From Deinococcales bacterium (GTDB lineage Bacteria; Deinococcota; Deinococci; Deinococcales; JAAFIG01): a stretch of 55,421 nucleotides of DNA. A program made the position numbers and the translations under genes. Of this stretch, positions 1 to 55,421 are shown one piece after another. How positions within the stretch are numbered: position 1 is the first letter of the stretch; every line of letters starts with the position of its first letter. Location: the NCBI GenBank assembly GCA_043778225.1, contig JAYWGM010000004.1, positions 1 to 55,421 of the forward strand. Reading direction: 5' to 3'. Below the pieces are notes generated by a model that had not been told where the DNA came from, searched no databases, and saw nothing but the letters and a program-made list of their open reading frames with translations.

Positions 1-367
<367 letters not shown>

Positions 368-396
368 TCATGCTTTGGGTTTAGGCTATTCTAGAG

Positions 397-858
397 ATGC
401 GTCGTTTGTTTGGGATTGGAGTTTTACTGCTCTGTTTTGGCTTTTCTGGGCTGGCAAACGCCCAACAATTTGCCTTTGGAGGCAGTATTTCTGGCACTGG
501 CACGTTTGGTTCTGGAATTTTCAATACGGGCTTACCTGGCACATTTGGTTTGGCTGTTCGGGTTGAATGGCTCAATGCCTTTGCGCCAAATTTCTCGGTT
601 AGAGCCGATTTTTCGACTCGAGGCTTGGAGACTGGCATCGGTTGGCGTTTGGACTTGAGTTCACAAGTCAATCTGACCCTCAACCTTGGCTTTGCACTGC
701 TCGAGTGGCAAGAAACAGGGCTGTATGGCAGATTTGGTCTCGAGTACCGTTTTTCGACGTTTGCGCTGGCACTTGAGTATGGTTGGCGCAGTCCTTTTGT
801 GGGAAAACTCGGCTCGAGTTTGATTCTTAGTTTTCTTTACTTTCTTCGGGTATCCTAG
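397..858 (+). CDS. Exported hypothetical protein, possible small outer-membrane beta-barrel
   Basis: Signal peptide ending ANA-Q, then alternating amphipathic strands rich in G/F/Y/W. Confidence 0.6.
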   Translation: MRRLFGIGVLLLCFGFSGLANAQQFAFGGSISGTGTFGSGIFNTGLPGTFGLAVRVEWLNAFAPNFSVRADFSTRGLETGIGWRLDLSSQVNLTLNLGFALLEWQETGLYGRFGLEYRFSTFALALEYGWRSPFVGKLGSSLILSFLYFLRVS

Positions 859-864
859 AAGCCT

Positions 865-1680
865 GTGGCAAAGAAACCAAAACGCTCCGAACCGTTGGCG
901 CAACGCCCAGCATGGCTGATTGGGGTCGCTTGGGGCGCATTTATTGGTGTTTGGCTTGGGGTGCTGGCTGCCTTAATTAACAACGACCTCGAGTGGTTTT
1001 GGGCGCTTGGAATTGCCCTGACCTGTGCCTTCTTGGGGGCTTTTCGGGTCTCGAGACTCGGCTTACATATTTTCTCGGGGCTGCTGACTTTTGGGATTGC
1101 CTTGGTGGCTTTTACGCCAGTCTTGCAGCCGCTCGAGGATTATCTGGATGTGACCGAATTACCAACCCAAGCCGATGTGATTGTCAATCTTGGGGCTGGG
1201 TTTTTTTGTGGGACAAGCCAACTCGAGGCAGCCAGTTTAGCGCGAATCACCAAAGGATTAGAACTCTGGCGTTCTGGCTATGCCAAGACCATCACAATTA
1301 CCGACGCACATGGACTTGCGCCCAACTGTGGCAGTATTGAAGATGCCGCACTGGGGCTAATTCAAAAACTCTACCCCATAAATCCCCCAGAAATCGTGGT
1401 CTTAAAAGACATGAAAACCACCCGCACCGAAGCCGAAGCGGTGGCAAAAGAAGCCAAAATTCGTGGTTGGAAGAAGATTCTGGTGGTCACCAGTCCAAGC
1501 CACTCGAGACGCACCAAAACCACTTTTGCCCAATTGGGTTTGGATACCTTGGTGGTGGCAGCCAGCGAACCACGTTTTGACTCAAGTTTACGGACTCCAT
1601 TTGACCGACTGATGGCGATGCGGGTTGTGGCTCGAGAACTGGCTGGCTTTGCCAAATACAGTTTATTGGGCTGGTTTTAG
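865..1680 (+). CDS. YdcF/ElyC/SanA (DUF218) family membrane protein
   Basis: N-terminal TM helices; motifs ADVIVNLGAG, TTRTEA, ILVVTSPSHSRR and RELAG. Confidence 0.85.
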   Translation: MAKKPKRSEPLAQRPAWLIGVAWGAFIGVWLGVLAALINNDLEWFWALGIALTCAFLGAFRVSRLGLHIFSGLLTFGIALVAFTPVLQPLEDYLDVTELPTQADVIVNLGAGFFCGTSQLEAASLARITKGLELWRSGYAKTITITDAHGLAPNCGSIEDAALGLIQKLYPINPPEIVVLKDMKTTRTEAEAVAKEAKIRGWKKILVVTSPSHSRRTKTTFAQLGLDTLVVAASEPRFDSSLRTPFDRLMAMRVVARELAGFAKYSLLGWF

Positions 1681-1725
1681 CCCTTCCTCATCTATTCTCG
1701 AGCCATGGGTATTAGGCTAATCATC

Positions 1726-2196
1726 ATGAAACGTTTTTTGTCGGTCGGGTTGCTTTTGGGTTTTGCACTGGCAGCCCCAAGCAGCACCACTTTTAAGTCT
1801 GGTGTCTTTTTTGCCTCGGCTGGCACAGATGCCAAGGTTCGATTTGAGTTTAAGTTTGAAGCAAATCTGCTTTTTAATCGGGCTGGCGAGAGCATCATCA
1901 GTCTCGAGACCCCTTGGGCGAAAAAACCACTTGAAATCAAGGTCGAAAAAGGCACACCCTACAAAGAATTGCCCGAGGAATACCACACAGCCCTCGAGCC
2001 AGTCGCAATGGCGGTGCGTGTTCCAAGCGGCACAAAGGCTGGAATTTACCCAATCAAGCTCAGTTCTGAAGTTTTTTTGTGCGACAACCAGATAAAAGTC
2101 TGTTACATTGACCGCGCCACGGGCTTGCTCGAGATTCGGGTTGGGACAGGTAAAGATGTGCCGGTCAGCGTTGAATTTAATCGCCCAAACAGATGA
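1726..2196 (+). CDS. Exported hypothetical protein (DsbD-N-like C-x6-C motif)
   Basis: Signal peptide MKRFLSVGLLLGFALA, motif FLCDNQIKVCY. TAGGCT lies 7 nt before the ATG at 1726. Confidence 0.6.
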   Translation: MKRFLSVGLLLGFALAAPSSTTFKSGVFFASAGTDAKVRFEFKFEANLLFNRAGESIISLETPWAKKPLEIKVEKGTPYKELPEEYHTALEPVAMAVRVPSGTKAGIYPIKLSSEVFLCDNQIKVCYIDRATGLLEIRVGTGKDVPVSVEFNRPNR

Positions 2197-2750
2197 AGGC
2201 TGGTGAGTTACGCGAGCAGATTTGGTCGGATTTGGTGCGCCATAACGCGGCAGCCTATCCCTTGCCACCACATGGGCATAATCCTAATTTTAAGGGCGCT
2301 CGAGCCGCCGCCAAGCACTTACTCAAGCATCCACAACTGATAGAAGCCAAAATCGTGCTGATTGGCATGGAGGCTGCTCTTTTGGCACTGCGTGGGATGC
2401 TGCTCGAGGCTGGAAAAACGATTGTTGTGCCGCACCGCACCAAAAGTAAAGCATATTGGAAACTCGAGGGCGTGGTCAAAGCGGCAGCGCGAATTGAAAA
2501 TTTTCATCTCTACGGCGTGGCGTGTGGTCTCGAGGAGGTTGAACTTGCGGTGCTTGCCAGTGTAGCGATGGCACACGATGGAGCGCGGTTATCCAAAGGT
2601 TTTGGCTTTGGCGCAAAAGGGGTGGCTGTCCCAACCCTGACGCTTGGGCATTCTTGTATGGTGCTGGATAGTCTTGGGGTAGAAGCCGATTCTGACATTG
2701 TTGGCTTTGCCACCCCCGAGCAGCTAACATTTATATCCGAGAAGAGGTAG
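2193..2750 (+). CDS. 5-formyltetrahydrofolate cyclo-ligase family protein
   Basis: LREQIW, PHGHNPNFKGA, GARLSKGFGF motifs; ATGA overlap with the previous gene. Confidence 0.8.
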   Translation: MKAGELREQIWSDLVRHNAAAYPLPPHGHNPNFKGARAAAKHLLKHPQLIEAKIVLIGMEAALLALRGMLLEAGKTIVVPHRTKSKAYWKLEGVVKAAARIENFHLYGVACGLEEVELAVLASVAMAHDGARLSKGFGFGAKGVAVPTLTLGHSCMVLDSLGVEADSDIVGFATPEQLTFISEKR

Positions 2751-2793
2751 AATTAGCCATGGTTAATTTGGGAGTCTTAGCAGGAGCAGTTCT

Positions 2794-3462
2794 ATGCGTT
2801 TAGAGGGGGCTGCAATTGTCTCTGCCGAAAATCGAATCTCGGTCACGGCGGGTTGGATTATCGGGGTACATCGAGACCGACGTAAATCCAAAGGCGAAGT
2901 TCGGGTCGGCGATTCAGCACGGCGGCGCAAGCCACCAAACGAAGTGGCTGATTTGGTCGGCACAGGTCGGTTATGGGTGGCTCGAGGCGAATTTGAAATT
3001 CTCGAGTCCGATGCCAAACGCCATGCCAAAGGTGTGACGATGCGGCTGGTGGTCAATGAACTCTTAATGTATGTGGTTTCTTTGACCCCACTCGAGTTGG
3101 CTGCCAAGGGTTCGATGCGCTGGGCATTTCGGGCGCTGTTTGTGCCGACCGATGCTCAACTGACCCGTTTACCGGTCGAAGAATTAACCCGCCCAAGCAA
3201 CAGCACGATCGAAGAAACAGCCTTCTATGCCTCGCATCAGCCAAAGCCAATGCCAAAGCCTGTTGTGCCAAATGTACCAGTCCTTAGCCCAGCAACCATG
3301 CTTGCACCACCACCAATGCCGAGTAAGCCTCAGATTGAATTGGATTTGGACTTTGACGAAGTGAGCGAAGAACCCACCAACAAGCCAGACAACACCGAAA
3401 AAGCTGCTCTGCTGGCTTATTTACAAAGTTTAGCCTATCCAGATGATACTTCGGGCAATTGA
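2794..3462 (+). CDS. Hypothetical protein with Pro-rich C-terminal region
   Basis: RBS AGGAG and a 222-aa ORF; no recognisable family. Confidence 0.65.
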   Translation: MRLEGAAIVSAENRISVTAGWIIGVHRDRRKSKGEVRVGDSARRRKPPNEVADLVGTGRLWVARGEFEILESDAKRHAKGVTMRLVVNELLMYVVSLTPLELAAKGSMRWAFRALFVPTDAQLTRLPVEELTRPSNSTIEETAFYASHQPKPMPKPVVPNVPVLSPATMLAPPPMPSKPQIELDLDFDEVSEEPTNKPDNTEKAALLAYLQSLAYPDDTSGN

Positions 3463-4328
3463 GATTTGCACCACGCTGAAAATGGCTCGAGCAAATCTAT
3501 AGGCTGACAGGGACTACCGACTTGCCAGCCAAGGCTTTGTGCCAGTTCGTAAAGCAGTTCTTGAGGCTTGATTCCAGCTTGGCGCAAGGTTTTTAGGCTG
3601 GTTGCATGGTCGCGTTTGGCAAGCCGTTGCCCTGAATGGTTGGTCAGCAGTGGCACATGAAAAAAGCGCGGCACAACTGCCCCAAATTCATGGTACAGCA
3701 TGATTTGTCGCGCCGTGCTGCTGAGTAAATCTGCGCCGCGCAGCACATCTGAAATTTGCATCTCGAGGTCGTCCACAACACAAGCCAATTGGTATGCCCA
3801 AGCTCCATCTTGACGGCGAATCACAAAATCGCCAATGGTCTTTTGGACATTTTCCACAAAACGACCACAAAAACCATCGGTAAATTCCATTTCTAAGTCT
3901 GGAACGCACCAGCGCCAAGCGGTTGGACGGTTGTGGGTTTGGCGACCGCGACAAGTCCCCAAATACCGAGGCTCGAGACCATGCGGCGCACTGGCAGCTT
4001 CTTGAATTTCTTTGCGGCTGCACGAACATCGGTAAGTCTCGAGCCGTGCCGCATACTGGGCATACAAATCTAAGCGCTCTGACTGAATATAGGGCGCAAA
4101 CGCACCGCCAATATCCCAGCCTTCATCCCAGTCTAAGCCCAGCCACTCGAGGTCGGATAAAATTTGGTCGGCTGCCCCGTGGCGCACTCGAGTTGTGTCT
4201 AAATCCTCGAGCCGCAGCACAAACGCCCCTTGGTTGGCTCGAGCCTGCAACCACGCCAGCAGGGCAGTACGGGCGTTACCAAGGTGCATCTCCCCTGTTG
4301 GGCTGGGGGCAAAACGTCCTCGGAACAC
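3435..4328 (-). CDS. gluQ: tRNA glutamyl-Q(34) synthetase
   Basis: GRFAPSPTGEMHLGN, LRLEDLD, CSCSRK, AYQLACVVDD, VLRGADLL and RLAKR motifs; short, no anticodon domain. Likely GTG start at 4328. Confidence 0.93.
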   Translation of the reverse strand: MFRGRFAPSPTGEMHLGNARTALLAWLQARANQGAFVLRLEDLDTTRVRHGAADQILSDLEWLGLDWDEGWDIGGAFAPYIQSERLDLYAQYAARLETYRCSCSRKEIQEAASAPHGLEPRYLGTCRGRQTHNRPTAWRWCVPDLEMEFTDGFCGRFVENVQKTIGDFVIRRQDGAWAYQLACVVDDLEMQISDVLRGADLLSSTARQIMLYHEFGAVVPRFFHVPLLTNHSGQRLAKRDHATSLKTLRQAGIKPQELLYELAQSLGWQVGSPCQPIDLLEPFSAWCKSQLPEVSSG

Positions 4329-4329
4329 T

Positions 4330-5133
4330 TTAGCGCTTAACCAGCAACACCAGCCAAAAAAAAGCGGTGTTGACCAAAACAATCATTGCTCCAGCCGGCG
4401 CATCAAAATGGTACGAAGCATACAAACCAACCACCCCACCAAGCCCGCCAAGTAGGCTGCCAATCAGCATCATTTGGCTTAATCGAGTGGTCAGCATTCG
4501 GGCGCTGCTGGCAGCCGTGACCAGCATACTGACCACCAGCACTGTACCGACCATCTGAATCGCTAAGACCACCGTTAGGGCAATCAGAATCATTAAAAAA
4601 GCATTGAGCCGCTGCACCGGTAAACCCACGACTCGAGCCTCGATTTCGTCAAAAGCCACCAGCACCAATTCTTTACGAATTAAAAACAAAACACCAAGAA
4701 TGATTAAAGTAAAAATCGCGGTGGTTAAAATATCATCTGGGGCAATGCCAAGTGGGTCGCCAACCAACAAATGTGCCAAATCCACACTGTAAGTTTTGGT
4801 TCTCGAGAGCAGCACAATCCCCAAAGCGAACATCCCAACAAAAACCGTGCCAACCGCCGCATCCTGTTTTAAGCCACTTTTTCTCGAGACCCAGCCAATC
4901 CCCAGCGCTGTTGCAATGGCAGCCACCATACCCCCAAGGTAGTAATCTATTTTGAGTAAAAACGCCGCCACAATCCCCGGAAACACCGCATGAGCCATCG
5001 CATCGCCAATATACGACAAGCCACGCAGCACCACAAACGCCCCAATCACACCACACAACAGCGCAATAATCCCGACCCCCAAAAGCGCACGCTGGAAGAA
5101 CTCGAATTGCAACGGCTCGAGTAACCAGTTCAT
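4330..5133 (-). CDS. Mn/Zn/Fe ABC transporter permease (ZnuB/MntB type)
   Basis: [23 protein letters not shown] motif; multiple TM helices. Confidence 0.93.
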
Positions 5134-5144
5134 AACGCCCCTTG

Positions 5145-5226
5145 GGGGCAGGGTAAAAGGGTAAAAGGGTAAAAGGGTAAAAAGGTAAAAGTTTTACCCT
5201 TTTCTACTTTTACCCTTTTTACCTTC
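5145..5226. repeat. Octamer short-tandem-repeat element: (GGTAAAAG)n followed by inverted (TTTTACCC)-like units
   Basis: Directly visible between the two metal-ABC genes. An inverted homologue is at 40458-40581. Confidence 0.85.
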
Positions 5227-5971
5227 ATAAAACCCCTCTCGAGAAGGTTTTGGCAATGTTTTCTGGGGTATAGACTTTCTCGGGTTTGCCCGAAGCGATG
5301 ACCGTTTGATTGACCAGCAAAATATGCGAACACCACAGCCGTGCAGCTTCGAGGTCGTGTGTGACCATCAAAATACTTTTACCAGCTTGGCGTTCGGCTT
5401 CGAGTAACTCGAGAATGCGGTCTTGGGTGGTGGTATCCACGCCATTAAACGGTTCATCCAAAAATAATAAAGCGGCTTCTCGAGCCACCATCCGAGCCAA
5501 AAGGGCGCGTTGACGCTGCCCACCCGATAAGTCACCAATCGGACGATGGCGAAGGTCGAGCAGGTCGGCTCGCTCGAGGGCATTGATAACAATTTCGCGG
5601 TCAGCAGGACTGGCACGGCGCAACCAACCGATGTTTTTGACTCGAGCCATCATCACCACATCCCAGACCGTGACTGGAAACGCCCAATCGAGCGCCCGAG
5701 CTTGCGGCACATAAGCGATTTGTTCGGTCGGCTTGGGTTGCAGGTGGCTCGAGAAAACAATCTCGCCGCGAAACGGTACAAGACCGAGCATGGCTTTGAG
5801 TAAGGTGCTTTTGCCCGCGCCGTTTGGTCCAATAATCGCCACAAATTCTCGAGGACACAAATGGAAATTCGCTCCTTCGAGCGCCGTGGTTTGTCCGTAA
5901 TTGACCGATAAGTTCTGCACATCCACCAAACGGTTTGAGTGGTCATGTGGAAAACCTCTGGCATCTGACAT
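5225..5971 (-). CDS. Metal ABC transporter ATP-binding protein
   Basis: GPNGAGKST, LSGGQRQR, LDEP and THD motifs; leaderless TAGACT-6nt-ATG. Confidence 0.93.
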   Translation of the reverse strand: MSDARGFPHDHSNRLVDVQNLSVNYGQTTALEGANFHLCPREFVAIIGPNGAGKSTLLKAMLGLVPFRGEIVFSSHLQPKPTEQIAYVPQARALDWAFPVTVWDVVMMARVKNIGWLRRASPADREIVINALERADLLDLRHRPIGDLSGGQRQRALLARMVAREAALLFLDEPFNGVDTTTQDRILELLEAERQAGKSILMVTHDLEAARLWCSHILLVNQTVIASGKPEKVYTPENIAKTFSRGVL

Positions 5972-6043
5972 TTGGGCAGTCTATGTCAGGTCACGCTCGG
6001 GTAACAAGGCAGCGCCTATACTACTTGGGTATCAGGAGGTTTT

Positions 6044-7309
6044 ATGAAAAAACAAAACTGGATTTTAGGGCTTGGTCTACTTGGGGTTTTGGTCGCCTGT
6101 CCAATAGTGCCAGTCACGCAATTTGTGGTCAGTGCCAGTGCTGGCGCAAATGGTGCAGTTTCGCCACTGACCCAAAATGTCAACAGTGGTGCAACCACAA
6201 CAGTTATCGTGACTGCCAATGCTGGTTTTCGCATCTCGAGTGTTGTCGGTTGTGGCGGCACACTGAACAACACCATCTACACCACAGCAGCCATTACAGC
6301 CAATTGCAATATCAGTGCAACTTTTGTCGCCAACCCGCCAGCCGCCAGCACAGGCACAACCGATTTTGCCGTGACTGGAACAGGGGCTTTGCAAGCCTCC
6401 CGCACCTCGAGGTATCGGGTTTCTGGGGTGGCTGCTCCAGCCAATGGCAGACCGCTGATTATTTATTTGCACGGCAACGGCAATACCAATGCCCAAGTGC
6501 CAAGTGATTACCCAACTTGGACAGACCCACAAGCGGCAGTGGTGGTTGCTCCACAAGGCTTAAATGCCGATTGGCGTTTTCGGATGGATGGCAAGAACAA
6601 CGCTGGAACTGCCGCCGAAGTAGATGACATTGCCTTTATCAAAGAAATCATCACTCGAGGCTCGAGCGCTGCCACGCCCTTATTTGGGACTGGCAATAAA
6701 ATAGACCCAACAAAAGTCTTTGTGGTTGGCGAATCTCGAGGGGCTGGAATGGCGTATTATTTGTACGCCCACCCAGATACCAAAAACTTAATCAACGCGA
6801 TTGCCCCAGTTTCTGGCACATTTTATTGCGCCACCAGCAACGGCGGCAATGGCACAACGCCGTATAACCCGCCTGCCGATTCTGATTTGACTTGTGGAGA
6901 AAATGGCGGTTTTGGTTATTTTAGTCCAAAATCTAGCCTATACACTCGAGCCAACCCACCGCGTATTTTTGATATTCACGCAACCGATGATTTGCCAGCC
7001 ACGGCTGCCCCCGCGCTAGATGACCAATACGGCAATTTAATTCTGGTCACCAAGCAATGGGCAGTGACCTCCAATGCTTGTGGTCTTTTGTTGCCGTCGG
7101 CGAACCCAGTCTTTAGCAACGCCAGTATTGGTGGTAAAACCGTCAATGCCTACCGCCAACGCAATGCCACCGATACGGCTGCTTGCGCTGCCGATGTGAC
7201 CTTTTTTATTGTCAATGCTGGCGGTCATGTCCCGAGTGGCTATGCTGAACGAATCAACAAATGGTTTTTTGGGCAGTACAGCACGCTAACCAATACCTTT
7301 AGCCCATAA
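6044..7309 (+). CDS. Lipoprotein with an N-terminal Ig-like repeat domain and a PHB-depolymerase-like alpha/beta esterase domain
   Basis: Lipobox LVAC, YLHG oxyanion motif, VDDIAFI, nucleophile GESRG, C-terminal GGH; RBS AGGAGG. Confidence 0.75.
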   Translation: MKKQNWILGLGLLGVLVACPIVPVTQFVVSASAGANGAVSPLTQNVNSGATTTVIVTANAGFRISSVVGCGGTLNNTIYTTAAITANCNISATFVANPPAASTGTTDFAVTGTGALQASRTSRYRVSGVAAPANGRPLIIYLHGNGNTNAQVPSDYPTWTDPQAAVVVAPQGLNADWRFRMDGKNNAGTAAEVDDIAFIKEIITRGSSAATPLFGTGNKIDPTKVFVVGESRGAGMAYYLYAHPDTKNLINAIAPVSGTFYCATSNGGNGTTPYNPPADSDLTCGENGGFGYFSPKSSLYTRANPPRIFDIHATDDLPATAAPALDDQYGNLILVTKQWAVTSNACGLLLPSANPVFSNASIGGKTVNAYRQRNATDTAACAADVTFFIVNAGGHVPSGYAERINKWFFGQYSTLTNTFSP

Positions 7310-7387
7310 AGATAAAAGGCTACTCGATTCGCAAAATCTGGAACGAAAACCAGTCTCGAGGCGTATTGTAAGTGTGGAGGTACGTTT

Positions 7388-8332
7388 ATGGGATTTGGAG
7401 TTCTACTGATTTTGGCAGGTATTGCAGCCATCGTGGCGAGTTTTGCCCGACGACCCTTGGCACGTTTAAGACCACTTGGATTGGTTGGTGTGGTGTTTGG
7501 TATTTTTGTCAGTATCAGTGCGGCAGCCTTGGTCAGTGTACCCGTTGGGATGGCTGGCGTGATTTCTAATCGCTTTACCGGCTTAAAACCCGATGTGTTG
7601 CTGGCTGGAACGCACTTTATTACACCCGGTATCGAATCAGTCACCTACTACAATGCACGTCTGCAAGAAATGACCCTCTCGAGACGCGGCGAAGGTGGAC
7701 CAGACAAGGATGAAAGTATCAAGGCTTTATCTCGAGAAGGTTTAGAAATAAGTGCTGATATTACGGTACAATATCAAATTATTTCCTCTAAAGCCCCAGA
7801 GTTACACAAGCAAATCGGACCAAACTACGAAGAAATTGTGATTCGTCCAATTGTGCGCTCGGAAGTGCGAAACGGCATTGGTTCTTTTAACGCTGGCGAG
7901 TTAATCAGCACCAAACGCAAAGAACTCGAGACAGTCATCATCAAAACCCTCGAGAAAGAATTTCTCAAGTCAAACATTGAACTTAAAGCCGTGCTGCTGC
8001 GCGAGTTACGAATCCCAGACAGTGTGGCAAAAGCAATCGAAGAAAAACAAACCGCCGAGCAGCGCGTCCAGACCGAGCGCAACAACCGCGATGCCGAACG
8101 AATCCGTGCTGATACGGTTTTTGTCAAAGCCTCTGGCGATGCCAAAGCGGCGGTGGCTCGAGCCGAAGGCGAAGCCAAGTCTTTGCGTTTACGTGCCAGT
8201 GCCTTAAAGGAAAATCCGCAACTGATTCAACTGACTTTGGCAGAAAAACTAGCCCCAACGATTCAAACGATTATGATTCCCTCGACTGGTAATTTCTTGA
8301 TGAATTTGGACAGTTTAACGACCAAGAAATAA
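7388..8332 (+). CDS. SPFH/prohibitin (band 7) family protein
   Basis: Two TM helices, then GTHFITPGIE, SREGLEISADITVQY and an AIEEKQTAEQ/AEGEA coiled coil. Confidence 0.9.
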   Translation: MGFGVLLILAGIAAIVASFARRPLARLRPLGLVGVVFGIFVSISAAALVSVPVGMAGVISNRFTGLKPDVLLAGTHFITPGIESVTYYNARLQEMTLSRRGEGGPDKDESIKALSREGLEISADITVQYQIISSKAPELHKQIGPNYEEIVIRPIVRSEVRNGIGSFNAGELISTKRKELETVIIKTLEKEFLKSNIELKAVLLRELRIPDSVAKAIEEKQTAEQRVQTERNNRDAERIRADTVFVKASGDAKAAVARAEGEAKSLRLRASALKENPQLIQLTLAEKLAPTIQTIMIPSTGNFLMNLDSLTTKK

Positions 8333-8366
8333 TAGCCTTGCTGGCTTAGAACAGTTATTGTGGTCT

Positions 8367-9386
8367 ATGCCAAATGGATTTGACCTTTCTGATTACGATT
8401 TTGACTTGCCCGAGTCTCGAATTGCCCAAGTTGGCGCAGAACCTCGAGACTCGAGTAAATTATTGGTGCTGCGGCGTGGCAGCTTAGCTTTTGAAAACCG
8501 AATTTTTAGCGACTTGCTCGAGTATCTAGAGCCTGACGATTTACTGATTATCAACCAGACCCAAGTCATTCCAGCCCGACTCGAGGCGCACAAACCGACC
8601 GGTGGCAAGCTCGAGGTCTTGTTGCTCCGAGAACTCGAGCATTTGGTCTGGAGTGCCTTCTTAAAGCCCGCCAAGCGTGTATCGGTTGGCAGCGAACTGA
8701 ATTTTGGACTTGGCATCACGGCGGTTCTCGAGGCGGTTCTTGAAGATGGCGCAAGACGTTTACGGTTTTCTAGCGACATCAAACCCCATTTGGATACCCT
8801 TGGCGCGATTCCATTACCGCCCTATATTGCCGACAGTGCGGCGGCTCGAGAACGGTATCAGACAGTCTATGCCCAAGATGCGGGCAGTGTCGCAGCCCCG
8901 ACGGCTGGGCTGCATTTTACGCCAGCTTTGCTCGAGGCGGTTCAAAATAAGGGCATACAGCTTTTGCCACTAACGCTTCATGTTGGGGCTGGCACATTTA
9001 AGCCGGTTGCTGAAAGTATTGCCAACCACGTTATGCACAGCGAACCGTTTTTTATCCCCGAAAGCACTGCCAACGCAATCAATCAAGCCAAACTCGAGCG
9101 GCGGCGGGTGATTGCCGTCGGGACAACCACTGTTCGGGCGCTCGAGACGGCTTGGGATGGGCAAAAGGTCTTATCTGGTTCAAGGGAAAGCACTTTATTT
9201 GTACGTCCGCCGCAAACCTTAAAGGTGATTGATGGAATGATTACCAATTTTCATCTGCCACGCTCGACGCTTTTGATGCTGGTGGCTTCGTTTGCTGGGT
9301 TTGAAACGATGCAAGCCGCATACAAGTCAGCCCTCGAGTCTGATTACCGTTTTTACAGTCTGGGCGATGCGATGTTGATTCTATAA
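8367..9386 (+). CDS. queA: S-adenosylmethionine:tRNA ribosyltransferase-isomerase
   Basis: DYDFDLPESRIAQ, PLPPYI, GSVAAPTAGLHFT, LHVGAGTFKP, TNFHLPRSTL and YRFYSLGDAM motifs. Confidence 0.97.
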   Translation: MPNGFDLSDYDFDLPESRIAQVGAEPRDSSKLLVLRRGSLAFENRIFSDLLEYLEPDDLLIINQTQVIPARLEAHKPTGGKLEVLLLRELEHLVWSAFLKPAKRVSVGSELNFGLGITAVLEAVLEDGARRLRFSSDIKPHLDTLGAIPLPPYIADSAAARERYQTVYAQDAGSVAAPTAGLHFTPALLEAVQNKGIQLLPLTLHVGAGTFKPVAESIANHVMHSEPFFIPESTANAINQAKLERRRVIAVGTTTVRALETAWDGQKVLSGSRESTLFVRPPQTLKVIDGMITNFHLPRSTLLMLVASFAGFETMQAAYKSALESDYRFYSLGDAMLIL

Positions 9387-9406
9387 TTTCAACAAAGTGT
9401 ACCAAC

Positions 9407-9433
9407 CTTGGTTGGTGGCTTTGACCAACCAAG
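9407..9433. terminator. Hairpin between convergent queA and Uma2 genes
   Basis: CTTGGTTGGT-N7-ACCAACCAAG perfect 10-bp inverted repeat. Confidence 0.5.
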
Positions 9434-9478
9434 CTGATAGCCGGTTTTTGCCATTGCACAAGCGCAGGTGTAACAAAT

Positions 9479-10051
9479 TCAAAACATTAAATCTTTAACT
9501 GCCACCTTACAGACCTTTTTCTCAAGTACAAATTCGGCAATCTGGGTCAACTGATACACTTGTGGCAACGTATACTGCTCGCCTTTAGGAAAGCGATAGG
9601 TCTCGAGTTGCCTATCGACCAAATTCACAATCCAGTACACAGGAATGTTGGCTTGTGCGTAAATTCGTTGTTTCCAAACTCGGTCACGTTCCAAGGTACT
9701 ATCCGAAATTTCGACCAGCAGCACAATATCCTCAGCACCAGGATGGCGATTTGCATAATCACGCAGCAATCCCTTAGCCACAACCACATCGGGTTCGGGT
9801 TCGGAATGAATAAGCGTAATTGGCTCTTGCGTCCGAACCAATAAATCCAAGCCAAGACCCTCAAAATAAGCTCGAGTCAAAGCATTCGCCAGTGAATGTG
9901 GTGGATTTTTAGGCATTTTTTCCACAACCCAACCTTCGAGTAATTCTACGTTATCATCCGTATCAAGAATACCTTGGGAAATCATTTTATGATACTGACC
10001 CACTCCAAATCTCCATAAACCAAGGTCGGTAGGTGAAAGAATTTGTGTCAT
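9479..10051 (-). CDS. Uma2 family (PD-(D/E)XK-like) endonuclease
   Basis: VELLEGWVVEKMP, SEPEPDVVV, LVEISDST and YAQANIPVYWIVNL motifs; leaderless TAGACT-6nt-ATG. Confidence 0.9.
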   Translation of the reverse strand: MTQILSPTDLGLWRFGVGQYHKMISQGILDTDDNVELLEGWVVEKMPKNPPHSLANALTRAYFEGLGLDLLVRTQEPITLIHSEPEPDVVVAKGLLRDYANRHPGAEDIVLLVEISDSTLERDRVWKQRIYAQANIPVYWIVNLVDRQLETYRFPKGEQYTLPQVYQLTQIAEFVLEKKVCKVAVKDLMF

Positions 10052-10122
10052 GGCTATAGTCTACTTAGTTTCCAGTATGAAAGCCAAATAAAGCTGCCAA
10101 TAAACACTCCGTCCATACGACT

Positions 10123-11142
10123 TTAGCTACTCGAACGTTCCACAGCCGATTCACGCATCAGTTCGCCCAACCGAGACAAACACCGAGCATATTTTTTGGC
10201 ATAACCACCAAAGCGGTACGAGGCTGGGAATAATTCCTCGAGTGCCACGCCAGACAGACTCAGGAGTATTTCTCGGTCATAGAGCTTATCCACAAAATGC
10301 ACAAAGCGCAGGGCATCGTCTTGTTTTTCTATCGGAGCTAATCCTTCCAGAAATACCGCATTTAACCCCTCGAGCAACTTATTAAAACGAATCGGATGCA
10401 AGCGCCCAAGATGGGTCAGTAAATCCCCGAATGTCTCGAGGGCAACCTCCCCTGTCGCATTCTCGAAAGCATGATGCAACTGCACACTCGAGCAGGGTTC
10501 AGGGGCGATTAAACCAGCCCGATGCCGATAATCCGCGCCATCCAAACGGTAGGATAGAAAACGATTGGCGATGCCCTGAATTTCGCGCTTGAAATCGTCG
10601 GCATTAAAACGACCCTCGCCCAGTTGCTCGGGCAGGGTGTTGCTGGTCGTGACGACTCGAGTGCCACGTGGAATCAGTTCGCCAAGAAACCTCGAGACCA
10701 CTAAAGTATTGCCAACATCATCGAGTTCAAATTCGTCTATGCAGAGTAATTTAGCTTGCCCAAAGGCTTCAACGGCTCGAGTCATACCAAGCGCACCAAT
10801 GGCAAAAGTAAGTTCGGCAAAACTTAAAAAAAACTTTGTGCCGCTAAATTCGTGCCATGTGGCTGCCAGCAAATGCGTTTTGCCAACACCAAAACCGCCA
10901 TCCAAATAAAAACTCGAGGCTGGGACTGGTTTTTTGAACAACCCGAGCAAACTTTTAGGGGCAGCACCTTGCTGCACAAACGCCTCGAGTTGGGAACGAA
11001 CTTGGGCTTGGCTTGGAAAAGCCATATTTGGATTGTAATTGTTAAAACGCACCTCAGAAAATCGTTTAGGCGGAGCAAATCCCTCGAGCATCGCTTCGGG
11101 TTTTACCTCCTCATTTCGAGTTGTTAAATGCACCACAGTCAC
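10123..11142 (-). CDS. zapE: Cell division ATPase ZapE (AFG1 family)
   Basis: YLDGGFGVGKTHLL, LCIDEFE, TTSNTLP, FVHFVDKLYD and RCLSRL motifs. Confidence 0.92.
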   Translation of the reverse strand: MTVVHLTTRNEEVKPEAMLEGFAPPKRFSEVRFNNYNPNMAFPSQAQVRSQLEAFVQQGAAPKSLLGLFKKPVPASSFYLDGGFGVGKTHLLAATWHEFSGTKFFLSFAELTFAIGALGMTRAVEAFGQAKLLCIDEFELDDVGNTLVVSRFLGELIPRGTRVVTTSNTLPEQLGEGRFNADDFKREIQGIANRFLSYRLDGADYRHRAGLIAPEPCSSVQLHHAFENATGEVALETFGDLLTHLGRLHPIRFNKLLEGLNAVFLEGLAPIEKQDDALRFVHFVDKLYDREILLSLSGVALEELFPASYRFGGYAKKYARCLSRLGELMRESAVERSSS

Positions 11143-11158
11143 AGCTTTTTAGCATAAC

Positions 11159-11186
11159 AAAAAAGCGCCCGAGATTTCTCGAGCGC
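11159..11186 (-). terminator. Intrinsic terminator of rpmI-rplT
   Basis: Minus strand GCGCTCGAGAAATCTCGGGCGC hairpin followed by T6, just after the rplT stop. Confidence 0.8.
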
Positions 11187-11202
11187 CAGCTTACAAAATG
11201 AT

Positions 11203-11559
11203 TTAGGCGTGGGCTTGCTTAGCGGTTGCCACCAGTTGCTCGAACATGGCGGGTTCACGCACCGCAATATCTGCCAGCATCTTACGGTCAACTTCGACAT
11301 TGGCTTTTTTAAGACCATTGATAAAGACGCTGTAGCTCATGCCATGAATCCGAGTGGCAGCGTTAATACGCTGAATCCACAAACGCCTAAAATCACGCTT
11401 TTTGTTACGACGGTCGCGGTACGAGTATGTTGCTGCATTCAAAAGCGTCTGCGAGGCGTTCTTGTAGTTCTTAGAGCGGCTGCCCCAAAAACCCTTGGCT
11501 CGCTTGAGGATTACTTTGTGACGACGACGACGGACAATACCGGTCTTTGCGCGTGGCAT
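11203..11559 (-). CDS. rplT: 50S ribosomal protein L20
   Basis: [15 protein letters not shown]...[22 protein letters not shown]. Confidence 0.99.
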
Positions 11560-11762
11560 TATTTACCTCCGTAAGGAATCATGCGAATCACACGTTCTTG
11601 GTCGGCATCGGCAAGCACATAAGCCCTACCTTTACCGCGAATTTCGTCACCGCTTTTATGATGCGAAAGATGGCGTTTGCCAGCCTTCCAAGCCATTGCC
11701 TTGCCCGTCCCCGTGATTTTAATACGGCTGGTGGCAACCTTTCTGGTCTTCAACTTACCCAT
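11559..11762 (-). CDS. rpmI: 50S ribosomal protein L35
   Basis: [21 protein letters not shown]...RHL...MIPY; ATG at 11762 with GGAGG RBS; TAATG overlap with rplT. Confidence 0.96.
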
Positions 11763-11833
11763 AATTTCCCTCCGCTCGAGAAGTTTGCAGTTTGGGTTAA
11801 ACCAAACGCGAGTTCTGAGATTGGCGATGGACG

Positions 11834-12526
11834 ATGCCACACTTAAAGCCAACCCGCTACGAGCTTTGGAAGAGTAACAAAGAAATAACAAAAGTGCAAG
11901 GGCAAAATAAAGATGCCACGTCTCATGATAAGGTAATTAGCGACGTGACCACACTTTTTGCCGAAACAATCGAATCCGTGCTAAATGAACTAGAAACACA
12001 AGCCATTCTCGAAATTCTGATCAAAATTGAAATCAGCCATTGGTTAGAACAAAATCCATTTAAGCACCTTGCGTTTGTCAAAAAAGCCTATTTGAACCAA
12101 ACAGAAGTTAATGGATGGTACAGCTACGAAACTCGAGTCTGCGAAGTAAGCACAAGTCGCTCTAAGCATGAATACACGCAAAATCTCAATTGGGGCAAAA
12201 CAGATAAATTAAGCCAAACAGCACGCACAGAACAAGAAGCCATACAATTTACTTTGCTCCACGAAACAGGACACCACATCCACGCCATTTTACAAGAACG
12301 AAATTTACTGATGTATAACCTTACACTGCGGGCAACACGCACCAATGCTGTGAGTAATTACGCAAAAACACCATTACGCCCTCGAGAGTATTTTGCAGAG
12401 ACATTCGTAGCTTGGGTGCTGTACCGCACAGAATTATTGGTTCACGATGGGTTAGGATATGGTATAATTGAGAGGGCGCTCAAAGCATTAGCGCTTAAAG
12501 TGAGGGAATATGACTTTGGTTCTTGA
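11834..12526 (+). CDS. Putative zinc metallopeptidase (HExxH, lethal-factor/MPTase-like); true start probably downstream of 11834
   Basis: TLLHETGHHIH followed by SNYAK...REYFAETF; AT-rich. Confidence 0.6.
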   Translation: MPHLKPTRYELWKSNKEITKVQGQNKDATSHDKVISDVTTLFAETIESVLNELETQAILEILIKIEISHWLEQNPFKHLAFVKKAYLNQTEVNGWYSYETRVCEVSTSRSKHEYTQNLNWGKTDKLSQTARTEQEAIQFTLLHETGHHIHAILQERNLLMYNLTLRATRTNAVSNYAKTPLRPREYFAETFVAWVLYRTELLVHDGLGYGIIERALKALALKVREYDFGS

Positions 12527-12743
12527 CACAAAATATACACAAGCAGAACTCGAGAAAATTGGCATTGAATTTGCCTTATCTATTTCCGCTGGAACACTGA
12601 CACAAGCTCGGTATGACGAAATTATTAACATTGCTGCCAGTCATCAAACAATGCCTGAAGCCCTCTTAGGACTGATTATGGATGGTCGTTCTGAATGGCA
12701 AGAAAAGCATTTGAAGCGATTTAGTTACCGCGTTGAAAAATAA
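12510..12743 (+). CDS. Small hypothetical protein coupled to the metallopeptidase ORF
   Basis: 77-aa ORF with GAGG RBS, overlapping the upstream stop. Confidence 0.55.
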   Translation: MTLVLDTKYTQAELEKIGIEFALSISAGTLTQARYDEIINIAASHQTMPEALLGLIMDGRSEWQEKHLKRFSYRVEK

Positions 12744-12764
12744 ATAATATCAAAATAAATTTCA

Positions 12765-13250
12765 CTAACCAAGAAAGCGTAAATTCAAATCCCTTGAGAG
12801 ACCGAAATGTGGGTTTTCGAGCGCTTGACTCTCACAATAATACTCTTGCCCAAGATGTAGATTGAATGAATCACGAAGAAAATTTGTTGGTCGAATATAT
12901 CTCTCGAACTCTTTTTCTAAATAGTAAAGTGTAGTGTTATAAACGTATAAAGATGGTGGTTCTTGAATGTTTAACTCGCATAGCAAGACCTCGATAGAAC
13001 TAGGGATTTGTACTTGAAGCATTTTATCTTTATCAGTTGAAATGAGCGGTAAATGTAGATGAACGACTTTGCCATTTGTACTCGAAGAATTCAGTGCCAC
13101 ACCTAAAAGCTGCACTGATTCATCTATAACTTCTTGAGCGGATAATTTAGGGTAATTCTCGAGAAAAACATCAATGTGTTTATCGATGCAAACTTGATTC
13201 TCTAGCCTCGAGATATTTTCGTCTAACCACGATTCGATTTTTAATGGCAT
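12765..13250 (-). CDS. Hypothetical acidic protein (AT-rich)
   Basis: 161-aa ORF starting 9 nt after the purL stop with an AAGGA RBS. Confidence 0.6.
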   Translation of the reverse strand: MPLKIESWLDENISRLENQVCIDKHIDVFLENYPKLSAQEVIDESVQLLGVALNSSSTNGKVVHLHLPLISTDKDKMLQVQIPSSIEVLLCELNIQEPPSLYVYNTTLYYLEKEFERYIRPTNFLRDSFNLHLGQEYYCESQALENPHFGLSRDLNLRFLG

Positions 13251-13259
13251 AGAAATCCT

Positions 13260-16200
13260 TTACAATTGCTTTAACGCATTTTGAAATAAAGTCAACCCAC
13301 TGCGTCCGCGCTCACCACGGTGATAACGTGGATGTTGCCAATCAAAAATATGATTTTCTGGGTGTGGCATTAAACCAAGCACATTGCCAGCCGCATTGGT
13401 AATCCCCGCAATGCTCGAGAGGCTGCCATTGGGGTTGGCTGGGTACTCAAGCCCTGAGTAACGCAGTGCCACCAGATTATTGTCCTCGAGATGCGCCAAG
13501 GTTACCGCGTCGCACAAGAAACGACCTTCACCATGCGCGATTGGGGTATCCAGACCATCCTCGAGACCAGCCAGCCAGAAACTGCTCGAGTTTTGGTTCG
13601 CCTCGAGTGTTACCCAACGGCACTCAAAATGACCCTGAGCGTTATAGGTCAAGGTTGAAGTTCTGGGTTCGACATGACCGGGCAGCACACCAGCTTTGAC
13701 CAATGTTTGAAAACCATTGCAAATACCCAGCACGGGCTTACCACTGGCAACAAAATTCTCGAGTTGCTCGCCAAGGCGTTCGCGCAAAGCAAGCGCCCAC
13801 ATCACACCCGCGCCGAGGTCATCGCCATAAGAAAAACCACCGGGGACAATTAGAAGACCATAATCCTCGAGTTTGCGCGTCCCAGCAAAAAGCTGATTCA
13901 AATGCACGATTTCTGGGTTGCCACCGGCTAATTCTATGGCGAGGGCTGCATCGTGGTCTCGGTTTGTGCCGTTGGCATGAATGATGATTGTTTTGGTTTT
14001 TGTAGGGACAGACCCCTGTGTCTGTCTTGCCTTTGCTTCACGCAAGGGCGAGGGCGAGGCAAGCGACCCAAGCCCGCGAGCGACCACGCCCGTCAGGTGC
14101 GCGTTTGTGGTCAAGAGAGGTGCTGTTGTAGGGTCAAGAAGCCCCGCCCCTACGGTTGGAACAGGGGTTGGGGCGATTTCGTCACGCCATGCCATCTCGA
14201 GGACATCAATCGGACATTGAATGACTTCATCCATACCCCATAAAGCGTTAAATTCTGGTTCGGCAGTGACGATTCCAATTTGCGACAAGGCAATTCCAGC
14301 AAACAGTGCCTCGAGTTGGGTTTTATGGTCTGGGCGCACCTCGAGAATAATTCTGCCAGCCGTCTCACTAAATAAAATAAGCTGTTGCTCGAGATTATTG
14401 GCGACCTCGAGTAAATTCCATGAGACACCAAGTCGTCCTGATAGTGCCATTTCTGCTAGGGCAACCGCTAAACCGCCTTCGGAACAGTCATGAGCGCTTT
14501 GCACCCAACCGTTTTGAATTGCATTGTGCAAAGCACGGTAACGCTCAAGCGGTTTCTGCACAGGTTGTGGTACAGTTCCACCCTCGAGATTATGAATAAT
14601 GGCATAATGACTTGCGCCCAGTTCATCTCGAGTTTCACCCAGCAGATAGACCAAGTTCCCCGCAGATTTCAAATCCATTGTGACAGTTTTTGTTGCGTCT
14701 GGTACAATTCCGATTGCACTGATTAAAAGCGTTCCTGGAATGGCATGTTTATTGCCATCCTCATCGGTATATTCATTATACAAACTGTCCTTGCCCGAAA
14801 CAAACGGCGTGCCGTAAGCAAGCGCCGCGTCATAACAAGCACGAGAGGTCTCGAGCAGGCTGCCTAAGCGGTCTGGTAGGGTTGGATTGCCCCAACAAAA
14901 ATTGTCAAGAATTGCAATTTGGTCTGGGTTCGCTCCGACACACACAGCATTTCGGACTGCTTCGTCTATTGCCGCCCACGTCATGGCATATGGGTCGGAA
15001 ATTCCAAATTGCGGACAGATACCATTGGAAATCGCAATCGCTTTTTTGGACTTGCCGGGATTTGGCACGATGACTGCCGCATCTGAAGGTCCATGATGAG
15101 CAGCGCCAACCAACGGACGAATGGCAGTACCGCCCTTAATTTCATGGTCAAAAAGACGAATTATTTTTTCTCGAGAGCGGATGTTCGGGTGCGCCAAAAG
15201 GTTAAGCAAATCAATTTCAGGGTCAATTTCTCTAGGGTCGCGCTCGGTTAAGGGAGCAGTTACAGGAACAAGTACAGCAGCTTTTAATTGACGTTGTGGA
15301 ATACCTTCATGGAGAAACTCGAGGTCAAGTTCACCAACGACTTTTTTATCGTGGGTTAAGACCAATCGTCTCGAGTCTGTGAATTCACCAAGGTTGACCA
15401 GTTCAACATCTTGCGAATCGCATAGGGCTTGTAAGCGCGGCAGGTTGGCACTGCAAACACTTAGCACCATGCGTTCTTGGGCTTCGGATAACCAGATTTC
15501 CCACGGACGCAGACCGGGGTATTTAAGCAATACTTTCTCGAGGCGAATGTATGCGCCCAAGTCCTTGCCCATTTCACCAACGGCACTGCTAAATCCACCC
15601 GCGCCACAATCGGTCATGGCGGTATACAGCCCTTCGGCTTTGGCACGAAGAATCACTTCCTGAGTTTGTTTTTCGGTAATCGGCTGCCCAATTTGCACAC
15701 TGGTACTGGCAATTTCGGAAGTGCTACTGTCCATCTCGAGACTCGAGAAAGTCGCACCACGCAGACCATCCCGCCCAGTCCGCCCGCCAATCGCAATAAT
15801 GTAGTCCCCAGCTTGTGCCTCGAGTGGCTTGGCATTTTTAACCGAGGCTGGCAGAATACCAACGCAACCACAATACACAAGTGGATTAGCGATATAACCA
15901 TTGTGGTAAAAAACCGCTCCATTGACGGTTGGAATACCCATTTTGTTGCCGTAATCTTCGATACCACGCACCACGCCCTCTTGAATCCGACGCGGATGCA
16001 ACACACCATCAGGCACGGACTCCTGCTCGAGGTTGCCAAAGCACAACACATCCATATTCGCAATTGGTTTTGCGCCGAGTGCCAGCACATCACGAATTAC
16101 GCCACCGACACCGGTATTTGCCCCACCGAACGGCTCGAGGGCGCTTGGGTGATTATGGGTTTCGACTTTGACGGCAATATCAAAATCATCATCGAATTCG

Positions 16201-17024
16201 ATAATCCCAGCGTTATCCACAAAGGCAGAGCGCACCCACGATTTATTTAAGTCTTTGGTTGCCTTGGCAATAAAAGTTTTCAGCAAGCCATCCACCACTT
16301 CGCCTGTATTGGTTTCAATCCGCGCCCGAAAAGTTTTATGGACACAATGCTCTGACCACGTTTGGGCAATCATCTCGAGTTCGACATCGGCGGCTGGGCG
16401 GTTTTCGCGTTCGTAATAGGCTTTGACGGCTTGCATCTCGAGTAAATCCAGTGCTAGGCGGCGTTCTTTGGACACCTCGAGCAGACGTGTATCGGTTGCG
16501 CCGCGCAAGTCGGTGTACTCGACTTCGGCGCTGGAAAGGTTCGCGTGTTCAACAAATGGCGGGGTGATTTCTTGGTTTAGGGTGAAGCGCTCGATAACTT
16601 CGTTGGCACGTTCGTGGGCTAAGACTGTTAGTTCCTCGAGCGATATATTTTGGGCATACTCAAAGCGCTCACCAGTGGCAGCCGCCTCAAGCGGGATACC
16701 TAAAATTTTTGCTGCCTCGAGTAAGCTATCGGCGGCTGAATCAGTTACGCCAGCTTGGAGGGTGACTTCAAAGAACTCCCCCACTCGCGCTTCTTGACCC
16801 CAAAGATGCACCTTACGGGCTTGGGTCGCTTCGCTCGAGTTTCCCCCTCGTTGAGGGGGGTTAGTTTTAACGGTAAATGCTTCGGTCACAGGGTCACAGA
16901 GGACTTCACGGCATAGGCGTTCAACAGATGATTGCTCGAGGTTTTGGGCTTTGACAAAATACAATCTCGAGCGGTTGACCTCGAGAACATGGTGATTACG
17001 GATTTCGATTCGATATATGGACAT
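13260..17024 (-). CDS. purL: Phosphoribosylformylglycinamidine synthase, single-chain fusion of PurS-like N-domain, PurL and PurQ glutaminase
   Basis: QTWSEHCVHKTF, KVETHNHPSALEPFGGA, DCGAGG, SEAQERM, LDNFCWGNP; PurQ motifs GGFSYGD, LGICNGFQ and MPHPE. Confidence 0.97.
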   Translation of the reverse strand: MSIYRIEIRNHHVLEVNRSRLYFVKAQNLEQSSVERLCREVLCDPVTEAFTVKTNPPQRGGNSSEATQARKVHLWGQEARVGEFFEVTLQAGVTDSAADSLLEAAKILGIPLEAAATGERFEYAQNISLEELTVLAHERANEVIERFTLNQEITPPFVEHANLSSAEVEYTDLRGATDTRLLEVSKERRLALDLLEMQAVKAYYERENRPAADVELEMIAQTWSEHCVHKTFRARIETNTGEVVDGLLKTFIAKATKDLNKSWVRSAFVDNAGIIEFDDDFDIAVKVETHNHPSALEPFGGANTGVGGVIRDVLALGAKPIANMDVLCFGNLEQESVPDGVLHPRRIQEGVVRGIEDYGNKMGIPTVNGAVFYHNGYIANPLVYCGCVGILPASVKNAKPLEAQAGDYIIAIGGRTGRDGLRGATFSSLEMDSSTSEIASTSVQIGQPITEKQTQEVILRAKAEGLYTAMTDCGAGGFSSAVGEMGKDLGAYIRLEKVLLKYPGLRPWEIWLSEAQERMVLSVCSANLPRLQALCDSQDVELVNLGEFTDSRRLVLTHDKKVVGELDLEFLHEGIPQRQLKAAVLVPVTAPLTERDPREIDPEIDLLNLLAHPNIRSREKIIRLFDHEIKGGTAIRPLVGAAHHGPSDAAVIVPNPGKSKKAIAISNGICPQFGISDPYAMTWAAIDEAVRNAVCVGANPDQIAILDNFCWGNPTLPDRLGSLLETSRACYDAALAYGTPFVSGKDSLYNEYTDEDGNKHAIPGTLLISAIGIVPDATKTVTMDLKSAGNLVYLLGETRDELGASHYAIIHNLEGGTVPQPVQKPLERYRALHNAIQNGWVQSAHDCSEGGLAVALAEMALSGRLGVSWNLLEVANNLEQQLILFSETAGRIILEVRPDHKTQLEALFAGIALSQIGIVTAEPEFNALWGMDEVIQCPIDVLEMAWRDEIAPTPVPTVGAGLLDPTTAPLLTTNAHLTGVVARGLGSLASPSPLREAKARQTQGSVPTKTKTIIIHANGTNRDHDAALAIELAGGNPEIVHLNQLFAGTRKLEDYGLLIVPGGFSYGDDLGAGVMWALALRERLGEQLENFVASGKPVLGICNGFQTLVKAGVLPGHVEPRTSTLTYNAQGHFECRWVTLEANQNSSSFWLAGLEDGLDTPIAHGEGRFLCDAVTLAHLEDNNLVALRYSGLEYPANPNGSLSSIAGITNAAGNVLGLMPHPENHIFDWQHPRYHRGERGRSGLTLFQNALKQL
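14002..14155. repeat. REPIN-like doublet of GTAG-type REP hairpins, in frame in the PurL-PurQ linker, carrying two nested mini-elements
   Basis: GTAGGGACAGACCCCTGTGTCTGTC on + (14002) and CCGTAGGGGCGGGGC...TTGCCTCGCCC on - (14155 to 14052). The second matches the intergenic REP at 22212-22237. Confidence 0.85.
14063..14140 (-). mobile_element. Two 39-bp mini-elements, one (14080-14118) nested inside the other
   Basis: Outer copy with the inner removed: TTCTTGACCCTACAACAGCACCTCGCGGGCTTGGGTCGC. Inner copy: TCTCTTGACCACAAACGCGCACCTGACGGGCGTGGTCGC. Mobility is inferred. Confidence 0.75.
16791..16829 (+). mobile_element. 39-bp mini-element inside a REP-like hairpin (about 16774-16862), in frame in the purL 5' region
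   Basis: TTCTTGACCCCAAAGATGCACCTTACGGGCTTGGGTCGC. The flanking AACTCCCCC...CCCCCTC-N4-GAGGGGG resembles the intergenic hairpin at 30434-30475. Confidence 0.75.
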
Positions 17025-17058
17025 TTGATTTCTCCTCCAATGGATGTCTCGCTGGGCA

Positions 17059-17973
17059 TCATTGATTGGCTGGCGGGTTTTTAGGATTAAATCCGAGCGT
17101 ATTTAGATAAGAGGGAAAAACTTCCCAAGCTCCGAAAACATTGGCTTCTTCAGTGTTAAGTTTTGCGAGTAAACAAAAATTATAAATTGTTTGAGTATCC
17201 GAATGTTCTATGTCTATTTTTTCCAGAGCGAGAGAATAAATAAATGATTCTAGTGCCATTTGTGCTTCTCCAACCTCAAGCATAGATTGAACGTGTAACC
17301 TAGCATCTTGAGACATTTGTTTTGTATATTTTTCGCCGTCATTTTCTAAATACTGTTCAATTCTGCGAAATCGAATATGTGGATTTTCGAGAACTTTTCG
17401 AGTCGCTTCAATAATAATTTGATGTTCAGCTTCATGAACTCGAGATGCAAAAGACTCTAAGGTGTCGCCTTCTATGAACGGCACTTCTCGAGTCACAATT
17501 GGTTCTCCAGCATCTAATTCTGGAATCACATGATGCACCATACAACCCGACCTCGAGATTTTACCTTGTTGCCATGCTGCAAAAGCATCTTCGATGGCGT
17601 GAGCGCCAGCAAATTCGTTTGGTAAGGCAGGATGTAAGTTGATAATCCTACCTAAAAATGTTTGGCAAACCGCACCAGAATCAATGTGCATCCAACCCGC
17701 CAGCACAATTAAATCTGGGTTGTGTTGCTCGAGCATTTTAGCTAAATCTGTGTCGTATTCGGCTCGAGATTTACCAGCGTCTTTGTAGGGTTTTAGCGGA
17801 AAATACAGCGTAGGAATACCAGCGTTTTTTGCTCGCTCGAGACCAAATGCGGTTTTGCGATTTGAGACAACCAGCACAATTTCTGCCTCGAGTTGCCCAT
17901 TTTGGGTGGCATCAATCAGGGCTTGGAGATTTGTGCCAGCGCCAGAAATCAGGACAGCGATTCGGGGTTTCAT
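17059..17973 (-). CDS. purN: Phosphoribosylglycinamide formyltransferase with an unrelated C-terminal extension of about 105 aa
   Basis: IAVLISGAGTNLQALI, VLAGWM, INLHPALP, GCMVHHV, LDAG and EAEH motifs. PurN homology ends near aa 197. Confidence 0.93.
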   Translation of the reverse strand: MKPRIAVLISGAGTNLQALIDATQNGQLEAEIVLVVSNRKTAFGLERAKNAGIPTLYFPLKPYKDAGKSRAEYDTDLAKMLEQHNPDLIVLAGWMHIDSGAVCQTFLGRIINLHPALPNEFAGAHAIEDAFAAWQQGKISRSGCMVHHVIPELDAGEPIVTREVPFIEGDTLESFASRVHEAEHQIIIEATRKVLENPHIRFRRIEQYLENDGEKYTKQMSQDARLHVQSMLEVGEAQMALESFIYSLALEKIDIEHSDTQTIYNFCLLAKLNTEEANVFGAWEVFPSYLNTLGFNPKNPPANQ

Positions 17974-18524
17974 TCGTATTTCCGTTCAAACAAATTTGGG
18001 TAATTGGTCACAAATCCATTTGCATCTACGGTGATAACCGCCGTGAACTGACTTTCCAAACCTGTGAATTGGTATTCAAACTCGCTTAGTCGTTCATAAC
18101 GTTGAAGAGCAGTTCTCACTGTTAGTTTTGGACATTGCACGAATAAAACATTGATGTCTGCGCTTTGTCCTATCTCGAGGTTCAAACGACGAATTGGTAA
18201 GGTATTCGTAAACGGGGTACAACTGATGTCCAAATCGGTACAATTCGTCCATTCTCCTTCGTCATTGCCATAGAAATCACCACGCGACCAGCAGTCCTTT
18301 TGGTCACGATAAAACTTGTGTTCTTCGCCATACGGTAAATGACCAATCCGAAAATTTATTACTTGCCATTGATGATTGAGCCAGATGCGATAATGCAACT
18401 TAAAGGCTTCTCCATTCTCAATTCCAATCACAATCGAATCAACAAAAAGAGCATCCTTTTCTTCATCAAAAATCAGTGCTTCAAAGCCACTCTGCATTTT
18501 GGGCTGCCAGTACAAATGCTGCAT
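17970..18524 (-). CDS. Putative glycolipid-binding domain protein (DUF1089)
   Basis: CTDLDISCTPFTNTLPIRRL, QRYERL and ITVDANGFVTNYPNLF motifs. Confidence 0.85.
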   Translation of the reverse strand: MQHLYWQPKMQSGFEALIFDEEKDALFVDSIVIGIENGEAFKLHYRIWLNHQWQVINFRIGHLPYGEEHKFYRDQKDCWSRGDFYGNDEGEWTNCTDLDISCTPFTNTLPIRRLNLEIGQSADINVLFVQCPKLTVRTALQRYERLSEFEYQFTGLESQFTAVITVDANGFVTNYPNLFERKYE

Positions 18525-18541
18525 CTTTAAGACCTCTGTCC

Positions 18542-19897
18542 TTATCTTAATTCATCCACCAATTCAGCCGCTAAACCCACATACGAACTCGGACGCATCT
18601 CGAGAAGGCGCTTCTTATCAGTCTCTGGAATCTCGAGACTCGAGATAAAAGCTCGCATCGTGACAGCATCAACCTGTTCACCTCGGGTCAGGTCTTTCAT
18701 GCGTTCGTATCCGTTTGGCACATTATATTTTCGCATTACGGTTTGGATTGGTTCGGCAAGCAGCATCCATTCATTCTCGAGGTCAGCCGCCATTTTGCTT
18801 GGGTTCACTTCGAGTTTTGCAATCCCAGCTTTGAGGCTCGAGAAGGCAATAACCATGTGCGCCAAGCCCACACCAATGTTACGCAGCGCACTCGAGTCGG
18901 ATAAATCGCGTTGTAATCTCGAGACTTGTAGTTTACTTGCCAGATGCCCAAAAGTTGCGTTTGCCAAGCCAAGGTTGGCTTCGGCGTTTTCAAAATCTAT
19001 TGGGTTGACTTTGTGCGGCATGGTACTGCTGCCGATTTCGCCAGCAGAGGTTTTTTGCTTAAAATACCCGAGCGAAATGTATTGCCAAATGTCTTGGGCA
19101 AAACCAAGCGCAATTTGATTAAAACGCATTAAAGTATGAAACGTCTCGGCAATAAAATCATGGGATTCAATTTGTGTGGTTAGAGGATTATAGGTCAAAC
19201 CCAAACTATTCACAAATTCTCGAGCCAAACCACGCCAATCAGCATCTGGATAAGCGCTGGTGTGAGCATTAAAATTCCCCACTGCTCCAGCAAATTTACC
19301 AAGAAATTCTTGAGTCTCGAGTTGCTTGTACTGGCGTTGCCAACGGTACACAAAGACCGCCATTTCCTTACCAAGCGTGGTTGGGCTGGCAGGTTGCCCA
19401 TGGGTTCGCGCCATCATTGGAAGGCTTTTATACAGTTCAGACAAGCTCGAGACAAGTTGCATCACCTCAAGCAAAAGCGGTTGCACCTGTAATTTTAGTG
19501 CATCATGCAACATCATTGCGTAAGCCAGATTATTAATGTCTTCGGAAGTACAGGCAAAATGTACAAATTCTCCAACATCCTCGAGCGTTGTAGCTTTCAG
19601 TTTTTCGCGGATAAAATACTCCACAGCTTTAACATCATGCCGTGTGGTTCGCTCGATTTCCTTGATTCGTTCGGCATCTGTGACCGAGAAACTTGCTTTG
19701 AAATTCTCGAGTAAGCCAACTTCATCTACTGTTAAAACGCGAATACACTCGAGCTTAGATTCACATAAGAATTCTAGCCACTCGAGTTCTACAATCACAC
19801 GATACTTCATCAAGGCAAATTCAGAGACATAATCCTCAAGCGGCTGCGTGACCCTTGCATACCGCCCATCTATCGGGGAAATACTTTTGATACTCAT
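18542..19897 (-). CDS. purB: Adenylosuccinate lyase
   Basis: SPIDGRY, TRHDVKAVEY, HFACTSEDINN, ARTHGQPA and GSSTMPHKVNPIDFEN motifs. Confidence 0.97.
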   Translation of the reverse strand: MSIKSISPIDGRYARVTQPLEDYVSEFALMKYRVIVELEWLEFLCESKLECIRVLTVDEVGLLENFKASFSVTDAERIKEIERTTRHDVKAVEYFIREKLKATTLEDVGEFVHFACTSEDINNLAYAMMLHDALKLQVQPLLLEVMQLVSSLSELYKSLPMMARTHGQPASPTTLGKEMAVFVYRWQRQYKQLETQEFLGKFAGAVGNFNAHTSAYPDADWRGLAREFVNSLGLTYNPLTTQIESHDFIAETFHTLMRFNQIALGFAQDIWQYISLGYFKQKTSAGEIGSSTMPHKVNPIDFENAEANLGLANATFGHLASKLQVSRLQRDLSDSSALRNIGVGLAHMVIAFSSLKAGIAKLEVNPSKMAADLENEWMLLAEPIQTVMRKYNVPNGYERMKDLTRGEQVDAVTMRAFISSLEIPETDKKRLLEMRPSSYVGLAAELVDELR

Positions 19898-22197
19898 TGC
19901 AACACCACACTTTCGGCTACTCGAGCAGTAATTTCACCAATTAAAAACACATCATCGCCCAGAATCTCGAGGGCTGGCTCGAGTTGATTTTTTGGAATCA
20001 CAATCGTCATCCCAATACCCATATTAAAGGCGTGATAAGAATCGTATTCGGATAATTTTGCACGCTCGAGAATCAGCTTGAAGATACTCGGGATGCGCCA
20101 CGTACCGCGTTTTATCCAAGCTGCTTTGTCTTTTGGCAAGGTGCGCGGGATGTTGTCCCAGAGTCCGCCGCCAGTGATGTGCGCCAAGGCACGAATATCA
20201 ATGCCTTCGTCTTGGAGCGCATTAATGTGGTCTAAGTACGAACGGTGTGGGAACAGCAGCGCTTCACCGATGGTCATACTCTCTAAATCGGCTCGAGGTT
20301 TAGTCCAACTTAATCCAGCTAGGGTTTTTCGTGCAAGGCTGTAGCCGTTGGTGTGCAGCCCACTCGAGGGCAGCCCCAGAATGCAATCGCCTATTGTAAC
20401 TCGAGTCCCATCTATCAGTTGTCCATGCTCGAGAGCGCCAACCATTGTGCCAGCCACATCAGATTCGCCAGTTTTATAAACACCCGGCATCTCGGCAGTC
20501 TCGCCACCAAGGATTATACAATTGGCTGCCCGACAAGCCTCTGCCATGCTCGAGACGATGGTGGCGACCCACTCAGCTTTAAGGGTATTAGCGGCAATAT
20601 AATCTAAGAAAAAAAGTGGTTTTGCGCCTTGTACCAAAATATCGTTAATTCCGTGATTAACAATATCTGCGCCAATTCCAGACCAATTGCCCATTTTAGC
20701 CGCAACCATTGTTTTTGTGCCGACCCCATCGGTACTGGCAACCAAAAGCGGACGTTCCATACTTTTTAAGTCTGAAATGTCAAGAACCCCACCAAAAGCC
20801 CCAACCCCAGCCACTACTCGAGCATCATGAGTAGAACGCACTGCATCCTGCATGAGCGCCACGGCTCTAGTTCCTTCGGCAATGTTCACCCCAGCCCCCG
20901 CATAAGCGCCTCTCTCCTGTTCTTTGGGGGAAAAAGTCTGTCCAATATCGGTACGGAAATGTGCATCCACAAACGAAATTTGTTTAACCCCGGAATACGC
21001 GGTGTGCAGTGCCTCCTCGAGATTAGCTCCTGTGGCACTGACACTCAGCACCCGTCCACCGCTCGAGATAATTTTTCCAGCCTCTAGTTTTGTCCCTGCA
21101 TGAAAAACCAACACATCGTTTGGCACATTCTCGAGTCCGAGTATCTCCTTGCCTGTGGCGTATGTTAGCGGGTAGCCGCCGCTTGCCATGACGACCGTAG
21201 CACAACTTTTATTTTTCCAAACTAGCTCGAGCTTACTTAAATTCCCATCAATGCAAGCCTCGATAATCTCGAGTAAATCCGTCTCGAGCAGTGGCAGCAG
21301 CACTTGGGTTTCTGGGTCGCCAAACCGTGCATTGAACTCGAGAACACGAATGCCATTTTCGGTCAGCATAATGCCAGGGTACAGCACCCCTTTGAATGGT
21401 TCACCACGGACTGCCATTGCCTCAAGAATTGGCTGTACGACCCTGACTCGTATGGTCTCGAGCATTGCAGCGCTGATGTCTGGGGCTGGAGCGTATGCGC
21501 CCATGCCACCCGTATTTAAGCCATTATCGCCATTCAAAGCGCGTTTATGGTCCCGAGCAGGTGGCATCATTCGAGCAGTTGTGCCATCGCAAAAACACAA
21601 AGTGCTGACTTCGCGTCCAAAAAGCCGTTCTTCGATGATTACGGTTTGTCCAGCCATCCCAAAAGCCCCAGAAAACATTTGCTCGAGGGCAGCTTCGGCT
21701 TCTGGCAGATTATCGCAAATTAGTACGCCTTTGCCGAGTGCCAGACCATCGGCTTTAATCACAAAGCCTTCGGTGGTAAATGGATTGTCACGCACGACCT
21801 GTAAGCCATCCTCAAGATTGGTGCAGACCGCAAAATCGGCAGTTGGTACATCGCAAGCTCGCATCATGGTTTTGGCAAAACCTTTGCTCCACTCGAGTTT
21901 AGAAGCTGCCTTTGAAGCCCCAAAAATACGCCGCCCTTTTGCCTCGAATGCGTCTACAATGCCGGCTGCCAGTGGGTCGTCTGGTCCAATAATCGTTAAA
22001 TCTATCTGGTTGGAAACCGCAAACTCGAGCAGGGCTGGAATATCTGTTGTTCTGATTGGCACATTCTCGAGCCGAGGGTCTAAATCTGTGCCACCATTTC
22101 CGGGGGCTACAAAAACTTTTGTAACTCGAGGACTTTGTAGGATTTTCCATGCAATCGCGTGTTCGCGTCCACCAGCACCAACAATTAAGATATTCAT
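19894..22197 (-). CDS. purD: Bifunctional GAR synthetase / AIR synthetase (PurD-PurM fusion)
   Basis: PurD: GAGGREHA, IKADGLALGKGV, NTGGMGAY, EFNARFGDPE. PurM from about aa 432: YAGAGV, STDGVGTK, GGETAEMPG, SSGLHTNGYSL, HITGGG, FNMGIG. Confidence 0.95.
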   Translation of the reverse strand: MNILIVGAGGREHAIAWKILQSPRVTKVFVAPGNGGTDLDPRLENVPIRTTDIPALLEFAVSNQIDLTIIGPDDPLAAGIVDAFEAKGRRIFGASKAASKLEWSKGFAKTMMRACDVPTADFAVCTNLEDGLQVVRDNPFTTEGFVIKADGLALGKGVLICDNLPEAEAALEQMFSGAFGMAGQTVIIEERLFGREVSTLCFCDGTTARMMPPARDHKRALNGDNGLNTGGMGAYAPAPDISAAMLETIRVRVVQPILEAMAVRGEPFKGVLYPGIMLTENGIRVLEFNARFGDPETQVLLPLLETDLLEIIEACIDGNLSKLELVWKNKSCATVVMASGGYPLTYATGKEILGLENVPNDVLVFHAGTKLEAGKIISSGGRVLSVSATGANLEEALHTAYSGVKQISFVDAHFRTDIGQTFSPKEQERGAYAGAGVNIAEGTRAVALMQDAVRSTHDARVVAGVGAFGGVLDISDLKSMERPLLVASTDGVGTKTMVAAKMGNWSGIGADIVNHGINDILVQGAKPLFFLDYIAANTLKAEWVATIVSSMAEACRAANCIILGGETAEMPGVYKTGESDVAGTMVGALEHGQLIDGTRVTIGDCILGLPSSGLHTNGYSLARKTLAGLSWTKPRADLESMTIGEALLFPHRSYLDHINALQDEGIDIRALAHITGGGLWDNIPRTLPKDKAAWIKRGTWRIPSIFKLILERAKLSEYDSYHAFNMGIGMTIVIPKNQLEPALEILGDDVFLIGEITARVAESVVLQ

Positions 22198-22211
22198 TAT
22201 TTAACCCCAAA

Positions 22212-22237
22212 CCGTAGGGGCGGGGCTTGCCTCGCCC
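22212..22237 (+). repeat. GTAG-type REP hairpin; uninterrupted (empty-site) version of the REP in the purL linker
   Basis: CCGTAGGGGCGGGGCTTGCCTCGCCC between purF and purD. Confidence 0.85.
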
Positions 22238-22256
22238 AACCCTGCGAATGCCTCAT

Positions 22257-23762
22257 TCACACGCCCTCGAAAACATTTTTGTCTCGAGTTTCTTCAAATA
22301 ACCATTCTGGTATTTTCAGTGGGTACTTGCCCGTCATACAAGCATAGCAATGCCCTGTATCCTCGAGTGGTGTGTCGTTGTTGCTAATCGCGGCACGCAA
22401 TCCTTCTTCGGATATGTACGCTAGGCTGTCCGCGCCAATATGAATGCGGATTTCCTCGAGACTGCGGTTATGGGCAATTAATTGCGCTCTGGTTGCCATG
22501 TCAACACCCATGAAGCACGGGTGACGTATGGGTGGGCAAGCAACGCGCAGGTGTACCTCGAGCGCTCCTGCATCGCGCAGGAGTTTAACCAGTGGTCCTG
22601 AAGTCGTGCCGCGCACAATGCTGTCGTCTATCAGTACAACGCGTTTTCCCTCGAGATTGCTGCGTAATGGATTGTATTTTAGCTGCATTCCAATTTCGCG
22701 CAAACTCTGGTCTGGGGTGATAAATGTTCGTCCGATGTACCTGTTTTTAATCAGTCCTTCGGTGTATGGAATGCCGCTTTCTAAACTGTACCCAATGCCG
22801 TGTGGTGTGGCGCTGTCTGGTACGGCAACGACAATATCGGCTTGTACGGGCGCTTCTCGAGCCAACCGTCTGCCAATGCGTTGGCGCACATCATGGACGA
22901 CATTGCCCTCGAGGTTGGTGTCTGGGCGGGAAAAGTAAACGTATTCAAAGCTGCACATCGCTAATTGCTTGTTATGCTCGAGGCGGAGACTGGTCACGCC
23001 GCGCTTATCTATGCGGATGATTTCGCCTGGTTCGATGTCGCGGATAAATTCTGCACCGATGGTGTTTAAGGCGCAACTTTCAGAGGCGAAAACCCAGCCA
23101 TCCGTGCCGAGTTTACCAAGGCAAAGTGGGCGCAGTCCTTGCGGGTCTCGGACACCATAAATCGCATCTTTGGTCAGTACGCCAAGGGTGTACGCGCCTT
23201 CTGCCTCGAGCATGAAGCTAATCAGTTGCGATTGCCAAAAATCCACGTCTTTGATATGGACACTCGAGCCGTCTTGGGTTTTGACTCGAGCCGTTTCAAA
23301 GCCCGATAACTGCGTTGGTACTGCCAGCATATAAGTTAAAACTTCGGAGTCCGAGGTGCTGCTTAAACCGCCACCGCGCTCGAGCAGACGTTTACGCAAG
23401 GTGTGAGCATTGGTCAGGTTGCCGTTGTGGGCTACTGATAACGGACCGTGTAGCGTCTCAATTAAATAGGGCTGAGCATTCTTGACATGACTCGAGCCTG
23501 TGGTGCTGTAGCGGGTATGTCCGATAGCGTGTGTGCCTTGGAGCATCTTCAGGTGTTCTTCCTTAAAAACTTGGCTGACCAAGCCCATATCCTTATGGAT
23601 TTTAGCAGTTTGTCCGTCGGAGCTAACAATTCCAGCGCTTTCTTGCCCTCGGTGTTGCAGGGCGTACAACGCAAAAAAAGTGACTCGAGGCACATCGCGG
23701 GTTGGGGCGTAAATGGCAAAGACACCGCATTCCTCGTGTGGTTTATCAGATAAATTGTTCAT
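22257..23762 (-). CDS. purF: Amidophosphoribosyltransferase
   Basis: EECGVF propeptide, LQHRGQESAG, GHTRYSTTG, HNGNL, FEYVYFSRPD, VLIDDSIVRGTT and C-terminal Fe-S cysteines. Confidence 0.97.
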   Translation of the reverse strand: MNNLSDKPHEECGVFAIYAPTRDVPRVTFFALYALQHRGQESAGIVSSDGQTAKIHKDMGLVSQVFKEEHLKMLQGTHAIGHTRYSTTGSSHVKNAQPYLIETLHGPLSVAHNGNLTNAHTLRKRLLERGGGLSSTSDSEVLTYMLAVPTQLSGFETARVKTQDGSSVHIKDVDFWQSQLISFMLEAEGAYTLGVLTKDAIYGVRDPQGLRPLCLGKLGTDGWVFASESCALNTIGAEFIRDIEPGEIIRIDKRGVTSLRLEHNKQLAMCSFEYVYFSRPDTNLEGNVVHDVRQRIGRRLAREAPVQADIVVAVPDSATPHGIGYSLESGIPYTEGLIKNRYIGRTFITPDQSLREIGMQLKYNPLRSNLEGKRVVLIDDSIVRGTTSGPLVKLLRDAGALEVHLRVACPPIRHPCFMGVDMATRAQLIAHNRSLEEIRIHIGADSLAYISEEGLRAAISNNDTPLEDTGHCYACMTGKYPLKIPEWLFEETRDKNVFEGV

Positions 23763-23884
23763 TCGTGAAGCTCCGAAATAGTAGGTTCAAACACGTTTTA
23801 CCAGTGTTGCAAAAAAACTCGGGATGGTCAAGGCAGTTTGCACTCGAGTTTGCACTTTGCACCCAGTCTATTTATGCTTGGCAC

Positions 23885-24658
23885 ATGAGCATCGAAGGTT
23901 CTGGCGGTTTACACATTATTATTACAGGTGCTTCTAGCGGCATTGGCGAGGCAACGGCTCGAGTTTTGGCGGGGGCTGGGCATCGGCTGGTGCTGGCAGC
24001 GAGGCGTGAGGATGTTCTCGAGAAACTGGTGTCAGAACTCAATCCGTCGGGCAAACGCATTATCGGTGTGCCGTGCGATGTCCGCGACCAAGCCGATTTA
24101 GAACGCCTCGTGACTCGAGCGCGGGCAACTTTTGGAGCGGTGCAGGTGGTCTTTAACAATGCTGGCATGGGTTCGGCTGGGCAGTCGTGGTGGTATCGCT
24201 CACCCAAGGAAATCACGGCGATGTTTGAAACCAATTTACTTGCGCCTTACTGGTTGTCGCAGTTGGTACTGCCCGAGATGTTGTCTGAAAAAAATGGGCA
24301 TATTATCAACATGGGCAGCATTCAGGGGATGATTGCCATCTCAAGTTCCTACGGCGCAAGTAAATTTGGTCTGCGTGGCATGAGCATTTCCTTAAACCGT
24401 GAGTTGCACGGCACGGGGGTTCATGCCTCCTTAATTTCAGCTGGCTTTGTGAAAACCCCTTGGACCGAAAAAGGCGGCAAGCGCCCACTGCCGATGGTCA
24501 GCCCAGAAGTGATTGCCCAAGCCGTCTTGCGCTTACTCGAGCATCCTCGAGCCGAGGTGGTTGTACCCAGTTGGTATCGTCCATTGGTCTGGCTTGAGCG
24601 GATGTTTCCAGCCATTGGCGATTATGTGGTACAAAATTCTTGGAAACGCGAAAAGTAA
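23885..24658 (+). CDS. SDR family oxidoreductase
   Basis: TGASSGIG, NNAG and YGASK motifs; leaderless TATGCT-6nt-ATG at 23885. Confidence 0.9.
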   Translation: MSIEGSGGLHIIITGASSGIGEATARVLAGAGHRLVLAARREDVLEKLVSELNPSGKRIIGVPCDVRDQADLERLVTRARATFGAVQVVFNNAGMGSAGQSWWYRSPKEITAMFETNLLAPYWLSQLVLPEMLSEKNGHIINMGSIQGMIAISSSYGASKFGLRGMSISLNRELHGTGVHASLISAGFVKTPWTEKGGKRPLPMVSPEVIAQAVLRLLEHPRAEVVVPSWYRPLVWLERMFPAIGDYVVQNSWKREK

Positions 24659-24876
24659 TTTATCGCACCAGAACACGATTATTTACCTCAGTGTGAAAAA
24701 TCGCACATTTTTACGGATGTTACTAACCTTTGGTATAGTCTACAAAACACCCTCCGAGACGTTGCAAATTCGCTCTAAACCTGTTAAAATCCTTGCTGAG
24801 CATGGGAAGTGGCTCGAGGTACGAAAATATCGTGTCCTCAAAGCCATAATAAAAAAAATGCTCAGGGAGAAATACT

Positions 24877-25179
24877 ATGGCAAAGAAAGTAGTTAAAAAA
24901 ACCATCACCAAGTCCGACCTGATTGACATTCTGGCAGAAAAAACCGCCAGCAAGAAAAAAGATGTCAAAGCCATGATTGACGCTTTTATTGGCGAAGTCA
25001 GTGGCGCACTCGATAAGGGCAGCAAAGTTCAAATCACGGGTTTTGGTACATTTGAAGTCCGTAGCCGCAAAGCCCGTACCGGTGTAAAGCCAGGTACCAA
25101 AACCAAAATCAAGATTCCAGCCAGCAAGTACCCAGCCTTTAAGCCCGGCAAAGCCCTCAAAGACAACGTTAAAAAGTAA
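24877..25179 (+). CDS. hup: HU family DNA-binding protein
   Basis: TKSDLID, VQITGFGTFEV, RKARTG and PAFKPGKALK motifs. Confidence 0.95.
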   Translation: MAKKVVKKTITKSDLIDILAEKTASKKKDVKAMIDAFIGEVSGALDKGSKVQITGFGTFEVRSRKARTGVKPGTKTKIKIPASKYPAFKPGKALKDNVKK

Positions 25180-25193
25180 ACCAAATGTAAAGG

Positions 25194-25220
25194 GGCGCGG
25201 CTTAGGCTGCGCCTTATTTT
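25194..25220 (+). terminator. Intrinsic terminator after HU
   Basis: GGCGCGGC-TTAG-GCTGCGCC followed by TTATTTT. Confidence 0.65.
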
Positions 25221-26069
25221 ATGGCGACCCTTTTCTTAAAACCAAACTTAAAAATTCGGGCGGCTGTACCTACCCTGACAAGTGTTTTGCTGCGAAGTCT
25301 ACCCGCTATATACCGCTTAAATACACTGCCGAGTCTGGCTCGGGAAAAACAATTTGCTGTTTTACAAAGCAGTGCCAAAACAATTGCTCGAGCTTTAGAT
25401 TTACACATCCAGATGGTTGGCTTGGAGCATTTACCAAAAGAGCCTTGTGTGATTGCACCTTTGCACGAGGGCTTACTGGATGTTTTGGCATTGCTGCATT
25501 TGCCTTTGCCAATGTGTTTTGCAACTCGAGGCGAGTTATTTGATTGGCAATGGATTGGAAAAATCATCAAAGCCACCCAAAGTATTGAAGTCAACCCAGA
25601 GCAAGGCAGCTCGAGTTATCGTCGTTTACTGCGTTTAGCAAAAGAAGTTTTTGAGCGCCAAGAACATCTGGTGTTGTTTCCTCAAGGCAGTATTTGCGGC
25701 ATCGAAACAGCTTTTCAAAAAGGTGCATTTACTTTGGCAAAAGCCTTTGATGTGCCAATTTTACCGATTGTATTGGCGGGTTCGCACCGCGTTTGGGATC
25801 ATCCATTCAGCCCCGATTTACAAACCCACCAGACTGTTTTTATGCAAATTCTCGAGCCAATTCGTAAGCCAGACCCGATAGCCTTGCAACGCCAAATGAA
25901 AGCTGTCGCACTGCAACAGCCTATTTTGCCTCGGCGTTACCAACCACAACTTGATGGCTACTGGGATGGTTATGTCTTTGGTATTGACCCCGATTTTCCT
26001 ACAACCTACGAGGATGTGCTAACCCACCGCCAAAAAGCGGGTTTCCAGCCCAACGGCTCAGTCTCCTAG
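25221..26069 (+). CDS. Lysophospholipid acyltransferase (PlsC-like)
   Basis: HEGLLD (HX4D), LFPQG, and GAFTLA...VPILPI motifs. Confidence 0.8.
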   Translation: MATLFLKPNLKIRAAVPTLTSVLLRSLPAIYRLNTLPSLAREKQFAVLQSSAKTIARALDLHIQMVGLEHLPKEPCVIAPLHEGLLDVLALLHLPLPMCFATRGELFDWQWIGKIIKATQSIEVNPEQGSSSYRRLLRLAKEVFERQEHLVLFPQGSICGIETAFQKGAFTLAKAFDVPILPIVLAGSHRVWDHPFSPDLQTHQTVFMQILEPIRKPDPIALQRQMKAVALQQPILPRRYQPQLDGYWDGYVFGIDPDFPTTYEDVLTHRQKAGFQPNGSVS

Positions 26070-27266
26070 ACAGACAATCATTGGAGTCTCGAGTCCACTG
26101 GCTTCAAGTGCCGCATTGACTTCTATTAAACCCACCGCCCGTAATTCCTCAAGCACTTCTTGTGGCGAACGCAAATCGTTTTGCAGCACATAGTCCTCGC
26201 TAAATGCCCCAAGCCAAGCACTGGGGGTTTCAAAACGCAATGCCAAACCAACCTCGAGTTTGCGTTTTATGCGTTCTAATTCGCTTTCTCGAATACCGTC
26301 TTCTTTGGCTCGAGTTAGCTCCTGCCCGAGCCGCTCGAGGCATTGCTCGGTGTGTTCGGGGCGGCATTCAAGCGAGCCATAAAATGCCCCAAGCTCGCTA
26401 TGACCTTCGTGTTCTAAACTGGCAGACACCGCCGTTCCATCGTCTACCAAAGCCCAAGCAAGCCTTGAATTTTCAGAATCACCAATAATCCTAGCAGCAA
26501 TTGCGGCGGGTAACTCGAGTTGGTCGGCAGCCGCAAAACCTTTGGCAATCAGACTGACGTGCGTGTGGGTACTGTCGTGCTGAACCCGCACCAAACCGTG
26601 CTGTGGCGAGAAATCTGGACTGTGCCGACGATTGCGCTGCCCTTGAGGTAAAAGCTGACTAAACTCGGCTGCATCCTCGAGTAAACGCTGCCAATCAAAA
26701 ACACCACAAACCGCCAAAACCATATTGCTGGTGCTGTAATACTGCTCTAAATGGCTTTGCAAATCGGCTTTTGTCTGGCTCGAGAGACTGGCTTTTGTGC
26801 CAATAACTGGTCTACCGAGCGGATGCCCAAGAAAATACTGAGCGGCGCTGGTTTCGAGGGCGATGCTCATCGGGTCGTCGCGGTACAATTCAATTTCCTC
26901 GAGAATCACTTGCCGCTCGAGGTCAAGGTCTGCCACATCCAAACGTGGCTGCATCATACCCAGCAGCAACTCGGTCAAACGCGATTGGGTCTGTGGCAAG
27001 CCAGAAGCCGTATAGGTTGTGGTTTCGTGCGAAGTAAACGCATTGGCATGAGCGCCGATGGCATCAAAGGCTGAAGATAACTCGAGGGCTGAATAGGTGG
27101 CTGAACCCTTAAATAGCATATGCTCGAGAAAATGGGCTGCTCCCAAATTTTGGTCATCTCGAGCGCCGACACGCACCACCAACGCCATTGCCACACTTCG
27201 GGCGGCGGGCATCGGTTGGGCGATTATCTCGAGTCCGTTGGGCAATTGGGCAGAAAAAGGCTTCAT
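26058..27266 (-). CDS. M16 family zinc peptidase, catalytic subunit
   Basis: GAAHFLEHMLFKG (HxxEH), NAFTS and ERQVILEEI motifs. Confidence 0.92.
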   Translation of the reverse strand: MKPFSAQLPNGLEIIAQPMPAARSVAMALVVRVGARDDQNLGAAHFLEHMLFKGSATYSALELSSAFDAIGAHANAFTSHETTTYTASGLPQTQSRLTELLLGMMQPRLDVADLDLERQVILEEIELYRDDPMSIALETSAAQYFLGHPLGRPVIGTKASLSSQTKADLQSHLEQYYSTSNMVLAVCGVFDWQRLLEDAAEFSQLLPQGQRNRRHSPDFSPQHGLVRVQHDSTHTHVSLIAKGFAAADQLELPAAIAARIIGDSENSRLAWALVDDGTAVSASLEHEGHSELGAFYGSLECRPEHTEQCLERLGQELTRAKEDGIRESELERIKRKLEVGLALRFETPSAWLGAFSEDYVLQNDLRSPQEVLEELRAVGLIEVNAALEASGLETPMIVCLGD

Positions 27267-28468
27267 GAATCCAAACCTAATACAAAAATTCGCAACGCCT
27301 TAAAGTCCAACTGCTCAAGCCACGCATTGACCGCTTCTAATGTTACTGCTTTGAGTCCCGCTTGGACTTCCTCGAGTCCACGCACTCGCCCCAAAAGCTG
27401 AGTATCCCGCAACAAAGCTGCGGCTCTTGCGCCTATGCTTTCTAAGCTCATGGCAAGCCCAGTTTCGATGCCCACGGCTGCCCTGTTGAATTCTTCGGCA
27501 GTAATTCCAGTCCGCCAGCGCTCGAGTTCTTGGACAATGACTGCAATTGTTTCAGCAGTACGACTTGGCGTACAACTAGCAAAAACCTCGAGTGTCCCAG
27601 CACCACGCATAAAACTGCTGCCAGCGTGAATGCCATAAACCAAGCCACGCTGCTCACGGACTTCGTTAAACAAACGATTTGAATTGCCACCGCCCAAAAT
27701 CTCGAGCGCAAAACGCGATTCGTAGTAGCCACTTTGGGCAAACCCCACCAGTGGCATCATCATCCCAATCTGGGTTTGGGCGGTTTCTCGAGCCTCAAAA
27801 GTGGTGAATGGCGGATTCCATTTCACTTCTGGAGATGGCAAGGCAATACCACACCAATTCCCAAAAAGTCGTTGCACCAACTCGAGCAAACCAGCCCACT
27901 CGACTGCACCACTGACTGCCAAAATCGCGCCAATTGGGGTACAGCGCTTTTGGTAATCGGCTCGCACCAAATCTGGGGTGAGGCTTGCGAAACCTGCTTT
28001 GTTGCCATACGGACTGCGACCATGTGGGCTGACCAAGGCGGCATTCCACAAGCGGGCATAAAGCAGTTCGTCGGGAGAATCTTCTAAGCCCTCGAGTGCC
28101 GCCACTGCCAACTCGAGGCTGGGTGCAAAACCTTCTGTGTCTAGCCTTGGGTGCAAAACCCAATCGGACAGCAACTCGAGGCTGAGCGCCGCATCCTTGG
28201 CTAAACAAGTCACGCTCCATGCCATCCCCTCGAGTCCAACTTCACTGCCCCGAATCGCCCCGAGGTCATCCCACGCATCCTCAAAAGCCCTTGCGTTGCG
28301 TCTTCCAGCCCCACGCCGCAGCCACTCCTCGAGTAAACTGCTGCTACCCGCCATGGGTTCGGTCAATGCGCCACACGGCACAGATAGCTCAAAACAAATC
28401 AGTTCAGAAGTAGCGACTGGCTCGAGGAGTAGCGAAAGCCCATTCTCGAGCTTTGTTTGAAGAATCAT
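27263..28468 (-). CDS. M16 family peptidase, non-catalytic partner subunit
   Basis: Lacks HxxEH; has ILGGGNSNRLFNEVREQRGLVY. Leaderless TAGAAT-7nt-ATG favours a start at 28468. Confidence 0.88.
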   Translation of the reverse strand: MILQTKLENGLSLLLEPVATSELICFELSVPCGALTEPMAGSSSLLEEWLRRGAGRRNARAFEDAWDDLGAIRGSEVGLEGMAWSVTCLAKDAALSLELLSDWVLHPRLDTEGFAPSLELAVAALEGLEDSPDELLYARLWNAALVSPHGRSPYGNKAGFASLTPDLVRADYQKRCTPIGAILAVSGAVEWAGLLELVQRLFGNWCGIALPSPEVKWNPPFTTFEARETAQTQIGMMMPLVGFAQSGYYESRFALEILGGGNSNRLFNEVREQRGLVYGIHAGSSFMRGAGTLEVFASCTPSRTAETIAVIVQELERWRTGITAEEFNRAAVGIETGLAMSLESIGARAAALLRDTQLLGRVRGLEEVQAGLKAVTLEAVNAWLEQLDFKALRIFVLGLDS

Positions 28469-28502
28469 TGGGGGCATTCTAACGCGCTGATAAGTAAGAA
28501 GC

Positions 28503-29354
28503 CTATTTGACTGCCCCTTCTAAGCCGCGCATAAATAAGCGCTGCGCTGCCACAAAGACAATCAAAACCGGAAGCATCATAATCATTGCGCCAGCCGCTA
28601 CATTGAATGAATCATGATTAAACTGCCCTTTGAGTTTGAGCATCGCCACCGATAATGGCTGCAAGTTATCCGCCCCAAGCAGTGCCACACTGGGCCAGAA
28701 ATACGAATTCCAAGTGTTGACCAAAGTAAAAATCCCAAGCGCGGTTAGGGCTGGGCGAGAGAGTGGAATCATGATACGCCACAAAATCTGAAACTCGGTT
28801 GCGCCATCTATTCGGGCTGCCTCGAGCAACGAGTCTGGCACTGCCATATAGGTCTGACGCATGATAAAAATTCCAAAAGCGGTGGCGATGGTTGGAATCA
28901 CCACGCCCCAATATGTGCCAAGTAAACCAATTTTATTTAAGGTTAAAACATTGACAATAAAGTTGGTCTCGCTGGGTAAAACCAAGGTTGCCAGCATTGC
29001 GCCAAAAATCAAGTCGCGCCCAACAAAACTCATTTTAGAAAGCGGATAAGCTGCCATTGCCGAAACCAGCAGTGTGCCAATAACAGTCAAGCCCGAAATT
29101 ACCAGCGAATTAAACAAATATTTCTCGAGTCCAAAAACACGGTAGACCTCGAGAAAATTATTAAAGGTGATGGCTTTAGGAAATAAGGATTGTGGAAAGT
29201 CAAAAATCGAAACGCCACTCACAACCGTTTTATCGGTGATACTGATTGCCAATGTCCAAAGAAACGGAAAAACCGCAAATAAACCAATCAATATCAGCAG
29301 TAAATAATTCAAGGCTTGATTGAAAATTTTAAGCGGCATGGCTCGAGTTTTCAT
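28503..29354 (-). CDS. Carbohydrate ABC transporter permease
   Basis: EAARIDGA loop and WNSYFWP motif. Confidence 0.93.
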   Translation of the reverse strand: MKTRAMPLKIFNQALNYLLLILIGLFAVFPFLWTLAISITDKTVVSGVSIFDFPQSLFPKAITFNNFLEVYRVFGLEKYLFNSLVISGLTVIGTLLVSAMAAYPLSKMSFVGRDLIFGAMLATLVLPSETNFIVNVLTLNKIGLLGTYWGVVIPTIATAFGIFIMRQTYMAVPDSLLEAARIDGATEFQILWRIMIPLSRPALTALGIFTLVNTWNSYFWPSVALLGADNLQPLSVAMLKLKGQFNHDSFNVAAGAMIMMLPVLIVFVAAQRLFMRGLEGAVK

Positions 29355-30262
29355 GTTTTTGCCTCACGCTTGGGTGGGTCTTCTCGAGTTATCCGAAAAT
29401 TGAGGTACGACAACCCAAAGCCGACAATCGCTAACAATAACCCCGCCGCACTGGCAACCCCATAATTAAAATCTAAGCCAAACGATTTTTGGTAGACATA
29501 CATTAAAACCGTGTAAGTGCTGTTTAAGGGTCCGCCATTGGTAAAAACCAGAATTTCCTCGAGAACCCGAATGGCAGCGAGGCTCGAGAGCAAACTGCAC
29601 AGTAAAATTGTTGGGCGCATGAGCGGCACAGTGATTTTCCAGAAGCGCTGCCACGCATTTGCCCCGTCCAAAAGCGCGGCTTCCTCGAGTTCAGATGGAA
29701 TACTTTGTAAGCCACCCAAGTACAAAACCATGTAGTAGCCAAAACCACGCCAGAATGTGACCAGCATAATTGCCCAGAGGGCGGTGTTCGGGTTGAGTAA
29801 CCAACCAAAAGTGCCGTTTGGGTCTATAATCTTAAAAAACTCGAGCAGATAATTTAGTAAGCCGTCGCGGGTGTAAACCCAGTCCCACATCACGGCGGCT
29901 AAGGTAATCGAAGTGATGACTGGAATATAATAAGCAGCCCGAAACAAGGCAATTCCGGGAATTTGCCGATTGACCAGCACTGCTATACCCAAACTGGCGA
30001 TTTGTAAAATTGGTACGATAATTAGGTATTTGAGGCTGTTGATTAAGCCAATACGGAAGAGTTCGTCGGAAATAACCGTTTTGAAGTTCTCGAGACCGAC
30101 CCATTTGGGTGGTGTGTTGCTGCCTAAATTGGCGGCGGTGTACTCGGTAAAACCAAGGTAAGAGCCGTACAAAACTGGATAAAAAGTAAAGACCGCCATC
30201 AGTGCCAAAGCTGGCAGCAGCAGTAAATAGGCGGTCAACGTGTTGGCGGATTTGGATTTCAT
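29351..30262 (-). CDS. Carbohydrate ABC transporter permease
   Basis: WVGLENF, EAALLDGA and TNGGP motifs. Confidence 0.93.
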   Translation of the reverse strand: MKSKSANTLTAYLLLLPALALMAVFTFYPVLYGSYLGFTEYTAANLGSNTPPKWVGLENFKTVISDELFRIGLINSLKYLIIVPILQIASLGIAVLVNRQIPGIALFRAAYYIPVITSITLAAVMWDWVYTRDGLLNYLLEFFKIIDPNGTFGWLLNPNTALWAIMLVTFWRGFGYYMVLYLGGLQSIPSELEEAALLDGANAWQRFWKITVPLMRPTILLCSLLSSLAAIRVLEEILVFTNGGPLNSTYTVLMYVYQKSFGLDFNYGVASAAGLLLAIVGFGLSYLNFRITREDPPKREAKT

Positions 30263-30291
30263 TTGTGGATTCTCGTTTTTATTTGGCTCGA

Positions 30292-30478
30292 GGTGTAGGG
30301 AAGTTCGTAGGGGCGACGGAGCTTGAGGCGACGGGGGTCGCCCTTTTGGCTATTGGGTGTAGGGAGTTCGTAGGAAAAACGTAAGCTCTATCTTGACCAC
30401 ATACGCGCACCTGACGGGCGTGTGGTCGCCTACAAACTCCCCCCGCCTGCGGCGACCCCCTCGAGTGAGGGGGTTTAA
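30292..30478. repeat. Intergenic cluster of REP-like hairpins (GTAG-type and CCCCCTC/GAGGGGG-type)
   Basis: GTAGGGGCGAC...GGGGTCGCCC; duplicated GGTGTAGGGA(A)GTTCGTAGG; stem GGGAGTTCGTAG/CTACAAACTCCC; CCCCCTC-GAGT-GAGGGGG. Confidence 0.8.
30391..30429 (+). mobile_element. Mini-element copy (intergenic)
   Basis: TCTTGACCACATACGCGCACCTGACGGGCGTGTGGTCGC. Differs from the nested purL copy core by one substitution and a 2-nt indel. Confidence 0.75.
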
Positions 30479-30492
30479 GAATTTGGCTTGAT

Positions 30493-31746
30493 TTATTTGG
30501 CGTTGGCGTTCCAAAAGGTTACGGCATCGTTTAGTGCTTGGCGGGCTGTTTTTGCACCTAAGAATGCGGCTTCGATGTTGTCGTTAAAGTTCTTATAGAC
30601 ATTATCGGTGTTCTTGGGTGGACTCCAGCCGGGCGTAATAAAGCGCCCCGTGCCACTGACTAAGGAAGTCGCCACATCGAGGGCATCGTTTGGATTGGCG
30701 GCTTTCAGGTCTGGGTCGGTCTCTGCGCCTTTGGTGGTTGGCACGATACCAGCCAGTTTGGCAAATTGGACTTGGGCTTTGTTGTTGGTCATAAACATCG
30801 CAAACAAAGCAGCTTCTTTTTGGTTTTTACCAGCTTTTGGAATCACCAAGCTCATGCTGCCGCCGGTTTGTACCCCACCCGCGCCAAGTGGGGCTGGAAC
30901 GACTTTGGTTTTGCTGTAGATGTCCTTGTTGGCATCCTTGACCCGCACAAGGGCTTGTGCGCCACCAACGATAAAGGCGCTCTTGCCTTGGCTGTAGTAT
31001 TCGTTGTTCAGTTGGAAGGCTTCTTTACGCAACAGGTCTTGCGGGATAAAGTCGCCTTTCATCAGGTCAATAAATTTTTGCAACAAAGCAGTGTGCTTGG
31101 CGGTGTTGAAAGCAGCCTTGCCGCCAGCAAAGAGTGGCAGTCCCTCGAGATAAAATTGCCCTAGGAAGCTCGCGCCGTTGGGGTCTTTAATCGGTGGCAA
31201 CCAACCATATGAACCGGTGCGTTGCTTGATGATTTTTGAAGCCGTCAAGAGTTCGGAAATGGTCTTGGGAACTTTTGAGATACCGGCTTTTTTCATGATT
31301 TCGGTGTTGTACGCCATCACCCCTTGGTCAGTCCAGCCATACCACGGGTAGCCATAGTTTTTGCCATCTATCACAAACATACTCAGGGTATTGTTCCAGA
31401 ACTGGGCTTGGAGTTGGCTCATCGTGGTCAGGTCGTTGATGGGTGCAAGCAGACCGTTTTGGGCGGCGGCGGCGGTTGCATCCTGCCATAAATTGACCAC
31501 ATCTGGGCTTTTGCCAAGGGCAATTGCAGCTTGGAGGTCGCGCTCCATGGTGTCTTGCTTATCTACCAATTTGACTTCGATGTTTGGATTGGCTTTCTGG
31601 AATTCGTTAATCACACCTTGTAGGTATGGGTCGAACTTTGGCGATAAATACCAAGACCAAAACTCGAGCGAGACTTTATTTTGAGCTAAGGCAGCCATGC
31701 CTAATGCACCAAAGGCACTTGCGAGTAAAATCCAACGCTTTTTCAT
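30493..31746 (-). CDS. Sugar ABC transporter substrate-binding protein
   Basis: Signal peptide MKKRWILL...ALA-Q, EFQKANPNIEV, PDVV and DGKNYGYPWY motifs; AGGAGG RBS before 31746. Confidence 0.92.
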   Translation of the reverse strand: MKKRWILLASAFGALGMAALAQNKVSLEFWSWYLSPKFDPYLQGVINEFQKANPNIEVKLVDKQDTMERDLQAAIALGKSPDVVNLWQDATAAAAQNGLLAPINDLTTMSQLQAQFWNNTLSMFVIDGKNYGYPWYGWTDQGVMAYNTEIMKKAGISKVPKTISELLTASKIIKQRTGSYGWLPPIKDPNGASFLGQFYLEGLPLFAGGKAAFNTAKHTALLQKFIDLMKGDFIPQDLLRKEAFQLNNEYYSQGKSAFIVGGAQALVRVKDANKDIYSKTKVVPAPLGAGGVQTGGSMSLVIPKAGKNQKEAALFAMFMTNNKAQVQFAKLAGIVPTTKGAETDPDLKAANPNDALDVATSLVSGTGRFITPGWSPPKNTDNVYKNFNDNIEAAFLGAKTARQALNDAVTFWNANAK

Positions 31747-31768
31747 ATATCCTCCTGCGACTCGAGCC

Positions 31769-32554
31769 CTATGGCTCGTTGTGGCTAATTGTTTGGACTT
31801 GCTCGAGTTGAACGCCAACCTCGGCTAAGTGGGTTGACCAACTTGGACTCAGGCGTTCGTCAGTAATGATGTGCTGTACACTCTGTAAACCAGCAATATG
31901 GTGTGGCGCAACCTGACCGAATTTGGTGGTGTCTGAAAGCATAAAACGCTGTGTGGCTCGAGTCAACATTTTGCGGTTAATCGAGGCTTCGCTGGTTTCG
32001 TAAGTCGTAAAACCGTGGTCTTGGTGAATCGCATTGGCGCTCATAAAAAGTTGGTCAAACCAGAGTCGGTCTAAAGTTTCTTCGGCATACATTCCGACCG
32101 TGGCGAGGTTTTCGGTGCGGATATGTCCGCCCACAAACAGCAATTGCACTTCGGGGACACCAAACAGTTCTTGGGCAGCCGCAAAACTGTTGGTGGTTAA
32201 ATTTAAGCGAATTGGGTGTAAGCGTAAACGCCGCGCCAATTGTAAGGCAGTGGTACTCGAGTCTAAAAAAATGCTGCTGTCGGGGCGCAAGTGCTTATAG
32301 GCAGCTTCGGCAATGGCACGTTTGTACGCCACCTGACGGTGTTCACGTTGCCGAAAACCAACTTCTACGCCGCTCGAGTCGGCTAGTTTTGCCCCGCCAT
32401 GGGTTCGCACCACCACACCGCCAGTCTCGAGTTTCTCGAGGTCACGGCGAATCGTGGCAAGCGAAGAACCCGTATGCCCAACCAGAGTCTGGACACTTGA
32501 GTGACCGTTCTGGTACAGGTATTGGCGAATTTTATCAAGTCGTTGCTCGAGCAT
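31769..32554 (-). CDS. DeoR/GlpR family transcriptional regulator
   Basis: HTH SLATIRRDLEKLE, RTHGGA, IFLDSSTT and SDTTKFG motifs. Confidence 0.93.
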   Translation of the reverse strand: MLEQRLDKIRQYLYQNGHSSVQTLVGHTGSSLATIRRDLEKLETGGVVVRTHGGAKLADSSGVEVGFRQREHRQVAYKRAIAEAAYKHLRPDSSIFLDSSTTALQLARRLRLHPIRLNLTTNSFAAAQELFGVPEVQLLFVGGHIRTENLATVGMYAEETLDRLWFDQLFMSANAIHQDHGFTTYETSEASINRKMLTRATQRFMLSDTTKFGQVAPHHIAGLQSVQHIITDERLSPSWSTHLAEVGVQLEQVQTISHNEP

Positions 32555-32728
32555 GAAATCCTTTGGTTCTCGGGGTTTGAATCCCGAAAACATGAAAAGC
32601 AATCAAATAATTTTACATTTCTATTTCTTTCAATCAAGATAACACATCAATCGCTCAAAAGCAATCAAAGTTTTGATAACTATTCTCGAGTTCATATTTT
32701 TTATACAAATGCTAAACTGGTACTTCTG

Positions 32729-34579
32729 ATGAAATCGGCACTGGAGCGAGTTGCTTTGCAATCTCAAAAAATTCAGCATACTGGCAAAGTATTTTGTGTG
32801 GCATTCAGCCCCGACGAAAATTTAGCAACAGGCGGCGAGGATGGCACTGTACGCCTCTGGAATTTACAAAATGGAACTGTCCGTATATTTCAAATTCGCA
32901 ATTCGCCAGAGCTTTATTGTGATGTATTAAGTATCGCGGTATCACCAGATGGTCGGTTTATTTTGGCTGGAACAAGCGATAACTTGGCATTTTTATACCC
33001 AACCTCAAACAAAAAACCTTGGTACTTAGCAACTTCACTGTCCCCAAAACGAGCGGTTGCTTTCAGCCCCGATGGAACTTTATTTGCGTTAGCTTGTGAA
33101 ATGACGGCTCAACGCCCTGGAATCATCGAAGTTTTTGAGACCAGCAGCCAAAAAAAACGGTGGCAATTGCTTCATTTACACCATGTCACCGCCTTGGCAT
33201 TTGATCCAACCCAAAAACGATTGGCTTCAGGTAGCCACGACAAAACGGTGCGAATTTGGGGCTTGGTCAGCGGTACACAACAGCACCAACTTGAATTGGC
33301 ATTTATCATCAATAGCCTCGCCTACAGTCCCGACGGAACAACCCTAGCGATTGCAGGTCAGTCCAGTGGTTTACAACTGCGCCATGCCTCGAGTTATCAA
33401 ATTATTCGGCTACTGAGTGTTGATGCAAATGCCATTTATCAGGTTAAATACAGTCCAAACAATCAATTTATTGGCGTGATTACCAGCCACAACAGCCTGC
33501 AAATTTGGGAAACGACCAATTACACCCAAGTGCTAGAGGTAGAAGCCACGACCTTTGATTTTTCGCCAAACAGCAAAACCATCGCCATCTCAAGCCCGGA
33601 CCGCAGCACTCGGATTTTAGAAATTACAACAGCCATTGTGCAGCAACAAAAAACCCTGCACTCGAGTTATATCAGCCGATTTGCCGTATCTCGAGATGGA
33701 ACAAAAGTAGTCACGGCAGGACATGACCACACCGCCCGAATTTGGGACAGCCAAAGCCAGCAAGAATTATCTATCCTCAATGGTCACACAGACAGCCTGT
33801 ACTGGGCTACTTTTAGCCCAGACGGGCAATTTATTGCCACCGCCAGCCGTGACCAAACAATCCGAATTTGGACGGTCAGCACTGGACTACAGCATTTACA
33901 AATTGAACATCCCTCGAGTGATGTAGCACAACACATCAGTTGCCTAACCTATAACTCGGATGGAACAACCCTTGTGAGTAGCAATGGCGACCTTTACTTT
34001 TGGAATCCTGCAACTGGCAAGCTTAACAGCCAAATCAACCAACTTGTGATTACAGGAATTGCTTTTCACCCAAATAGGAAGCAATTTTGGAGCTACTCCA
34101 GCCTAACAGGCTCGGTAAGATGCTGGGAAGTTGGCAGCCAAACACCTATTTGGTCAGCTAATTATTCAGGTCGCATCACCAGCTTGGGCATCAATCCAAC
34201 CGGTGACTTGTGCGCTTTAGGAACAAACAACAGCCTTATTATTTGCGACAGCGCAAACGGTCAAATCAGACAGCAACTCGAGCTACAAGGGCAAATTATT
34301 GGACTTCATTTTAGCCCAGACGCAAAATACTTAGCTGCCGCCACATTTGATGGGACAATCCAAGTCTGGGATACCACCGACCACAAAGTCCATTTGCGCT
34401 TCTATACGCCTTTTAATCCAGACTACACCATTTGTTTTAGCCCAGATGCAACCCGCCTTTACGCTGGCAGTTCTGATGGTGTCCGTATCTATGCCACACC
34501 AGAATATGCACCTGTGTTTCAAAACCCGAATTTTCTCGAGCAACTTTGGGATGAGCTAACAACAGATGAAAAGTTTTAA
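32729..34579 (+). CDS. WD40 repeat protein (probably two beta-propellers)
   Basis: Many VAFSPDG / LASGSHDKTVRIW / GHTDSLYWATFSPDG repeats. Confidence 0.9.
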   Translation: MKSALERVALQSQKIQHTGKVFCVAFSPDENLATGGEDGTVRLWNLQNGTVRIFQIRNSPELYCDVLSIAVSPDGRFILAGTSDNLAFLYPTSNKKPWYLATSLSPKRAVAFSPDGTLFALACEMTAQRPGIIEVFETSSQKKRWQLLHLHHVTALAFDPTQKRLASGSHDKTVRIWGLVSGTQQHQLELAFIINSLAYSPDGTTLAIAGQSSGLQLRHASSYQIIRLLSVDANAIYQVKYSPNNQFIGVITSHNSLQIWETTNYTQVLEVEATTFDFSPNSKTIAISSPDRSTRILEITTAIVQQQKTLHSSYISRFAVSRDGTKVVTAGHDHTARIWDSQSQQELSILNGHTDSLYWATFSPDGQFIATASRDQTIRIWTVSTGLQHLQIEHPSSDVAQHISCLTYNSDGTTLVSSNGDLYFWNPATGKLNSQINQLVITGIAFHPNRKQFWSYSSLTGSVRCWEVGSQTPIWSANYSGRITSLGINPTGDLCALGTNNSLIICDSANGQIRQQLELQGQIIGLHFSPDAKYLAAATFDGTIQVWDTTDHKVHLRFYTPFNPDYTICFSPDATRLYAGSSDGVRIYATPEYAPVFQNPNFLEQLWDELTTDEKF

Positions 34580-34611
34580 GGCATCAACACCGAAACCGCT
34601 TCGGGCAGCAC
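34574..34611 (-). repeat. Relic duplicate of the 3' end of the diacylglycerol kinase gene (direct repeat of 35643-35680)
   Basis: 36/38 nt identical. Translates EVQVLPEAVSVLMP* versus EIEVLPEAVSVFMP* in the intact gene. Confidence 0.88.
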
Positions 34612-34625
34612 TTGTACTTCTTGAT

Positions 34626-35051
34626 TCAACTTCGAGTATTCCCAAGTGATTTTATCCACCAACGAATACCACGCCCAGCAAAAAGTTCATCAGCAAAACG
34701 CGGAATGATATGTAGGTGCGCTATTGGCACGTGCTGCCCAGCAACAGGTAAGACGTTCCAACCGACATTAAATCCATTGGGGCGTAGTTCTGTCTCGAGT
34801 AAGGCTTTGGCTAGAAGCAGCAATTCATAACTGGCGTTCCATTCGTCTTGGGTTAAATCAAAAACCGTTTCACGCAGGGTTTTTGGGATAATCATACCGC
34901 CCGCTTCGGCTTCATGCTCGAGGTAAAAACAAGATTCATTCTCGAGCCGAATTTGCCCACGCATCAGGCTCGAGCCATAACGTAAACCATTTAATTCTGG
35001 GTTCTCGAGGTAATGTTGGTACTCGAATTGCTTTTTTTCAAGAATGCTCAT
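34626..35051 (-). CDS. HIT family protein
   Basis: IIPK...FDLT..EW and PNGFNVGWN...AGQHVPIAHLHIIPRF motifs. Confidence 0.85.
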   Translation of the reverse strand: MSILEKKQFEYQHYLENPELNGLRYGSSLMRGQIRLENESCFYLEHEAEAGGMIIPKTLRETVFDLTQDEWNASYELLLLAKALLETELRPNGFNVGWNVLPVAGQHVPIAHLHIIPRFADELFAGRGIRWWIKSLGNTRS

Positions 35052-35362
35052 TGAATGTAGTCATCCCAGAATGGCGTGTTTTGTCCCAATGGATAGATTA
35101 AGGTGATTAAAAGAAATTCGTCTCGGATAACATAAAGAATCCCATATGGAAAACGCTTAAATAAGCGCCTACGGACTCTTTTTCGGTAGCCGACTACAGG
35201 AGCAGATTCTGGAAATGTTAGCAGCTGACCGACCAACTCCGAGAGTTCTTGGCGGAAGGCTTCGGCTCGGTCTGGATTTCGGGCTTCAAGTTGCCATTCG
35301 ATTTCTAGGATTTTCTCAAGCGCCAATTCCGAGTAGACTTCATGAAGTAATTCGTTCGGCAC
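35048..35362 (-). CDS. RelE/ParE family toxin
   Basis: FPESAP and VRRRLFKRFPYGILY motifs; directly downstream of the antitoxin. Confidence 0.82.
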   Translation of the reverse strand: MPNELLHEVYSELALEKILEIEWQLEARNPDRAEAFRQELSELVGQLLTFPESAPVVGYRKRVRRRLFKRFPYGILYVIRDEFLLITLIYPLGQNTPFWDDYIQ

Positions 35363-35558
35363 GCCGTTTCCTTAGTTCATCTAAAGTAAAAGTTTTCATT
35401 TTTCCTAAGTCAATTAAATCCACAATTTGTTCGGCTTCTTCAACCCAAAAAGCCTCGAGTTCTATGTCTGTCAGTGTATGTTTAATATGGTTCATCAATG
35501 CCACTCGTTCTGGCACAGGTAACTTTTCCACCTGATGTTGTAATTCTAAGAAACTCAT
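35340..35558 (-). CDS. Addiction-module antitoxin
   Basis: LPVPERVAL...EAFWVEEAE...GKMK pattern; overlaps the toxin start. Confidence 0.8.
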   Translation of the reverse strand: MSFLELQHQVEKLPVPERVALMNHIKHTLTDIELEAFWVEEAEQIVDLIDLGKMKTFTLDELRKRRAERITS

Positions 35559-35644
35559 CGCAACATTGTGCCACGTTTTTATCTTTTTTTGAAGACTTGG
35601 TTCTATCATTAGGTCTGCTTGGTTTCTGGCAGAAAACACGGCTT

Positions 35645-36529
35645 TTAAGGCATAAAAACCGAAACCGCTTCGGGCAGCACCTCGATTTCAAAAACCCGTG
35701 CCGCCTCGAGCATTTCGCCGTCCACATGGGCTGGCATCGTATCGCGCCACTCGAGCCTGATTTTTTTGGCTTGGATAACTTTAACCTGAGGGTGTCCAAG
35801 GTGTTTACCTTGGGCTAATTTGGGCAGAATTCCAAGCGTCCCAAGCCGGTTAAAACGCCCGCCAATCACAATCTCGAGTAAACCATCCGAGCCGTTGCCA
35901 TTGGGGTTAATTTTTAAGCCACCACCATAGCCTTTTAAGTTCATGACCGCCACCAACAGCGCTGCGTCATCGTGAACCAAAATTTCGTCAGCAAAAACTT
36001 TGACTGGGCGCGGCTCGAGGGCGCTCAGTTCTTGAATAATCGCCATCAGGTAGCGCAGACTGCCGGGCAGATTTTTTGGCGTAGTCCTGACAGTTCTGGC
36101 AACTTGGGCATCAAAACCCGCCCCAAAACCATTCAAAAAACTGCGTTCGCCCATCCGCGCCGCATCAAACCAACGGCTACGCCCACGCACCACGACCTCG
36201 AGGGCTGCGCTCAGATTATTTAAGGGGATTCCAGTCGCCCTTGCAAAATCGTCGCCCGTACCAAGTGGAATAATTCCAATCGGGCGCTCAGTGCGGGTTT
36301 TTGTATCGAGTAAACCGCGAATCACTTCATGCAGCGTGCCATCGCCGCCAACCACCACAATTGGCTCGAGACTGGGCAGTGTTTGGGCTAACTGCATTGC
36401 CTCGCCAGCCGCATTGGTGATGTGCAGTTGTGTCTCGAGTGGCTGCTTTTGCAGTGCCTTTTGTAAATCTGGAATGGCTCGAGCCGCCCGCCCACCGCCG
36501 GCGGCTGGATTGACCACAAAATGTAGCAT
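35645..36529 (-). CDS. Diacylglycerol/lipid kinase family protein (YegS/BmrU)
   Basis: VVNPAAGGG, GGDGTLHE, IPLGTGDDFA, GFDA and VDGE motifs; leaderless TATACT-6nt-ATG at 36529. Confidence 0.92.
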   Translation of the reverse strand: MLHFVVNPAAGGGRAARAIPDLQKALQKQPLETQLHITNAAGEAMQLAQTLPSLEPIVVVGGDGTLHEVIRGLLDTKTRTERPIGIIPLGTGDDFARATGIPLNNLSAALEVVVRGRSRWFDAARMGERSFLNGFGAGFDAQVARTVRTTPKNLPGSLRYLMAIIQELSALEPRPVKVFADEILVHDDAALLVAVMNLKGYGGGLKINPNGNGSDGLLEIVIGGRFNRLGTLGILPKLAQGKHLGHPQVKVIQAKKIRLEWRDTMPAHVDGEMLEAARVFEIEVLPEAVSVFMP

Positions 36530-36629
36530 CCGTGCAGTATAGAGCAAATGCAGCATCGGTGTAGTACAGAGCAAATGCAGCATCGGTGTAGTACGAGCAA
36601 ATGCAGCATCGGTGTAGTACAGAACAAAT
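36514..36629. repeat. 27-bp tandem repeat (3 near-perfect units plus degenerate flanks) over the kinase start and promoter
   Basis: AGAGCAAATGCAGCATCGGTGTAGTAC at 36541 and 36568, and a 26-nt copy at 36595. Confidence 0.92.
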
Positions 36630-36645
36630 AAGGTAGAGTATAGCT

Positions 36646-36849
36646 ATGAAATTGACGATGCGCGAAAACGGCTCGATTTTGGTCGAAACCAGTGGCAGTT
36701 ACACCCTCAAAACTGCCGATGGCGAACAGTTGATCGAAAAAGAACGCTTTAGTTTATGCCGTTGTGGGCATAGCCAAAATAAGCCCTTTTGTGATGGCGC
36801 TCATAAGGCGGCTGGTTTTGTTGCTCCTGCCTCTGAAATTTTAATTTAA
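36646..36849 (+). CDS. CDGSH iron-sulfur domain protein
   Basis: LCRCGHSQNKPFCDGAH; leaderless TAGAGT-6nt-ATG. Confidence 0.93.
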   Translation: MKLTMRENGSILVETSGSYTLKTADGEQLIEKERFSLCRCGHSQNKPFCDGAHKAAGFVAPASEILI

Positions 36850-36852
36850 GCC

Positions 36853-37827
36853 ATGACCAACAGCCCGCAAACCCAATTGTATCGCCCATTTTGGCTCGGT
36901 GCTTGGGGGGCGGTCTTGATTGCTTCGTTTGGCGGTTGGTTGGCTGAACCGATGCTTTGGCTCGAGGCTGGTGTGTTTTTGGCGTTCAATACAGCTATTG
37001 TTTTTATCTGTTTACGCTATTTCAAAAATTTTCCAGAAAATACCACTGCTGCCCAAATGATTCTTGGTTTAGTGCTGACGCTTTTATTTTTGGCATACAC
37101 CAACCCAACTTGGAACGCTCTGGGACTTAGCGGGGTGATTTATGGGGTTTTGGCAGCCCCTTTTGCCTTGGGTATGGCTTTGGTTTGGGGCTGGGCTGGA
37201 CTACTGATTAACCTTGCCACTTTGTTGGTTCTGGTTTATTTGCCTTCGAGTCGCCTTGAGCCAACTATTTTGGGTATTTTGGTCTTTCTTATCCATAGCA
37301 TTCTTGGCTGGAGGTTACGAATTTTTTTTCAGAGCTTTGAAGTCCGTCAGCGCGAACTCGAGCATTCAATCAGTACCGATGTCCTGACCCAAATTGGCAA
37401 TCGAAGGGCATTGCTCGAGGATTTTGCTAAATTCCAAAATATCGCCCAAAAACAAGGTTTGCCGCTTTTACTGACCAGTTGGGATGTGGACGGCTTAAAA
37501 CGCATTAACGATCGCAAAGGACACCAAGCTGGCGACCAATACATCCAAAGTTTTGTGGCAGCCTTGCAAGAAGCGGTGCGCGAAAAAGATGGTTTATACC
37601 GCACGGGTGGCGATGAATTTGTGGCTTTACACCTCGGGCTTGCCAGTGGTGGCAAACTCTACGAACGAGTTCGGGGCAATTTTCCCAATGTTTCTGGTGG
37701 TTGGTCTCGAGCCACCAACCTGACCCTCGACCAAGCCCTAACCGAAGCCGATGTCCAGATGTATGCCGAAAAACGCGCCCACAAAGCAATTGTCACCCGA
37801 ATTATTGGTGAATCACAGACACGGTAA
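36853..37827 (+). CDS. Membrane-bound GGDEF diguanylate cyclase
   Basis: TM N-terminus; DVLTQIGNRR, DVDGLKRIND..GHQAGD, RTGGDEF and ADVQMY motifs. Confidence 0.92.
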   Translation: MTNSPQTQLYRPFWLGAWGAVLIASFGGWLAEPMLWLEAGVFLAFNTAIVFICLRYFKNFPENTTAAQMILGLVLTLLFLAYTNPTWNALGLSGVIYGVLAAPFALGMALVWGWAGLLINLATLLVLVYLPSSRLEPTILGILVFLIHSILGWRLRIFFQSFEVRQRELEHSISTDVLTQIGNRRALLEDFAKFQNIAQKQGLPLLLTSWDVDGLKRINDRKGHQAGDQYIQSFVAALQEAVREKDGLYRTGGDEFVALHLGLASGGKLYERVRGNFPNVSGGWSRATNLTLDQALTEADVQMYAEKRAHKAIVTRIIGESQTR

Positions 37828-37871
37828 TTTTAATGCGCTAAGTTCTGGATTCATTTTGCGAAGGAGTGTTT

Positions 37872-38342
37872 ATGCCTCATGGTTCAATGACTGCTGTCAT
37901 CCAAGCACCCAGTACAAAAGTATTTTTGTTATTCCATGATTACGATAAAAGACTGGAATGGGACACACTATTAAGAGCCGCTTATTTAACAGATGGCTGG
38001 AAAACAGCCCAACTTCATGCCACATCGGTTTGCGTGGGGCGAGTTGGCTTGGGTGGATTTGCTGTTAAAACAAGGTATATTTCGTTCAAACCCCCATTTG
38101 TGGCAGCAATTCAATTGGTGAACCATCCACCTTTTTTTGAGACTTTTGCCGCTACAATTCGGCATCGTGACCTAGAAAACGGCAAATCTGAAATTGAGTA
38201 TCTATACAGCTTTAGGGCGCGTCCAAAATGGTTACGGTGGTTACTTCATCCACTCATGTCTTTGATTTTTCGTTACGAGACCAGAAAACGACTTGAGGCG
38301 TTAGCTGCATTTTTTGCGCCAGTGTCACATACTTACGCTTAA
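37872..38342 (+). CDS. SRPBCC/polyketide cyclase-like protein
   Basis: VF..FHDYDKRLEWD and PPFFETFAA motifs; AAGGAG RBS before the ATG at 37872. Confidence 0.75.
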   Translation: MPHGSMTAVIQAPSTKVFLLFHDYDKRLEWDTLLRAAYLTDGWKTAQLHATSVCVGRVGLGGFAVKTRYISFKPPFVAAIQLVNHPPFFETFAATIRHRDLENGKSEIEYLYSFRARPKWLRWLLHPLMSLIFRYETRKRLEALAAFFAPVSHTYA

Positions 38343-38423
38343 AAAATTATCCCACGCTGTCGAGGCAGTTGAACCCACGCTATCGGGGCATCATACCCAC
38401 ACCAAAAACGTAAACTCGAGACC

Positions 38424-39476
38424 ATGAAACGCTGGTGGAAATTGATTGTTTTTGGAGTTTTTTTTGCTGTTGCCGCCGGCTTGGCTTGGGGCTTTGTGCA
38501 GGTTTTGTCATTGCAGCCTCCTGTTCAAGAGCCAAATATCAACACCCGACGGGCGGCTCGGGTCTACCGCGAAACCACAACTTTTGCGCCCATCAGCGCT
38601 TATCGGCTCGAAAATAGCGTTTACAGTGCCAGTGGAGGAAAACGGGTTCTGGTGATGCTGCCCGACCTTGGCACAGGTGCATGGAGCTTTGCCCCATGGA
38701 TGCAGGAATTACGGGCTTTTGAACGTCATGCAGTGGCATACCGCAACATGATGGGCGCAGCCCCAGCCAGCAATGCAACGCTTAAAGATTACGAACAAGA
38801 TGCTCGAGAAAAAATAGAAAAAACTCGCCGTGGACGAAAAATTGTGTTGCTTGGTCAGGGTATAGGGGCATATTTTGCCTTAAAAATTGCCGCCGAACGC
38901 CCAGCATGGCTTGAGGGGCTGATTCTGGTTGCGCCTTACACCCCGCGCCCTTGGAATGGAGTACAGCTTGGGGTGGCGCAGTTTCTTGGGCAACAGATTT
39001 ATAACGGTGTCTACTCGAGCCAAGCTGCCAGCACCGAGTTCTGGCGCAAAAACTTTGGCAATGGTTTTGTGCAAGGTGGCTTAAAGGATAAATTCCTCGA
39101 GCAGTACGCCCTAAAACGCCAACCATTTGAATTCCGAGAAGCCCTGATGCAGTCCTTATTTGACCCGATGCCACAATTGCCAACTTGGTATGCCGCCCTC
39201 GAGTCAGCCAAATTTCCCGTGCTGCATATCATTGCTCGTTACGACACAACCAACGCCATCGGTGGGCAGCGTTTATTGCGCGAAGACCTGAGCAAAACCC
39301 TTGGCTCGAGGTACAGCGTAGCCATTTTGAACAGTGGCAAGTATGTTTCGATGGATTGGCGTTGGCGGCAAGCCGCACAGGTGCTGACCGATTTTCTCGA
39401 GGATTTGAAGGTAAAGCAAAACACCATCGAAAACGAAGTGGCGCTTGACCCCCTGACCGACAAGGCTGATAAGTGA
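38424..39476 (+). CDS. Membrane-anchored alpha/beta hydrolase-fold protein, possibly inactive
   Basis: IVLLGQGIGAYFALKIA...LEGLILVAP; leaderless TAAACT-7nt-ATG. Confidence 0.7.
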   Translation: MKRWWKLIVFGVFFAVAAGLAWGFVQVLSLQPPVQEPNINTRRAARVYRETTTFAPISAYRLENSVYSASGGKRVLVMLPDLGTGAWSFAPWMQELRAFERHAVAYRNMMGAAPASNATLKDYEQDAREKIEKTRRGRKIVLLGQGIGAYFALKIAAERPAWLEGLILVAPYTPRPWNGVQLGVAQFLGQQIYNGVYSSQAASTEFWRKNFGNGFVQGGLKDKFLEQYALKRQPFEFREALMQSLFDPMPQLPTWYAALESAKFPVLHIIARYDTTNAIGGQRLLREDLSKTLGSRYSVAILNSGKYVSMDWRWRQAAQVLTDFLEDLKVKQNTIENEVALDPLTDKADK

Positions 39477-40465
39477 TAAATGTTCATGGGCGACGGGTGA
39501 CGTTTACCGCACCAGAAAAAGCCACCCACCTGATTGGCGATTTCACCGACGACCTCGACCGCCCAATTGCGATCAAAACTGGTCAAAGCATCAGCCTCGA
39601 GTTTCCACTGAACGCTTTGATCGAATACTGCTTTTTAGACTCGAGTGGCGCTAGGCTTACCGACCCCAATAATCCAAACAACGCCGAGAATCCGTGGTGG
39701 CGCGAATACCGCTCGGTACAACTCGAGGGTTATGTGGCGCACCCCTTGCGTGATGCGCTACCCAATGCCCCACAAGGCAGCAGCCAGTCTTTGGTCTGGG
39801 AAAGCCAAATTTTAAGCGGCAAACGCCGTGCCTATCTGCATTTGCCAGCTAATTTTGACCCAAGTCTCGAGTACCCAGTTTTTTTGGTTCAGGATGGTGT
39901 GGCATTTCGTCGCACAGGTAAACTCGGGGTGGTACATGATAATTTGGTTCACCTACAAAAAATTCGTCCCTGCATTTTTTGTTTTCTCGAGCCACACAAC
40001 CGCACCCAAGAGTATTATTTTAATCCAGCCTACCTCGAGTTTTTAAGCACCGAGGTCATACCGCGCCTTGAGCAGCAATTCAAAGTCCTAGAGTACGGCT
40101 TGTGGGGGGCAAGTCTTGGGGGCTTGGCAAGCCTCTATGCTGCAATTCACGCCCCCAAACGCTTTCCAATGGTCGTGACGCAAAGTGGCGCGTTCCAAGG
40201 GCAACCCAACTCTACTTATGCCCGAGGCGCAGCCAACTGGCTGACCCAACAACTCGAGAACCAAGAAACTCTACCGCTCCGAATCAGTGCCGACTGCGGC
40301 ACGCTCGAGTGGCTGACTGGTACAAACCGAAATTTTGCCGCCATGCTCCACACCAAAGGCTACAACCATCAGTACCTCGAGCGCCCAAGCGGACACAACT
40401 GGGTCACATGGCGCAATGGTCTGGCGGCACATCTCGAGTGGCATCTAGGGCGAGAGCAAGGTTAA
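39473..40465 (+). CDS. Fes/IroD-like esterase family protein
   Basis: YLHLPANF, YPVFLVQDG, GASLGG, QSGAF and GHNWVTW motifs. Confidence 0.88.
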   Translation: MINVHGRRVTFTAPEKATHLIGDFTDDLDRPIAIKTGQSISLEFPLNALIEYCFLDSSGARLTDPNNPNNAENPWWREYRSVQLEGYVAHPLRDALPNAPQGSSQSLVWESQILSGKRRAYLHLPANFDPSLEYPVFLVQDGVAFRRTGKLGVVHDNLVHLQKIRPCIFCFLEPHNRTQEYYFNPAYLEFLSTEVIPRLEQQFKVLEYGLWGASLGGLASLYAAIHAPKRFPMVVTQSGAFQGQPNSTYARGAANWLTQQLENQETLPLRISADCGTLEWLTGTNRNFAAMLHTKGYNHQYLERPSGHNWVTWRNGLAAHLEWHLGREQG

Positions 40466-40581
40466 AAGGTAAAAAGTAGAAAAGGTTAAAAGTACAGTCC
40501 TTTAACCTTTTAACCTTTTAACCTTTTAACCTTTTAACCCTTTGCCCTTTGCCCTTTGCCCTTTTAACCCTGCCCTACCCC
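40458..40581. repeat. Octamer/heptamer short-tandem-repeat element, inverted homologue of 5145-5226
   Basis: GGTTAAAA units, then about five CCTTTTAA and three CCCTTTG units. Shares the variant AAAAGTAGAAAAGG and the terminal ACCCTGCCC with the reverse complement of the 5.2-kb locus. Confidence 0.85.
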
Positions 40582-40639
40582 TATATCTTGCGTTTAGAAA
40601 ATCACTGACCTCGAGTGGCTGTATGGTAGAGTATTTTCT

Positions 40640-43600
40640 ATGGCAAGTCCTCAAGTTTCCCCACCCCCAATTGCGAAACCGAAAATCAGTCGGAAACGCA
40701 AGAAAGCTGTTGCCGTTAATACTCCTGCTCGAGTGGCGGATGTCGAAGCGGTTGGACTGATTTTGTTTGGTGTGGCAATCATGGCGTTGTTCACGGTTTT
40801 TGCACCACCGAGCATCGCGGCTTTTGCGACTTGGCAAAATGGTTTACGCGGGGCGCTTGGTTGGGGAATGTACTATTTGCCGTTGCCCTTTTTGGTCTTT
40901 GGTGGCTTATTGCTCTTAAAACGCAAAGTCGGTCTGGCGGCTCGAGTGCTGCTCGGTATTTTGGTCATGACTGTGGCTGGTTTATTGGGGGCAGCCTTTT
41001 TTGACCCCAAAATTGCGGGGTCGTTAGCCCGCAGCGTGGTTATCCCAATGAAAGTCGTGATGCCCCTACCGCTTATTTTGATTGTTTTTCTTGGCAGCCT
41101 TGGGCTTGAAATTACGCTGGGTTGGCGACGCACCCGAATTGCTCGAGCCGCCGCCCGAATCACCAGTCTGGGCTTACTTGGGGCAGCCAGTGCCACGGGT
41201 GCAGCCGCCAAGCGTGCCAAAGATGCCACCAACCGATTGAGTTTGCAGATGGTGGCGCGGCGTGGTTACGACAGTGCCAGCCGCGATATAAGCGAACTCC
41301 AAGATTTGTACAGTGGCTCGAGCGATTTATCTTCGTGGCAACGCGAAATTGAACGTGGCAACGATGCGATTAACGATGCCGACGAAACCCGCCTGCAAGG
41401 ACTGCGCGACGAAGCCAGCCAGTTTCGGTCTCGGGTTGCGGCGTTTACCCAAGCCCGAGGTAAAGACATTGCCGAAGGCTTGGCGCTCGAGGAAGTTGGT
41501 GCATTGCTACTGCTCGATGAAGCCCGTAAGCAACTGCAAAATCCTGTGTTGAGTAAAAATTTGGCGGCTTTGGCGCTCGAGGAAGTGCGCCGTGGTTTAC
41601 AACTCGAGACCAAAGCCCTCGAAGAAACCGAGCGCAAGCTGGTGCGTGAGCGTGACAACGCCAGCCGCAGTTTGGCGGCAACTTTGCGCCCCAACGATTT
41701 ACGGCTTGAACTCGAGCGCCACGACCAACGTTTGGAACGCAACAAGCAACTGCGGGTCAAGTGCGAACATCTGTTGACTCGAGTTGCGCCAATGGCTGGT
41801 TGGCACGATTTTATTGCTCGGCTCGAGAACCGCACCGAAGCTGATGTGCTTGGCTTTATCAAAAACCTCGAATCGAGTTTACAAAATGGCAAAGCCGATG
41901 TGCTACCCGAATTACCGCACTGGACAAGCGATTTAGAAACGCTCGAGCGCAGTTTAATTTTGCAAAAAGACCAAGCCGCCGCACTCGAGCAAGCCCAAGT
42001 GGTCTGGGATGAAATAGACAAAAAAAGCCAAGCAAACGTGATTTACAACGCCACTTTTGAACTCGAGTACCCCAACGGGCAGTTTGTGTCCGGCGAGGAT
42101 GCCAACCGTGTGATTCGTGGTCTCGAGACGGTGGACATCGGACTCGAGAACCAAGGCGATGATGCTGCACCATGGCAAGAATCTAGCTGGGCAAAAGACC
42201 AGACTGCCGCATGGGTCTCGCCCGCTGAACGCGCCGCCCAGAAAATGGAAGCGGCACGGCTACAAAAAGCCAATGGTTTGCAGCAAAACACCGAAAAGAA
42301 CTTTAACGATAATCACGGTATTGCGGCTGGAATTGCTGACAGTGGGGTTGGCGAACGACTGCGTTTTGACCCAAGCAAAGCGGTGGGTGCAATTCCAATT
42401 CAAGTTCCCAGCACTGCTTTTTTGGACCCAATGCAGGTCTCGGGCATCGATATGGTGGCATTTGATCGCGCTGCAAGGGAGCGCGGCGCAATTCTTGATG
42501 AGTGCTTTAAGAACTTTGGGGTTAATGCTAAGGTCTTAACTTTTGCTCGAGGTCCAACCGTGACCCGCTTTGAGGTCGAACCCGCACCCGGCGAAAAAAT
42601 TGCCCGTATCGCCAGTCTGCAAAACGACATTGCTCGAGTCTTAGCGGTCGGTGGAATCCGCTTAGAAGCACCTGTTCCCGGCAAAAGTGTGGTCGGTATC
42701 GAAGTGCCAAATGTTGACCGCGAGCCGATTACTTTTAGGCAGGGCATCGAAAGTAAAAGTTTTCAGAGTGGCAAGCAAAAACTGCCACTGATGCTCGGAA
42801 AAAGCATTGACGGCGAAATGGTGGTGGACGACCTTGTGCGAATGCCGCATTTGTTAATTGCGGGCAGCACTGGCTCGGGCAAATCGGTCTGTGTCAACAC
42901 CCTCATCATGAGCCTGTTATTCAGGTATTTACCGACCCAAATGCGCTTTGTGATGATTGACCCAAAAATGGTCGAACTTACGCCCTACGACGGTATTCCG
43001 CACTTGGTACGCCCTGTTGTGACCAATCCATCCGATGCGGCTGGGGTGCTGCTTGGCTGTGTTGCCCACATGGAGCGGCGTTACAAAATGATGTCCGAAG
43101 TCCAAGCCAAGAATTTAGAGCAGTACAACGAAAAAGCTCGAGCCACGGGCGACCCCGAACTGCCATTTTTAGTGATTATCATCGACGAGCTTGCCGACTT
43201 AATGATTACCAGCCCCAAGGAAGTCGAAAGCAGCATCATGCGCTTAGCCCAAATGGCTCGAGCCACCGGAATGCACTTGGTCTTAGCCACCCAACGCCCC
43301 AGTGCCGATGTGCTGACGGGCTTAATTAAAGTCAATGTACCCGCCCGAATTGCCTTTGCGGTCTCTTCGGGCATAGACAGCCGTACCATTCTGGACAGTA
43401 TGGGTGCAGAGCGATTAACCGGCAACGGCGATATGCTCTTTTACCGCCCGGGACTGAGTAAAGCCACCCGCCTTCAGGGACCGTATATTTCCGAAGCTGA
43501 ACTGGCACGGATTACCGAATTTTTACGCAAACAGCATTACGAAGACGACTTTGGCGAAACCTATGGCTCGGATTTTGATGGGATAGCTGAAGCTGCCAGC

Positions 43601-43855
43601 ACTGGCAAAGTTGACTCGAGCATGATTGACTTTGGCGACCCCCTAATTAAAAAAGCCGCCGAAGTGGTCTGTGAAGAAGGCTACGCCGCCGTCTCGAGGC
43701 TACAACGCCGTTTAAGTGTCGGTCATGCCCGAGGTGGCAAACTGATAGATGCGCTCGAGTCTATGGGGATTGTCGGCGGGTACAAAGGCAGCAAGTCTCG
43801 GGAAGTGCTGATAACTTCTGACCAGTTACCAGAGTATTTTGGAAAACCAAATTAG
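40640..43855 (+). CDS. ftsK: DNA translocase FtsK
   Basis: TM N-domain, coiled coil, [39 protein letters not shown], and gamma domain [12 protein letters not shown]. Confidence 0.97.
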
Positions 43856-43885
43856 TCGGCTATACTTAATACAAGAGGTGAAGTT

Positions 43886-44149
43886 ATGACCCTACAACTG
43901 GAGCTAACCAAAAACACCGAGCAAATTCTGACCAGAACCGCACTACAAAATGGAATGCAGCCCGCCGAATATGTAACCTATTTGCTCGAGCAAAGTTTGA
44001 AACCAAAAACGGGGGTCGAACTGCTTGAACAATGGCTTTCTGATAAAAATTCGGACAACCAACGCGAACAGAACGAAACTTTTAATGATTTGCAACATAA
44101 CTTAGACCAAAATCGAGTTGCTGACGCTCGCAAACTCTTTTCAAAATGA
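43886..44149 (+). CDS. Putative antitoxin upstream of the PIN toxin
   Basis: MTLQLEL...EQ..T...L...LDQNR...RKLF; ATGA overlap with the PIN gene. Confidence 0.7.
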   Translation: MTLQLELTKNTEQILTRTALQNGMQPAEYVTYLLEQSLKPKTGVELLEQWLSDKNSDNQREQNETFNDLQHNLDQNRVADARKLFSK

Positions 44150-44592
44150 TCATCCTGCTTGACACGGGTCCGTTAGGTATGGTCACAAATCCTAACTCCA
44201 ATCCTAAAAATTTGGCTTGTACGACATGGCTACTTGCCCAAGCTCGAGCAAAGCACCGAATTATCATTCCCGAGATTGCCGATTATGAATTGCGCCGCGA
44301 ACTTCTACGTGCCAACAAAACCAAAGGTTTAGAACGGCTTGAGCTATTTATCTCGAGTTTCGAGTATTTACCAATTGATACCGTCGCCATGAGAAATGCG
44401 GCTGAATGCTGGGCAAAAGCCAGACAGATAGGGCAACCAACAGCCCCAGATACTGCCCTTGATGGTGACATGATTCTGGTTGGGCAATGGAAAAGTTTGA
44501 ACGACCCTACTGCAATTATTGCTACAACTAACGTGCAGCACATTGCCAGATTCAGCAATGCACTGCATTGGGAAGAAATAACGAATGGGTGA
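44146..44592 (+). CDS. PIN domain (VapC-like) toxin
   Basis: ILLDTGPLG, PEIADYELRRELLR, LDGDMIL and IATTNVQH motifs. Confidence 0.88.
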   Translation: MIILLDTGPLGMVTNPNSNPKNLACTTWLLAQARAKHRIIIPEIADYELRRELLRANKTKGLERLELFISSFEYLPIDTVAMRNAAECWAKARQIGQPTAPDTALDGDMILVGQWKSLNDPTAIIATTNVQHIARFSNALHWEEITNG

Positions 44593-45130
44593 CTTCACTA
44601 GCCTTAATTTGCAAACTTCAATCATCGTCATGGGTGTCTCGGGTTGCGGCAAAACCACACTTGGGCGGTTACTAGCTTCTCGGCTCGAGTTGCCTTTTTT
44701 TGATGCCGACGATTTCCATGCTGAAACCAGTAAAGAAAAAATGATGGCTGGAATTCCACTGACCGATGCTGACCGCGCAACTTGGCTCGAGACACTGGCA
44801 GATATACTCGAGCAACAAATCTGTGTGCTGGCTTGCTCGGCACTAAAGGAAAAATACCGTCTCCAACTGGCTCGAGGTGCAAAAGTCACTTGGGTGTACT
44901 TACAGGGCAGCCAAGAATTAATTGTGTCTCGCTTGGCAGCTCGAGAGCATTTTTTTAATCCTGCACTGCTCGAGTCTCAGTTTGCAATCCTTGAAGAACC
45001 CACCCAAGCGATTGTACAAAGCATAAAACAGCCACTCGAGCAAATTCTCAAAGCTGTGCTTGGTGTATTGTCCACTTCGGATTTTCACCCTCATACCCTT
45101 AGAATGAGCCATGAAATCAAAAAAGGATAA
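44585..45130 (+). CDS. gntK: Gluconokinase
   Basis: MGVSGCGKTT, DADDFH, GIPLTDADR, ACSALK and LLESQF motifs. Confidence 0.93.
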   Translation: MGDFTSLNLQTSIIVMGVSGCGKTTLGRLLASRLELPFFDADDFHAETSKEKMMAGIPLTDADRATWLETLADILEQQICVLACSALKEKYRLQLARGAKVTWVYLQGSQELIVSRLAAREHFFNPALLESQFAILEEPTQAIVQSIKQPLEQILKAVLGVLSTSDFHPHTLRMSHEIKKG

Positions 45131-45133
45131 CTC

Positions 45134-46588
45134 ATGAATTTAGAAGCAGACATCGGCATTATCGGTTTGGCGGTGATGGGCGAAAACCTTGTGTTGAACA
45201 TGGCAAGTAAGGGTTTTACGGTTGCGGCATTTAACCGTACCACCTCCAAAGTCACGGCGTTCAAATCAGCCCGAGGCTCGAGTGAAAAAATTCTAGGCGC
45301 AACCTCATTGACCGATTTTGTGCAGTCCTTGGCGCGTCCGCGCCGCGTGATGCTGATGGTCAAGGCGGGTGAAGCCGTGGATTCAACCATCGCCCAATTG
45401 CTGCCTTTGCTCGAGGCTGGCGATATTATTATAGATGGTGGTAACAGCCACTTTGAGGATACCAACCGCCGCGTCAAGGAACTCGAGGCACATGGGATTT
45501 TATTTGTTGGTTCGGGTGTTTCGGGCGGCGAGGAAGGGGCGCTAAAAGGTCCAAGCATCATGCCGGGCGGCTCGAGTGCCGCTTGGCAGCATATCAAACC
45601 AATTTTTCAAGGCATTGCCGCCAAAGCCAAAGATGGTGCGCCGTGTTGCGAATGGCTGGGCGAGGCTGGGGCTGGGCATTTTGTCAAAATGGTGCATAAC
45701 GGCATCGAGTACGGCGATATGCAGATGATTTGCGAGGCGTACAGTTTGCTGCGTTTGGCTGGACTGGGCAATAGCCAAATTGCCGATGTCTTTACCGATT
45801 GGAATAAGGGCGAGTTAGAAAGTTACTTGGTCGAGATTACTGCCGAAATCCTGCGTAAAAAAGATGATGCCACGGGTCTGGATTTGGTGGACGTGATTCT
45901 CGATACGGCTGGACAAAAAGGCACTGGCAAATGGACTTCGACTGTGGCGCTCGATGTCGGTAGCCCAGCCAGCACCATTGCCGAAGCGGTTTTTGCGCGG
46001 TGCTTATCGGCACTCAAAGAAGAACGGGTTCGCGCCTCGAGCCTGATTGCCCCACCGCCAAGCCAAGCCATACAAAACCAAGCCGAATTTATTGAAGATG
46101 TGCGTCAGGCGCTTTTTGCCAGTAAAATCTGTTCCTATGCCCAAGGTTTCCAACTCATGCGCCTTGTAGCTGCCGAACAACAATGGAAACTCGAGTACGG
46201 TACGATTGCTGCAATTTGGCGTGGTGGCTGCATTATTCGGGCTGGTTTCCTCGAGAATATCCGTCAGGCGTATGCGACTGACTCGAGCCTCGCCAATTTA
46301 GTATTGGATTCGTACTTTGCGACCATTATTCAAAGTCACCAAGCGGCTTGGCGACGGGTGGTCTGCACTGCCACACTCAATGGCATTTGGATTCCAGCTT
46401 TCTCGAGTGCGCTGGCATATCTGGATGGCTACCGTACAGCACGGCTCAGCACCAACATTTTGCAAGCCCAACGCGATTACTTTGGAGCGCACACTTACGA
46501 GCGCACCGATAAAGCACGCGGTCAGTTTTTTCATACCAATTGGACTGGGCAGGGCGGCACAACCAGTGCCAGTACCTATAGTGTCTAA
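45134..46588 (+). CDS. gnd: 6-phosphogluconate dehydrogenase (NADP, decarboxylating)
   Basis: GLAVMGENL, GVSGGEEGA, KMVHNGIEYGDMQ and QAQRDYFGAHTY motifs. Confidence 0.98.
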   Translation: MNLEADIGIIGLAVMGENLVLNMASKGFTVAAFNRTTSKVTAFKSARGSSEKILGATSLTDFVQSLARPRRVMLMVKAGEAVDSTIAQLLPLLEAGDIIIDGGNSHFEDTNRRVKELEAHGILFVGSGVSGGEEGALKGPSIMPGGSSAAWQHIKPIFQGIAAKAKDGAPCCEWLGEAGAGHFVKMVHNGIEYGDMQMICEAYSLLRLAGLGNSQIADVFTDWNKGELESYLVEITAEILRKKDDATGLDLVDVILDTAGQKGTGKWTSTVALDVGSPASTIAEAVFARCLSALKEERVRASSLIAPPPSQAIQNQAEFIEDVRQALFASKICSYAQGFQLMRLVAAEQQWKLEYGTIAAIWRGGCIIRAGFLENIRQAYATDSSLANLVLDSYFATIIQSHQAAWRRVVCTATLNGIWIPAFSSALAYLDGYRTARLSTNILQAQRDYFGAHTYERTDKARGQFFHTNWTGQGGTTSASTYSV

Positions 46589-46597
46589 AGGACAATC

Positions 46598-48070
46598 ATG
46601 CCTAATTCCCTCGAGCCAACGGCGATTATTATTTTTGGTGCGTCTGGCGATTTAACCAAACGCAAACTTCTGCCAGCCTTGTACCAATTGGTGCAAGATG
46701 GTCATGCTCCTGAACAGTTTTGTATTATTGGCGTGGCTCGCACAGTCATGAGCCAGCAAGAGTACCAAACTGTGGCTCGAGAAGCGCTTGAAAAAGCCTA
46801 TAAAGTACCACTTGATGAAGCGGCTTGGCAGCGTTTTGCGGACATGCTCGATTACCAGCCGCTTGACTTTACCAGTTTAGAGGCATTTATTGCCTTGCGT
46901 CACCGACTCGAGACTGCCAAAATTTATAATTGGTTGTTTTACTGCTCTGTGCCGCCCAGTGCTTTTCCGGGCATCACCAAACAGCTTGGCGAATCTGGCT
47001 TAAACAACCAAGAGGCTGGTTGTACCCGTGTGATTGTCGAGAAGCCATTTGGTACAAACCTCGAGACCGCAAAAACCCTCAATCTCGAGTTGCACAAAGT
47101 ATTTGGCGAAGACCAAATTTACCGCATTGACCATTTTTTGGGCAAAGAAACGGTGCAGAATATCTTGGCACTGCGTTTTGCCAACACGATTTTCGAGCCG
47201 CTTTGGAATCGTAATTATGTAGACCATATCCAGATTACGGTGTCCGAAGATTTGGGCATGGAAGGGCGCGGTGCGTTCTATGAAGAAGCTGGAATTTTGC
47301 GCGACATGATTCAGAATCACATTATGCAGCTTTTGTGTTTTATCGCCCTCGAGCCACCTGTCGGTCCGTGGCAAGGCAGTATTCATCCTCTGGAGGCTGG
47401 AGCGCTGCGCGACGAGAAAGCCAAGGTGATTCGAGCGCTGCGTCCAATCAGCACCGATTTTTTAGCGGATTCGATTGTGCTGGGGCAGTACCAAGCTGGC
47501 GTGATTAGCACCGAAAAAGTAATTGGGTATCTCGAGGAAGCTAAAGTCAGTCCAGACTCGAGAACCGCTACGTTTGCCGCCCTGAAGGTCGAAATTGACA
47601 ATTGGCGTTGGGCGGGTGTGCCGTTTTATTTACGCAGTGGCAAGCGTTTACCCGTCAAAAGCACCGAAATTGCGATTGTTTTTAAGCGCCCACCTTTAGA
47701 TTTATTCCCACAACCAAGCCAGCCCAATATGCTCAGAATCAATATCCAGCCCAATGAGGGCGTAACCTTATCATTTGACGCTAAAATGCCGGGGCTTACT
47801 GCCGATTTACGCCCAGTCAACATGGATTTTAACTACTCCGATTTTGGCTCGAGTGGACCAACCGCCTACGAGCGCCTGATTCTGGACGCAATGCACGGCG
47901 ATGCCAGTCTATTTCCTCGCGGCGATGAAGTCGAAGCGTCTTGGGCTTGGATTGCGCCGTTGCTCGAGTGTGATGTGCCGTTGCACCATTATTTGGCTGG
48001 AACTTGGGGACCCGAAGAAGCCGAGGCTTTAATGGCAACTGACCGCGCTTGGCATAAGCTAGGCACATGA
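46598..48070 (+). CDS. zwf: Glucose-6-phosphate 1-dehydrogenase
   Basis: FGASGDL, EKPFG, RIDHFLGKE and RWAGVPFYLRSGK motifs. Confidence 0.98.
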   Translation: MPNSLEPTAIIIFGASGDLTKRKLLPALYQLVQDGHAPEQFCIIGVARTVMSQQEYQTVAREALEKAYKVPLDEAAWQRFADMLDYQPLDFTSLEAFIALRHRLETAKIYNWLFYCSVPPSAFPGITKQLGESGLNNQEAGCTRVIVEKPFGTNLETAKTLNLELHKVFGEDQIYRIDHFLGKETVQNILALRFANTIFEPLWNRNYVDHIQITVSEDLGMEGRGAFYEEAGILRDMIQNHIMQLLCFIALEPPVGPWQGSIHPLEAGALRDEKAKVIRALRPISTDFLADSIVLGQYQAGVISTEKVIGYLEEAKVSPDSRTATFAALKVEIDNWRWAGVPFYLRSGKRLPVKSTEIAIVFKRPPLDLFPQPSQPNMLRINIQPNEGVTLSFDAKMPGLTADLRPVNMDFNYSDFGSSGPTAYERLILDAMHGDASLFPRGDEVEASWAWIAPLLECDVPLHHYLAGTWGPEEAEALMATDRAWHKLGT

Positions 48071-48729
48071 ACCAAATTGTTTTTGAAAGTCCAGAAGCCC
48101 TCGCGGTAGCCGCCGCCAAGTCGTTTCAAGACTTAGCACTCGAGGCAATTGCAACTCGAGGGAGGTTTAATGTGGCACTGGCTGGCGGCAGCACGCCCAA
48201 AATTATTTATGAACAACTTGCGTTGCTCGAGTTACCTTGGGATAAAATCCATCTTTTTTGGGGCGACGAGCGCGGTGTAGCGCCAAACGATCCAAACAGC
48301 AATTATGGCATGGTCAAAACCGCACTGCTCGAGAAAATCAGTATTCCTTACAGCAACATCCATCGTATCAAAACCGAACAAAACATATTTATTGCCCTAG
48401 GAGAATATAAACTTGAGGTCGAAGATATTCAATTTGACTTGGTTCACCTTGGGCTTGGCACAGATGGTCATACGGCTTCTGTATTCCCAGCCAGTAACCT
48501 CGAAGCGCAACAACCCGTACAAATTACATTTCCAACACCTGGACTCGAGCCTCCAGTGCAGCGCATCAGCCTGAGTTTAGCCAAAATTAACGCGGCTTTG
48601 GTCAAACAATTTTTTGTGACTGGGGACAGTAAACGCGAAATTCTAAAAGAAATCTCGAGCGGCGAGGATTACCCCGCCGCTCGAGTGAAAAATGCCCAGT
48701 GGTGGCTGGATAACGCCGCTAAACTTTAG
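48067..48729 (+). CDS. pgl: 6-phosphogluconolactonase
   Basis: LAGGSTP, FWGDER, SNY and LGLGTDGHTASVFP motifs. Confidence 0.95.
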   Translation: MNQIVFESPEALAVAAAKSFQDLALEAIATRGRFNVALAGGSTPKIIYEQLALLELPWDKIHLFWGDERGVAPNDPNSNYGMVKTALLEKISIPYSNIHRIKTEQNIFIALGEYKLEVEDIQFDLVHLGLGTDGHTASVFPASNLEAQQPVQITFPTPGLEPPVQRISLSLAKINAALVKQFFVTGDSKREILKEISSGEDYPAARVKNAQWWLDNAAKL

Positions 48730-51256
48730 CGATGGCTCGAGCTGCTTTTTTACGGTTCTCTTGCCAGTCCTTAAAGAAGACTGCCATTGGCGCAACAATG
48801 TAAATGCTCGAGTACGTACCAACGATAATACCGATGACCAGAATAAAGCTAAAGTCGCGCAGCACTGGTCCACCCAGAATCAGCAGGGCAACCAACGGTA
48901 ACATTGTTGCAATACTGGTCATTAAAGTTCTCGAGAGGGTCTGGTTGATGCTGGTGTTGACGATATGGGCATAAGACTGCCCACGCATCACTTTTAAGTT
49001 CTCGCGGATACGGTCAGAGACAATAATGCTGTCGTTTAAGCTGTAACCAATTAGGGTCAGCACAGCAGCGACGGTGGTAATGGTAAATTCACGCCCAAGC
49101 AGGGCGTACAATCCAAAGCAAATAAAGACATCGTGCAGCACTGCAAAAATACTGCCCAGACCAAGAACCCAGTCAAAACGCACCGCCACATAGACCATCG
49201 TTAAACCAAGCGCCACAATCACCGCCAAAATTGTTTTGGTGGTTAATTCATTACCCACAGCTGCGCCAACGGTTTCGATGGTGTCCACTTTTGCGCCACT
49301 TATTTTTGCGACCGCATCGGAAATAACTTTGACTTCGTTGGCAGCACCATTTGTGCCGTTTTCTAAAGTACGAGTCCGCACCGAAAAATCCTTTAAGGCT
49401 TCGCCCGGCGTGTTGCTCTCGACCACGACAATACCGCCTTCGGTCACGCCCTCGAGTCCAGCTTTACCAACCACGCTACGCATCTGCTCGGAAGTGGTGG
49501 TTAATGGCGCTTTAATCAGGAGGCTTGTACCGGCTGTAAAATCCACACCGAAAATAAAGCCTTTGGTGAGCATTGCCACTAAGCCAAGCATCGCAAGGAC
49601 AACACTGGCGGTGGTAATAAACTTGGTCAGGCTCATAAAATCAAATTTGGGCGTAGCGAACCAGTCAGGGGCTTTGAACTTAAAGCGTTCTGCCATGAGC
49701 TCGAGCAACCACTTACTAAAAAACAAGTTCGAGAAGGTACTGGCAATAATACCAACTGCTAATGTTACCGCAAAGCCTTTAACTGGTCCGGTTGCATAAT
49801 TGTACAGCGCGGCTGCCGAGATTAAATGCGAGAAATTCACATCGAAAATAGTCCAGAAGCTATTGCCGAAACCGCCTTTAATCGAAGATTTTAGGCTCAG
49901 ACCATCGCGCATTTCTTCTTTGACCCGCTCGAAAGAAATGACGTTGCCGTCCACCGCACTACCAATGGTTAGAACCAAGCCTGCAATGCCCGGTAGGGTT
50001 AGTACCGAACCAAGACCAGCCATCATGCCGAAAATTGCCAAGCCCGAGAACAACAAGCCAAGGGCTGCAACTGTTCCAAAGAATAAGCCGTAGTATCCGT
50101 AGACCAGCACAAAAATAGCACCAATACCAATTAAGGCAGCCGTTAAACCTTGACGAATCGCATCCGCGCCAAGGGTCGGACCAATAGCCCGTGTCTCGAC
50201 GATATTGACTGGAATTCGCAATGCACCCGAACGCAGAACTAGGGAAAGGTCGTTGGCTTCCTCGAGTGAGAAATTGCCCGTAATCTGACCTTGTGAACTA
50301 ATCACACCGTTAATTCTGGGCGCACTCTGGACTTTATCATCCAGCACAATTGCAAAGCGTTTACCTGTATTATTGCGGGTTGTCTCAGAAAAAATTGAAG
50401 CCCCTTTAGGAGTCAACTCAAACGATACCGTTGGCTGTCCAAATTGATCGAATTGGGTCGAGGCTCGAGAAATTGCTTCGCCTGTTAAAAGGGCTGGCTC
50501 GAGGTCTGACGGCAGTAAATCAGCATCATTTTTTTCTCCAGCTTCTGGTTTTAAGAGCTTAAACTCGAGTTTGGCGGTCTTACCAATCAGGGCAATCGCA
50601 CGGGTTTGGTCGGCTTGCGATAAGCCCGGTAATTCTACCACAATGCGCTTCGTCCCCTGAATCTGTACCAAAGGCTCGGCAACACCAGTCTGGTTGACAC
50701 GATTCTCGATGACATTGCGAACCTGATTTAAGTCCTCGGTGGTGAACCCTGAAACTTTACTGGTGTCCGCCTCGAGCAGCACCCGCAAACCACCACGCAA
50801 ATCCAAACCACGGCTAATTGGTTCGGGCGCTTCGGCTAAGTAGACCACTTTGGCATCCTTAATTTTACTTGGCAAGGTGCGTTCAAGGGCTTTCCAAATC
50901 GTGGTGGTAACAGGATTTTTCGCATCGGCGTTAATGACACTAAACGAAATACCGTTTGGTTCGATTTTGACCGACTCGAGCTTAGGCAATGCGCCAGTCT
51001 CACCGATTTTCTTGGTCAGTTCGGCGGCTGTAATCGGGGTTTTAGGCGTGACCGACAAAGACTCAGTACGTGGCGCGAATGGCTTCCATAAGGCAAAAAT
51101 GCTACCAATGACAATTGCCAGCATCAGTAAGCCAGTAATCATGTGTGAAGTAAAAAAAGACTCTTGTGGCAAATTCTTTTTATTGCGGTTGTTTTTGTCG
51201 GCTCGTTCTCGGGCTTCTCGAGCCAGATTTTGGGCGCTTCGGTTTTTCATACTCAT
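48719..51256 (-). CDS. secDF: Protein translocase subunit SecDF (fused)
   Basis: GLDLRGG, RIVVELPG, IGPTLG, TLPGIAG, GVDFTAG, GYSLNDSIIVSDRIREN and GTYSSIY motifs. Confidence 0.97.
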   Translation of the reverse strand: MSMKNRSAQNLAREARERADKNNRNKKNLPQESFFTSHMITGLLMLAIVIGSIFALWKPFAPRTESLSVTPKTPITAAELTKKIGETGALPKLESVKIEPNGISFSVINADAKNPVTTTIWKALERTLPSKIKDAKVVYLAEAPEPISRGLDLRGGLRVLLEADTSKVSGFTTEDLNQVRNVIENRVNQTGVAEPLVQIQGTKRIVVELPGLSQADQTRAIALIGKTAKLEFKLLKPEAGEKNDADLLPSDLEPALLTGEAISRASTQFDQFGQPTVSFELTPKGASIFSETTRNNTGKRFAIVLDDKVQSAPRINGVISSQGQITGNFSLEEANDLSLVLRSGALRIPVNIVETRAIGPTLGADAIRQGLTAALIGIGAIFVLVYGYYGLFFGTVAALGLLFSGLAIFGMMAGLGSVLTLPGIAGLVLTIGSAVDGNVISFERVKEEMRDGLSLKSSIKGGFGNSFWTIFDVNFSHLISAAALYNYATGPVKGFAVTLAVGIIASTFSNLFFSKWLLELMAERFKFKAPDWFATPKFDFMSLTKFITTASVVLAMLGLVAMLTKGFIFGVDFTAGTSLLIKAPLTTTSEQMRSVVGKAGLEGVTEGGIVVVESNTPGEALKDFSVRTRTLENGTNGAANEVKVISDAVAKISGAKVDTIETVGAAVGNELTTKTILAVIVALGLTMVYVAVRFDWVLGLGSIFAVLHDVFICFGLYALLGREFTITTVAAVLTLIGYSLNDSIIVSDRIRENLKVMRGQSYAHIVNTSINQTLSRTLMTSIATMLPLVALLILGGPVLRDFSFILVIGIIVGTYSSIYIVAPMAVFFKDWQENRKKAARAIAKV

Positions 51257-51350
51257 AAGTACATCCTTATCAATCAGGAGCTATTATGCTCTTGGTCGGT
51301 TTATAAATTTAGTTTCTTTTGTTGGGAAAAACACCATTGGGTAGGGGCAG

Positions 51351-51387
51351 GCGACCATGCCCGCGAGGTGCATCTTATGGTCAAGAA
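51351..51387 (-). mobile_element. Mini-element copy (37 bp, intergenic) inside a GTAG REP (51341-51403)
   Basis: Minus strand TTCTTGACCATAAGATGCACCTCGCGGGCATGGTCGC. Removing it restores GTAGGGGCAGACCCCCATATCTGCTC. Confidence 0.75.
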
Positions 51388-51444
51388 ACCCCCATATCTG
51401 CTCTGTAAGCCAAACCATCTGGTATTTTTCTAACTATAAAATCG

Positions 51445-51759
51445 TTATTCGTTCCATCTCGAGAAACGCGCCAGAAGATCATAACGTGGCGTTCCTGTAC
51501 TTGGAATCGGTAAGCTCGAAACCAGATAAAACACGGGTATTTCGAGCGATGCGGTTGTTTTTGGGGCGATGCCCATGTCCGAACTCGAGCTTTGGACTTG
51601 TAGTGCCACTCGGGCATTCTCGAGAACGGCTTGGTCTTGGGCTGGGCTAGATAGGCTCGAGGAGGTGTTACTTTTGGAACGTGGTAGGGCAAACATTCCA
51701 AATGCCCAAGGTTGTAGGGCAAGGAAAATCGCTAGGAGGCGAGCCAGAGAGTGCTGCAT
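51445..51759 (-). CDS. Small exported uORF protein upstream of secDF
   Basis: Signal-peptide-like N-terminus MQHSLARLLAIFLALQPWAFG, Ser/Pro-rich linker; same strand as secDF; TACAAT -10 upstream. Confidence 0.55.
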   Translation of the reverse strand: MQHSLARLLAIFLALQPWAFGMFALPRSKSNTSSSLSSPAQDQAVLENARVALQVQSSSSDMGIAPKTTASLEIPVFYLVSSLPIPSTGTPRYDLLARFSRWNE

Positions 51760-51833
51760 AAAACCCGTGGATTGTATCAGGTCTGGCGATATTTGGCGAG
51801 GATAGTCCCATGTATTGTGGAGTACACTATTTC

Positions 51834-53435
51834 ATGGACATCACCACAGATTGGATTCGGGATAATTTAATTGGGGCGAACTCGAGCATAGAAACCCCTT
51901 TTGGTACAAGGCGCTTGACCTACGCTGATTATATTGCTTCAGGTCGGGCGCTTGAATTTGTCGAAAACACACTGCGGCACAATGTCTTGCCCTTTTATGC
52001 CAACACCCACACTGAAGACAGCTTGACGGGTGGGCGCACCACCCACTTTGCCCACGAGGCTGGCGATTATATCAAGGCGCAACTGAATGCTTCCGAGTAT
52101 AAAATTGCTTTTTGTGGTTCTGGCAGCACGTCCGCAATTAAACGCATCCAAGAAATTCTGGGTTTAGCTGCGCCGAGTCAGCTTAAAGCACGATTGCTCG
52201 AGGTCATGCGCCCCGAAGAACGAACCGTGGTCTTTGTTGGTCCTTACGAGCATCATTCTAACGAGGTTTCTTGGCGCGAAAGCCTCGCCGAAGTGGTCGA
52301 GATTCCATTGTGTCCAAAAGGACTGATCGATTTAGATGCGCTTCGGGATGCCTTAAAAGACCCCAAGTACAAAGGTCGTCCTAAAATCGGAAGTTTTTCA
52401 GCAGCCAGCAATGTCACCGGTTTGATTTCCGATACACGCAGTATTGCCCGCCTTCTTCATGCCCAAGGTGCATATGCTTTTTTTGATTTTGCTGCCAGTG
52501 CGCCTTATGTCAAAATTGATATGCGCCCCAATTTGCCCGATGGCTACGATGCCGTTTTTATAAGCCCACACAAAATGATTGGTGGCATCGGCAGCCCCGG
52601 CATTCTGGTCTTTAACCCCAGCCTCTATAACCTTGCTACCCCAAGTACCGCCGGTGGTGGCACAGTCACCTATGTCTCGAGCAGCGACCATGATTTTACG
52701 CCAGACATCGAAGCTCGAGAAGACGCTGGTACACCAGCGATTCTGCAAAAAATGCGAGCTGCCCTTGGCTTTTGGGTCAAAGCCCAAATTGGCACAGACA
52801 AAATAGAAAAACTCGAGAAGCACTACATCAAAACCGCGATTGCCAGACTGCGCCAACATCCAAACCTCGAGATTCTGGGCAACCTCGAGATGCCGCGCCT
52901 AGCGGTGCTGTCTTTTTTGGTCAAAAGCGGCTCGAGTTATTTGCACCCGCGTTTTGTGGTGAAACTGCTGAACGACCTTTTTGGCATTCAGTCGCGTGGC
53001 GGCTGTGCCTGTGCTGGACCTTACGGACATCGGCTACTCGATATAGACACCGCCACATCCGAGGCATACCGCGCCAGTGTCGGGGCTGGATTTGAAGGCA
53101 TTAAACCTGGTTGGACACGCTTAAACTTTAACTACTTTATAGACCAGACTGAATTTGAATTCTTACTCGAGGCAATCGAATTTATCGCCACGTTTGGGCA
53201 GCGTTTTGTGACCTTATACGACTTTGACTGGAAAAGTGGCGCGTGGAAGCACAAGCAAGACTCGAGCCGCCAAGTATCGTTATTTGATTTTATTCCAGCC
53301 AGCCTTGAGACCGAACCTGCCAATTACCAAGCCTACCTCGAAGAAGCCAGAAAAATTGCAGCCAGTCTCGAGAATCCTGCTGACCGAGAAATTCCTGTTG
53401 GAGTGCCTCGAGAATTGGTGTTTTTTAGGCATTGA
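51834..53435 (+). CDS. Class V PLP-dependent aminotransferase / cysteine desulfurase-like protein
   Basis: YADYIASGR, YANTHTE, EHHSN, SAASNVTG, SPHK and RGGCACAGPYG motifs; TACACT-5nt-ATG. Confidence 0.9.
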   Translation: MDITTDWIRDNLIGANSSIETPFGTRRLTYADYIASGRALEFVENTLRHNVLPFYANTHTEDSLTGGRTTHFAHEAGDYIKAQLNASEYKIAFCGSGSTSAIKRIQEILGLAAPSQLKARLLEVMRPEERTVVFVGPYEHHSNEVSWRESLAEVVEIPLCPKGLIDLDALRDALKDPKYKGRPKIGSFSAASNVTGLISDTRSIARLLHAQGAYAFFDFAASAPYVKIDMRPNLPDGYDAVFISPHKMIGGIGSPGILVFNPSLYNLATPSTAGGGTVTYVSSSDHDFTPDIEAREDAGTPAILQKMRAALGFWVKAQIGTDKIEKLEKHYIKTAIARLRQHPNLEILGNLEMPRLAVLSFLVKSGSSYLHPRFVVKLLNDLFGIQSRGGCACAGPYGHRLLDIDTATSEAYRASVGAGFEGIKPGWTRLNFNYFIDQTEFEFLLEAIEFIATFGQRFVTLYDFDWKSGAWKHKQDSSRQVSLFDFIPASLETEPANYQAYLEEARKIAASLENPADREIPVGVPRELVFFRH

Positions 53436-53478
53436 TACAGTATTCTAAAAGCCATTCATATTTTCTTTTGGAGGTCTT

Positions 53479-54858
53479 ATGGCGTTACTGATTAAAAACG
53501 GCGAAATTGTCACAGCGGACTCGAGGTACTTCGCGGATATTTTTATTGAATCCGAAACGATTACGCGCATTGGCACAAAGCTCGAGGCAGATATAGGTAC
53601 AGAGGTAATAGATGCGACGGGCAAACTGATTTTCCCAGGTTTTATAGACCCACACGTCCATATTTACTTGCCATTCATGGCGACTTTTGCTAAAGACACG
53701 CACACCACGGGTAGCCAAGCCGCACTGGTGGGTGGCACAACCACCTTTATTGAAATGTGCTGCCCGAGCCGTAACGATGATGCACTCGAGGGCTATAAGC
53801 TCTGGAAGTCAAAAGCGGCTGGCTCGAGCGCTTGCGATTATACCTTTCATATGTCGGTCACAAAGTTTGACGAGCAAACCGAAGGTCAGCTTCGAGAAAT
53901 CGTGGCAGATGGCATCTCGAGTTTTAAGATTTTTTTATCGTACAAGAATTTCTTTGGTGTAGACGACAATGAAATGTACCAGACCATGATGCTGGCAAAA
54001 GAACTTGGCGTGATTGTAACTGCCCACTGCGAAAATGCCGAATTGGTTGGGCAACTACAACAGCACCTGCTGGCGCAGGGTAAAACAGGTGCCCAATGGC
54101 ACGAACCTAGCCGCCCAGAAAGTGTTGAGACCGAAGGCACAATGCGCTTTGCGACCTTCCTCGAGAATACGGGAGCAACTGGCTATGTGGTGCATCTGAG
54201 TTGTGCTGGCGCATTGGCACAAGCCGTGGCTGCCAAACAAAGGGGCGTACCAATTTACATTGAAAGCGTGATTCCGCATTTTTTACTCGATAAAACCTAT
54301 GCCGAGCGTGGCGGGGTCGAAGGTGCAAAGCACGTCATGTCACCGCCATTGCGCGACAAGCGCAACCAGAAAGTCTTGTGGGATGCCTTGGCACAGGGCT
54401 TAATAGATACTGTCGGCACAGACCACTGCCCGTTTGATGTTGCTCAAAAAGCCCAAGGCAGCGACAACTTTACTGCCATTCCCAACGGCATTCCAGCCAT
54501 CGAAGACCGCGTAAATTTGCTTTACACTTACGGCGTTTCTCGAGGCACACTGGACATTCACCGTTTTGTCGAAGCTGCCAGCACCAAAAGCGCTAAGTTG
54601 TTTGGATTATTTCCACAAAAAGGCTGTATTGCGGTGGGTTCAGATGCCGACCTGGTGATTTACGACCCGACTTACCGTGGCACAATTTCAGCCGCCACAC
54701 AAACCGTCAACAACGATTACAACGGTTTTGAGGGCATGGAAATAGATGGCAAACCCAGTGTCGTGACGGTGCGCGGAAAAGTCCAAGTACGGGACGGAAA
54801 ATTTGTTGGTGACTCGAGCCTAGGTAAGTTCTTGCAGCGTAAGCCACAGCATTTTTAG
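53479..54858 (+). CDS. hydA: Dihydropyrimidinase (D-hydantoinase)
   Basis: PGFIDPHVH, GGTTT, SSFK, AHCEN, SPPLR, TDHCPF and GSDADLVI motifs. Confidence 0.93.
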   Translation: MALLIKNGEIVTADSRYFADIFIESETITRIGTKLEADIGTEVIDATGKLIFPGFIDPHVHIYLPFMATFAKDTHTTGSQAALVGGTTTFIEMCCPSRNDDALEGYKLWKSKAAGSSACDYTFHMSVTKFDEQTEGQLREIVADGISSFKIFLSYKNFFGVDDNEMYQTMMLAKELGVIVTAHCENAELVGQLQQHLLAQGKTGAQWHEPSRPESVETEGTMRFATFLENTGATGYVVHLSCAGALAQAVAAKQRGVPIYIESVIPHFLLDKTYAERGGVEGAKHVMSPPLRDKRNQKVLWDALAQGLIDTVGTDHCPFDVAQKAQGSDNFTAIPNGIPAIEDRVNLLYTYGVSRGTLDIHRFVEAASTKSAKLFGLFPQKGCIAVGSDADLVIYDPTYRGTISAATQTVNNDYNGFEGMEIDGKPSVVTVRGKVQVRDGKFVGDSSLGKFLQRKPQHF

Positions 54859-54953
54859 AAATTTTAGATTCTCGAGGTTCTAATCTACTATTCTCGAGAA
54901 TCTAGTCTCGATAAATTATCCTTTTCTGGACAATAAAAATAGCGATAAAGTCG

Positions 54954-54992
54954 AAATTTGCAACTTGAGTGGTACACTCAAGTTGCAAATTT
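54954..54992. promoter_or_regulatory. Perfect 18-bp inverted repeat (operator or terminator)
   Basis: AAATTTGCAACTTGAGTG-GTA-CACTCAAGTTGCAAATTT followed by further Ts. Confidence 0.6.
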
Positions 54993-55154
54993 TTTTACAT
55001 TTCGTAAAAAATCTTTAGCCCATTCTGAGCAATACTAAGGCGACTGAATTTTTTTGCTAAACCAGATTCGGCATTTCGGTTACTTGGGGTAATTTGTTCT
55101 TTTGGAATCTCTAGCACTTGGCTTTTATTTCTCGCAATCTTCTGAGGTCTTGAT

Positions 55155-55319
55155 ATGAACAGGAATAACAAAAATTTTGGACGTATAGTGGCATTAACCC
55201 TATCGGCTTTGATAGTTGGTGTCAGTTGTAGTCAGTTACAAGCTCAACCCGTTCAACTTGGCAACCTGACATCAACGATTGATGTACCAGCCGTGACCAG
55301 TGATAAGAAGCTCGGATAA
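55155..55319 (+). CDS. 54-aa secreted or lipoprotein peptide (below the ORF-track cutoff)
   Basis: GAGG RBS; MNRNNKNFGRIVALTLSALIVGVSCSQLQAQPVQLGNLTSTIDVPAVTSDKKLG*. Confidence 0.5.
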   Translation: MNRNNKNFGRIVALTLSALIVGVSCSQLQAQPVQLGNLTSTIDVPAVTSDKKLG

Positions 55320-55336
55320 TCTGTTAAAATAGTTTA

Positions 55337-55421
55337 ATGGGTAGAGCAAAAATAAAACTCGAGCTACAACACACCGCCGAAGAACTCCAACAGCACTACC
55401 AAAAGGCGAGTAGTGCAGTAG
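55337..55421 (+). CDS. 5' end of a probable IS630-family transposase or HTH protein (truncated by the window edge)
   Basis: MGRAKIKLELQHTAEELQQHYQKASSAV... resembles IS630 N-termini; TAAAAT-6nt-ATG. Confidence 0.45.
   Translation, partial: MGRAKIKLELQHTAEELQQHYQKASSAV

Follow-up and report, generated by a model that had tools for sequence, protein, structure and literature searches.

The window analysed here is a stretch of 55,421 nucleotides from a Deinococcales bacterium (contig JAYWGM010000004.1), whose genome is referred to as G000; C-numbers denote its contigs. On the minus strand, at positions 13260-17024, lies an open reading frame (ORF) of 1254 amino acids in which PurL (FGAR-AT linker, AIRS, AIRS_C) is followed by a C-terminal GATase_5 domain of the PurQ type; no Pfam family matched the N-terminal part of this ORF. 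Three copies of a small repeat, hereafter the mini-element, are located in its inter-domain linkers. Two of these copies are nested. The left half (14119-14140, minus strand; TTCTTGACCCTACAACAGCACC on that strand) and the right half (14063-14079, minus strand; TCGCGGGCTTGGGTCGC) of an outer 39-nt copy are separated by an inner copy (14080-14118, minus strand), which sits in the loop of the outer copy in the same orientation. The 78-nt nested pair in turn cuts a GTAG-tagged REP hairpin, CCGTAGGGGCGGGGC^TTGCCTCGCCC (14045-14160, minus strand), in the PurL-PurQ linker. The third copy (16791-16829, plus strand) is in frame, inside another G+C-rich repeat, in the linker following the N-terminal part of the fused ORF. 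Two further copies are intergenic: one (30390-30429, plus strand) is placed at the 3' margin of the loop in a GTTCGTAG...CTACAAAC hairpin, and the other (51351-51387, minus strand) lies in a degenerate GTAG REP.

All five copies claimed for the window in the initial annotation are present at these positions. A gapped pattern matched four times in the window and never in 100 shuffles; the fifth copy is the outer one, interrupted by the inner copy. As had been claimed, excision of 14063-14140 yields CCGTAGGGGCGGGGC^TTGCCTCGCCC, and the same sequence stands uninterrupted at 22212-22237 (plus strand), an intact paralogue of the host REP that represents the empty site. The description "in frame in purL" is also correct: each of the three copies in the ORF amounts to 39 nt (17+22 nt for the outer copy) and the ORF remains open, while the intergenic copy at 51351 has the 37 nt ascribed to it. 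One contig joint of the sequencing run skips the inner copy (14076 to 14118), with a shorter side of 26 letters and a depth equal to that of the genome; this joint possibly stems from another locus and is thus uninformative on polymorphism.

The mini-element is a dispersed repeat family. In G000, nhmmer returned 127 hits at E<1e-3, of which 110 are full length. The superfamily reaches 15-324 copies in 15 of 16 relatives from the same family (for example, 78 copies in G005 and 110 in G007, a genome that is 94% complete), and stays at control level in G002, a genome of that family, and in the sister families (64 genomes, four families). The mini-element is thereby shown to be confined to one family of uncultured Deinococcales. 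A literature search returned no relevant report of SDR-like or nested REP elements in Deinococcota.

The mini-element is gene-less and usually measures 38-39 nt; copies spanning 36-45 nt are rare. Among 63 insertions whose length was measured, 32 are 39 nt, 22 are 38 nt, five are 37 nt, and four have other lengths. It starts with one or two variable bases, mostly T, TG or TC, followed by TCTTG and a covarying stem of 5-7 bp. The apex is a conserved hairpin, GC(A)CC-loop-GGGC, in which the A is bulged, and the 3' part comprises the returning stem and a terminal TCGC. The blocks conserved across the superfamily are TCTTG / GCACCT / CGGGC / TCGC. The 5' foot is TCTT or TCTTG in 76 of 76 unique cores and carries no GTAG/CGTC tag; the GTAG tag is a property of the host REPs. 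Covariation in these 76 cores supports the fold. The fifth outer pair is CG in 37, AT in 26, TA in 3, and TG in 3, and the pair that closes the inner hairpin is GC in 63 cores and CG in 2. Compensated stem variants include GACTC/GAGTC, GAACC/GGTTC, GATTCC/GGAATC, and GCCC/GGGC. A T-G wobble at the foot of the stem is invariant and permits pairing on one strand only. The hairpin with stem compensation that had been proposed for each copy is therefore supported by covariation and weakly by folding energy, since the DNA z-scores of single copies (-0.5 to -2.7) are unremarkable. No Rfam family matched the mini-element: over the whole window only a tRNA reached gathering score, and at E<=1 there were zero matches on 13900-17000 and on two copy-holding loci.

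Evidence for insertion comes from empty sites. An exact 22-mer empty-site paralogue exists in the same genome for 65 of the 110 full copies. Orthologous sites in genomes of the same genus give the same picture: the REP in the PurL-PurQ linker is uninterrupted in G003, G005, G006, and G007, and the locus corresponding to site 30391 carries no copy in G007. For the sites of 16791 and 51351 no clean empty orthologue was found, and the relatives carry other repeats there. Nesting is strand-specific. Fifteen full copies are nested in another copy's loop, and every one of the 15 shares the orientation of the copy around it (15 to 0); the nests are up to three deep. Copies inside ORFs of at least 300 aa are 39 nt long in five of five cases. 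The initial annotation had contrasted lengths inside and outside coding sequences; the in-frame length does hold within ORFs, but outside them, too, 39 nt is the most frequent length.

It could be argued that the mini-element has no mobility of its own. It might be a conserved part of longer repeats (REP, MITE), or a motif bound by a protein, and owe its spread to recombination or gene conversion between repeats. Many copies do occupy fixed places in a MITE with terminal inverted repeats, several host classes are themselves repeats, and intergenic repeats turn over rapidly between species. However, the mini-element occurs with precise boundaries in at least six unrelated host contexts, and at a given position some copies of the MITE have it and others lack it. 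Furthermore, one species has it in the linker of a single-copy gene where four others do not. The REP upstream of the RAYT-like gene described below is filled in G000, holds another subfamily in G006, and lacks any copy in G001 and G007. The module explanation is hence scarcely credible, and the mini-element is an inserting unit rather than a fixed part of a longer repeat. Its earlier designation as a non-autonomous mini-element is in line with the many genomic copies, the empty paralogous and orthologous sites, the strand-specific nesting, and the lack of an Rfam match.

The choice of target is broader than "inserts into REP hairpins", as it was first described. The mini-element does enter hairpin loops, and the loop of the GTAG REP is its commonest host, but octamer tandem arrays and the MITE also serve as hosts; of the 110 copies, 20 have an array of period 7-9 no more than 40 nt away. 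The flanks of 99 copies with unique flanks are biased, with C at -4 in 63, C at -3 in 60, and T at +1 in 63. Of 36 independent host contexts, 16 allow both junctions to be read as C^T, ahead of any other dinucleotide, and the other 20 do not. Among the reverse insertions in REPs, several have T^C or C^C at the junction, plus an extra base that varies. Orientation relative to local GC skew, an unvalidated marker of replication, is unbiased (44 versus 45). In agreement with the original claim of no target duplication, there is none that is regular or of fixed length, and the junction overlap varies from 0 to 5 nt. Identity with a classical MITE, a derivative of a DDE transposase, was rejected because the mini-element has no fixed-length target site duplication.

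The initial annotation had noted no cognate enzyme in the window, and all transposase-type matches in G000 indeed lie off the contig of the window (on C26, C28, C32, C65, and C93). One of them is a RAYT-like gene at C32:27219-27902 (Pfam Y1_Tnp, 36 bits). An HxH motif and a tyrosine are invariant in nine orthologues of its protein, and the sole match of the protein's profile in the PDB is 4ER8 (TnpArep). Among 18 family relatives, 16 yielded the gene; it is absent from a contiguous syntenic locus in G002, and was not found in G005, where the locus is unassembled. At C32 the gene is flanked by GTAG REPs and contains them, and one REP bears a mini-element. As RAYT genes adjoin REPs and about one fifth of REPs carry a copy on a rough count, copies beside the RAYT-like gene are not significant. 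Twelve ORFs flanked by two copies were scanned, and apart from the RAYT-like gene all are housekeeping genes. The IS605 TnpA/TnpB element on C28, the sole IS605 copy of G000, was rejected as a source because its ends are unlike the mini-element. GIY-YIG/Ssn nucleases, a lead suggested by PMC11893778, were rejected because G000 gave no PF01541 match.

Our preferred reading, tentative at a probability of about 40%, is that an HUH-Y1 enzyme provided in trans moves this non-autonomous element as a single strand, by cut-and-paste. We infer the single-stranded intermediate, the places where it is cleaved, and the identity of the enzyme. The written strand would fold and be recognised as single-stranded DNA, and a cut or copying would take place at the foot of the hairpin. 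Joining would then take place on the 3' side of a C, with C^T as the most frequent site, where DNA is exposed as a single strand: GTAG REP loops, the loop of another copy, octamer arrays, or fixed MITE sites. Joining at the C^T that ends a resident copy would give rise to tandem arrays. The likeliest catalyst would be an HUH-Y1 enzyme supplied in trans, for which the RAYT-like gene is the candidate. Circumstantially, mobilisation by HUH/Y1 chemistry is suggested by the C (often C^T) at the 5' junction, the presence of the RAYT-like gene, and the joint absence of gene and mini-element in G002. According to PMC3479197, TnpArep of E. coli cleaves single-stranded DNA between C and T at a variable distance from the REP hairpin, can carry out strand transfer, and needs the GTAG tag in cis for cleavage.

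Several observations speak against the HUH-Y1 reading. The mini-element lacks the GTAG/CGTC tag that the E. coli enzyme requires, and more than half of the host contexts are not C^T at both junctions. The orientation bias relative to GC skew that a lagging-strand mechanism might leave is missing, and the folding energies are unremarkable. The genome of G002 is small and also devoid of REPs by the pattern used, so that its lack of the mini-element may reflect a general loss of repeats. G005 holds its 78 copies with no RAYT found, although the locus is unassembled there.

The mini-element may instead be mobile by a route other than HUH chemistry, either by reverse transcription of an RNA copy, a route reportedly proposed for the small dispersed repeats (SDRs) of cyanobacteria, or through an enzyme class yet unrecognised. 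The one or two leading bases vary and resemble untemplated filler or sequence flanking the donor. At the stem foot, the invariant T-G wobble pairs on one strand only, and the genomic context (short tandem arrays, MITE, nesting) is like that of the cyanobacterial case. Moreover, full copies at C2:43779-43864 and C28:98046-98113 are immediately followed by partial copies truncated at the 5' end; these extend from right behind the 5' stem arm as far as the 3' stem arm, which is also compatible with slippage across a folded hairpin. A search for reverse transcriptases in G000 gave a single RVT_1 match, a 454-aa ORF on C65, which was judged from its sequence not to be intron-like. A non-HUH route is considered unlikely.

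The closest known kind of element is probably that of the cyanobacterial SDRs (SDR1-8, Nostoc and relatives), compared here by their features. Elhai and colleagues (2008, Genome Res 18:1484) reportedly described them as gene-less dispersed repeats of 21-27 nt that nest in themselves and occur in tandem arrays and minitransposons. They are further said to form a hairpin with compensatory changes and to be restricted to one clade. Apart from the length, these traits appear to be shared by the mini-element, including self-nesting, short tandem arrays, minitransposon hosts, and single-clade restriction. The mini-element differs in its length of 37-39 nt, in its phylum, Deinococcota, and in having the GTAG REP loop as its commonest host. 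SDR5 is also discussed in PMC4390886. The statement in the initial annotation that the element was not recognised as described is therefore too strong, since SDRs are a close conceptual precedent, although cyanobacterial repeats were alluded to there.

Other known systems resemble the mini-element in part. REPs, BIMEs, and REPINs are mobilised by RAYT (TnpArep) in, for example, E. coli and Pseudomonas (PMC3479197; see also PMC3116915 and PMC3733652). Like the mini-element, they are imperfect hairpins of 20-40 nt with a high copy number and a conserved bulge, and there may be a parallel in the vertically inherited RAYT-like gene and in the C^T at many junctions, as at TnpArep cleavage sites. 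In contrast, the mini-element has no GTAG/CGTC tag, inserts into REPs without being one, and nests or stands in tandem instead of forming inverted doublets. Elements of the IS200/IS605 family and their gene-less derivatives, which transpose by single-strand 'peel and paste', may resemble it in lacking a target duplication, in strand specificity, in being recognised as a folded hairpin, and in inserting on the 3' side of a short target. The mini-element, however, is one hairpin with no distinct left and right ends, and its target is approximately a single C (often C^T) rather than a tetra- or pentanucleotide.

The mobility of repeats only a few dozen bases long has posed a question since the cyanobacterial SDRs of 2008, and the present family makes it testable. 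Hundreds of young copies, about 20 related genomes, precise filled and empty sites, and strand-specific targeting are available, with a single candidate enzyme and with G002, which has neither the element nor the RAYT-like gene, as a natural negative control. The family also demonstrates that the linkers of essential genes can accommodate such elements in frame. A rather doubtful, though conceivable, generalisation is that the mini-element and the SDRs represent a class of minimal mobile DNA that is widespread and still lacks a name. Its members would be single hairpins that enter loops when these are exposed, moved by domesticated RAYT-type enzymes working without a GTAG tag or by a new enzyme. 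If so, the short tandem arrays and nesting mini-elements of both Deinococcales and cyanobacteria would point to one shared machinery.

An IS110-family element on C26 (NF033542, 208 bits, above cut-off) sits in the loop of a mini-element, inside the span of a few nucleotides that also receives nested copies, and has CTT on both flanks. An RNA-guided recombinase of this family might itself move the mini-element in trans by crossover at a CT core. Mini-element junctions frequently share CTN, and the conserved termini would give a conserved circle junction. The leader of the IS110 element is bridge-RNA-like, but its guide-like segments appear to match the loop of the mini-element and the ends of the IS itself, not the mini-element termini. 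A homologue was found in just 8 of 19 family genomes, and not in G007 despite its 110 copies; the diverse targets of the mini-element are at odds with the single target of a bridge RNA, and a 38-bp double-stranded circle is, given the stiffness of DNA, physically implausible as a donor. Mobilisation of the mini-element by IS110 is therefore very improbable. The IS110-family element is rather a parasite of the mini-element that uses its loop as a landing site. IS621 and other IS110/IS1111 members target REP hairpins; the C26 element and its relatives, whose leader has guide-like segments for the mini-element loop, land in that loop. The landing of an RNA-guided IS110 element there adds a third layer of parasitism.

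The mini-element, a gene-less hairpin repeat of 38–39 nt, is with a probability of about 0.9 a mobile, non-autonomous unit. The five copies reported by the initial annotation (14063–14140, outer; 14080–14118, inner; 16791–16829; 30391–30429; 51351–51387) are all present in the window with the sequence it described. A gapped pattern on the conserved blocks matched four of them and had no match in any of 100 shuffles; it missed the outer copy (14063–14140), which the inner copy interrupts. Excision of this 78-nt pair leaves CCGTAGGGGCGGGGC^TTGCCTCGCCC, and the same 26 bases are intact at 22212–22237, as had been claimed. The claim of in-frame insertion also holds: ORF 13260–17024 (-), encoding PurL domains and then a PurQ-type amidotransferase, is open across three copies of 39 nt each, all located in inter-domain linkers. 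The copy at 30391 is intergenic.

PurL and PurQ domains also share one ORF in the orthologues (L119–L128), with linkers that are REPs (GTAG-tagged hairpin repeats) read in frame; in the relatives G003 and G007 this ORF is likewise open by eye over the stretch read. The PurL-PurQ linker of the window also holds an intact REP of a second type (GTAGGGACAGACCCCTGTGTCTGTC.., 14001–14031), and REPs of this type host mini-elements at other sites in the genome. Contigs from two public runs contain, at full depth, a join that skips the inner copy (14076–14118); it may derive from another locus because the match on its shorter side is only 26 letters.

Two of the checks proposed by the initial annotation, a genome scan for more copies and a comparison with orthologous sites, gave positive results. 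Searching the draft genome (G000; 4.03 Mb, 107 contigs, 48.7% G+C; the window is contig C4) with a profile trained on 100 pattern matches yielded 191 hits below an E-value of 10 and 127 below 1e-3, of which 110 are full-length mini-elements. For 65 of these 110, the exact 22-mer made of both flanks joined is present elsewhere in the genome. The insertion measured 39 nt in 32 of 63 copies, 38 nt in 22, 37 nt in five, 41 nt in two, and 36 and 45 nt in one each; each of the five mini-elements inside ORFs that encode 300 aa or more measures 39 nt. Among same-genus relatives (DNA identity ~80%), the PurL-PurQ linker REP is empty in G003, G005, G006 and G007, and G006 carries a mini-element in another REP of that linker in opposite orientation. 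The hairpin corresponding to the 30391 site is empty in G007. Other repeats occupy the 16791 and 51351 sites in relatives, so a clean comparison there is impossible.

Mini-elements occur singly, in tandem with a 38- or 39-nt period, or nested in up to three layers; nesting is always in the apical loop. Fifteen copies lie inside the loop of another. GTAGG or its complement is found within 20 nt of 34 of the 110 copies, identifying REPs as hosts, and an array of period 7–9 lies within 40 nt of 20 of the 110, among 268 period-8 tandem arrays in the genome. A MITE bounded by terminal inverted repeats also hosts mini-elements, at fixed positions. The octamer array units, such as AACCTTTT and GACCTTTT, resemble the mini-element over its first eight bases.

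Support for the fold comes from covariation, since DNA folding energies are modest (-4 to -10 kcal/mol, z-scores -0.5 to -2.7). Across 76 unique cores the foot of the stem reads T-G, G-C, A-T, C-G, C-G. Above it follows a pair that is CG in 37, AT in 26, TA in three, TG in three and mismatched in seven; the one after is TA in 27, CG in seven, AT in two, GT in two and mismatched in 38. The apical stem is invariant save for its closing pair (GC 63, CG 2). Rarer stem variants have both arms altered jointly (GACTC/GAGTC, GAACC/GGTTC, GATTCC/GGAATC, GCCC/GGGC). The mini-element matches no Rfam family. It was rejected as a REP by the tag criterion, and also as a classical MITE. The cyanobacterial small dispersed repeats are its nearest known parallel: like the mini-element, they reportedly nest, occupy tandem arrays and MITEs, and form a covarying hairpin; the two differ in size, phylum, and main host.

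A one-genome-per-species scan found full-length mini-elements in 19 of 118 loci, of which at least 14 belong to 'Deinococcales bacterium' MAGs. A strict pattern matched 17 of 18 same-family genomes and, with a single hit, one of 22 in four sister families; its control, the reversed pattern, gave 0–1 hit per genome. A blocks-only pattern (TCTTG..CACCT..CGGG) found 15–324 copies in all but one of 16 family relatives; the exception, G002, had a single hit where the control had two. The 64 genomes from other families gave 0–6 hits, equal to the control. G010 retains the blocks but has different stems (TCTTGCTC.., TCTTGATCC..).

The 5' flank of 99 copies with unique flanks has C at -4 in 63 and at -3 in 60, C (46) or T (43) at -2, and T (53), G (23) or C (16) at -1; position +1 is T in 63. 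The mini-element end overlaps the host by 0–5 nt, most commonly C-T-N. In 36 independent contexts the dinucleotide readable at both junctions is C^T in 16, TT in 12 and any other in at most five; C^T does not fit both sides in 20. Nesting is strand-specific (15 same orientation versus 0 opposite). Mini-elements in REPs take both orientations (9 and 18), at different positions. Overall, orientation does not follow local GC skew (44 versus 45).

Scanning ORFs between two mini-element copies revealed a gene resembling a RAYT (REP-associated Y1 tyrosine transposase, an HUH enzyme) at C32:27219–27902 (-; 1619–2302 of locus L160). Its 228-aa product scores 36 bits against Pfam Y1_Tnp and 58.6 bits, under the cut-off of 80, against NCBIfam REP_Tyr_transpos. 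The HxH motif and a C-terminal Tyr are conserved in nine orthologues, which vary in the central, REP-encoded stretch; their profile has a sole match, 4ER8 (E. coli TnpArep, E = 4e-5). The gene, flanked in several genera by trpE-like on one side and HIT/pabA on the other, is present in 16 of 18 family relatives, with weaker matches in six of 22 other-family genomes; the G005 locus is unassembled. The HxH motif and the catalytic Tyr of the C32 gene are separated by an inverted pair of GTAG REPs that forms part of the reading frame. Orthologues in other genomes, other families included, likewise contain GTAGG sites, and the central stretch is hypervariable.

E. coli TnpArep requires GTAG in cis and cleaves single-stranded DNA at C^T, at a variable distance from the hairpin (PMC3479197). 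The mini-element could be a single-strand hairpin that would be cleaved at the foot and would enter exposed loops on the 3' side of a C, with an HUH-Y1 enzyme acting in trans as the most economical choice of catalyst. The data fit this scheme, which we hold tentatively, somewhat short of even odds, because the mini-element lacks the GTAG tag, C^T does not fit many junctions, and the joint absence of mini-element and RAYT from G002, where the flanking genes are adjacent, may be mere genome streamlining: the REP pattern tried was not found there either.

Other enzymes in the genome are an IS605-type TnpA with TnpB (C28, the only one), rejected as its ends are unlike the mini-element, a weaker second TnpB-type match (C93), one reverse-transcriptase ORF (C65), and one IS110-family gene (C26); there is no GIY-YIG match.

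The IS110-family IS (~1.16 kb, C26:30448–31609, locus L129) is a parasite of the parasitic mini-element. It interrupts the apical loop of the innermost copy in a triple nest, reading GCAC-CTT-[IS]-CTT-ACGGGC with CTT on both sides, and the same triple nest is intact on C85 and C101. Its protein is an IS110-family RNA-guided transposase (208 bits, cut-off 140). In the predicted fold of its 185-nt leader (z-score -3.2), two guide-like segments, CGCACCU and CCGUAAG, flank a small hairpin and match both sides of the mini-element loop. The IS is found in eight of 19 family genomes; four of nine related loci (G000, G003, G015, G016) have both mini-element halves around it, and two more the right half. 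Mini-elements are split likewise by IS relatives in other family genomes (L131–L136).

The MITE (~150–250 nt, terminal inverted repeats ATACCGAATTAACTTAATCA.., at C101:35150–35300, C85:4100–4300, C98:44450–44750 and C71:1–260) offers the mini-element one or two sites, whose occupancy varies from copy to copy. The IS110 left end opens with nine bases (TAAGTTAAT) shared with the MITE inverted repeat. Partial mini-elements lacking the first nine bases come directly after full copies at C2:43779–43864 and C28:98046–98113; each begins just past the 5' stem arm, extends to the 3' one and looks like slippage across the folded hairpin.
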